Positions 1 through 54,663 are shown, counted from the whole stretch's first letter. The stretch is DNA of 54,663 bases, filler included, from Catajapyx aquilonaris (GCA_000934665.2; 2 parts of 2 records of this genome joined end to end with filler, not necessarily neighbours in it); one strand, 5' to 3'. The notes: generated by a model not told the origin, from the sequence alone. A program made the numbers and translations.

Positions 1-403
1 CTATTTTCAGTAACGGTTACTTAAATAACAGTTATTGCAAAGTAGCTGTTATTTGTAGTTTTGTACTACCGACGAGGGGAGCGGATCCGCGCTGATATGG
101 GCCCATCTGGCCACCTGATTGGCTGGCTAGCTTCCAAGATCCTCTCATTCATGGCTGCATGGGGCATGCCACGTCTGGTAGGGTTCGGACGGTTCGGACA
201 CTCTTTTCTTACCGCCTGATCCCAGATATTTTGTCTCTCAGGCAACATGGGGCAGCAGCATCCATCTTACCTCGCGGATTCAAGCCAATCACGCAGTCCG
301 TGATCGTTGAACTCCCAACCACGAGATGGCATGGCAAGAGCAGCTTAAAAGTCATTGGCTCCTTTTTAAATTAGAACAAATGAGCGCACAAGAAGCAAAC
401 AGT

Positions 404-480
404 CATATGACTTCCGTGGGCCCTGAGACACGTCTTTCCTCGGCCGTCATTTATGACTTCCGTGGCCCTCAACAGGTTAA
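404..480. mobile_element. Possible piggyBac-type non-autonomous element terminus
   Basis: Short subterminal direct repeat TATGACTTCCGTGG(G)CCCT occurs twice, then the sequence ends ...CAACAGG-TTAA. No partner end identified. Confidence 0.3.
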
Positions 481-720
481 CAGTTGTGGAAGATTTGAAA
501 AATATTCCTATATATATCATTATTGAAATAAGGTTGGAAATAAGTCGTCAACACAATAACCAACCACCGTCATATTTTTGCGCAAGGTTGTAATACGTAC
601 ATTGCCTAAGTAGGCTACTCGGAATAGCCTATTACTCACGAGTCTATTTCTCAAGAGTTTGACGTAGGTTTTGCATTTTAAGCCGAGCATCAGATTTTTT
701 CAAGGAGATGTTATTGTCCT

Positions 721-804
721 AATTGAATCACTTTTTATAAGAAGGGAACAAGTCCAAATTAAGGTTTTTGGACTTGCTCCCTTCTTATAAAAAGTGATTC
801 AATT
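721..804. repeat. Near-perfect inverted repeat (38-bp arms, 8-nt loop)
   Basis: 721-758 is the reverse complement of 767-804 with one mismatch (748A/777C). Confidence 0.95.
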
Positions 805-3066
805 GCAGTTTCCTTTGCACGAATCTTTAGAGTTTCAAAATCCTGCATTTTGATGCAATAATATCCTCTCCACTTCGGATTCCAGCTTTAATGCAGATTC
901 AGGACAAAGTTAGATGGTTCCTTTTCCTCTTTTTTTTGCATAATTTGTGCATTGCTCATAACAGTAGGCCTATATTACTACCATCCAGGGGTGATTAATT
1001 TGTCATTATTTTACTTGTTTACTGTAAATGCGCCTTTGAGTATGTAAGAACAAGAACGTAAGGCAAATTCGCATATTCTAATTACGTGCACCAAAATCTT
1101 GCAGATCTTGACGGTGGAGTTTTTGGCAGGTTTTTGGACCGATTTTTTCTATTTTTTTGTCCAAAATTCGATGTAGGAGTGATATTAATGAACGACAACT
1201 TCGTGCCAAAATTAACCATTTTATTAGTGGTGCTCCTTTTGAATGTAAAATACCGGAAAAAAATTCATATACATCCTTTTCTACAGGGTGTCCCAGAAAT
1301 ATTTTTTTAGAATCGTCTGTCTCTCAGAACGTCGATATATGCCTAACAAGTTTACTCAGTCACTATACATTGTTATTATGGTTACATAATATTACCACAA
1401 CACTGTACTATGAGAAACTCTCAATGGTCCAGACACTACGAGAAACCCTGTATACCGAGGGCTTATGTTTACATAAACGATCACGTGGGAGAAACATGGC
1501 CTTGGCCTACACGACTCACCTTGGCAGGGGCAGGGGGGAATATGCTGGGGTCACATGAAGTAACACCCCTCTGTGTGCATAAAAATATTAACGTACAGTA
1601 AATACAGTACTTCATAATATTGCCTCAACACACCGGAAAACCCTGTTATACGCATCGATATCCGCAGATATCACCCCATTCCATCAAGATTAGATCAATC
1701 TATTGCCTCCCTTAGTTGATTTTAATACGATAGTCCGTGATTAGAATAATCTTGGTCGTCTTCGTTACACCAACAACCATTAGAATATGATTAACTGAAA
1801 TCAGCACGGGGGAAATCACAAATTTTGCAGGGGGGATAATTAAGTCAGACCAAGATAATTATATTCATATGCTAACCATAGAGCATTATAGAGCTGTTAG
1901 TACAATGCAATAATAGTCACAAAGCCTAATGATAAAAATAATGCATTTTCCCCCGTGGAGAATAACAGTAGGCTAATTATTATTATTGAATAATTATTAG
2001 ACAAAAATAACAGACTCGCAAGCACACATTATTGGCATCAAGTTATAGGCAGCCTTGAATGCTGGACAAAGTTGTCGGCCTGAGACAAAGAATAGAAAAT
2101 GACAAAAAGTGAACTTAAGCCTTTTTTTGTAAGAGCTGATTCGATTTTGCCTTTTGCGAAGGATTTGAAAATAAACTATGGCTGCAGAGCGCTGATCTAC
2201 CTGGTTGACTATTTGTCGAGTCTCAACGAATGCAACTGGGTGCTTCGTGGAAAATGCTAATGTGCAAGACAAAATCGAAGGAATGATCAAGACATTCCAG
2301 TGTTGGGAATTTTGTGTACAAGGCTTGCTTTTATTGTACTTGGCATGCATTCCAACACTCCAAAAATTTCAACAAGCAAAAATACAATTATTATTGTGAA
2401 GCAGAGCAGACTCTATTATGTAAGAAAAAGGGCGTCACCAAAATATTGACTAAAACTCCAAGGTTAAGTTCAAAGAGAGAATGTTAATTTTACAAGCACG
2501 CGTTGATTATATTACCTGTCAGCATCATCATATGTAATGTATACCAAAGAGTTACTGTACTTAGACCTCTGCAAAGTTGGAGATATTTTCTAATTTACTG
2601 TATTCATAACCCAGCCATTTGGGCCAGTTTTATAGGAAAAAGTATACAGCAGGGAAAATGTACCACTAGTTTATGAACTCAACAAAATTTGAATCCATAA
2701 TCATACATAATAGCATAATTTACTCCTAATTGAAAGTGATTCATCATGCCCTGATACAATACATTTGTCAGGACGAAACAGTGACTTGAAAAAGGGATGA
2801 TTTTGGATAATATTGATTCAAGGTTTACGTTTATATATAGTTATGGTTTGTAGCGAATGATCATGATCGAACTCTCTGCAATACAAAGAATACACTCCTT
2901 CTGCTCGAAATCCGTGATAATTCTGAAACAGGTCACCATTTTCCAAAAATCATCATATTAAAATAAATACGCAGCTTTTTTCTAATAAAATAATTGGCCT
3001 GCTATCAATGTCAAAAGAGGTGCACAATTCCGTAATGGCATTATATAATCAATATTGTAACAAGTT

Positions 3067-3073
3067 TATAAAG
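3067..3073 (+). promoter_or_regulatory. Putative TATA box of elongase copy 1, followed by a non-coding exon with donor at 3209
   Basis: TATAAAGCAGCTCCTTGTTTTGACGCC is conserved at 10719. Both copies are followed about 140 nt later by AG|GTAAAATA. Confidence 0.5.
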
Positions 3074-3936
3074 CAGCTCCTTGTTTTGACGCCAAACGTT
3101 TCAAGGTTTTTGGGAAATGTATTGCTGATGGTGATTCGCCCGACGTGACCAGATTCAATAGACTTCTATGGTTTTGCATGATCATGTCCAAAGCCTTTCA
3201 TATTCAAGGTAAAATACAGCGAGAGTTAGTTTAATGCAGAAAGGGGGTAATAATAACCTGACATAATTATATGATTGTGTATCTCCTGGTCAAACGGTCC
3301 TAAAAACCAAAAAATTTGAATTTTTTTCCAATTTTTTTTCCTAGTGTCTTTCAAGAATTCGCGGTTTTAATTACTGTAAGCACGTGCCAACTTATTAATT
3401 TTTTCTCGGCACGTAGAGAAGTTGTGAAGAGAGCAATCTCTTCACTAGATAATTATTAATTCAGTCGTGAGAGTTTGCCCGTCAAGCGACATATATTTTG
3501 CTGCGTACTACAAGGAAATAAAAATAAAATTATGCACTGCACGCGATTCTGTCACAGCCGACAGATAAGTACTTTTTATCATTGTAAGTCGACGGTACTA
3601 ATGCAAATTACAAATTCTATGCTCGTAAATGTCAATTGGTGTTGTTGTTTTTCCTCTGCCGCGGTAGACACGTTCACAATCCTCATCAGGATAAAAGCAA
3701 ATACGACCTAACCTCTGATGCATCACTGTTGTTTAAATCTCTTCTGCTGCTAGGACACTCATACCTGTGTCAATTCAGTGTTTCATAACAATTCAGACAT
3801 TTTAATGCACATACGGTACGTCTGGACTCCAATGGAGTAGGATCCCTTCTCATATAGGCTACATGTGTCCCTTGGTCGTCGCAGTCCAGATACCGAGATA
3901 GTGGCCTTCTATCACGAGGTAAGAATGCATATTAGG

Positions 3937-3937
<1 letters not shown>

Positions 3938-4018
<81 letters not shown>
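3938..4018. repeat. (ATT)27 microsatellite
   Basis: Perfect trinucleotide run. The paralogous site near 11061 has only about 4 units. Confidence 0.98.
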
Positions 4019-4100
4019 GCCATCATCAATGTCATAAGTTGCATATTGCAACGAAAGAAATCAGACAGTAGCAAAAATATCACAAGCCGAGTCCATCACT

Positions 4101-5630
4101 ATGAATGAATCCAGCGAGGACGTCACCAGTTTGATTCCATTTGTCAACCAGAAGTACAACTACCTGTTCCAAGGAAAGAAAGGTATGTATAGGCTTCACC
4201 TAACATCCAGCCTCTTTCATTCCTCGCAAATTATTTGCATGAATGGTTTCGTTCCAGACCCTCGAATGATGGAATGGCCATTGATGCAGAGTGGTTCACT
4301 TCCCTTTGGCACATCAATGGCTTATGTAATATTCGTTTGCTTCGTTCTTCCCAAGTTCATGGTGGGTCGACAGCCCTTCAGACTACAGAAGCTGATCTTA
4401 CTCTATAATGGCTTTCAAGTAATCCTCAACGCATGGATTATCTCACTGGTAAGTCTCTTACTTTCTCTCCCATATTTAAAACATGCTGCAATCATTCAAA
4501 TTCCCTTCAAGTGTGTCAGAGGAGGATGGTTCAACGGGTACAGTTTCTGGTGTCAGCCAATGGACTTCTCCAGGAGTCCAAAAGCGATGGCGGTAAACAT
4601 TGTCACAATAATGAAGCATTCAGTCTTATACTCAGCTATTTCGTCTTTTTGCAGACACTGCAAGCATGTTGGCTGTATTACATATCAAAGTTTGCAGACT
4701 TGATCGATACGGTAAGGCACACTGTTTATCAGTGCTATATGAATTTCATTGAAATGTGCATCATTTTCGAAAACAGGTATTTTTCGTGCTTAGGAAGCGT
4801 TACGGACAAGTGACTTTTCTACATGTATTTCATCACATGTCATTGCCCTTTTTGGTCTGGTACACCATCAGATACGTTAACGGTAAGTATGAAGCATCAG
4901 TTTATATACCAACATTATTTAGGAGTGTGCAGCAAATGAAAGTGATAAACGTTTTCATGTAGTAGATTCTTAATTTAGTAACGAATTTATTTAAATGTAG
5001 ACGTATGACAAGTGAATATTGCGCTGATATAGGAGCTTCGAACGGATTGCTTAACTTTACACTGGTTACTATAGGCTAAACAAATTTGTAACTTAATCCA
5101 TTCCTTTCAGAGCAGCTGCCATAAACAGTATGTTCACTCTCACTTGTCAGCATATTTATTATGTACATCACTTGCAACTAATTCATACAAGTATAAGGTC
5201 TGTTTTTTTTAATGCGAACAGGTGGTCACTGGACATTCTCTATTCTATGCAACTCTTTCATCCATGTTCTGATGTACACTTATTACTTGCTGGCTGGACT
5301 GGGATACCACAAATACCTCTGGTGGAAGCGCTATCTCACCACTTTGCAGATGGTAATTACATAAGACAATGCATAATCACGGATAATAAGTGTTGATTCT
5401 AATAGGTCCTGTATTATTTACAGGTACAGTTCATTATCATGATGGCTCATGAACATCTGTTATTTTTCATCGAGTGCGATTATCCTAAATTTACAAGGTT
5501 TATGAGCATCCCAACTGGTATGGCCATGTTGGTACTTTTCCACAACTTTTACGACCAGGCTTATAAAAAAAGCAGTGACAAGGTGTCAAGATTTATATGT
5601 AATGAGGTGTGTAAACAGAATAGTAATTGA
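4101..5630 (+). CDS. Very-long-chain fatty acid elongase (ELO/GNS1/SUR4 family, ELOVL1/7-like), copy 1, about 284 aa
   Basis: Exons 4101-4182, 4258-4448, 4512-4592, 4655-4711, 4777-4882, 5222-5352, 5424-5630. All introns are GT-AG and the exons total 855 nt in frame. Motifs [46 protein letters not shown]. Confidence 0.95.
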
Positions 5631-7655
5631 CCAACTACTGACTATGTCCAGACATGAATCAACACTTGAATTAAAACTTGAAAACTTGAAAACTTGAATT
5701 AAAAATATTTTTACACAATCTATATAATGTCTGACTGCAAAAGGCACGAATAACTCAAAGTTTCTATTATTAACAATAATTCGAATTTGCGTCACAACTG
5801 CTCTGTAATTAATTGTTCTTCCCATTTTCCAATAATCAGCACATATTACAGTGCAAAAATCTACCAAATTCCTTTAGTGTATAAACTGGACTGTATTATC
5901 CCTTCACAATATAACATTACTAACAATGAAACACTTATGCCCATATAGTACTTATGGCAAAGAAACTATTTAAATTGCAAAATGACGTGTTACTTCACTC
6001 TTCTACTGAATCGACGCACAAAACCATGATGTTTTCTTGCAGTAAGGGAAAAATGTCATAATAATCTTTTCTTGCTATGTTTGAAAATGCTCAATTTTCT
6101 GAGTTGCTTTTTGTTCCCAAAAGTTATAATATATTTCATTTTCTGTTTGCATAATGCCAGTACCTTTAGAATTGGTGTACTATGGCTGCAATGGGAAACC
6201 AGTAACTCACAAAATTAGCTCCACTAATTTTAAATGTAATGGAAAACTTGCAACACTAAAATATTGTTCATTGTTTATAATTTTAACACGAAAATTTTTA
6301 AAATTTAAATCTTCTTATCACCTGTGGTCATATTAAATTTGAAGAAGTTAATTTATGAATCAAAATATCTCAGATGGTTATTTAAAAATTGGGAATCACT
6401 GGTCTAAATGATGAAATCGAACAGCCTATAAGTCAGCCGATATACAGATTAATATTATTTTATGATGTAATTAAGGGACCGAACCTGTTCAACATGGAGG
6501 GAGGGGTATAGCTTCGTCATGTTTGTTTTCCTTATTGACTCACTCCGAAGGCACCTGTTATAGATATGATATTTCACAATATAATATATATACCAGTTAA
6601 GTCACTTCTTATGAATCTTACTGCTAGTTACTGTAGTTCAAGGACATGACTGTGATATCTGTACGGTACTGTACCATTGGCGTTACTGATTTATGCCTTT
6701 TGTTTATATGACACATTAAATTCTTCATCAATCATGAATGTTACATCAAGAGCATATAGTTATGATATAATTATTAATTCATCCAGAGAAGAAGGTTTGG
6801 TAACTCCCCAGGCATATAATTATTACAGCCTACTTTTTCGTCCATAAAGATAATGTGATGAAACATTATTTTTTATATTCGAAATTTTTTCGCGTTGTTC
6901 AGTCATGCTTCTGGATTAATACGCTCGTATTTTATTACCCAAGCAACCAACGGATAGAATAATTTATTATGCCTGCTGGAATAAGATTTCTTAAGTAGCT
7001 CCATGTGGTAAATTGGCAAGAAAATTACATATATCGACTATTTGAATGGTGCATTATTTTGTAGGGTTTTTGCCAATATCTCTTGCTGTATTTCAACCAT
7101 AAACCACAAAGAAATTGCATGTAAGAAATGGGCGCTTTCGAAATCATGAAATAAACGATGCTACATACGTCATACACTTTACTTTTTGTTTTCAATAACG
7201 TAATATTATTTAGAAGAATAAAAGCATTTTAGATGTTCTCCCAGCTTCACTTCTCGTCGTGTTTCAGGGGCTGTCGCACACCAAAGCAATAGTAGTTTTG
7301 TTAAGTCGTGTTCTCGGAACGTTAGGTCCTACCTGTAATTTACGACACTCTGCCAAGAATCGTAAGTACAACGTGTAGGTACCGGTAATTATCACAAAAA
7401 ATTATAACAGGAATAGAAGAGAAATTAGAAAATCAGCTCTTTAAAAATTTGACTACATTCATCTCGATTCACCCGTTCCCTAACTTGCTTCAGTGAGTCT
7501 AAACAGACTGAAAATACTGTATTTCCTCCCAAGGAATGGCAGTGTGACAGTGCGAGTGATTTAGACTTGCACTGGGACAATCTTGACATTGGCCTGCGGT
7601 TATGATTATCCCTATATTATTTTATAGTAAAATATCACAGGCAGATTCCATCACG

Positions 7656-9409
7656 ATGAATGAATCCTACGAGGATGTCACCAATTTTATTACATTTGTT
7701 CGCCAGAAGTACAACTATCTGTTCCACGGAGGGAAAGGTAGGCTTCATCTGGCTTCTACATTGTATTCCTCGCAAATCATTTGCATGAATGGTTTCGTTC
7801 AAGATCCCCGCATGATGGAATGGCCATTACTGCAGAGTGGTACATTTCCCTTTGGAACATCATTGGCTTACGTGATTTTCGTTTGCTTCGTGCTTCCCAA
7901 ATTCATGTTGGGCAGACAGCCCTTCAGACTACAGAAGCTGATCTTACTCTATAATGGCTTTCAAGTAATCCTCAACGCATGGATTATCTCACTGGTAAGC
8001 ATACAATATTCTCGTCAATTTTCTAAACAATCAGGGAGTATCCACTATCATTTGAAATCCCTTCAAGTGTGTCAGAGGAGGATGGTTCAACGGGTACAGT
8101 TTCTGGTGTCAGCCAATAGACTTCTCCAGGAGTCCACAAGCGATGGCGGTAAACATAATTTTGCTAATAATATTATTAAACGTTCAATTTTCCTCAGCTA
8201 TGTCGTCTCTTTGCAGATACTTCAAGCATGTTGGATGTACTACATATCAAAATTTGTGGACTTGCTCGATACGGTAAGGCGCAATTTATTCGTGCTTCGT
8301 TGCATTGAATTACGGTACGGTTCATAAAATCTTAATTATATGCGAAAACAGGTGTTTTTCGTCCTGAGAAAGAGCTACGGACAAGTCACCTTCCTGCATG
8401 TGTTTCATCACATGCTATTGCCCAACTTGGTCTGGTACACCATTCGATTCGTTAACGGTAGGTACAATGCAACAGTTCACTCTACAACATCATCAGAGAG
8501 AGGGTTTGGCATTGCTTATCATAGAAATAAATTTAAATGTAGACGTAACGTGAGTAACATTGAGCACATATGAATATGCCCGGCAGTGTTGCTTCTCTTT
8601 ACACGGGTAGCTCTGTTAAACAATTCGTCACTTTTCCCCATATCCACTTTTAGAGTTGATGCTTTGAGCAATGTGCAAATCTGTGCAGAATTTATGCACT
8701 TTATGGAATATCAACATAAAGACAACAGCATGTTTTTTTTTCTTGTGGGCATAGGTGGTCAATGGACATTCTCCGTTCTGTGCAACTCTTTCATCCACGT
8801 TCTGATGTACACTTATTACTTGTTGGCTGGACTGAGATACCACAAATACCTCTGGTGGAAGCGATATCTGACCACCTTGCAGATGGTAATTATATCTACG
8901 TAGAAGAAGATGCAGATACACATAAAAAGGGTGTTCCAAGTTTATGAGCTGTTTTTAGGTATCACTGATATCGCCCGAAGTCATTATGTTTGAGTAGCTT
9001 GTGTTATGCCCCGATCCAGGTGCCTCAGTCCAGCCTCAGTACATATCAGATGGTCGAATGTGGCAGTGGCTGTTGAATATGGCACCTGGTTCTGGGTGCA
9101 ACAAGCTACAAAATAATAACAGCTTTGATCCAAATTTCCTACGACTGAAACGACTCACGAACTTGGAACACCCTGTTTATAATCAGTATTGGTGCATATA
9201 ATTTGTTTAAATATTATTATTATTATTAATTGCGACTATATTCTTTATAGCTACAGTTTATCATCATGATGGCTCATGAACATTTGCTATTTTTCATCGA
9301 GTGCGATTATCCGAAATTTACAAGGATTTTGAGCATTCCGAGTGGAATAGCCATGTTGGTACTTTTCTACAATTTTTATGCCCAGGCTTATAAAAAAGAT
9401 ACTCAATGA
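7656..9409 (+). CDS. ELOVL1/7-like elongase, copy 2, about 268 aa
   Basis: Exons 7656-7737, 7804-7994, 8068-8148, 8217-8273, 8352-8457, 8755-8885, 9251-9409. The first six exon sizes (82/191/81/57/106/131) match copy 1. Motifs [26 protein letters not shown]. Confidence 0.95.
8927..9175. mobile_element. MITE (Tc1/mariner-like TIRs) in intron 6 of elongase copy 2
   Basis: The left end AAGGGTGTTCCAAGTTTATGAG matches the reverse complement of the right end, CAGGGTGTTCCAAGTTCGTGAG. This intron is 365 nt versus about 70-80 nt in the paralogs. Confidence 0.8.
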
Positions 9410-9589
9410 CAGGCTATAAAAAAATTGTCGACGAATAGAAACATGTGTAAACAGACGAATAAAATCTTTTGAGATGATATTAAAATGTTACAAGATTCCC
9501 CCAAAATGTCATAAGTTTGTTACATTTTCCTAAACAATTTTCCGATAACTGTTAGAACAAAAAAAGTTGAAACACTCTTATATAAACCG

Positions 9590-9990
9590 ATATATAAACC
9601 TTAGAAAGTGCGATAAGAAATCATGTAAGATTCATTATCACCTGTCGATTCTGACACCTCCTGTTCTGACAAGAGTCGTTTTCCGTGTAATTACATTCAT
9701 CAGTAATAATTACGCGCAACTGTTGCGTGTTGAAGGAGTCAAGTGGCTTGAGGTCATTATATGCAGACAGAATGTCACACTTTCATGATTGGTTACAGCA
9801 GAAGCGCAGGACTCCACCCAATATCATCCATTAAAAGTACTTGCACGCTTAAGAAATACACGTGCACTCCATTTAAAAAAACATGTTCAGCAGTTTAATA
9901 AAGGTTGCTCTCACGCTCTGTCTGCACCAGTGAAATAATAGTCCTTACGTACACTATATGCAGAGTCTCCAAATTGAGGTTCCTGTTTCT
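9590..9990 (+). repeat. Segmental duplicate (3' flank of copy 2), second copy at about 11222-11630
   Basis: Shared blocks such as ATATAAACC-TAGAAAGTGC, TTATCACCTGTCGA-TCTGACACCTCCTGTTCT and AGTCTCCAAA. Confidence 0.85.
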
Positions 9991-10044
9991 CTTAGCGATT
10001 TATAACTAAGCTACTCGCTATCGTTCAGACATGTAATAAATTTT

Positions 10045-11115
10045 TATTGTGTAGTTGAGCAGACTATATTATGCAAGAAAATGGGCGTCATCAAAATATT
10101 GACTAAAACGCCAAGGTGAAGTTCGATGAGCGAATGTTAATTTTATAAACATGTCGTGTTGATAATAATTACCTCTCAGCATTATGACATGTACCAAAGA
10201 GTTAAGGCCTCTGAAAAGTCGGATATATTTTCTAATATACTGTATTTATATAACCCAACCATTTGGATTTGGGTCATCAGTTGTAGGAAAAATTAAGGAA
10301 AATGTACCATTAGTTTATGTACTATATTTCAATCAAGAACATAATAGCATAAAAGATAAAACTCTTTAACTCTAGTTGATACTACCGGCCCTGATACATG
10401 TCAGGGAAAAACAGTGACTTGAAAAGGGGGTGATTGAATGATAATAATAATTCTAGGTTTAAGTTTATAGTCATGGTGTGTAGCAAATGATCATGATCGA
10501 ACTATCTGAAGTATGAAGGATATACACGCACTCGATGATAGAAATGCGTGGTATGGTGTAATAATTACGAAACAGGTCAACATTTTCCAAATATTTGTAT
10601 TTAAAAAATAAATAAAATCATGTACAGCTATTATCTAAGAAAATTATTGGCCTGCTATCAAGGTCAAGAGAGGCGCACAAATCCTTACAATGACATTATA
10701 AATCCCTTATAACAAGTCTATAAAGCAGCTCCTTGTTTTGACGCCGGACGTTTCAAGGTTTTGTGGAAATGTAATGCTGATCGGGAATTCGCACGTTGCC
10801 CGATTCAGCTATAAAGATTTCTATGGTTATCCCTAATCATGTCCCAACTCTTTACTTATATTCAGGTAAAATAGGCCTACAAAGAGGATAAGAATATCTG
10901 CAGTAGTTATTATACTCTTTGGTAAAATACAGGGTAAGCATGTGCCAGCTTATAATTTTTTTCCCCGACACGTTAGAGAAGCAACATGTGTCACTTACTG
11001 TTATAGTTGCCGCAAATCCGGAGATAGTGGCCTAATGACACGAGGTATAAGATATCTGGGTATTATTATTATTGCCATAATCATTATAATAATATGCATA
11101 AGTTGCATATTGTAC
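10045..11115 (+). repeat. Duplicate of the copy-1 upstream region (about 2390-3430 and 3890-4050)
   Basis: Colinear blocks GGGCGTCA.CAAAATATTGACTAAAAC, AACAGTGACTTGAAAA, ATGATCATGATCGAACT, the TATAAAGCAGCTCC block, GAGATAGTGGCCT and CATAAGTTGCATATTG. Confidence 0.9.
10719..10725 (+). promoter_or_regulatory. Putative TATA box (paralog of 3067), donor at 10866
   Basis: Same TATAAAGCAGCTCCTTGTTTTGACGCC block as upstream of copy 1. Confidence 0.45.
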
Positions 11116-11654
11116 AGATTTGAAGGAGAAAAATTATATTCCCTTTCGTTAGCTGATAGTTGCCTAGCAGTTGTTAATGTTCAATAAGTCATGATAGTAC
11201 ATCACCAACAAATCAGATTCTATATATAAACCTAGAAAGTGCACTAAGAAATCCTGTATGATTTATTATCACCTGTCGACTCTGACACCTCCTGTTCTCA
11301 CAAAAGCCGTTTTCCGTGTAATTGAGTGTACATTCAGTAGTAATTAATTGCACGCAACGGTTGCGTGTTGAAAGAGTCAATTGCAAGAAATTATTGCGGT
11401 TTGAGGCTCATTATGTGCAGGAAGAATGTCACACTGTCATGATTGGTTGCAGGACCCAACCTCATGTCATCCATTAAGAAAGAGAACTTGCAAGCGTAAT
11501 ACATGCACGTGCATTCAATTTTTTAAGAAACCATGACGATCAGCACTTTAATAAAGGTAAATTTTTCTGTCACGCTCTGTCTACATCAGTGAAATATATT
11601 GTTCTTTCGCACACTACCCAGTCTCCAAACAACTCGTGTGCTTACCCCCCGAAT

Positions 11655-13496
11655 AGTGTATAATTATAAGTCGGGAAGTAATGGTTTTTCACAATATAAC
11701 TAACAATTAATTTCTTGTGTCTGTTGTACTCTATGGGAAAGTAAAGAGTTTACAATGCAATATGCCGTATTACTCTACTTCTACTGGCATAAGCACAAAA
11801 CCAATATGTTTTCTTGCAGTATGGGGAAAAATATTGGCTAATTAATTACTATAATAAACATGCCTATCATTCCAGGGTTAATATTGCAGTGACCCACTCT
11901 AATTTTTCATTTTAATGATTGCTAATAATATTGCATAAAAAATTGTACCTTAACTCGATATGTTTGCCTAATTAGCTTCCGACAGAGCAATAATCAAATG
12001 TGAAAATAGCGATTTTGCCATTTTTGTCAACGTCATGTCTCATGTGGCCACAGAGAGGGTTAAGAGTATTGTAGAATTTATACTAATAGTATTTTCTTGC
12101 AATGTTTGAAAATGCTCAATATATTTTCCGAGTTTCTTTTTGATCCCAAAAGGCACCAGTAGGCTACATTTTTTAATTTTTTTTTAATGATTTTGCAACC
12201 CTATTTGCAGAATGCGGAAACCCTTGAAATGTGTGCAGCCTACTTCAATGGGAAACCAGTAACTCACGAAATTAGCACCAACCATTTAACAAAATTCATT
12301 AAAAACTTGCAACCCGAAAATTATTCTTAACATTTTATCATTTTTATCAAAAAATATATATATATTAAAATCTTTTCTTCTCCTTCTGTGGTCATTTTAA
12401 ATTTGAAAAAGTTATTTTACAAATCCAAATATCTTAGGTGAGTATCAAAGTAGGCAAAAATCACTTTTTATAACCTAATGTTACGATAAACAACTTAGAC
12501 TAAAACTTCCTTGGGTTATTCCAAAATCAATCCTGGTGCTGATGTGATGAAACATTATTTTATATTCGAAACTCTTGCGTTTTTTTCTGTCAGACTGCTG
12601 GATTAATATTATAGCACCCAAGCAATAAATATTCTCGTGAGTGCTATAGGATAAGATTTCGCAATAAATTGACGCATAGCTGCATGTGGTAAATTGACAC
12701 ATAAATTATTTACATAACTTATATTTACCAACCATTTGTCCGATATGCAACTGCAGACCCTTTGCTATAGTATTACGCGATGCCTTGCAACCAGAGAGGA
12801 CAAAAGCGATTTGTTTATTCGATGTTAGCAAGATGAACTCGAAATTATGAAATAAACGATGTTATACGTCATATAAATTGATTTTTTTTGCCTTTTCAAA
12901 TGCATAATTATTTAGCAGAATAAAATGCACTGCTGAAATTCTTCCCAGCTTCACTTCTCATCGTGTTTAAGGCGCTGTTGCACACCAAAGCAATAGTCGT
13001 AGTGTTAAATCATGTTCTTGGAGTGTTAAGTCATACTATCCTCCTTACAACTCTCTAACCAATAATCGTAAGTACAACATGTAGGCACCTGTAGTATTAT
13101 TACAAGAAAATATTGCACTCAGAGAAATGGAAGACAAAATAGAAATGATCTCTTTAGAAAATCGACCGCATTCACCTCGATTCTTTTCCTCACTTGCTTC
13201 AATGAGTATAAACAGACCTAAAAATTATTTTTTTGTGTTTAATCCTTAAGAAACCTTCATTCATAAGTAACTCATCAAAAAGCTGGTATAGTGCATCACA
13301 AGATCGGCAGATATCGAACATTGCAACATATTTTGCAATTAGAAATATAAGCTTCTTGAAATTATAAACTCTCGGCAATTTCAACAGTGATTTCAATTCT
13401 TAACTTCTCTTATTGGCTTGGGTTCGTCAATTGTCTGTGGTTGTGATTCTCCTTGTATTATTTGTTAGTAAAATATCACAGGCAGACTCCATCACG
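11655..13496 (+). repeat. Duplicate of the copy-2 upstream region (about 5875-7655)
   Basis: Shared TTCACAATATAAC, TGTTTGAAAATGCTCAAT, AATGGGAAACCAGTAACTCAC, ATGTGATGAAACATTATTTT, CCCAGCTTCACTTCTC and AATCGTAAGTACAAC. Carries an extra insertion at about 11840-12085 that contains GAGAGGGTTAA. Confidence 0.85.
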
Positions 13497-14934
13497 ATGA
13501 ATGAATCCTACCAGGACGTCAGCACCAATTTGATTCCATTTGTCAGCCAGAAGTACAACTATTTGTTTCATGGGAGGAAAGGTATGTAGGCTTCACCTAA
13601 TTTCCAGCCTTTCATTTCTCGCAAATTATTTGAATTCATGGCTTCCTTCCAGACCCTCGAATGATGGAATGGCCATTGATGCGTAATGATTCATTAGCTT
13701 TGGGAACATCACTAGCTTACGTTATTTTCGTTTGCTTTGTGCTTCCCAAGTTCATGGTGGGTCGCCAGCCCTTCAAACTCCAAATGTTCATCATGCTGTA
13801 TAATGCCTCTCAAGTAATCCTTAATGTATGGATTCTTTCGCTGGTAAGTCTATAATTTTCTCACCTATTTTTAAAAGAAGTATCTAGGAAACATGGAAAA
13901 TTGTTTAAAATCCCTTCAAGTGTATCAGAGGAGGCTGGTTCAACGGATACAGTTTCTGGTGTCAGCCAATAGACTTCTCCAGGAGTTCGAAAGCCATGGC
14001 GGTAAACATTCTGTGGTAATAAATTATTAAGCATTCAATCTTTTTAATATTCGTCTCGTTGCAGATACTTCAAGCATGTTGGTTGTATTATATGTCAAAA
14101 TTTGTGGACTTACTCGATACGGTAAGGCGAAATCTATTCGTGGCAGTATTTGGTGCATTGAAGTATACCGGTACGTTATAATATGTTTCATGTAGTCTTT
14201 ATCATATCCGAAAACAGGTGTTTTTCGTGCTGAGAAAGAGCTACGAGCAAGTCACCTTCTTGCATGTACTTCACCATATGCTGATGCCCAGTTTGATTTG
14301 GTACACCATTAGATACGTTAACGGTAGGCACAACGCAACAGTTCATTGCATTAACATTAATGCAGTAACATTAATGAAAGAAGTTGGGTATTGTTTATCA
14401 AAGTAACGATTTTAAGCATAGATGGAACATGGGTAACATTCAAGTGAATATGATGGGCAGATTCTTCGCCTTTTCGCGTACTGGTATATCCACTTTTAGG
14501 GCTGTGGCTTTGAACAATGCACATTGCACAATTCCATCAGTAAAGAAATCAATATGATTTTCTTGTATGCAGGTGGTCAATGGACATTCTCCGTTCTGTG
14601 CAACTCTTTCATCCACGTTCTGATGTACACTTATTACTTGCTGACTGGACTGGGATACCACAAATACCTCTGGTGGAAGCGCTATCTCACAACTTTGCAG
14701 ATTGTACAGTAATTTTTAAGTTGATTTATATACACTTATAATGGACAGTGTCGTTTCATATAATTATTATTATCTTTACAGCTACAGTTTATCATCATGA
14801 TGGCTCATGAACATTTGTTGTTTTTCATCGAGTGCGATTATCCTAGATTCACCAGATTTTTGAGCATCCCGACTGGAATAGCAATGTTAGTACTTTTCTA
14901 CAATTTTTACACCCAGTCTTACAGGAAAAGGTAA
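13497..14934 (+). CDS. ELOVL1/7-like elongase, copy 3 (intron-6 donor altered)
   Basis: Exons 13497-13581, 13653-13843, 13921-14001, 14065-14121, 14218-14323, 14573-14703, 14782-14934. Motifs LHVLHH and [12 protein letters not shown]. Intact only if the weak donor GTACAG at 14704 is used. Confidence 0.85.
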
Positions 14935-15989
14935 TGACAGGTTGGAAAAAATAATATTGTTGGTGAATTAAAATATGTATGAACATTGTTAATAATGAAT
15001 ATATTATTTTGACTGATATTCCCAAAGTATCATTTGTTTGTGACATTTTCCAAAATAATTTTTCACAAATTTCGACATAGCCGCATGATGTTATTCCCTG
15101 CCTTTAGCTACCACCACATCAAATCCGTATGTGGAGCCTGATATCACATTATTTTATGAACCTGTATGTCCAGCCTTCCAGTCTAATATCCATGGTAAAG
15201 GTATAATAACAAGTTATATCCCTTCATGTGCGTGTCTATATCATGATTTTTTGCAGAAAATGCACTTACTGTGTTAATGTAATGTGATAATTACTCATTG
15301 AATAGAGGCCATGCATTGTGTGTGCTATAATAATTAGTGTTTTTGCAGAAAAAATCATACTTTGAGAATATTATTTTGGAATACAGTATCTTATTTCCAT
15401 CCAATGCTGTAAGAAAATTATGAACTATACTGTGTTAATATACGTCGAAAATACACATATTGAAATCGAAGAGCGTATAGATACCATGCAGCAGATATTT
15501 ATTTCATTTTCTTCCTATCAATTCTTCCTTCCTTCAAAAGAAACTCGTTGGAATAATTTTTCAGCTTCACTTTATGGCTCAGGAGCTTCCGTACTCCAAA
15601 GCAAATTTCATTTTGTTACATGATGTCTTTGGAACGTTGTAAGCATATCATTTAAGGAACTACAGTCACGAACTAGCTAGCCAAGAATAGCAGACGCCTC
15701 TAATAACAGACACATATTGTAATTAGCACAACAAAATAAAACAAGTCGCAAAAAATGAAGGTAGTAAAAATTATGAGTAGGTAATACTGTATGTACTGTA
15801 ATACCCTTCTACTGTACTATCCGGATTTAAAATGTTTACGAGTATAATTATGATGCAAATAATTCTGTTTATACAATATGATGTAATATATTATTTATAT
15901 AATATGTAGGAAACTCTATGGGCATCATGACAAAGCTGAAGGTGATCCACTGCATTCTATTTATGCTGAAACTTACACACATACTTTAT

Positions 15990-16170
15990 ACTTTTTCTCA
16001 TCATCGAAAAAGTCTTATAGAACGGATTTGTCTGTCTGTCCGTCCGTCCGTCCGTCTGTGGACAGGTATCAGGGCCTCAACCGCAAAAGATAGAGACAAA
16101 CGGTTTTCATATTCGTGACGTAAATAGGTGTCATGGTCAACTTCCGGTGACCCGCCACTTCCGGGTTCAC
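15990..16170 (+). mobile_element. DINE-1/HINE-like (Helentron-associated) non-autonomous element fragment
   Basis: T-rich start with a short inverted repeat, then a (GTCY)n microsatellite TGTCTGTCTGTCCGTCCGTCCGTCCGTCTGT at about 16029-16059, then ACTTCCGG repeats. Confidence 0.55.
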
Positions 16171-17362
16171 TCTATCTGCATACAAGTCTACTTGAAAGAA
16201 TGCGAAAAAATGTATATTCTAATCCCGCTCATGCTATTTGGCAATCTTGTTTATTTGTGCTGCATAATCTATATACAGGGTTATTTTCAGATTATATGAA
16301 CATGTGCATCAGAAAAATCCTGATACAACTGATAACTTAATATGAGTTCAATTACAGCGGAATGCATTAAAATAATTGCTGTCATGTGTTGGTAAATAAC
16401 ACAATTTGTGATTTATTATGTACGGTATAATAATAATGGGCAACAATATTATTATTTTTTCTTGAAAATTTACCTTTATCAGAAATCATTGCAGATTACC
16501 ACCTACTGCGTCCTAAAATTTTAACCTTTATTTAACCTACAGACACTTTTTCCCAACCATTGACTCCGCCTACACTGGAAGATTAATATCATAAGTTATT
16601 ATATTATACAAGTGTTGGAAATAATTGCTCATTGTTTGCGTCACTATAGCGTCACTTTCTCACAAAGCTCATTACCAGTCTCACAAGTCAGTAGTAACAT
16701 TATCATTATTATTACCACTTCATAACACTCTCTTATGTGTAAAAGTCTGCTACCAGCGAAAATATTGTGCAGAACAAGCACACTGTCTTGTGCTCTAATC
16801 CCTTAGTTGAGTTGTACTGTACGCTAAGCAATATTATTCTCTTCGTACTGTACATTTACATATGTTCTTTACTCTAAAAGATAGTATTAAAATACTTCCA
16901 GGAGTATCACATGAGCATCATGCCCACATTATTACGTCCAAGGTTGAAAAGTTCAAAAATATTCAAAATACTCGTATAGGCATTCTCGGATATAAAAAGT
17001 ATAGTCAGCGTCTCTCCTCTGAAGGTATTTTATCTTGTGGAAAATACTTTCAATGAAGTATACTTAACACTATACTGAATGTTTTGCAATAATTTTAAAA
17101 ATTCATTTCATATAATATTACATTGTGTAATCAGCAGGTTTTCTCAAGAAGCATTCACAACTCCGCCCATATCATACCCGCAAAGACCCTACTCAAATAA
17201 TAATTGCTGAGATAATGTCGCACCTACGTAAAATATTAGTTCTATGATGCTTATGCGCAGAAATTACTTCATCATTCGTATGCACTCGTCTAATATACGT
17301 ATATTTGAATAAAGTCTACTGCTCACCCTCAGTGCTGAACAAGACTGCTCCAAGCAGGCACC

Positions 17363-17369
17363 TATAAAG
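17363..17369 (+). promoter_or_regulatory. Putative TATA box upstream of elongase copy 4
   Basis: TATAAAGCA..GTTTTG resembles the 3067 and 10719 blocks. Donor-like AAG|GTATGA at 17395. Confidence 0.3.
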
Positions 17370-18044
17370 CAACGTTTTGCTGGTGGTTCAAAAGGTATGA
17401 TTCTATACTTCGGTAATGCATTAGGCAAATTTGTATTTACATGGGATGAGCACTGTCAAAGTCACCGTATAAAAAGGGGAGTAGAAAAATTATCTCTATA
17501 TAGTATGAACGATAATATTTTGTTGGTATGTATGTATGTAGCCTATTAGCCTCTGTCGCGGCTACATAACCCTTCCACACCTCCGAGAGTGATGAAAATT
17601 TTAGCTCTGATGGCAAACCTGCATGTGATTGAGGGAAGAGTCCGAAAACTGCACTTTCAAGGGTCTCTAAACAATGGCTAAAGCAGTATTATTATTCAAG
17701 AACAAGCCAGAATTTTTACACCCTTCCATTGCCTGCATATATGCGAGGGAATGAGCAATAATATATTGCCCTTATAATAATGCTAGGAAAGATCTCGGTA
17801 TAAATCTGAACCCATTTTTTTACCGTGCAAAGAACGGGTATCGCAGCTAAATAATTTACCCTAGCAACCAGTTGCAAAAGAAACAACCATTCATATTAGA
17901 AATCTTCAATGTCGTTTAATTCGTTATGGCATTATTTCTCATTCGAACATTTTAGCTCTGTGTCTAACCATTCTTGGCATTGGCCAGCATTATTATAATA
18001 TTATAAAATACAGTCACATGGTATCGCAGAGAGACTCCATCATG

Positions 18045-19550
18045 ATGAATACATCCAACGAAGCTGTCACCAATTTGATTCCATTTACAAGACAGAAGTA
18101 CAACTATTTGTTCCATGGAAGGAAAGGTAAGCTTCACCTAACATCCAGAATTTTTCGCAAATTATTCCAATTCATGGCTTCCTTCCAGACCCTCGAATGA
18201 TGGAATGGCCATTAATGCAGAGTGGTTCATTTCCTTTCGGAACATCATTGGCTTACGTGTTTTTTGTTTGTTTTGTACTTCCCACATTCATGACGGGCAG
18301 GCAGCCCTTCAAACTGAAGAAGCTAATCTTGCTGTATAATGCATCTCAAGTAATCCTCAATGCATGGATTATCTCACTCGTAAGTCTGTTTCTCTCCTAT
18401 TTTTAAAAGAAGCTCAAAAATAATATCCTCAATCCATTAAAATCCCTTCAAGTGTGTCAGAGGAGGATGGTTCAACGGGTACAGTTTCTGGTGTCAGCCA
18501 ATAGACTTCTCCAGGAGTCCAAAAGCGATGGCGGTAAGCATAATAATATTTGCTAATAATATTATTAAACATTCAATTTTCCTCAGCTATGTCGTCTCTT
18601 TGCAGATACTTCAAGCATGTTGGTTGTACTACATATCAAAATTTGTGGACTTGCTCGATACGGTGAGGAGCAATGCATCCGTGCTGTCCGTTTAATATAC
18701 TTTGAAAAGCTTGTGGCATTTACCTGTATAATTTACAAAAACAGGTATTTTTCGTGCTGAGAAAGAGCTATGGGCAAGTCACTTTTCTACATGTATTTCA
18801 TCACATGTCATTGCCCTTTTTGGTCTGGTACACCATCAGATACGTTAACGGTAAGTGATGTATAATGCATCATTACAATAATCACGTGGAAGGTATTGCT
18901 CAGTTTAGCAACTAATTTAAATCCAGAGGCAAGGAGCATACCAGAGGTATAATCCGTGTGTTAAACTCATTCAAAATTAATGGGAAACTGTTGCTTAGCA
19001 CGGATATCCTTTAATTTATTGGTTTCTGGGTTAAACAATGATGTGTAACTTGTCCCTCATATACCCAATTATAGAGTTGCGGCTTTGAGCAATGCACATT
19101 GCACAGTTTATTCTGTGTGTAGCATTGCATATGCAATAATTTACCCACATAAGTAAGGTACGTACGGTACATATGTTTTTCTTGCGGGCAGGTGGTCATT
19201 GGACATTCGCCGTTCTGTGCAACTCTTTCATCCATGTTCTGATGTACACTTATTACTTGTTGGCTGGACTTGGATACCACAAATACCTATGGTGGAAGCG
19301 GTATCTCACCACCTTGCAGATGGTAATTACATAAGACGAATGACGATGCATAATCACGGATAATAAGTGTTGATTCTAATAGGTCCTGTATTATTTACAG
19401 GTACAATTTATTATCATGATGGCTCATGAACATCTGTTATTTTTCATCGAGTGCGATTATCCGAAATTTACCAGGTTTATGAGCATTCCGACTGGAATAG
19501 CCATGTTGACACTGTTCTACAATTTTTACGCCAAGTCTTATAAAAAATAA
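18045..19550 (+). CDS. ELOVL1/7-like elongase, copy 4, about 265 aa
   Basis: Exons 18045-18126 (adjacent ATG at 18042), 18189-18379, 18453-18533, 18606-18662, 18745-18850, 19192-19322, 19401-19550. All motifs intact. Confidence 0.95.
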
Positions 19551-20994
19551 TAATGACAGGTTATAAAAATTGTCAGCCCATAAAATATGTGTGAACATTA
19601 TTACTGTGTATAAATTCTTTCGAGATGTGGTTTAAAATGTGTCCGCAATTCCAAAGCATCACTTGTATGTAAAACCGAAAGTAATGTATCGCGAAGTTCA
19701 ACGTAGCCACATAATCACCTGCCTTTATATCTGCCTGCTAAATTTTTAAAGAAATACTGTAGAAGAATAAACGAAATTGGGGACATGCGTGCCCGACTTC
19801 TTCAATACGGTACCTGACACCATTGCTTTTAAACAAATGCTTTGGTCAAAATGCATTTAATATGTGGTTGTAGCTTAATATTAATTTTTAACAAAAATTA
19901 ATTCAATATCATGTTTGACAAAAAACGCTTCTGCAATGTTGAGTCATTTTCTCTTTGAATAATTTACCCAGCTTCTTACCCGCGTGCGGCATTGTCTGTT
20001 TTTGCAGTACAAAACAATACTCTGAGCATTTGTGGGTCAAGATTATTATTATTTCCATCACACATTGTAAAATGTGATGAAATTTGCACTGTAAATTTAC
20101 AAATGAGATTAACAACATAGAATAAAGGTAATAATAAAGGAGAAAGGTTATTTACTGTCACATTATTTTCACAACTACTGTACTATAGTGAGCAGAGATT
20201 GTTTTGACCTCTGTTTGTCCTACACTCGTACTTTTCCAACGTCAGACTCCATCTGTATTATAAGGGAAATTAAAATCACACGCAAATTACGTAATTTGCA
20301 TGGTTAACCCCTCGGCTCAGAGTGTACCAAAACAAGTGCAGATTTGCGTCAGTTTTATATAAGAACAGATTCACCTTCCCACCAAGCTAATTACCCAGTT
20401 AATGTTATTATTTTCACCGCTCTTTTACACTATACCTTAGTGTATAAGTCTGCTCCCAGCGCAAATAATTGTAGAGCACATTTATTATGACACTGTGCAC
20501 TGAACCACCAGTTGACATGTAAGATAAATGAAATCAGTTTTTATGCACTGCTCCACATTTTTTTCAATAATTGTTTCACCTTTCCTTTTGCTACACTCAG
20601 CCTTTCCCATGATTTATTCTTGCCGTTTATAATGCACGCAAACCCTGTTTACCAGAATAAAAATAACACCCTTTTCTACCTATAGAGGCCATAATTTTTC
20701 CTGCTTTTCGCACAGTTCAGCCCACGACAGGGTGTGTACATGACTACTCCCTGCTGGCATTACCTTCTGATTACATATTATACTATTGCTTGCAGCCCAA
20801 AGGTAAGAGAGGGGTCATTTACTGATGTTACATAGGGTAATATCTTGGCTATATGTTAATTATTCAAACCTGAAACGCAGAGATACAATCACATTTTGAT
20901 GAGGTTGATCTGCTCAACCAGTTTTCCTCGTATACCTGCAACATTGTGACACACTGTATTACAATGAAAAACCTGCTGTCCTCTTTTAAATACA

Positions 20995-21715
20995 ACCAGT
21001 TTTTAAATCTGGGTAGTGTCCTTGAGAGTAATGGTAGAATATATGGGGAAATAGACGCAGGAGAGTTAGTTCTGGGTTGAAAGTGATAGGTGCCACAAGT
21101 AGGTTTTTTAGAAATAAGGACTTATCTTCTGCATGTAAATTGTCTGTCTGTTCTCACGTTATTGTTCCTTCACTTATGCATGGTAGTGAAGCGTGGGTTT
21201 GGTCAGATAGGCATAAGAGGAGGTCGTTGGCTACAGAGATGCGTTATCTCCGGGCTCTGTGTGGGGTTACCAAGTTCGATAGGATTAGGAATGAGGAGAT
21301 TTTTCAGAGGTGCAATGTTAAGGAGACTGTTAAAGATAAGTGTGTAGGTCTACTTTAAGGTGGTTTGGCCATGTGGAGAGGATGAAGAAGGTTTATTTGG
21401 GTGGAGTAGTAATGTTGGTAAGAGGGGCAAGGGTAGGCCTAGGAAGACATGTTGGACCAGGTGGGTCAGTGTCTTAAGGGTGTTGCTAGTGTTAAGCCGA
21501 GACGTTCTTGTGGTAATAGGACCATGGACGTGGCTGAGGTTAGGGTTGTATGGTTGGATAGGTGTAAATGGCGTCTCAGGTTAATTAATGGGTAAATAGG
21601 TCTGTGGATAAGGCTTCCTTCGCTCCGGCGAGTAGAGGGGACGTCCTTGGTGGGGCCATACACGTCGGTGTGGCCAGGGCGTCCGGAGTAGTGGCTGATG
21701 GCGAGGGGGGGGGGN
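20995..21715 (+). mobile_element. 5'-truncated, decayed RTE-clade LINE (region C-terminal to RT)
   Basis: LGSVL..NG, LMHGSEAW, EMRYLR..CGVTKFDRIRNEEI, LRWFGHVERM and GKRGKGRPRKT across frameshifts. Confidence 0.9.
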
Positions 21716-21907
21716 TTGATTTGGATAAGTATTGTTTTGCATAGTGTAATATTTAAATTTAATATTCAGTGTCTGTCGTCTGAGATGAGCAGGGGTGGGT
21801 GCAATATATGTAGTTCAGAATGCCGACTTTCATCTAATTATTGGGGTGGGGGGTGGTGAGCATTCTAGTGTCAAGCTTTGTATTTTTAGGCTTTTTTTCC
21901 CAGAGTC

Positions 21908-23516
21908 ATGGAATTCGCCATAATGAGTGACATTTCAAACACGAACATCACCTCTCTAGTTCCATATGTGACTCAGCAGTACGACATTTTCATGAACAAA
22001 AACAGAGGTATGTGATCTGCAAAGTAACGCCGTTTATTATGGTGCCTTGTAGTCTCCATCATTGGCCAATTACATAATTCTCCAGATCCTCGCATAATGG
22101 AGTGGCCCTTGATGGGAAGCACTTCCCTGATCGTGTGGTCAACCTTGGCCTACCTGTTCCTCTCGTGTTATGCACTTCCCAAGCTCATGGTGGATCGACA
22201 GCCTTTCCAGATGAAAAGAGTCATCATGGCCTACAACGCATTTCAAGTAGCCTTGAATATATGGATTATAATCCTGGTGAGAACATGAAGTCCAAAGGAT
22301 GATTAAACATGTTCAGAACAAAATGATCATTATTTTGCAGTGTGTCAGAGGAGGATGGTTCAATGGATACAGTTTCAGGTGTCAACCAGTAGACTATTCC
22401 ATGAATCCGAAAGCAATGGCGGTAAGGACTTATAATAAGTGAATAATAATGTAATATACAGGGCGCAATGTAATGTATACGAATTCAGAGATCTTCAACG
22501 TGACAAATAGAATTCCGGATTCTTGGGTATGAAATTTTCCGTTGACAGATTTTGATTGGCTCTTATTTTTTTAATTATATGCACTCGGCATAAATTTTGA
22601 AGTAATAAAAAATTTGTAGACTAGACAGTGTACGTACTGTACAGTATATCTTACTATGTGCTCAGTACTTATGATCAATTCTTATGCGAATCACTCCTGT
22701 TTTCAGATGTTGGGTGCATGTTGGTGGTACTTCTTCGCCAAATATGTTGATTGGTTGGACACGGTAATATTTTAAATCAATAATCAAGATGATATTTTAA
22801 TCTTCTGATATATTTCACACCCAAGGTGTTCTTTGTACTGCGCAAGAGCTACAGACAAATCAGTTTTCTTCACGTGGTTCATCACATGCCGTTGCCATTT
22901 TTAATATGGTATGCAATCAGATTTGTAGGTGGTAAGTATATTTCAGGAACAAATTATATTACCAGACACACTATGTGTTGTTTGTACAATTAATTTCATG
23001 AGCAGGTGGACATTGGACATTGGCCATTCTGTGCAACTCTTTCGTCCACGTAGTAATGTACACGTATTACTTGCTGGCTGCATTAGGATACCAGAAATAC
23101 TTGTGGTGGAAAAAGTATCTGACTATTATGCAAATGGTAAGACAGCATTGTTAGATTAACAATCGCTGACCAAATTCACCTAACAATATAGGCTCCTTCA
23201 TCTAATTCAGGCTCAGTTCATTATCTTGGCGATTCACGAATATCAGTTGTTCTTCAACGATTGTAACTACCCAAGGTTTACGAGAATTTTGACCATCCCA
23301 TTGGGACCAGGCCTTCTGTTGCTTTTTTATAATTTTTACTCAGAAGCCTACAAAGGAACCAGTAATTGCAAAGTAAGTGTATACTTGTACGTATTACAGA
23401 TTCTCTGTAGTGGACTTTACCTGCACAGGCTATATCTTTCTGGACTTTTATTTCAGGTGTCAATATCAAAAGGCACACATTCGCGCATGAAGAAGCTTGC
23501 TTGCTTGCAAGTGTAA
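21908..23516 (+). CDS. ELOVL1/7-like elongase, copy 5 (most divergent, 8 coding exons), about 295 aa
   Basis: Exons 21908-22007, 22086-22276, 22341-22421, 22707-22763, 22826-22931, 23006-23136, 23211-23372, 23457-23516. Motifs KYVDWLDT, LHVVHH, NSFVHVVMYTYY, TIMQMAQ. Confidence 0.93.
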
Positions 23517-24210
23517 CACTGTTCGGAATCACCAGTCCGACAATGATTCCAGGTCATCAATGAAGCAAATAATTGTGCACTGTACAGTGCTTTAAATGAA
23601 TTCAATGAGATACAGGGTGATACAGCATCCAACCGCACTTTAGTATTCCGGTCTGCATATAGGCTCCAATTTGAAGCAAATTACGTATAACAAGAATTAT
23701 AACATACAATTATGTAAAGTAATAGCGATTATTTATGTAATGTAGGCTAACGTCTCCGTAATCATTGAGTGTGCACTGTAGCCATTTGGATAAGTTCTCA
23801 TTATTTGCTCTACTCATACACCCTTAATAATGTAATCTGACACATCATATTAAGTGACTGCATCTCATTATTCACTGCTTGTGTAACGATTACTATATAT
23901 TATAAAGAGAAATAGACGATAATAAGACAACATGGGTCCCACAATTTGCTTACCACAGACGATTATTTTACATCCTAATGACCTACACATAGCTCTTCTC
24001 ACGATTCTGGTTGCTGGTACGTATCATTGCAAGTTGAGAAGGAAGTGGCATTCAAACTCTCTCAGTGTTTTTGGAGAGAACGTTTCTTAAGCTGAACTGG
24101 CAGTGTGACATCGGTAGGTATACATCGGTATAGGTACGCGTACATACTGGAGACATCTCGGCGTCTGTTCTGACTCACCCTGTATTAATAATAAAATGCC
24201 GCAGGCCACA

Positions 24211-24498
24211 ATGGCTAGTACAACTATCAGCGAGAATGGCACTGATTTGCTTTCATAATTATGTGGAGCAGCAATACAACTACTTTTTCCATGGGAGGAA
24301 AGGTAAATTATTACGAGTATGATCCAACTAATTTTGGAGCTTATTTTTTTTGTCACGGTTTCCTTTCAGATCCTCGAATGATGGAATGGCCATTGATGCG
24401 TCGTGATTCATTAGCTTTGGGAACATCACTGGCTTACGTGATTTTCGTTTGCACCTTTGCTTCGTTCTTCCCAAGTTCATGGAGGGTCGACAGCCCTT
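24211..24498 (+). pseudogene. Elongase copy 6, frameshifted and truncated in exon 2
   Basis: Exon 1 (24211-24302) has a 4-nt insertion that creates TAA. Exon 2 from 24370 ([23 protein letters not shown], closest to copy 3) has an 8-nt insertion ACCTTTGC. Homology stops after CAGCCCTT at 24498. Confidence 0.9.
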
Positions 24499-24625
24499 GC
24501 GACAAGCGCAACCTATAGGTGGCTCTGACCGTAGCCACCTGGCGGCTGACCGGTAACTTCTGGGCAGTTTGTACAGAGATCTCTCGTATGCTCGAGCACG
24601 TGCTTCTCGACGTCGAGGTTTCAGG

Positions 24626-26048
24626 ATGGTGGACAACACACTCACGACGGGGTTTGACCATATCTCTGCAGATGCTGGGTATTTCCGTGACTCCATTCTA
24701 AACAATGGTGTACAATTGAATAGCGCTGGCCATGTGCAAGAAGTTAAAGAAAAGAGGGTAGGGACAAGAGTGGTAGGGACTATAACTACCATCGAAGGAA
24801 AGTGCCTTCCTGCCATGAGAGTCACCAACTCTCCATATTTCGTCACTATGAAGGTAGGAGAATGAAATGTAAGCGTTTTGCATAAATAATCATTATGATA
24901 TGTCATGTACTGCAGATTGATGATGATCGACAACATGCAGCCTGTACATGCAGGGGAGGCAGCACAGGGAAGTGCAAGCATGTGGCAGCCTTAGTTGCAT
25001 TTGTAAATGAAGAGGGCTTCACTTCCCAAACCACCAAACCTCAGCAGTGGCATAAGCCAACTACCATGCAGGAGTTAAAGTACAAGTACAAGAAAGGCGC
25101 CACAATTGCAGAACTTTTTGGGGAGGACAACATGCAAAATTGTCAGCCTAACCCGGAAGCCAGTGCAGCTGCTCTGAAGATGATATGTACTATGGGAAAC
25201 TCAGCGATGGCAGCAATACTGCTAAAAGAAAATGAACATGAAAGTGAGCAAGTTTGCAGTGTTATGTTAAGTGCATTGATCCAAGATGCAGTGTGCAAAA
25301 GTGAAGAGAAGGGGACAATGCAAGTTTTGAGCCAGCTTCAGAATAAGAGAAGGCATGATATCTATGCTATGTATAAATCCATCCCAACAGAATCAGGTAT
25401 GAAGCTCAGGAGGTGCGTACGGTACATCCCGCTAGTGATGGCTTGAATGACGAACAAAAAAAATTGTATTTGTGCAAAGTAGAAGTGTCTGAAAGTGAGT
25501 GCGACAGCATATTTAAAAGTACTGTGTCTCAAAGTAGCTGTACTGAATGGGTGGAGGTTAGGGACAAACGCATTTCAGCCACTAAGGCTCACCGCATTTG
25601 GACGAGGAGGGACAGCCATGATAATCTTGCTAGATCCCTGATTAGTCATAGGCATATCAGCTCGGAAGCCATAAGGTATGGCCTGAAACATGAGTCAGTG
25701 GCTCGGTGTGAATTCGAGCATGTTACTAAGTCCAGGGTATACCTTTGTGGCGTGGTAGTAATGTTGGAACAACCATCGCTGTGCTGCTCACCAGATGGGT
25801 GTTATGAGTCACAGGGCGAGCTACAGTTACTTGAAATCAAATGCCCAATCCGAGCCAAGGATTGCCCTGTCATATCCTCAGATAATATTCCTGTTGTGGA
25901 GTACCTGAAAAAGGGTGATCAAGGTTTTCAATGGATTAAAACTCATACCTATTACACTCAGGTGCAGGAGAGTCTGTACGTAACCGGACTGAGGAAGTGT
26001 GCATTGTATGTATATTCTCCATTTGACAGCGTCCTTATAGTCCAGGTG
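24626..26048 (+). mobile_element. SWIM zinc finger + YqaJ (lambda-exonuclease-like) gene, probably the accessory ORF of an ISL2EU-type DNA transposon; 3'-truncated
   Basis: Intron 24854-24915. SWIM motif CTCRGGSTGKCKHVAAL. YqaJ motifs EW...R..RISAT, YGLKHE..AR, LCCSPDG, LLEIKCP, YYTQVQ..LYVTG. Frame change or intron near 25370-25435. Confidence 0.8.
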
Positions 26049-27286
26049 TTAAGGGACAAATTTGACCCAAACTTTGCATTTTGTGACAAAAGTATGAAAC
26101 TCGGTACACTTGTTCTTTGGACACTTCTGATCATATCTGGACGTGGAGCCACGATGACCCACCCCGGTGGTGGTCCATTTCGCAGGGTTTCCATAACTAC
26201 CAGATGCAGCATCCTTTTAGGACCTTGTATTGGGTGACAAAAACATGAAACTCGCCACAATTGGTCTTTGGACACTTCTGAACATGTCTGGATGTGGGGC
26301 CATGATGACTGACCCCGCTGTGGGTCACTTGCAGGGCTGCCAGATCTAAAGGACCAAACATGCATCTCTGCGAGGATCATGTGAATTGGGAGCTTGCATA
26401 TGGTGATAAAAACGTGAAACGCGGTACGGTAGTTCTTCGAACACATCTGAACATAACTGGACGTGGGGTCACGGTGGGTGACCCCTGGTGGCCTCGCCAG
26501 GGGGTCACTATCGCGGAGTTGCCAAATCGAACATGTGTTGCACACCTTTACATGAATAAGGGCCTTGCATTCGGTGATAAAACACTGCTCAAACATGAAA
26601 CTCGCCCCAATTGGTCTTCGGACACTACTGAACATGTCTGGAAGTGAGGCCACTAGGATGACCCCGCTGGGGGTCACTCGCAGGGTTGCCAGATCTAATG
26701 GGCTCTCTAAGTAAACTATGTGAATAGGGAGCTTGCATTCGGTGACAAAGACGTGAAACTCGGTACAATATAGTTTTTTGCACACTTCCGAACATATCTG
26801 GACTTGGGGACACGATGACCCACCCCGGTGGAGGGCACCATCATGGTGTTGCCAAATCTAACAGACTGTGCAACATGCGTTTATATTTTGATAGGGAGCA
26901 TGCATTTGGTGACAAAGACGTGAAACTTGGTAGAATTGTTCTTTGGACACGTCCGAACATATCTGGACGTGGAGCCACGATGACCCACCCCGAGGGAGGG
27001 CACTATCGCAGGGTTGCCATATCTAACAGAATGTGCAACATGAGTTTATATTTAAATAATGAGCGTGCATTCGGTGGGTCATCGTGGCTCCACGTCCAGA
27101 TATGTTCGGAAGTGTCCAAAGAACTAACGTACCAAGTTTTATGGCTTTGTCACCGAATGCAAGCTCCCTATCAAAATATAAACGCATGCTGCACAGTCTG
27201 TTAGATTTGGCAACACCATGATAGTGCCCTCCACCGGGGTGGGTCATCGTGTCCCCAGGTCCAGATATGTTCGGAAGTGTGCAAAA
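26049..27286. repeat. About 167-bp tandem repeat array (about 6 units forward, then inverted from about 27075)
   Basis: GTGA(C/T)AAA...TGAAACTCG recurs near 26082, 26234, 26402, 26573, 26741 and 26908. 27075-27286 is the reverse complement of about 26775-26990. Confidence 0.9.
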
Positions 27287-27386
27287 NNNNNNNNNNNNNN
27301 NNNNNNNNNNNNNNNNNNNNNNNNNNNNNNTTAATTAATTAANNNNNNNNNNNNNNNNNNNNNNNNNNNNNNNNNNNNNNNNNNNN
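27287..27386. other. Artificial assembly spacer
   Basis: 44 N + TTAATTAATTAA (stops in all six frames) + 44 N = 100 nt. Confidence 0.97.
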
Positions 27387-28230
27387 GATTGTGTCTGTTC
27401 TCTGATTTTTCCCGCCTCGGGTTGACTCGACTGCAAAGATTTCAGTACAGCTGAACCTGTGCTACGTTACCCTAATTTGTGCCAAATTTGGCAACAATCT
27501 GATAATATCAAGGAAAGGTCAGTGGCAGTTACCGACATGACCTCTTGTCTTGGTTGACCGAGCAGACATGAAACACAGCTTATGCCGGCTTTCTGATTGC
27601 CAATTGTGTTTTGTTTTATAGTTTAGGCATAAGTTAAGAACAGCCCACATCTCATGTGCCAAATGTGGGTTCAAGAGTTGTCCCAACGTTGCATATTCTA
27701 ATGCCCAGATAGCAACAGTTAAGAGCTAGGTGGTGGTGACGACAACACATGGAGCCCAAATTTTGAGTCCACCTTTTATTGGTCATGGTGGCATATGTTA
27801 TGAAAACATTCATGGTCATAACCAAATACTTGTGCATAGCTGAACATTGTTGACCTGGGTGTTAAAATTTTGTACTTGGCAACTCAGATGATCATGGAGG
27901 GGTATAATTTTGAAGAAGTTCTCCTCAGGATACAGGATTTCCGACGACAGCAGCATGTGACTGTCATTGATATGAAAGGATCTCAATTTGCACATGTAAT
28001 TTTCTGTGTCAATCCTGTGTGTCACAATAGACCACATAAGTTTTGTTTTTTTTTCTGATGGGTTATGTCAACCAAAAGAGAAAAGAGTTAATGGTCTTTT
28101 ATAATTACAAAAGGTACATGTACAATGTAGTGCCCATTACAACCAGGGTCCCACTCTCTATGACTAGTTTGTAAGTAACCGATTCCCTTTGTACATGGGC
28201 AAATCCGACGAATTGGTTTTTCTTTGGGTG

Positions 28231-28965
28231 TTATTTTTATTTATTTTTATTTATTTTCCTTACCCCGGTGGGCATGGTTGCCATTGGGGGGAAACAGCTG
28301 CCAGGGAGATACATTAAGGAGAACCAGTAAATTAACACATGCGCACAGGACGTTGACATGAAAGTTAAATAGGTTGTAGTGATTTTCTGTAGTAAGATCA
28401 TTGGTCATTCTAATCAAGTTGAGACCCGGAGCAGGTGGGAATGCTTGTAAAAATCTACTTCGGGGTGTGGCTAATGCCGGACACTGATAAAGTATGTGGT
28501 ATAGGTTGAAGGGTTCATCGTAATTGCAAAGATCGCAGTGTTCTTCATCACTTAACTTCAGAGATTGCATGTTAATTCTAATAAAGGTGGAGTTATTTTT
28601 TATATTGATAAGCATACGGGTTATTGGAAGAGGTAAGGAGCCTTGGAGATATTGCGTCGTATTCGTCAAACCATGCCTCTTTATAACTGCCATATCTGAA
28701 GGTGTTCAAAAGTTTCGCCAAATCCGCCTGAAAACTATTCGCCGCAAGTTGTTCAAGGTAGCCCTTGATGTCAATATCGTTTATCTGGGCAAGATCTGTA
28801 GCCGAGATTGCAAGGTGTTTCAAGAACTGGTCTATCCAGCACATGCGTGTGGTTTGGCCCGTCGCCAAGATTTGACTTCTGATGTATGCCTTGTGGGGAA
28901 GGGTTTCCTCATCAGCTCTGTCAAATTTAAACAGGAATTTAAATAACGATTTAATTATTCGTGGC
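28231..28965 (-). mobile_element. 5'-truncated non-LTR retrotransposon (C-terminal region with CCHC finger and A-rich tail)
   Basis: RIIK..FKFL..DEETLPHKAY, then HCDLCNYDEPFNLYHILYQCP after a frameshift. (AATAAATAAA)n tail at about 28231-28257. Confidence 0.75.
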
Positions 28966-28969
28966 GTCA

Positions 28970-29686
28970 CGTTCAGGACACCGTTGCACTTGAGAAATTG
29001 AAGGCTCTTCTTCAAGAAATCCATCCATCTATGTAGCACTTGGCAGCACTCATCAGTCGCCATATACTCACCTGGTACTGGCTGAGCCGGCAACATTGCA
29101 GTTCAAATAGGGGTGGTTCGTGTGAAGGATAAGAGAGAGGTAGCTTGAAGTTCAGTACAATTGGTGGCAAGTGAGAGATGTTCTCATCTGCATATCCACC
29201 TGGAAGTTCAAATCACCGGTTAGTCAGAAACCCTTAAGTAGGGTCACGTCATGGATCTGGGCAACGTAACTTGTGACCTCGGCTGGTATTTAATCTCCGA
29301 TCCATGTGATTAATTTTAGAATGCCATTAAATTGGTGTAAATAGTGTAATAAACCGATTGATAAGAAACGTGAAGATGATACTACAGTAGTTACGGATTA
29401 TAGGTATTTGCAAGCACTGAACCCACTCGAGCACGACTGTGCACGAGTGTGTTGTTTCCGTACCTGTTTGTCTGCTTCTTTTCCACTTCAGCTTGATGGT
29501 TGGACCATCAAGTTTAGGCGTTACGTGGATGTCCCCAGCAAACCACCCATCAACAGAGCCACGTTCTAGCTGAATAACCACCTCTTTGTTGAAGAGGCTC
29601 TCCATCAATCTCACAATTTCTGCATTTTGCAAGCCTTTGTTGGTGGTCAAGGCATCGCATCGGTCTGAAAGTGCAAAGGGTGACAT
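28970..29686 (-). pseudogene. RNF14-like RWD-domain gene fragment with introns
   Basis: Exon to 29464 (QNAEIVRLMESLF..GDIHV), GT-AG intron 29463-29200 with CTAAC branch point, exon 29199-29072 (ISHLPPIVLNFKLPLSYPSHEPPLFELQC), then VLHRWMDFLK. These match the RNF14 RWD motifs LPPLVLNFELP.DYPS..PP and VLF.WM.FLK. Confidence 0.7.
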
Positions 29687-29699
29687 AGGTACCACAAAG

Positions 29700-30805
29700 T
29701 GTCCAGTTTTCTGTTTTCTCCACTGGCTCCTTCCATAACAATTACTTGGCATACGTATGCCTACAGCATGGGCTGTACAACCAAGACTGATATTTATCTG
29801 ACCTACTCCTTGCAATGTTTTGTGGGTTACTTTGTTCTCCTCTTTGTCTGATTGAGGACAATTGACGAATAATATCAGGGGATGCTGTATGTTGTATAAC
29901 CATTGGCCACTGTCAGCTATTGACACGAACAAAGGCTCGGGATTAATTACTATAGCCTTTTCGCAGCTTGCATTTTGTTCGTTGAGCCCAGAAAACAGTG
30001 CAAAGAGACACGATGTACTAGGGGTTCTTTCGGCTTGCATAACATTACAGGTCCTAATTCACATGTTCTTAGGTCCACCTCATTAGTTTCGATGTAGAAC
30101 TGTCTATCCTTTGACACTGCAAACAACTCGTGTTTTGGTTTTATTACTGCCATTGCTCTGGAATTATTGATAGGAGCGGGGCACGGAACTACCTTATACA
30201 ACGCAAAGAAATCCTCGTAAGCCTTTAACAGGATTGTTACAATCATTCTGACTATTTGATTCATGGGTAACATCAAGACTTTGGCCCACCTGTAATACAG
30301 CGGGGATAACTAAATGTAATCCGTTGGGTAATAGTGGTTGCATTTCATTTAATCTCATTAAAAACTCCAATGGCTCCATTAATCGCTGATGAAATTTGCC
30401 TTCAATATTGTTTTTTGAAAGATTTGTTCGGTTTCATCTACAGCCTGTCTTCCTTGCAATACTGCAGAATGGATAAATCTGAAAGTCATACTAATAGCAT
30501 GCAGTTCTGAAGCTCTCTCAGCGTGGCCCCATGCCATAACATGCTGGGCCTGTAAGTACTTATTTAATTTATCATGCAGTTCATGCGAAGCGTCTGTTAG
30601 CTTCACTACACCCTGTGCATTTCCTTTTATACTCTCTGAAATTATGGTAACTACAGTAGTTTGTAGATCCTGCAAATGGATTATTTCTCGCGGGTCGTCT
30701 CTCAATTTATTTATGCGTCTTGTAATCTTTTGAATATCCCTCTTGAGTACTCACCCCAAACATACCCTTAAAGGAGGGTTCCTCCAAAACTGAACAACCC
30801 TCTTA
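29700..30805 (-). pseudogene. Baculovirus-F/errantivirus-env-like envelope fusion protein, frameshifted
   Basis: Cleavage site and fusion peptide R|GLFSFGGTLL/KGMFGVSTQE/DIQKI (reconstructed over two 1-nt frameshifts), a heptad region, F.LYKVVPCP, DLRTCELGPVMLC, SCLFALF, QWLY, LQGVGQINISLGC. Confidence 0.8.
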
Positions 30806-31236
30806 CAAATTCGAATTACCAGTCACATTCGCACCACACTGTAAAAGGAGAATGAATATAGGTTACTCGCTCACTCAAAAAACTCGTGATATATACAGTA
30901 CGTTACTTACACGATGACTGATTGCCATATATAACACGACAATTAAACCGTAAATCTCGCTGAGAACCATGACCTGCACTTCTAATTGTCCGATGACTTA
31001 TGACGTGGGGGCATATTATGATTAAAGTAGATACATATCCGGCTATTAGAGTCCACCATCCTGCCTGACTTGTTAGCCAAACGGAAACAAAAATATCTGC
31101 TTCAGCCGTCCGAACCTGCAAGACAATTAGATTACGTAATGCGGTCATTGTCGCGTCATCAACTGTAACTAGACCTCCGGTACCTTCTTCAATTGACCCC
31201 AAATAAGGCAACCGGTTGCAATGGTTGCAAATAGCC
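30806..31236. repeat. Interspersed repeat A, copy 1 (copy 2 at 45992-46455, partial copy 3 at 47829-47899)
   Basis: Near-identical from CAAATT.GAATTACCAGTC to GCAAATAGCC. Copy 1 lacks a ~30-nt segment present in copy 2. Confidence 0.95.
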
Positions 31237-32319
31237 CGCTAATTACACCAATTAGCCCGGCGAACACCCACACTGCAAGTACAGTACATTATTATCAGTC
31301 ACATAAGAATGTAAACGGACAGATACGGTATGTATACAGGATCCATTAGACTTACAACTGGCGTCCTTCCTCATTTTTAAAACGTGAATGGCGATATCGG
31401 CAGCTTCTTCACAATCGACACCGTCAATTTCGTCCGGTAACAATGAAAGTTCTTTCACCGCTCTTGCTATCATTGTCGCCGCTATGAGTCCCACCAGGAC
31501 CCACTAGAAAGAAAGGATCATTGGACAAAATTTGTTACATCGGGAAGAGAAGAGAGAAAAAAATAACATGTTATATTATTACCAAGTGTAGAAAAGCAAT
31601 GATGATGGCACATTGTCTGCTACACATCGTCGGTTCACACGAATACACACGACAAGAATGCAATGCGGGACAAAAAAAGGCAAAATAAATCGGCAAAAAA
31701 GATGTGTGTCAGGTGACACACAAGGTATACAAAGAGACACTAAAAGTGTGCCAAACTGCACAAATAAAAATAAGCAAATTAGTTTCCACTCGTTATCCTT
31801 TATTGCCCAGTAATTAAACCATTACATCATGAGTTCATTACAATAAGGCAATACTCAAGAAATTAATGAATACATTCAAACACATACGGAGCAGCCAGTG
31901 AGCATGCCACTGCGTGCACAGCACTGTAATAACATAAACCTCTGCATAATAATAAAACCCTCACAACATAAGTGAGGCTAATTTGGAATATCGGTTTAAT
32001 GTGGAATACATGAATATCTCTGTAAGCATTACCCTCACATCTATGAAATTAACTTGAAAGTTTCTTCTCCGTGTGAATGAATCAGCCCCACTGTGGAAAG
32101 TTCTTCAAACATCACAATAGCTTCACAAGAGCAATGGATGCCATTCGTGCATGTGTGCACTTCTGAGGAGGCTGTCGAAAAGCAGTTTGTTGCACTGATG
32201 CGGAGGTCGGGGTGAGTTCAACCTGTAGGTCATTGTTAACAGTGACAAACAGAGTATCTTGTGGTCTACAAACGTTGTGGCTATTTGTTTTGTTTCTGTT
32301 GCAAATCAGCTCTAAACAA

Positions 32320-32760
32320 AAGTGATCAAAGACATCACTCAGCTTGTCCAGTGTGACACCTGCTGCAGCCATCTTGGTTATCATGCCCGTAGAAATATGG
32401 TCAGCAAGTGGTGCAAGGCCCATTGCAGTTTGGGTCTTCTTGATATTTTCTTGTTGCATGAGCACAAAGTGTGGGAGTGGAACACAATGTCCGAACAATA
32501 CACTGTCAACATTACAAGAGTTGCATACACCTTCAAGGGCCAACACGTCTGGGCTCCGCTTCGATCGTATTCAGGAAGGTATTTCCGTGCTATAGAGTAC
32601 ACATTTTGTTCGTGGGCTCCTTCTGCCACTTTGTCCTCTTTGTGGAGAGATGTCATCACAACAAGTGTATACACAAGACTCCCACACGACACTTTCAAAG
32701 CTCTCGATGAACCGTTGTTCTTCATGGCATCCATGAGTATATCATACATATTTATTTAGT
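32320..32760 (-). pseudogene. PML/exuperantia-like DEDDh exonuclease fragment with C-terminal helical domain (TE-associated)
   Basis: SLVYTL.V, ARKYLPEYD.SGA/..ALEGV and ISTGMITKMAAAGVTLDKLSDVF resemble the DTL / AH.AL.DV / IS..MA.KIA.SGL...HL pattern. Frameshifted. Confidence 0.5.
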
Positions 32761-32859
32761 ATACCCTGCGAGGCCTAAACTCTGTATGATATGCTGTACA
32801 GCCATGAGGTAAAACAAAAGACCCTTCGCCCATTATAGCTAAATGCGTGCTATTTCCTG

Positions 32860-33290
32860 GTTTGCAATTGCACAGTAGTGGCGTCAATGCAACGATTGAA
32901 CACCTGTGTGTGAAAGTACTTCCTTTCATCCGTCAACCGTTCGTCTTGGGCGAACTCGTCAAAATGTTTCTTAGTTTCTTTGCTCTTTTTCTTGTAAATT
33001 CTGGTTTGACGTTCCACTCCCCTGCCTTCTTTGTCGCGTCAACAACTAGAGCATCAAAATTTCCCCTCATTGAAGCCATTCCGTCCAGAGCGTCCTTTAC
33101 TAATTCAGCGGTTTTTCCAATATCAGCTCCTGGTGACTGTAGTATTTTGGATGCTATATTAATTTTTGACAACATTTTGTACATCATAAAAATTAAAATG
33201 ATTGCATCAAAACTTTCAAAATCTTTCTGGAGAGCCGCAGCCTCATTCTGTTCCTCCTTATTGCGGCCAGTCAGTGCAATGTTTGGTGAG
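32860..33290 (-). mobile_element. hAT (ZMYM1-like) transposase internal fragment
   Basis: EAAALQKDFESFDAII..MYKMLSKINIASKILQSPGADI..A, KRAKK..HFDE, F...VFNRCID...QLQTR. Confidence 0.85.
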
Positions 33291-33309
33291 AAAACTATAT
33301 TTAACGTTG

Positions 33310-34370
33310 GGGGAATATGGATACTCCCAATCGGCATCGTCTCCGGGCTGCGCCGGTTCCCTGGCGTGGTCCCGATTCCGTCGGTTCATCATGGCCCTGA
33401 TCCGTTCTGGAAGTTGCACGGATGAATCTTCTTGCGGCTGGGCGGTTGCGACTTGCTCGTTCGGTACCCCACGCTGACTGCGAGCGTTGGATCCGGAGGA
33501 CCCCGGATCCTGCCCGTCCAGTTCCATGGCACTAGGGTCGCTTCTTCTTCCGCCTCTTGCTGCCGGGACCGCGCGCCCCACGGAACGGGTGGTGTCTCGC
33601 TTCGGGTCCCGCTGGCCAAAGAAACGAGCGTAGTGGTCCCGGAGGCCTCCTTGTGGGCTGCGAGGGTCTGGTCCGACGTCAGCCTGACGTACGGGAGATG
33701 TCTCCTCTGCCACACTCTGCAGCTCCCAAGTGGTCCAGAAGTCACCTCCTGGCGAAAGGGAGCAGGAGCCCACGGCCGTACGATCATCGAAGTGTGCACG
33801 GAATAGTGATACCATTCACCCTTGTTGAATGATCTGAGTTCTTTTAATACCAAAATAAAAGTGGATCGACTTCAATTAATAACAACACTTGGTTTTAATT
33901 CTCGGGTTGGATTTACATTGGTTGTGTCTAAAAATGAGTGTTACATTGACTCGTCTACGGGATGATCACCACCACGATAGTACACACAAATGAACGATAC
34001 TCTACTGTCTTGGGGCATCCTCTATCGGTGGTCACCAGTGGACTTCCTTCCTTCCTTTCTTCCTTCCTTCACGGCACTTGGCTCCAGCACCTCCTCACTA
34101 CCTCTTCATGACTAGACTGTACTGCACACACTGCCCTCTCGTCGCTCCAGTTGTTCCTTTTATGCCCTCTGTTTCTCCAGCTCTTCGTCATCCTCTTGGT
34201 CAATCCCCCCTAGCCAACGCCCCGGAAGGATTGCCCTACATGGTCTTACATGGGCATGCTGATACATCATAGTCATTGTTCTTTAGTAACCGCTGAGTAG
34301 GAGCGAAAGTCACATTTGTTGCTCCTACGTGATACTATCTAGTTACACTCGTTCAGTGGTCAATAACATC
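33310..34370 (-). mobile_element. Possible LTR + PBS + gag N-terminus of an LTR retrotransposon
   Basis: GC-rich, low-complexity ORF 33258-33815. It is preceded on - by TGGTATTAAAAG (degenerate PBS-like) and a ~500-bp non-coding segment with TATA/polyA-like motifs. LTR ends not confirmed. Confidence 0.4.
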
Positions 34371-35284
34371 ACCCTAATGTTAGGCTACAATGAACTCTGA
34401 AGTTAATAATGAATTACTTTTGCCATATACACTTTATATATGGGTAAAATATAGGCGGGTAACATAGAATCTCCAATCGGCGATGCGGTGAGTTGACCCG
34501 CTGTCAGCATAGCACATTTTCGCTCAACTGTCCTACTACGTCGGTGTCTTCGTCTTCAACAACTAACGACCCCAGAAAGAATATTAGTTGGAAAGTCATT
34601 AAAATATTCAGTGACATTTTAAGTAAGATATGGAAAATTAAAATTGTTACAAGTACATAGTCAAGTTCAGCAGTTTCTTTATTGTTAGCCATTATTGGGT
34701 TTCTTTCGATCCATTCGTGCTTTTGAGCATCGCAGCCACTCCTTGAGGGTTTTCTCAACTTCCTTGCAAGTTGCATCCTTGTACACTACATCGGAGTCTT
34801 CTTCACCGATGCTGGAAGAAGAAACATGAATTAAATGGCATGACACATTAAATCATTAAACCTTCACCAAAATTGAAATGTGTGTGTGTGTTTTTTTTGT
34901 TGAAAACAATGTAGGTCAAAAAAAAGGCCAAAGAGATAATAAATACAAACAGATATTTCCAAGCCTGTCCCATGTCTTCATAAAATCTCACCAAGAATAA
35001 CCGATGTCAAAGGGAGATGTGTGCAAGTCCAGGAAACGTATTTTGCGTCTCAGGTCTCAATAAATCCAGTGAGACGCTTCAAACGTACGTCATACCGTTT
35101 GAATTAGCGTATGGATATCGTCTGAAATACCGTCTGAAATAATGTTCCACTGATGTAACCGTCAGGCGTTTCACACAATGATACACAAATGTTAGAACAA
35201 TGATTTACTTACACTTAATTTCTCCCAATTTTTTGTCTGGAACTCTTTCCATTTTTACTATACTTTTCATTAGAATTGAGGCAA

Positions 35285-35456
35285 TGATAGGTAAGGCTGG
35301 ACGCGGCTGTGGCCTATAATTACGGTAACGACCCCGGAATTATCCTGCGATGGCCATGGGAAACCACAGAAAACCATGATCAGGGTCGCCGGCCTCCGGG
35401 ATTTGAACCCAGGACCTCCGATTAGCAATCGGACACCATACCACTACTGCTTCGGC
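35285..35456 (-). mobile_element. tRNA-derived SINE
   Basis: On -: GCAGTAGTGGT (A box) ... GGTTCAAATCC (B box), followed by GGTTTTCTGTGGTTTCCC, typical of arthropod SINE bodies. Confidence 0.75.
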
Positions 35457-35473
35457 TGATTTATTTACATGGT

Positions 35474-38400
35474 TCACACATTTTTATAATGGCCAATAGC
35501 TCGGGTCATCTTCCCATCATGCAAAATATGGCGCTTGTCATCAAACGCATTTAGAGCAATTTTCTTAGTAGTAACAGTATGTACATTGTGATCCTTACTC
35601 CTAATGTTAGTCATGGAGCAATATTCTGTGGTCTGCTGTTCAAGTACTTTTCTATATACATTGTGCGTTAGATGTGAGCGACTCTTTTTCCCCACTCCTT
35701 TTGCGGTGGCCTTGTGTGTCATATCCACCATCTCCACTGAATAACACTTAGCTCGCAATCCAACAAAACTCTTAATAATTTCTTCACTCATTTCATCCTT
35801 AAATTTACCAGGGACTTTCTTATTGGTTACATCATGGAGGCGGTGGGTGGGTGGGAATTCTGACAGATCAAAGAGATGCTTATGCTTCAACATGTCCTCA
35901 TAGACATCACTTCCGGTCACATGAATCAGAAAGCTGTCAGTATCGGTGAAACACAATTCGCACTTCTCACCGTACAAAGGAATCAAGTGATTATAGAAAA
36001 AATTGTACATAACCCTCTTGGCCGCCTCCAGAATGCAAAATCCAATAGCAATGGGCTGGTCCAGCACCACATTAATCTTCTGCTTACTCACCAGAACCAA
36101 ATCCGCAGCCAAAATGTTCAAATTCTTAAAACTAGGTTTCTTCATCACTTTTTTTTTTTGCTCTCTTCTCACTCGTAATTAACTCCATATTGACATACTT
36201 TCTGACAGATTGTAACATCTTGCCGTAAATTGAATTATTTGCCAATTTGAATAGACTTTTTTCAAAGTCATTCTGGGCAGCCTTCCTCAAACTTGAATTC
36301 AGGTCGATATAATTTTTCTGCACAGGTGCTTGCTCAAATTGAAGAATTCTGTGGACTTTAGAAAGTTGCAGGCCATGTTGGACATACATCTGCAAGTTCC
36401 TATAATCCACAACATAGTTTCCTTTATCAAGTAAGTTTGGTATCAATTTCTCATTAAATTTGGCATGAGGAAGTGACCTCTGAAAGTTTGATATATGCTC
36501 ATCCTTCACACACATTTTCTCGGGGGCCATTGGGAAATGGGAGTGTTTGTCATGCAGTTCTTTGGGATACTTCAAGTCAACTTCCAAAATATAGCCAATA
36601 GAACTATCATGCGGTGTTGCCATCACCTCATAAATTTTTTCTGTTGACACCCATTCATATCCTCCTATCGGCATGGGTAATGCCATTGCAAAACCATATA
36701 AATTGGTCGCATCGAGATATAATAAAATGGACTCGGGTTTGGATGGATCATACAAGTCACCCATGTAGCGATTATTGGCTTCAGCATACCGCTTGGCCAC
36801 CATGGCAACACCGCCTCTCAAGCCCCTTTCAATGAAGATATGAGCCCCAATTTCACCCCAGTCTTTTTAAACAAGTATCTAGAGAAAGACTGGGAAGAGA
36901 AATATAATGACACGGATCCAAATCGTAATTTAACTTACAGCTCTGAATTGTTGAAAAATGTCAGCCAATAATAATACGTCACTTTTCAGATAATGGTTGT
37001 GAAATTGACCTAAATCATGACACTTTGTCACCTGCCAGACCTTTTGGGCAAAACCATATTCTGCATCAGTAATTCCCTGATTGGTTAGAGAGGGAAAAAA
37101 ACCTTCCTTGGGAGGCAGACATGTTTCCTCAAATTTTTCAAAAGAATCCATATACTCGTAACAATATATTCCTTTTTGGTGGGCACAGTCCAGTACAGCC
37201 GGATCAGTTATGACCTGGCTAGTGATAGGTAGGTTAGAGCCACTTGCAACTAAATTTTTGACCAGAGTGTCCAAACTAGTACTCAAAAAATTGAAGGAGT
37301 CTACAAATACAATATTATTTAGAGTTAAGCAGGTGATTTGTTCGCTGTTTCTAGCTATTAAATGGATCTTATCTCCTTTCAAAGCCTTCACAATGAAATG
37401 TGAGTCATAACGGGTCCAGTTATGGAAAAAGACAGGCACTTTATCGTCCAATCGATATGCCACATTACATTTCTGGTGAGCCACACCCCTATCATTGCCG
37501 GTAACATGACAGTGATCTTTGACAATTACGTCATCAGGTGAGAATGGCTCCTCACAAATGTGGCAGATCGAATTGGCCACTGTGTCGTATTTCTATAAGC
37601 TTGTACTTTGGGTACCAAGTTCTTTACTTCACACTCTACACTCTCCAAAAATTTCTCAACACAATCACGGCCACGATAGAGCCAGAAGTTTACTATTTTT
37701 TCATTCTGATCCGCAATTACATAAGCTACCCCACAAGGAACATGCTTTTTCCCCTCAAATATACATTCTAGATCTGCATAAATTACATATGGCTTGTAAA
37801 GCTGCTTATGAACATTTTTGAAGGCCACAAAATTTTCTTTTGGCATAGATGTGCGCTGTGGGCCAAATTCAAGGCATCGAGCTTCATGCTCTGAACATTC
37901 TTTGTCGAACTTGTTTAAACAATATCGACAATAATAATAATTCATAGTATGATATGAGCCAGTCAGCAGGCGACTCAAGTGACTAATTGTTGCATAGTGT
38001 TGGTTGCCATTTTTCTCCAACAAGAGTAAATCCACGTGAGGGACCCCTCCCTGCATTTTTGTTACACGGATTGGGAATACAATATTTCTTTCAAATCCAT
38101 ATAAGTTTATGGATACAGCATTCAATTTTTCAAATTTAACCAAATCTGTCACCTTCACGGGATTTCCCATCTGTTTCAAACTATTCACTGCATCGCGATA
38201 ATGGTAAGCCTTGGAGGGATGGTCTTTCCCTGGTTTGAGTCCAGCAGCCACAGAATAGTACAAGCAAAGGTCATAAGGTGCATTGACATTAATTATGATG
38301 TGTTTTTTTGCTCGTTCAGGAGGTGTAGGGACATACTGACCACCTTCCCAGGCTTCATAAAGACCAATAAAAACTTCCATTGAATTAAAACTTATTAATG

Positions 38401-39545
38401 ACCAATTAGATCCATTTTCCTCGTACGAGGCGATAGAATTATTAATTTTGTCAATCATTTTCCATAATATGTCATTCATGTTAGAGCCTGGGAAAATGGT
38501 TTGCATTTCACTTGTAAAAAATGCTTCTACGTCTGTATCAGGGGCACATGGCTCGGGTGGTTTCGGGGCATGGGCCTTTTCTCTCTTATTTGGTCCGCTT
38601 TAGACTGCGCGAGGGCGAGGGTCGGTGTCCCTGCGGGAGGGGGCGGCAGACTCCTGATCACGTGTTGTGGCACTGCGGGACGCCGGAGCTGACGGAGGCC
38701 CGCTCCGGGGTGATGCGGCTGGCCTTGCGGAGCGGTGCTGGCTGGCCCCCTTCTTCAAGGATGCTCATGGGATCTCTTCTGAGGAGCTTCAATTCTCTTT
38801 GGTTGGCGGCTGATGCTTGGCTCCAGGGGATCAATGGATGAATATGGTGTGTCACCGTACGGCGAGCTCCGTCGCCGGCGGAGTTTTAATGTGTACTGGT
38901 TTGGTTCTCTTGGTCTCTTGGTTCTCTTGGTTCTCTAAATCTGAGGTGGTGAAGGGTTTCGCTCTAAATTGTATGCGTCTCTGCGCGTTTTGGTGGTTGC
39001 TTTTGTGGTCGCGCCTTGGGGGTTTTCGGTTTTCGGTTTATCCAGGTTTGTTTGGCTCTTCTTGTTTGTTTATGATGTTGTCACTATTCGGTGATTAGAT
39101 GTTGATGGAGCCGGGGGCTGTAGATGGCTATGCCGGGTAAGCCCCCTTATATACATAAATAATACTAAAGTATCGATTCCCGCCATCGCGGTCGTCAGGT
39201 AGACTCTGGTCTTGACGGCAGGAAAATCACGAAACTGTAGATGCCACAATGCAGGTAGATCAAGATGGTCAAATACTTCTTCCACTGTATTGAAGTATGA
39301 TAGGTCGCCAGACTCATATTGACGACAGATGTTGTTAAAGGCGGCATATTTTACTTGAAACTTATCCTGTAAAATCATTTGCATTAGTCATCATGCTTTC
39401 ACAACAATTAGAATTACTTACAGTTGTTGGAGCTGGGTGATGAATGATCCGGTGTTCCGCCAATGCCTCTGCATCTCGCGTAAATCCATTGCAGATATTG
39501 CACCGATGGTCTGTGCTTATATGTTGGAACAACCTCTGTTCGGAC
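35474..39545 (-). pseudogene. Protein-primed family B DNA polymerase (Polinton/Maverick/adintovirus type) with a spliced N-terminal C2H2 finger exon; frameshifted and interrupted by an R1 LINE
   Basis: ExoI YADLEC, EndoVII-like CHIC..DHCH.TG..RG.AH..CN, ExoII HNWTRYDSHFI, ExoIII YLKSDVLLLAD, and polymerase motifs YLDATNLYG, KLANNSIYGK, TDTDS, KFKDE, GLRAKCY, DDKR. Lesions near 36150, 36830-36930 and 37560. The N-terminal part is 39366-39157, with upstream exon 39545-39422. Confidence 0.92.
38522..39150 (+). mobile_element. 5'-truncated R1-clade-like LINE inserted in the PolB gene
   Basis: VVSGHGPFLSYLVRF...CPCG...QTPDHVLWHC (CCHC) followed by a GT-rich 3' UTR. Confidence 0.8.
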
Positions 39546-39794
39546 CTGAAATAATAATATGTATTGTCGAACCTACGCAGGTACGGGTTCGAATATAAGT
39601 TGGAAGGAAGTAAAACATGGGTATGGCGACATTAACAGGTCAATGATAGTATCTATAAACGACTGTTTATTATAAATGTATATTTTACAGTTCCCATTAC
39701 TATGTGACCGTAACCGCTCCATGTTGCATCTTTCACATGAAGTGGCTAACGTCCCCCTCCAAAAATCACATACTTTGCGATTGAAAATTCTTAC

Positions 39795-39875
39795 CTGTAT
39801 TAGTGGTCAAGCTCTGTCTGCCAGGCCGGCAAGATGTGAAGTCTCTTTTAAAATAATTCCGGCGCTGCTTTTATA
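39795..39875 (-). promoter_or_regulatory. Putative Pol II promoter (TATAAAAG at 39875-39868) and non-coding first exon of the PolB gene
   Basis: TATA box, CACGTG upstream, and a short ATG-free segment ending in CAG|GTAAGA at 39795/39794. Confidence 0.5.
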
Positions 39876-41440
39876 GTGCCCGTTTTGGGGTGGGGTTTAC
39901 ACCACGTGAGTGTCATTTTCTGGGGGTTTTCCAGTAATATCGACTTAATTCTCGCATCCTCGGATGGACTTGTTGTATTGATAAGGTGTGCTGCTTGTAC
40001 TGTCCTCCGCTCTCGATCTCTAATGGCTCTTTTGAATGGCTTTCCGGCGCCAGGATGTCTACTACTTTATAGATTCCGGTGCCTGAGACTCCCTACTCTG
40101 GCATTGTACATTTGTACTGACATTATCAATCATGTAATATAATTGAGATTAAGTGGCATAATTACAGAAAATAAATTGTTACGAACGTGATTATTATAAT
40201 TATACGAGTTGTTATGCCATATGCGGCATGAAAAATATCCACCCACAACGGAAAAGAATTTTCAATCGCTTTTGCTGCAAGTGTTGCATTATGGTACTCA
40301 TCACACTTATATGTCACACTTATTACACTTAATACACGTAATACTTTCAATTATACGCTCTTTGAGGGATCCATATCATTGTAGCACAATTTCTTTTCTT
40401 ATATTATAAGCAATTTATGGGTTATGAAGTTCTGAACACTTGTAAGACATAAATTTCTTCACATTAATCAGTTACATATATCACTTGAACAATCACCTAA
40501 GTCCTTTGAACATTGAATATACCGACATTGTGTTAACATGTTTACACATAAATGAGAGAGACTATATACATACATAGCTAGAGATAACTGTTGCAGTAGT
40601 GAGTGTACTACTGATGGTCACTGGCACTGAAACATCACTATTGTCACCAGGCACACTTGGTACATAACTGGATTGCACTGGCACTCAAACAGCCACTTAT
40701 GTTTTCCACTTCAGCAGTTGGGCTGTATTTGTATGTCATTGGCACAGATCCTTCCCGGACAACTGGTGAGCACACAATATTCGTAAAATTGTTGAAACTC
40801 ACTGTACGATGAGAATCGGCAGATCGCATGTTTTCTCAGGTGCCGGTCTGCTTTTGTCCAGCCCAGTCCGTCTGTGTGGTGATGTTCCTTCAATGCTTCC
40901 CACACCACGATGGGATTGTTCACTGCTGCTACCGGGTGCTTGTCACTAGTATAACGAAGTTCTGGCGACTCCCAGTATGGGCCGGTATCAATACATATCA
41001 CAATAATGTTATCTTATTACTCACTGGCAGCGGAAATCGCAGTAGATACATCGATGCATGTCCATAGTGATATGAGCACTTTGCAGGAGAGAGGCTGGTT
41101 AATATTGCTGCCTTGCATAAATAATAAAAAACGTCAAATAAAATAAAATAAACCCGCCAATCAACATTTAGCCTTCACTACAATATTGTTTATGAAGAGT
41201 CTTAAGCACCAAAATAAAAACCATATTCAAATAAATGTCTGTTAGCATCAAATAAAAAAACCGCTAAATGACAGTTAAATAAAAACCGCAGTGATAGTTA
41301 GCCTTCACTACAATGAAAATAATAGCGCCAAACATCTACAAAACACACGGGCCTCGATAAATATAATTGATTCATTAATCCTTATCGGAAATTCGGACAC
41401 TTTTCTCCAAACACGCACGTTACAAGCACAGCCCTCCTAT

Positions 41441-41977
41441 GTTTGTTTGTTTGTTTGTTTTTGCTTTATTTATCCTGTGTCGGTCTGCAGCACATGCCGC
41501 TCGGCCGACCCTCCTCCTCCTTCACATGGTGACATTTACATTTACATAATTCCATTTACATTTACATACTTCCAGTTTATTTGGTTATACACATATAAAG
41601 TAAAATTGAATGGAAAAAAATGTCTTTTAGGCTGCAGGGTGGGCAGGCCAGTGGATACCAACAGCCTGGAGGCGGCCGGGGGGGTAGCCTACATGTGGCA
41701 CTGGGCGTACTCGATGGAATTACACCTGAGCCTGTACTCCCCCCTTGCCCACGCCCTGTGGGCAGGCACCCATGTCCTCCAATCATTCCTCAGGCATTCC
41801 GCAATTGTATGTTTTACATATTCATTGCAGCCCGGACAGTTGTTTGCGCTGCTCCTCGTCCCTGGGGCCTGGGGGCTGGGGCAGCATCCCAAAATGATAC
41901 ATCGGCTGCCCTTGCTGCATCACTGCTCCCTGGAAATGAGCCGTGACATAATTGCGAGGGTGACGGGCTGTAAAAAT
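41441..41977 (-). mobile_element. 5'-truncated LINE 3' end with (AAAC)n tail, flanked by long direct repeats (41333-41440 and 41978-42060)
   Basis: CPGC..HTIAEC CCHC motif. AATAAAG(CAAA)n tail abuts the left repeat. Both flanks run CATCTACAAAACACACGGGCCTCG...GCCCTCCTAT. Confidence 0.7.
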
Positions 41978-42890
41978 CATCTACAAAACACACGGGCCTC
42001 GATAAATATAATCGATTCATTAATCCTTATCGGAAATTCTCCAAACACGCGCCCTCCTATTTCGGCTTCACACTAAATTGTAAATATGGTGGAGAAAAGT
42101 GTGTTTTTTAAAGTGGTAGAGTGGTTCAGGTCCTCAAACGAATTGTGAAGTTGTGAACCGCGACGAACCACTCTGAAATTGGCCAAATCCTCATGCCTCA
42201 CCAATATTGATTGTGGAAGAATGGTTCGAGTCACTTCTAAACGCTAAAGTAACTTGAACCACTTTTGTGCTAAGCCCTTTTTTAAAAAATAGATGGCACA
42301 TATATGTCATCAACTTAAATATGATTAGCCCAGGTTTCTAGTTGATGTTCAAGTTTTCCGATTATCAGTCCCAGAGAGTAAGTAAAACAGCAGTATCACA
42401 GTAATATGACATTTATTTGTCACTCAGTAAATATGACAATAAGTGTTTAAACCTATGCAATAGCTAAGAATAACAATAATCGGTACTTACAGAATGTGGA
42501 TACACAGGTGTCCATCCTGGATAGAGACTGAGGAGATGGGAAACGGCGAGCCTTTTTATAGTGGCCAATGGAGCTTTTAACGCGCAGAATTATAGTTAAA
42601 ACTTGCGACATTATGGTGCAAAAAGTGTAGGTGCGGAGGGTGGCGCAACGCCTCTTTCGCAACTGCACTCTGCAGCATAAGGAAAAATTGTTCCTTGTCA
42701 GCGATGTAATACTGATCAACTGCGCAATATCCCGATGACTAAGTGTCAGGTGTTTAAAAGGACATTGCACAACGGGCGAAATTACGTAGCATAAGCTTGA
42801 TCTATAACGCGTATGTAAATGGTATAGGCCTCGCTGGGTGACATATATCTACCATAGGATCCCCACCTCTGTAGAAACTACAAGCACTAC

Positions 42891-43043
42891 TCACCTCCTT
42901 TTCACACAAATCAACACTGTAGTTGTATGTCCTAGGTATTACCTAGGACATACAACTACAGTGTTGATTTGTGTGAAAAGGAGGTGACCCGTCTGTGTCT
43001 TGAGCAATCTATACTATAGATTGCTCAAGACACAGACGGGTCA
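42891..43043. repeat. Two abutting perfect palindromes (48-bp and 29-bp arms, 1-nt spacers)
   Basis: 42891-42938 = reverse complement of 42940-42987. 42985-43013 = reverse complement of 43015-43043. The two overlap by TGA. Confidence 0.97.
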
Positions 43044-45049
43044 GCGCACAATCTACCAGAAGCATACTGAGCCAAAACGTCAGGAGTCTTTTACACAGTT
43101 CAACTTGGCCCCAATGATCAGATAGGGGCCCCTTCCTAAACACAAGGTGTGCATATGCGGTTCGCAATAAATGACTGGACGACTTTCAAGCAAACTGATC
43201 AGATCTAGTCAAATAAACAAGTCTAACATTACGCTCCTGTAATATCATGTAAACTGAAGCTGAGATAAGGTCGTTGCAGCTTCAAACTTTGAAGACCTAA
43301 CATAGCTTTTTCCTGTCAATATTAATGAAAGTAATTAATAATGGTACTGCATAACCTGGGATACATCCGGAAATTGGAAGCAACGTTGTTGTGAGGCATG
43401 TTAGCATTGGTCATTTTTCCCCCTTGGGTGGGATATATTGGTCGTTCTTTCACATACAGAAAGTGTAGTTCAGATCATAAAATCACACGCTGAGTCAGCA
43501 TATTCCGACAGAGAATTTTTTAAAATCAGAAGTTACATCACGTTGGAGCCGCTCAGGCTTCACCTACGAGATAGAACCTGAGCGGTCCCAGGAGGGACTT
43601 GTTCCTTGTCACGAAAAAAATTTCATTCATTTTCACCCTTAGGAATTTTTTCTGACAAAGTTATGGAAGGATAGGGGAAAATTCAGTTAAAATGTTAGAT
43701 AGGTTTAAATAGTGGTTGGAGCCTCTCAGGCTCCACCTACGTAGTTAAGGGTTGCAACAAATAAGACAAACTAAAAAATTTGGGCCGACACTTTGAATAA
43801 GCTAATCGGACTTCGTGGTCAGAAATATAGGGCATGGGGTCGCTTCCATATACAAACAGTGGGGAATCATTAAAACTGCTGTAATTTGACATGAGTTGGA
43901 ATTATCACAAATTTTTGCAGATGTCTACGGATATTTATCAATGGAACATGGGTTGAGGCAAGTTCCTAAATTAATTTCCAAAAATACTCGAAATCTGAGA
44001 AGTGTCGGCCAACGGTTACGCCGGTTTAAAATACACTGAATAACTATTATGCTAGACAAATAAGGCCTAACTGATATCGCCGTACTTCGCTAGAAATAAA
44101 TGGATTTGGGTTCAGAAGTACGGCATGTAGCATTACTGATCCTCGCTACGGCAAGGGCGGGGGTGTCGGAGGACTTGCTGTGGCCCTGATGTCACCACCA
44201 GCACGATGGGAACCATCTTTTCTGCTCACGGTACCTGCCTGTCCTTCCGGGCCACGGAGGATTGGTTCTAAGCTGTAGAAACCAGCACCATATTTGGACT
44301 GTAAAGGAAGAGTGGGGAATTAAAGTCTATGGATACTCGAGAAAGTGGTAAATGCTTACGCGTGACAGATGGCAGGCACACACTATGGTGATCAACAATG
44401 CCCCATATCCGATGCAAGCAAGGGAAATGTGGACTTCCATCAGATTGATGCCATTTGGCCCAGCAGCAGTCAATAGTGATCGCCATCACGAACTTCGGCA
44501 GCCGTTGGCGCCACTGCCGAAGTTGACGCATCGGCGGCAGGCACTACTTGATTGGCCTGCACCCCTACAGCTTCCCTCAACGTCGCCGACAATTCTGCTT
44601 GGCGGCGTCGACTCTCATGTCGGCGAATACCTTATTCCTTCCGACGGCCCCGCCGATCGAGGTGCAGATGTCCTTTTTTCCTGCTGGCGCCCTTGTTTGG
44701 TCAAAGCCAGCTCCTATCTCCATTTCCGTCAGTACGCCTCTCTGTCACGTACCTCCTCGAGAAAATTGGAACTCCGTTTGGTTCTGTACCGTCGCCCTGG
44801 ACCTCGCAGCAGCGGGTTCTACGAAAGAAGAAAGGTCTTGTAATTAACAGCTCATCTGCAGAATCATGTTCGTCACACATTTTAAGTACCTGTGCATAAA
44901 ATTCCTTCCCACTCTTGGACACATCTATTTTGGACAAAAGCTAAAGCATCTTAACATCTCGTGCTTTCTGTGGTTTTACATGATTGTCTCTGGCTAGCAA
45001 GGGTATATTCGCAAAGCCAATCTATATGTACTTTTTAGTACCACACTTT

Positions 45050-45805
45050 TTTCCCATAGACTATTGTGCAGGCCTGACAGTACATGCTCTTGACATTCAC
45101 ATCCAGCACCCTTCCAGTTTTGTTCTCAATGATTGTTTGGACTCCAAAAGCCGAAGTGAACCCACGCTGTCGCCAAGACCCATCCCCTGACACTTTGACA
45201 CTGTTCCCCTCTTCAGTCATCATCTTATCTCCAGCAGCTTGGCTCATTACCTTTTCACACACACTCTTTGCACTTTCCTTTATGTTCAAGGATACACTGT
45301 CATAGGTCTTTTGCGCCACTGGTTTTGGTAGGTCCATAACTGCAGAAAATGTCTCATTTGCCGCTCTACCACATCCTAACAGTCGCATTGCCAAGCCCAT
45401 TCTTTTATTTACACAGTACTGGCTTTTTGGGGGCCCAATTTGGTTGCAGGAGTCAACTTTTCCCAGAGTGTCGCAATTCTTGCATGTCACCACAAGTTTG
45501 AAGCCGAGTCCTCTGCAGTCACTTTTAGTAAATTCAACTTCACCAGCACACTTGTGGCACCGCAGAAGGAGTTGCAGGTGGTTGAAAACTTTGACAAAGT
45601 TGATGATTTCGTGCTCGACGTCACTCGACACTTGCGGTGAGTCACGCGACTCGGAGTCGGCAGCTGCCTGTGTTGCTGCGACGACACATCGCGGCGTAAT
45701 TACACAGCTGATTCTCCTGTGCATCTGTGAAGATCCTTCGACAGGCATAATTAGGAGAAGTTCGAATATCTTCACCTGGATGAGCCTTCTTCCTTTTAAC
45801 GTACC
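45050..45805 (-). mobile_element. Kolobok-like ('Mutator-like transposase' domain) DDE transposase, N-terminal half
   Basis: CHKC..GLGFKL...CKNC, VNKR..LAMRLLG.G, VSGDGSWRQRGFTSAFG, TGRVLDV.VKS.YCQAC. Truncated after the CxxC. Confidence 0.8.
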
Positions 45806-45991
45806 TGAAAAGAATAATAATTGTCAGTTTTTACCATTAGCTTATGTGCATGAGCTAACAGGGTCACATTCTTTTAATACTTACTCATACAAGGTTTGGA
45901 AAGAAACACATTTTTCTTGAGCAGCTTTCCTCATGCTCAGCCCCGTTTCAGTCAGTGCCTGTGCTTCAGCCATTGCTTGGGCATTTGGGCC

Positions 45992-46455
45992 CAAATTAGA
46001 ATTACCAGTCGCATTCGCACCACGCTGTAAAAGGAGAATGAATATAGGTTACTCGCTCACTCAAAAAACTCGTGATATATACAGTACGTTACTTACACGA
46101 TGACTGATTGCCATATATAACACAACAATTAAACCGTAAATCTCGCTGAGAACCATGACCTGCACTTCTAATTGTCCGATGACGTATGACGGGGGGCATA
46201 TTATGATTAAAGTAGATACATATCCGGCTATTAGAGTCCACCATCCTGCCTGACTTGTTTTCTGCCAAAAAAAAATTGGCACCGGAAGGGAACAGCCAAA
46301 CGGAAACAAAAATATCTGCTTCAGCCGTCCGAACCTGCAAGACAATTAGATTACGTAATACCGTCATTGTGGCGTCATCAACTGTAACTAGACCTCCGGT
46401 ACCTTCTTCAATTGACCCCAAATAAGGCAACCGGTTGCAATGGTTGCAAATAGCC
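45992..46455. repeat. Interspersed repeat A, copy 2
   Basis: Near-identical to 30806-31236. Confidence 0.95.
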
Positions 46456-47089
46456 GGCTATGGGTAGATGCCTGGCTACCCAGATGGGACGAAAATACTG
46501 TATGTGGCCAATAGTAATGGCCAGACTGCGATGTCCCAACATTAGCAAAATATCCCCGGTCACATCCACACCCTGACACAGTCCATCCTAGGTTTGTCAT
46601 GCTATGATTATCATGCTGATACGTAACCTGCTCCCTAGGCAACCCCTGTAAGGTGATTGGGTCCGCCTGTCAGGGGATCTCCCTACAAAGAGGTGCCAGG
46701 TGTGTTGCCACATGTGTATAGGGGTAGGCCAATGTATCCGATCATCCACCTCATCACCGGTCGGTCCCCTGACTTTTCTTCTTCCTACATTTTCAACTTG
46801 TTTTGGGTAAATGAGCATGCTGTTTGCTGGTTGACCTTCCCGTAAGATACACACTGTATAATGCTATTCCATACCTACCATTTCTAGGGTACAATATTAT
46901 GACATCAGAATATATTTTCCGTGGTTTTGTCATAGCCACCCGGGCAGAACCAATCACCATCTGGGATATCCTTCATGGGTGGCTTGAGGGTTTGGCGCCG
47001 GGCCTTTATGGTCGGGTCGCCGTAACTCTGACAAAGTCACATCCACACCGGTCATTACGTCTCTGGTGTCAAGCACAGACACCCCTCTC

Positions 47090-47511
47090 ACTTCTTCCCA
47101 TATGGCCTCACCGCGCAAGTGCACTATCATGAGCCAGGAGTTGGCCGCCAATAATTGAACTTCCGTGTGTTTGGAATCGAGGCAAAGGTAGAGAGATACG
47201 TGGTCCTCGTCCTCGACAGATTACAAACGCAGCATCCACTTATTTGGAATGGAAGGATAATCTGCGTCGATTGGGAACAATGGCGACAATAATATCTGCT
47301 CGTTGCCTTCGTCTGGTCTTGCGCTGAAGTTGTAAATGTTCCAGTGAAAGTTGATGGCTTCTCCGACTAGTACGGCTTCAGGTCCATCCAGTTGGACATC
47401 TAGACAAGATCCTGTAGGGGAAGCCAGACCACTCCATCTCAACAGCAACACTGCTCCAGCACAGCAGGCCATTATTATCGCCGTCGCCACTATAATACGC
47501 ATACTAGCCAT
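47090..47511 (-). pseudogene. SPOP-like MATH-domain gene with hydrophobic N-terminus; premature stop
   Basis: MASMRIIVATAIIMACCAGAVLLL...FHWNIYNFS...SPLF...KWMLRL*SVEDEDHVSLYLCL...LMIVHLRGE reads in one frame through TAA at 47223-47221. Confidence 0.7.
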
Positions 47512-48807
47512 CCTTGTTGGAATGGACAGGACGGTCCTCTGGGAGGCTGTGTATGGGGACTCTAGCTAGATTCAACGCGACCGTGTCCCTGGCCAGCGGC
47601 GTCCCAACATAGGACATTGCTGGAAGAAGCCATGACGTGTGTCTTATTACCCACATGGCAGCGATCAAACCCGTTGTGGCAGGCCGAATCTGCAAGTTGG
47701 TAAAAGGTTGGAAACCACTGCGTTAAATCTACATCATGTATCTAGGTGCTGCAAACTGGCTCGGGGGAATGGGGAGAGGAGGGTAGAAGCAGGAAATCAA
47801 TGAATCCGTGTTCAGCAGCAGTAGCATATGGGCCCAAATTCGAATTACCAGTCACATTCGCACCATGCTGTGAAAGGAGAATGAATATAGGTTACTCGCC
47901 CACTGTACTGTGGGTAATGCAACAAATGATGATGCTTGTTTATGGGACTCACATCTGGAAATAACTTCTTAAAGAGCAGGTTGTGTTCAATAATTATGAG
48001 TTCATTGAGACATGCCAGTAGGCAGTGAGACACAATTAGAGCAATTATTATTCCACTGATTCGTAAGAGGAGGACAAGAAGTTGGATATACGAGTTGTAG
48101 GCACTTTTTCTGCAAGTATGAAGGGCAATACTCGTAGTAAACACCATCAAAATACTTGGCGGGAATCTAATCAATACATGTGAATATTGGTATGGATGCT
48201 TTGAAAGGAAATGGGAGAGGGGAAGAAACCTGATGCCTAGGGTGGTCCTTAGGCCAAATCAAAATCCATGCCAACATATCAATAAAAAGCACTGGCACTG
48301 GAGTATCAAGGAATTGATCCAAAATCCCACTTGCTCCAGAATTCCAATCACTTCCTGACCATCTCTGCTCTCCTCAAACCCACTTGCTCCAGTCCCTCAC
48401 TCTAATACCTGTTTCAGTTACCTGCGCATCTATCAATCAAAAATTACTAAAGCATGTGTTTAAATTGTGCATTGTGGAGTACAAGTTTCCAAAGTATTTT
48501 TGAGGAATGTGTTGACACTTTAGTCACTGGCTTGCCACACAGTTGGACCTCCTAATGGTATTCTTTTAGTTTTTTGAAATTGCGTAGTCTGCGAGTGTGT
48601 GCGAGCGTGTGCGAGCGAAATGCCAGAGTATACCAGCTTCCCCCGCCTGTACAGAAAGTAATTCTGGTGGCGTCTGCCTTCATGTCCTTCTTCCTCGTCC
48701 GTGCCGGCGACCAAGGAACCAGGCTGGAACATCACATGCCCATCTCATGTCCATCCTGGACAGACTTTTTGGGTATCATAGGTCTACAGTAATTGCACAA
48801 CACATGG

Positions 48808-50251
48808 CTATGGTTGGTAAATAAGGATTCTCCATGACACTTCATTGATCAGAGGGAGGACTTCTGTCGTGTCAAGCAATTTTTCAAAATCTCGAGTGTT
48901 AAGCACCTTGCCCTGATTGACCAACAAAAACTGCAAGAGGTCCATCGAATCGGCTTCGTGCACCGCTACCGGGATCCTGATGGTGGTGTCCACCGTGATG
49001 CTGTCGGTCAGGATGTTCTCGCATAGTCTCTTCAGGTCGTCCAAATTGTTCTTGTGGGCCAAGACCAGGAGGTCTGACACCACGCCGACGCTTTTAGGAT
49101 TCTGCAAACAAGAGGGCTAACTCACTCGCTCACCTTGTAGCCTGTGAACGTGTACGTTCCTGTTTGGTTATTTAGCGTCGTGTATAGGAATAGCAGATTA
49201 GTTCCATTGGAATTGAGAGAAGAAGCTCGGTAGGAATTAACTGTGAAATCAGGGTGTCCCCATCCCTGTTGATAATTTACATTCTTAATAAGTAATTAAT
49301 AAGCGAAATATTAATAAGCAATAAGTTACTTGTGTGTAGGTCTACTGTAGCAATGGGCAACCACTCTCAACGGAAGTTCCAATCCCTTCATTTGGTCCCA
49401 GGTGTTGCTCATCAGGACTTCCAACATTCTGTATTGAGTTTCGCACGACTCGGTATGGGTTTGGTCGACCCAGTGTCTGGCCTGAATGTCACAGGCTATG
49501 TGCAGAGTGTCGTTGTCCCAGTCCATGGAGGACCTCGGAATGAATTTGGAGTGTCGCCAACAGGGTTAGCCATCGTAATTTTCTTCCAGAAACTTGCTGG
49601 GAGTTTCCCTGTTTGTTTTTTTAATTTATTTTTTTATTTTAACACACAGTCATGTAGTAAGTAAATAACTTTTTTTTAAGGGTGGAGCAGTCAAATGCTG
49701 GGATTTAGCATGGTTTTGCCCTTTTTTTAAAATGAATTTTTAAGGCACACCATTTTGGAATGTTTGGAATGGGGAGTAGTGGTATGTCCAGGATCTTTGA
49801 TGGAGATTGGGGAAGCTTTGCTGAAAATGATTTCTGGTTGCCAAGTGCTCCGGGTTATAAAGTTTGTCATTCGGCTATTGATTTCGGGTATGGAGAGGGT
49901 AATAAATAAATAAATAAATAAATAAATACCAACTTGGTGTTGGTGGTGGCTGTGGTGGTGGCGGTGGTTGAGTACTGGTAGTTGTTGACCAAGACGTTGA
50001 AGTGAAAGTCTTCCAAGTGGACATCTGGCTGTGTGGGCTCTAGGCACACATGAATGCCAGGTGGCCAACCAGAGAATCCATTTTGTGGTGGAAACCGGGA
50101 AGGGCGGCGACTTATTGGGTAGCTCGCCTCGCATGGTGAGGTTGTGGATGGTCCATCGGAATCCGGGTGTATTATTCGATCGTAGTGGCAACATTACACA
50201 GGCTATTATTATTACTATTGTTGCCACAGCTTGTTTATGGGTGCTGGCCAT
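48808..50251 (-). pseudogene. SPOP-like MATH-BTB-BACK gene with hydrophobic N-terminus; disrupted
   Basis: MASTHKQAVATIVIIIACVML..FRWTIHN..SPPF..KWILWL, FHFNVL, W.HSKFIPR...NDTLHIACDI, and DLLVLAHKNNLDDLKRLCENIL..SITVDT. TATAAAG about 45 nt upstream. Frameshift near 50050 and a LINE insertion. Confidence 0.75.
49680..49928 (+). mobile_element. Short LINE 3' fragment with (TAAA)n tail inserted in the MATH-BTB gene
   Basis: HTILEC motif and (AATA)n tail at 49901-49928. Confidence 0.5.
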
Positions 50252-50383
50252 CGTGTCTCTCTAGTTGGGAGGTTCCTGTGTAGTTGCTTGCTTTATATGG
50301 AAGGGGAGAGGGGGATAGATAGGAAGAGCATGAAAGGTCTGGTTATGGAGATCTGGGTAGGAGGTCAGCTGTAGGCGACCCTT

Positions 50384-50595
50384 CCCAGCTAACACAAATT
50401 GCTCCCAAAGATGTGCACAGGACGTCCCAAATGTCCCAGCCGAACATCCCTGGTTCATCCCATTGTCATCCCAATTTTTTCTAGGGACGTCCCTGGGATG
50501 CCAAAATGTCCCACGTTTCAATCTCCCATGGACATCCACATGAGGTCCTCGTGGGGCCTACTCAGGACCCTCCTGGGATGTACCAGGGACATCTC
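50384..50595. mobile_element. EnSpm/CACTA-like element end with subterminal repeats
   Basis: Starts CCCAGCTAACAC, followed by multiple GGGA(C/T)GTCCC / GGACATC motifs in both orientations. Confidence 0.55.
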
Positions 50596-52379
50596 ATAAT
50601 ACATATCCCTCCTTGCCCTATAACACCCCCCCCCCTCAAAAATCAAGATGTAATATAATATTATCTCTGCTGGTTAATTTAGATTATGTTTATTACTTTT
50701 CTCATTACATTGATCTGATTATAAGTTATGCATACATAATAAGTGCTGGAAGGAACATCACTTTGTCATCAACTAATGTAAAGTCTGTTGCAATTAGATT
50801 GCAGGTGGTGATGAGTCTTTCGTTCGTCTCTCCTTCGCATGGCGTAGCCACCCTGTCATTGCTACTTCAATGTCTTTGTCACGTTCCTCCTAATTCTAGT
50901 TCCATGCATCTTGACTGCATCTGAAAATTTCACTCAATACTCCCTATTTCATGGGGGTGAGTAGGACTACCTCGGGCGGTTAAACTAACACAGCTTTACT
51001 TGTACATGGAAGGTCTTCGCCATCCTATGCGCTGATAGGACCATAACCCTGCGGGGAAAATGAGTCCATGGGTCGCGTTGAACTACGGCAAGGTCCTAGG
51101 TCCTTCCTTATCAACGGCTTCATACTCCGGATCGTGTAGGAGCCGTAGGGAAAACGGGGCACTAAGTCCATGATTATGCCAACAGTCTCCTCTTCTTCGT
51201 TCGTCCGTCTGGGGTTAAACCGGGAACAGGGTCTAGGACTAGGATGGGTCCCGGACATGAACAGGATGACAGGGTTAAAATAGCGATCGATGGGTGTGAC
51301 CTCCGTCTGGGGATAAGGGAAAATGACGTGCCCAGGGGGGTTTGAGGCAATGTCAAACAGGAAAAATGGGGTGGGACCCAAAGCCAGGTCACCAACCCCG
51401 AGGACAAGGGTGGCGGGGCCCTCCCCGAGTGAGGGAGAGTTCCAAGTGCGGTCAATTCAATGAGGCACATCCATCCGAGTCGGGTGTGTGTGGACACTGG
51501 CCATGTCCTGTTGGTGTTGATGCTCATCGTTCTGGTTCACGGAATCTTGGTTTTCGTCGTCTGACAGGTCCAGGTCACTGTCATCAAGGTATTGCAGGAT
51601 AGCATCATGATCAGCATAGCGTGCTGAAATACGAGTTGCCGGATTACGAAGTGCTCCCATGGAGTAGTAAGCTGCTAACTCCATAAACAGGTGCTCCTGT
51701 CATCAACCTAAATGTGATTAGCCCAGGTTTATAGTAGTCAGGAAAAGATGGAGGGATAGGTCCATCGGGCAAAGCGTGAAATGGAGTGAGAAAAGGAAGG
51801 TCATTATGCCATCGTGCAATCGGCCCAGTGGGACTCCTTCAGATTTTTTGGACTCTCCGTGGCGGTTGAGGCAGAGAGTTGGAAGGCAGGAAATGCTGGG
51901 GACGAGGAAATCGGTTGTGTTAGCTGCATTTCCCTTTCCATTTGTTCCCGCAGTTCAATGATCGGGAGTAGTTCCTCCATAGTGGTAGCCCATGCGGTTT
52001 GTGCCTGCTCCCTCCCTTTTCCCCCCAGGGCCGCCTCCGCGTTTCTTTCTTCGATCCTAGGAGGCGAAGCCCTTGTCACCAACCTCGGGTCAACTAGCGG
52101 CCACTTGTTCTCAGGTGGCGGCCAACTGATTTCCGGTGAGAGCTGCGCCTGGGCGTTGGCAATTTCCGCATAAAGTTCATGCGGATTCAAAGTGGTTGGA
52201 AGTTCCAGTTTTTTTGGTGTAGTCCACTGGACACTTGGTGGTGCAACAGGGGTGGCGAAGACCTTGGTGCTTGCCGACATAATTTCACCCACCAAGTCGC
52301 AGCTTCGCAGGGTCATCTTTTGTGTGGTCCTGATGTCTGGATCACAAGAACTGGCGCAAATGATGCAAATGATTCCTTG

Positions 52380-52744
52380 TGCCAACCTTTAGGTACGTCT
52401 ATCTTCTTCGCAACGGCGAAGTCATAGGCCAGTTTCATCACATTTTTTCTACTGAGGCCGTAGTGCAATCTTGATGCGGTGATGTAATACTCTGCAATAG
52501 CTGCTTCCTCTTCCTCCGTAAACACTTGTCCAGTGCGGAAATTCGGCGTAAAAGATATGGTCTTATCTGGCGAAGCTGCCCTCAACTTGTGAATGTAACG
52601 TGACAGGGTCTGTTTGTCAATACCAAATTTCAGTGCTGTAGGGCTTAGCTTCTTTTGCTGCTCTACGACTTCTCGTACTGCTTTCTCCATAACAGTAGCA
52701 GGAACGGGGTGGCGGTCACTTTTGGGCTTCCAATTTCGAGGCAT
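52380..52744 (-). mobile_element. pogo/Tigger-family transposase N-terminus (HTH_psq + CENP-B-type HTH), truncated
   Basis: MPRNWKPK..MEKAV.EV...A.KFGI.K.TL.R, VFTEEEE..IAEY...SRLHYGLS...VMKLAYDFA....P..W. Confidence 0.85.
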
Positions 52745-53225
52745 GTCAGCAAATCGTCCTACACACAAGAACAGACCTACGTAAGTAAATTTTGTCCAAA
52801 AGTATGTTAAGACACTTTTTATCACCCTACTCTTATGCTGAGATATGCAGTACTGAGTATAACTTACTGGTTATGCCAATTTGTTATGTTAATTTATCAT
52901 TACATGCACCAAAATTATTATATGCATTCCATGGGGAGGCTTATTGAGACACGTCTCAAGCCTCCGCATATGCCCTGTCTCAATGCTCCCCATCGTGCAT
53001 AATCGGTGCTGTCCAATAATGTTGGCACATGGCGTCTGCCTATGTAGTCCTGCTGATAGGTAACACATTCATTATATCGAGGAGGAAAAATGGCTCATAT
53101 CCCTTCAGATATTTTTCGTCCAGAAAACACGAAAGGGATAGGAAAGGGATAGGGAACAGCATTGTGGGTGGGATAGGTAAGATGGATAGCATAGTACAAA
53201 ACGTATGATACAAAAAGTAAAACTG

Positions 53226-53560
53226 TCACAACAGTATAGGCCAGAATTGTGTATTTGAACTTTTTGTTATGGGAATGGCATCTGTATTTATCTTTAAAGA
53301 AAATTTAGTTTTGTGCTGGTCAATTGCTCCCCTTTTGATGGCACGAATAATTCCATATGTGATGCCCAAATGAAAGAATTTTCCACCATCAACGACCCTG
53401 ACTTTTGCATCAGAAATTACTGAATTAGGACAACACATCAGTGTTCGTGGATCTTTGGGCAAATCATTAGCGTGGCCATGTATTCTCAATACTCTCAGTA
53501 AATCTCTCTGAAAAGTCGCTGTAACTTCATGCTTCACAAGTCACTGCTGAAGATCAGTTG
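53226..53560 (-). mobile_element. EnSpm/CACTA transposase fragment
   Basis: LL.VLR.HG..LPKDPRTLM, GGKFFHLGI, LKINTDAIPITKSSNTQFWPIL. Confidence 0.85.
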
Positions 53561-53604
53561 CAAGTGTCACAAGTAAGGTCAAGGGTCATTGACCTCCGAC
53601 CACT

Positions 53605-54162
53605 TGTATAGTTCTTTTTGGTCTCCCGGGTTACACCTTGGAATAAATCGGCGGCTGGGTCTTTTCCATTGTTTATTGACATCAGCTAATAATCTATTGT
53701 CCCAGAATCATTAGGCAACCCGAGTATCAGTTCTGACCTTTGCAACCAGGGTCATCTCCGCGGGTAAGTCAAACCGGGAGGCCGTGCTACCACGCAGGGG
53801 GTCTGCTCCTCCCTCTACAGAAATGGCTGCCCGGGGCTGGGCGAATAAGAGTTGGTTTGGGACTCCTCTGGACCCTCCTTTCTTCTAGACAACTCCCTCA
53901 GGAACGGGCCCCGAGTAGGTTGGGTGGAGCCTTTATATAGCTGACTCCGACCTTGTTGTGACAGAACTGATACCAGGGTGCTATCACCTTACGCGAGTCA
54001 TACTCCTCCTGTGACCAAATATGGTTCCCCCGCCTTCTTGGCGCCAGGCTAAATCGGCTTGTTTACTTATTCCTCTGCCAAATGGCTAAAACTGGGAAGC
54101 TTTTTCCCTAATAATTTACCATTAGTGTCACTATATTTCGGTGACAGGTTATAAGGGTGACA
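53605..54162 (-). mobile_element. Probable 3' LTR of an LTR retrotransposon; internal region continues to the window end
   Basis: On -: purine tract AAGGGGAAG just before TGTCACC (54162), then TATATAAAG (about 53939), AATAAA (about 53677), ending TATACA (53605). Confidence 0.6.
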
Positions 54163-54663
54163 AACGCTTCCCCTTGAATTAAAGCTGGGCGCAACCCGGC
54201 TTTAATGTCATACGGACAGTATGACTCACGCAGTATACAGTAACTGGATAAACCCTTTTTCTACTCACATTATTAACGACTCCGTCAAAACAATTTTCTA
54301 TGGCTAATCTGTACTATACAGCTCGGCTGCGGGGGTTTAGAGGGGAAGGGACACCACCTGGATGTCCTGCCTCTAGTCTTCTGGCAGGAGGACGACCACC
54401 TGGTTATCTGGCCGGCGAATGTTGAAGGTGATTACCTCCTGAGGGCATCTCACCGCATCCACTCGCTCCCTTAGATAAAAGGAATTGCAGGTGTAATTAG
54501 CCAAAGAGGCCTTACCACCTGTGGGCAACAAACCAACAATGTCCGGCTCCCAGATCCATAGAGTCAGGGGCCGGGGCATACGAAACGTTCCAAGTCAATA
54601 TTGTCCCAAGGAAGAACCGGAGCCGAAGCCCCAGGCCCCCGGAACCAGCATTAGCCCAAGCCC

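What the first reader, a model, noticed from the sequence alone, without database searches (positions are those of the whole stretch)
28231..54663. Candidate uni-strand (flamenco-like) piRNA cluster: unrelated TE, viral and host-gene fragments almost all in one orientation
Seen: 15 orientable fragments lie on the - strand (two LINEs, RWD, F-env, DEDDh exonuclease, hAT, gag/LTR, SINE, pPolB, Kolobok-like, two MATH genes, pogo, EnSpm, LTR). Only two are on +, and both are short LINE ends nested inside other fragments. The pieces are short, come from unrelated superfamilies, and no intact host gene is present. Established: uni-strand piRNA clusters such as Drosophila flamenco and EVE-rich mosquito clusters accumulate TE and viral fragments antisense to their transcript. 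Inference: a + strand precursor would yield antisense piRNAs against DNA transposons, a Polinton-like virus, an env gene and possibly host RNF14/SPOP paralogs.
Basis: partly seen in the sequence, partly recalled or inferred. Interest (0 to 1): 0.85.

Follow-up and report, generated by a model that had tools for sequence, protein, structure and literature searches.

The report
One-way transposon debris, unproven piRNA cluster
A 27-kb stretch of dead transposon, virus-like and host-gene fragments really does point mostly one way, as a one-strand piRNA cluster would, but the bias is only modestly beyond chance and no RNA data could be found to test it.

Summary
The strand bias is real but weaker than reported. 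Tools support 8 to 11 orientable fragments on the minus strand: RWD, baculovirus-F-type env, hAT, tRNA-like SINE head, protein-primed polymerase B, a Mutator-like transposase, a pair of decayed MATH-BTB paralogs, pogo-type HTH, a weak LINE 3' end, and a CMC/EnSpm lead. One LINE 3' end lies on plus.

Two-sided binomial p is 0.07 to 0.006, depending on which fragments are counted and how dependent ones are merged. This scan has notes on 316 windows of this genome, so several such windows are expected by chance.

No LTR or inverted-repeat pair brackets the region, so it is not the cargo of one element.

A 100-nt spacer (44 N, TTAATTAATTAA, 44 N) at 27287-27386 looks like an artificial join. The elongase genes on the left cannot be taken as neighbours.

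No RNA run was listed, so the piRNA reading stays untested (about 0.28). The content is unlike flamenco: almost no Gypsy.

The scan flagged the same layout on another piece of this genome (e1-7506408), also without RNA.

The parts
27287..27386 (.). Spacer of 44 N + TTAATTAATTAA + 44 N. It looks like an artificial or scaffold join, so the TE-rich piece starts at 27387.
   Evidence: Read directly; N runs located.
28231..28705 (-). LINE 3' end: CX2CX9HX4C knuckle and a short A-rich tandem tail (weak support).
   Evidence: Pfam zf-RVT E 0.034. tblastn of 20 LINE ORF2 proteins gives 4 hits at 28424-28600, best E 0.03, at their C-terminus. Tandem repeat at 28231-28257. The large-database search found nothing.
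29015..29212 (-). RWD-domain fragment, a host-gene pseudogene piece. The RNF14 identity was not tested.
   Evidence: Pfam PF05773 E 5.6e-8, 33.4 bits against a cut-off of 22.8.
29330..30309 (-). Baculovirus-F-type envelope gene fragment, frameshifted.
   Evidence: Pfam PF12259 in two adjacent ORFs, profile positions 314-372 and 384-480, E 1.5e-4 and 2.9e-5, just under the cut-off.
30806..31241 (.). Copy A of an unclassified ~450-bp interspersed repeat. Its sense is unknown.
   Evidence: 97-100% identical in blocks to 45992-46460, same relative orientation, unrelated flanks.
32856..33319 (-). Internal fragment of a hAT transposase.
   Evidence: E 1.3e-34 to a 615-aa ZMYM1-like protein carrying PF14291 and PF05699. 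tblastn places residues 299-452.
35388..35459 (-). tRNA-Ser(GCT)-like sequence, a likely SINE head.
   Evidence: ARAGORN. No Rfam match at gathering score.
35477..38599 (-). Protein-primed DNA polymerase B gene of Polinton/Maverick type. It lies in four ORFs, broken by frameshifts and at least one stop, with no other Polinton gene recognised nearby.
   Evidence: Pfam PF03175 E 3.9e-9 and 7.1e-9, plus Endonuclease_7 E 5e-6. A single-frame read-through match covers profile positions 8-403.
38518..38936 (+). LINE ORF2 C-terminus with a (TTGGTTCTC)n tail. This is the one confirmed plus-strand fragment.
   Evidence: 167 relatives at E<=1e-3, best 1.1e-12, matching the extreme C-terminus of 1000-1231-aa proteins. 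14 of 14 long hits carry RVT_1 and 12 of 14 carry the endonuclease domain. tblastn E 4.8e-12. Tandem repeat at 38901-38936.
45038..45823 (-). N-terminal part of a Mutator-like transposase.
   Evidence: Pfam PF20700 E 1.1e-24, profile positions 3-201 of 357.
45992..46460 (.). Copy B of the ~450-bp repeat. A 81-bp piece of a third copy lies at 47824-47904.
46957..47565 (-). MATH-domain pseudogene piece with an in-frame stop at 47221-47223.
   Evidence: Pfam PF22486 MATH_2 E 4.5e-4 when the stop is read as X.
48811..50260 (-). Second decayed MATH-BTB (SPOP-like) copy: MATH start at 49730-50260 and BTB/BACK end at 48811-49116.
   Evidence: PDB phmmer: 9 of 9 hits are SPOP, best E 0.031, residues 269-340 of 374. 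The MATH start aligns to the other copy at E 4e-4. Pfam, PDB and the large database found nothing for 49730-50260 alone.
52316..52870 (-). N-terminal DNA-binding part of a pogo/Tc5-type transposase. No DDE domain follows it.
   Evidence: Pfam HTH_28 E 3.3e-4. Atlas: arthropod HTH_psq / HTH_Tnp_Tc5 clusters at 0.95-0.96 with 201-213 shared features. PDB: none.
53229..53540 (-). Possible CMC/EnSpm-type transposase piece (lead only).
   Evidence: Atlas: a Transposase_21 cluster at 0.88 (24% of members) and a Plavaka cluster at 0.84. No Pfam hit.

Best explanation
The stretch 27387-54663 is an ordinary repeat-rich debris field. Successive insertions and deletions left short, broken pieces of unrelated mobile elements: LINE, hAT, Mutator-like, pogo, a Polinton-type polymerase and an errantivirus-type env. 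They sit among decayed copies of host genes (an RWD gene and two MATH-BTB paralogs). Most recognisable pieces lie on one strand through chance, helped by shared history. The two MATH-BTB copies are paralogs that probably kept their orientation by descent. The RWD piece abuts a LINE 3' end and may have arrived with it. Shown: the identity, decay and orientation of the pieces, and the absence of a bracketing repeat. Inferred: that no selection for orientation is needed.
For: - The bias is nominally modest. Two-sided binomial p is 0.070 (7 of 8), 0.039 (8 of 9) and 0.0063 (11 of 12). The scan has notes on 316 windows of this genome, which gives 2 to 22 such windows by chance.
- The strand-symmetric ORF screen shows no general coding asymmetry. 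There are 76 plus and 72 minus ORFs of at least 60 aa, holding 6778 and 7984 residues.
- Some fragments are not independent: the MATH starts are paralogous.
- Every coding piece is broken or truncated.
- Poly(A) hexamers are not depleted on the proposed precursor strand. AATAAA plus ATTAAA number 49 on plus and 30 on minus, p 0.04 in the opposite direction.
- The content lacks the Gypsy enrichment that defines flamenco-like loci.
Against: - Every Pfam hit above the curated cut-off lies on minus: 4 of 4 ORFs among the 149 scanned on both strands.
- ORFs of at least 150 aa number 15 on minus and 4 on plus.
- The bias includes DNA transposons, for which no insertion-orientation preference is known.
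- With lenient counting, p reaches 0.006.
That would be less expected under pure chance.
Confidence: 0.45

Rival explanations
1. One-strand piRNA source locus. A long plus-strand precursor is transcribed across the stretch and processed into piRNAs antisense to the minus-strand fragments. Antisense insertions are kept because they silence the matching elements.
For: - 8 to 11 supported fragments lie on minus and 1 on plus, from unrelated superfamilies. All are decayed and no intact gene is present.
- If 85% of insertions were antisense, 8 of 9 or better has probability 0.60, against 0.02 one-sided at 50%.
- One-strand clusters with antisense content are established in Drosophila and in mosquitoes (passages of PMC10643416, and of bioRxiv 10.1101/2022.08.22.504762).
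- piRNA clusters are also reported in crustaceans (search listing only: PMC9175491 and bioRxiv 10.1101/2025.05.30.656998).
Against: - There is no direct evidence of any transcript or small RNA.
- In flamenco-like clusters the bias is carried only by Gypsy elements and the loci span 227-1085 kb. Here there is one env fragment and 27 kb.
- Mosquito core clusters are enriched in RNA-virus EVEs and start at the end of an upstream gene. Here no RNA-virus domain was found, and the upstream context is cut off by a spacer.
- Poly(A) hexamers are more frequent on plus.
- Such clusters occupy a small share of a genome: 0.15% for Aedes core clusters.
Confidence: 0.28
2. The stretch lies inside a long intron or downstream region of a plus-strand host gene. 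Sense-oriented insertions, which bring termination and splice signals, were removed by selection, leaving mostly antisense ones.
For: An antisense bias of intronic TEs is established in mammals (abstract starts of PMC3517506 and PMC1794541 in the search listing). The observed direction would fit a plus-strand gene.
Against: - No plus-strand exon or domain was found in 27387-54663.
- No elongase exon lies beyond 24517.
- The known intronic bias is mild. At 62% antisense, 8 of 9 or better has probability 0.09 and 11 of 12 or better 0.03.
- Poly(A) hexamers are not depleted on plus.
Confidence: 0.15
3. The fragments travelled together as the cargo of one large element (an LTR element, Polinton or Helitron-like carrier) or of a segmental duplication, so their common orientation reflects a single event.
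For: A ~450-bp repeat occurs twice in the same orientation, 15.2 kb apart, at 97-100% identity in blocks.
Against: - The flanks of the two copies are unrelated, and a third partial copy lies 1.8 kb further on. This is an interspersed repeat, not an LTR pair.
- No long-range inverted repeat brackets the region.
- No Polinton gene other than the polymerase was recognised.
- The material between the copies is old and broken, while the copies themselves are young.
Confidence: 0.04

Closest known systems
flamenco and flamenco-like one-strand piRNA clusters of Drosophila (PMC10643416, passages seen)
   Same: Decayed transposon fragments mostly on one strand, including an env-type gene. No intact genes.
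   Different: Those loci span 227-1085 kb, are enriched in Gypsy elements, and their strand bias is driven only by Gypsy. Expression and piRNA strand bias (7- to 70-fold) were shown. Here there is 27 kb, one env piece, a bias carried by DNA transposons, a Polinton polymerase and pseudogenes, and no RNA evidence.
Mosquito core piRNA clusters made by read-through from an upstream gene (bioRxiv 10.1101/2022.08.22.504762, passages seen; PMC7161354, listing only)
   Same: One-directional loci that collect virus-derived and TE fragments in antisense orientation.
   Different: They are enriched in non-retroviral RNA-virus EVEs and start at the end of an expressed same-strand gene. Here no RNA-virus domain was found, and the apparent upstream plus-strand elongase genes are separated by an N-TTAATTAATTAA-N spacer, so adjacency is unknown.
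Antisense bias of transposons inside host-gene introns (PMC3517506, PMC1794541; abstract starts in the listing)
   Same: Predominance of one orientation without any small-RNA function.
   Different: No enclosing gene or plus-strand exon is visible here. That bias is documented mainly for LINEs and LTR elements in mammals and is milder.

Membership tests
flamenco-like one-strand piRNA cluster | Strong predominance of transposon fragments on one genomic strand | tested here: met
   8-11 supported fragments on minus and 1 on plus. Nominal p is 0.04 to 0.006.
flamenco-like one-strand piRNA cluster | Enrichment in LTR/Gypsy elements, with the bias carried by Gypsy (PMC10643416) | tested here: not met
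   Only one Baculo_F env fragment. There were no RT, integrase, protease or gag hits among 149 + 150 + 65 ORFs and 40 read-through chains on both strands. Pfam is insensitive to decayed pieces.
flamenco-like one-strand piRNA cluster | Size of hundreds of kb (227-1085 kb) | tested here: inconclusive
   27.3 kb lies between the spacer at 27386 and the window end. The right end is open, and the left end is a join or gap.
flamenco-like one-strand piRNA cluster | Long precursor transcribed from one strand; abundant 24-31-nt 1U piRNAs with several-fold strand bias | not testable with these tools
Mosquito-type read-through core piRNA cluster | Starts directly after the transcript end of an expressed upstream gene in the same orientation | tested here: inconclusive
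   Plus-strand elongase genes end near 23.5 kb, with a truncated first exon at 24251-24517. A 100-nt N/TTAATTAATTAA spacer at 27287-27386 breaks the continuity.
Mosquito-type read-through core piRNA cluster | Enrichment in non-retroviral RNA-virus EVEs in antisense orientation | tested here: not met
   No RNA-virus domain in any ORF scanned. The virus-like pieces are a protein-primed PolB and an F-type env.
Polinton/Maverick element (as carrier of the block) | Terminal inverted repeats enclosing pPolB, integrase, packaging ATPase, protease and capsid genes | tested here: not met
   Only the polymerase was found. No long-range inverted repeat.

The most novel reading that the evidence does not exclude
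This contig is part of a one-strand piRNA cluster of a non-insect arthropod (earlier notes guess a crustacean). Its archive is dominated not by Gypsy elements or RNA-virus EVEs but by DNA transposons, a Polinton-type polymerase, an errantivirus-type env and host RWD and MATH-BTB pseudogenes. Its piRNAs could then also reach host paralogs.
Probability: 0.25. Interest if true: 0.5.

Novelty: already known. Interest (0 to 1): 0.25.

Why it matters
If small RNAs showed this to be a one-strand cluster, it would add a non-dipteran example with unusual content: DNA transposons, a Polinton polymerase and host pseudogenes. It would also give a handle on whether orientation selection acts on all element classes. 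As it stands, it mainly illustrates that a 10:1 orientation count in one 27-kb window is not enough to call a cluster. An empirical genome-wide null and small-RNA maps are needed.

Tried and rejected
- RNA evidence: the look-up of sequencing runs (kind rna, 28231-38230) listed no RNA holder. This is no evidence either way. Read laying could not be used without runs.
- Whole genome: none is held for this window, so no genome-wide strand-bias background could be computed.
- Long six-frame read-through scans (4500 aa each) were less sensitive than ORF-wise scans and were not repeated.
- Short ORFs of 40-59 aa and stop-read-through chains added nothing on either strand. The exception was MATH_2.
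- The LINE(-) ORF and the MATH ORF 49730-50260 found no relatives in the large database at longer lengths.
- PDB searches of 47224-47565, 49730-50260, 32115-32570, 28596-29102 and 52316-52870 gave nothing usable.
- 32384-32755 matched only one blade of designed 'Pizza' propellers. I judged this spurious, and it is not an exonuclease.
- I rejected these weak Pfam hits as chance or as shadows of the opposite strand: zf-H3C2 (plus, opposite the Mutator ORF), GATA, 7tm_6, zf-C2H2, DUF3873, TEADIR3 and T4-Gluco-transf.
- I considered read-through from the elongase array, or from the truncated elongase exon at 24251-24517, as the source of a plus-strand precursor. I dropped the idea once the spacer at 27287-27386 was seen.
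- Homopolymer A/T tails as an extra orientation marker were too few to use.
- Earlier-findings look-ups by place (near and relatives) and by the repeat's sequence returned nothing.
- Supplementary files of the papers were not seen. Cluster coordinates or criteria given there could refine the comparison.


Full report
WHAT THE WINDOW HOLDS

The window has two unlike parts.

- Bases 1-24.5 kb carry a tandem array of fatty-acid elongase (ELO, PF01151) genes on the plus strand. The array ends in a truncated, frameshifted first exon at 24251-24517, and no further ELO exon lies downstream.
- Next come plus-strand ORFs with a weak SWIM finger and a YqaJ-type nuclease domain at 24886-26234.
- A 165-bp satellite in direct and inverted copies follows at 26.0-27.3 kb.
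- At 27287-27386 the sequence reads 44 N, TTAATTAATTAA, 44 N.

From memory, not from a call: a spacer with stops in all six frames is a device for joining separate contigs. I therefore treat 27387-54663 as a piece of its own. I do not use the elongase genes as its neighbours.

CHECKING THE OBSERVATION WITH A STRAND-SYMMETRIC SCREEN

I scanned all 149 stop-to-stop ORFs of at least 60 aa between 28179 and 54594 against Pfam (77 plus, 72 minus).

- Ten ORFs had a hit at E<=0.01: nine on minus and one on plus.
- The four ORFs above Pfam's curated cut-off are all on minus:
  - RWD at 29015-29212;
  - DNA_pol_B_2 at 36135-36866;
  - DNA_pol_B_2 at 36933-37592, which also carries Endonuclease_7;
  - Mutator-like transposase at 45038-45823.
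- Two adjacent minus ORFs hit Baculo_F collinearly, just under the cut-off.
- HTH_28 marks 52316-52870.
- The single plus hit (zf-H3C2, E 0.0033) lies opposite the Mutator ORF, and I take it as a shadow.
- 215 further ORFs of 40-59 aa added only chance-level hits.
- 39 chains of ORFs read through stops with X (23 plus, 16 minus) also added only chance-level hits.
- A fortieth chain, 46957-47565 on minus, gave MATH_2 at E 4.5e-4 across an in-frame stop.

ORFs of at least 150 aa number 15 on minus and 4 on plus. ORFs of at least 60 aa are balanced at 76 and 72.

EVIDENCE BEYOND PFAM

- hAT: the ORF at 32936-33385 matches a 615-aa ZMYM1-like hAT protein at E 1.3e-34. Only residues 299-452 survive.
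- Plus-strand LINE: the ORF at 38518-38838 has 167 relatives at E<=1e-3. In proteins of 1000-1231 aa the match sits at the very C-terminus. Of 14 such long relatives, 14 carry RVT_1 and 12 carry the AP endonuclease domain. This is a LINE ORF2 end, followed by a (TTGGTTCTC)n tail.
- LINE survey: tblastn of 20 long LINE proteins over the whole window found, at E<=1e-3, only this plus-strand piece. At E<=5 there is a weak cluster at 28424-28600 on minus, best E 0.03. That agrees with a weak zf-RVT hit and a short A-rich tandem tail. No second LINE appeared on either strand.
- SINE head: ARAGORN finds a tRNA-Ser-like sequence at 35388-35459 on minus.
- BTB/BACK: the ORF at 48811-49116 hits only SPOP chains in the PDB (9 of 9, best E 0.031).
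- Second MATH: the ORF at 49730-50260 aligns to the MATH start of the other copy at E 4e-4. This makes two decayed MATH-BTB paralogs.
- pogo: the Atlas places 52316-52870 with arthropod HTH_psq/HTH_Tnp_Tc5 clusters at 0.96.
- CMC/EnSpm: the Atlas gives only a lead for 53229-53540, scores 0.88 and 0.84.
- Not found: a DEDDh exonuclease, gag or an LTR. Pfam also missed the hAT piece, so these negatives are weak.

IS IT MORE THAN CHANCE?

I counted only well-supported fragments and merged the MATH-BTB pair. Two-sided binomial p values:

| Count | Fragments included | p |
|---|---|---|
| 7 of 8 | strict set | 0.070 |
| 8 of 9 | plus the tRNA-like head | 0.039 |
| 11 of 12 | plus all weak items | 0.0063 |

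The scan already holds notes on 316 windows of this genome.

CARGO OF ONE ELEMENT?

- Within 24-54.7 kb the only long-range repeat is a ~450-bp unit at 30806-31241 and 45992-46460. The copies are 97-100% identical in blocks with one 34-nt indel.
- A 81-bp piece of a third copy lies at 47824-47904.
- The flanks of the copies are unrelated, so this is a young interspersed repeat and not an LTR pair.
- No inverted repeat brackets the region, and no Polinton gene besides the polymerase was recognised.

The cargo explanation is rejected.

IS IT A piRNA CLUSTER?

The one search for sequencing runs listed no RNA holder, so expression and small RNAs remain untested. Comparison with the literature cuts both ways.

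- Flamenco-like clusters were defined by LTR enrichment and strand bias in 100-kb windows. They span 227-1085 kb, and their bias is carried only by Gypsy elements (PMC10643416, passages).
- Mosquito core clusters are one-directional, are enriched in antisense RNA-virus EVEs, start at the end of an upstream same-strand gene, and cover 0.15% of the Aedes genome (bioRxiv 10.1101/2022.08.22.504762, passages).
- Here the content is DNA transposons, a Polinton-type polymerase, one env piece and host pseudogenes. The upstream context is cut by the spacer.
- Poly(A) hexamers are more frequent on the proposed precursor strand: 49 on plus against 30 on minus. This speaks weakly against long-standing selection for read-through on plus.

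WEIGHING

- If 85% of insertions were antisense, as in a well-ordered one-strand cluster, 8 of 9 or better has probability 0.60.
- At 62%, a mild intron-type bias, it is 0.09.
- At 50% it is 0.02, one-sided.

One-strand clusters take up a small share of a genome. With that low prior, and with uncertainty about how many fragments are independent, I put my estimates as follows:

| Explanation | Estimate |
|---|---|
| Ordinary debris with a chance or partly inherited bias | about 0.45 |
| One-strand piRNA source | about 0.28 |
| Antisense retention inside a plus-strand gene | about 0.15 |
| Single-carrier cargo | about 0.04 |
| Other | remainder |

EARLIER NOTES OF THE SCAN (unchecked)

- The same layout was flagged on another piece of this genome and confirmed in layout only, without RNA (e1-7506408).
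- A further candidate did not hold up (e1-7594389).
- Another note guesses a crustacean host (e1-7499587).

VERDICT

The kind of feature is known, and interest is low to moderate until small-RNA data exist.

Noticed in passing
window 27287-27386: 44 N + TTAATTAATTAA + 44 N. This looks like a six-frame-stop spacer joining two separate sequence pieces, so the left and right halves of the window may not be neighbours in the genome.
   Followed up: partly
window 1-24517: Tandem array of at least five plus-strand fatty-acid elongase (ELO) genes, ending in a truncated, frameshifted first exon at 24251-24517.
   Followed up: partly
window 24886-26234: Plus-strand ORFs with a weak SWIM zinc finger (E 0.024) and a clear YqaJ-type nuclease domain (E 2.2e-15) in an open 286-aa ORF. 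Probably a gene of a mobile or virus-like element; family not determined.
   Followed up: no
window 26071-27286: 165-bp satellite present in both direct and inverted copies (214-nt arms, 94% complementary), running up to the spacer.
   Followed up: no
window 28231-29212: An RWD-domain pseudogene piece directly abuts a LINE 3' end on the same strand. It could be a chimeric retrocopy made by template switching; untested.
   Followed up: no
window 36933-37592: The Polinton-type polymerase carries an Endonuclease VII-like zinc motif (PF02945, E 5e-6) just before its polymerase domain.
   Followed up: no
window 42891-43043: Perfect 48-nt palindrome (arms 42891-42938 and 42940-42987), with a second overlapping palindromic match to 43043. 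It could be a foldback element or an assembly artefact.
   Followed up: no
window 41330-42039: 65-bp direct repeats, 97% identical and 645 bp apart, bound a stretch that holds the longest plus-strand ORF of the region (265 aa, no family).
   Followed up: no
window 21016-21268: Weak plus-strand LINE reverse-transcriptase-like match between elongase genes (6 tblastn hits, best E 0.017).
   Followed up: no
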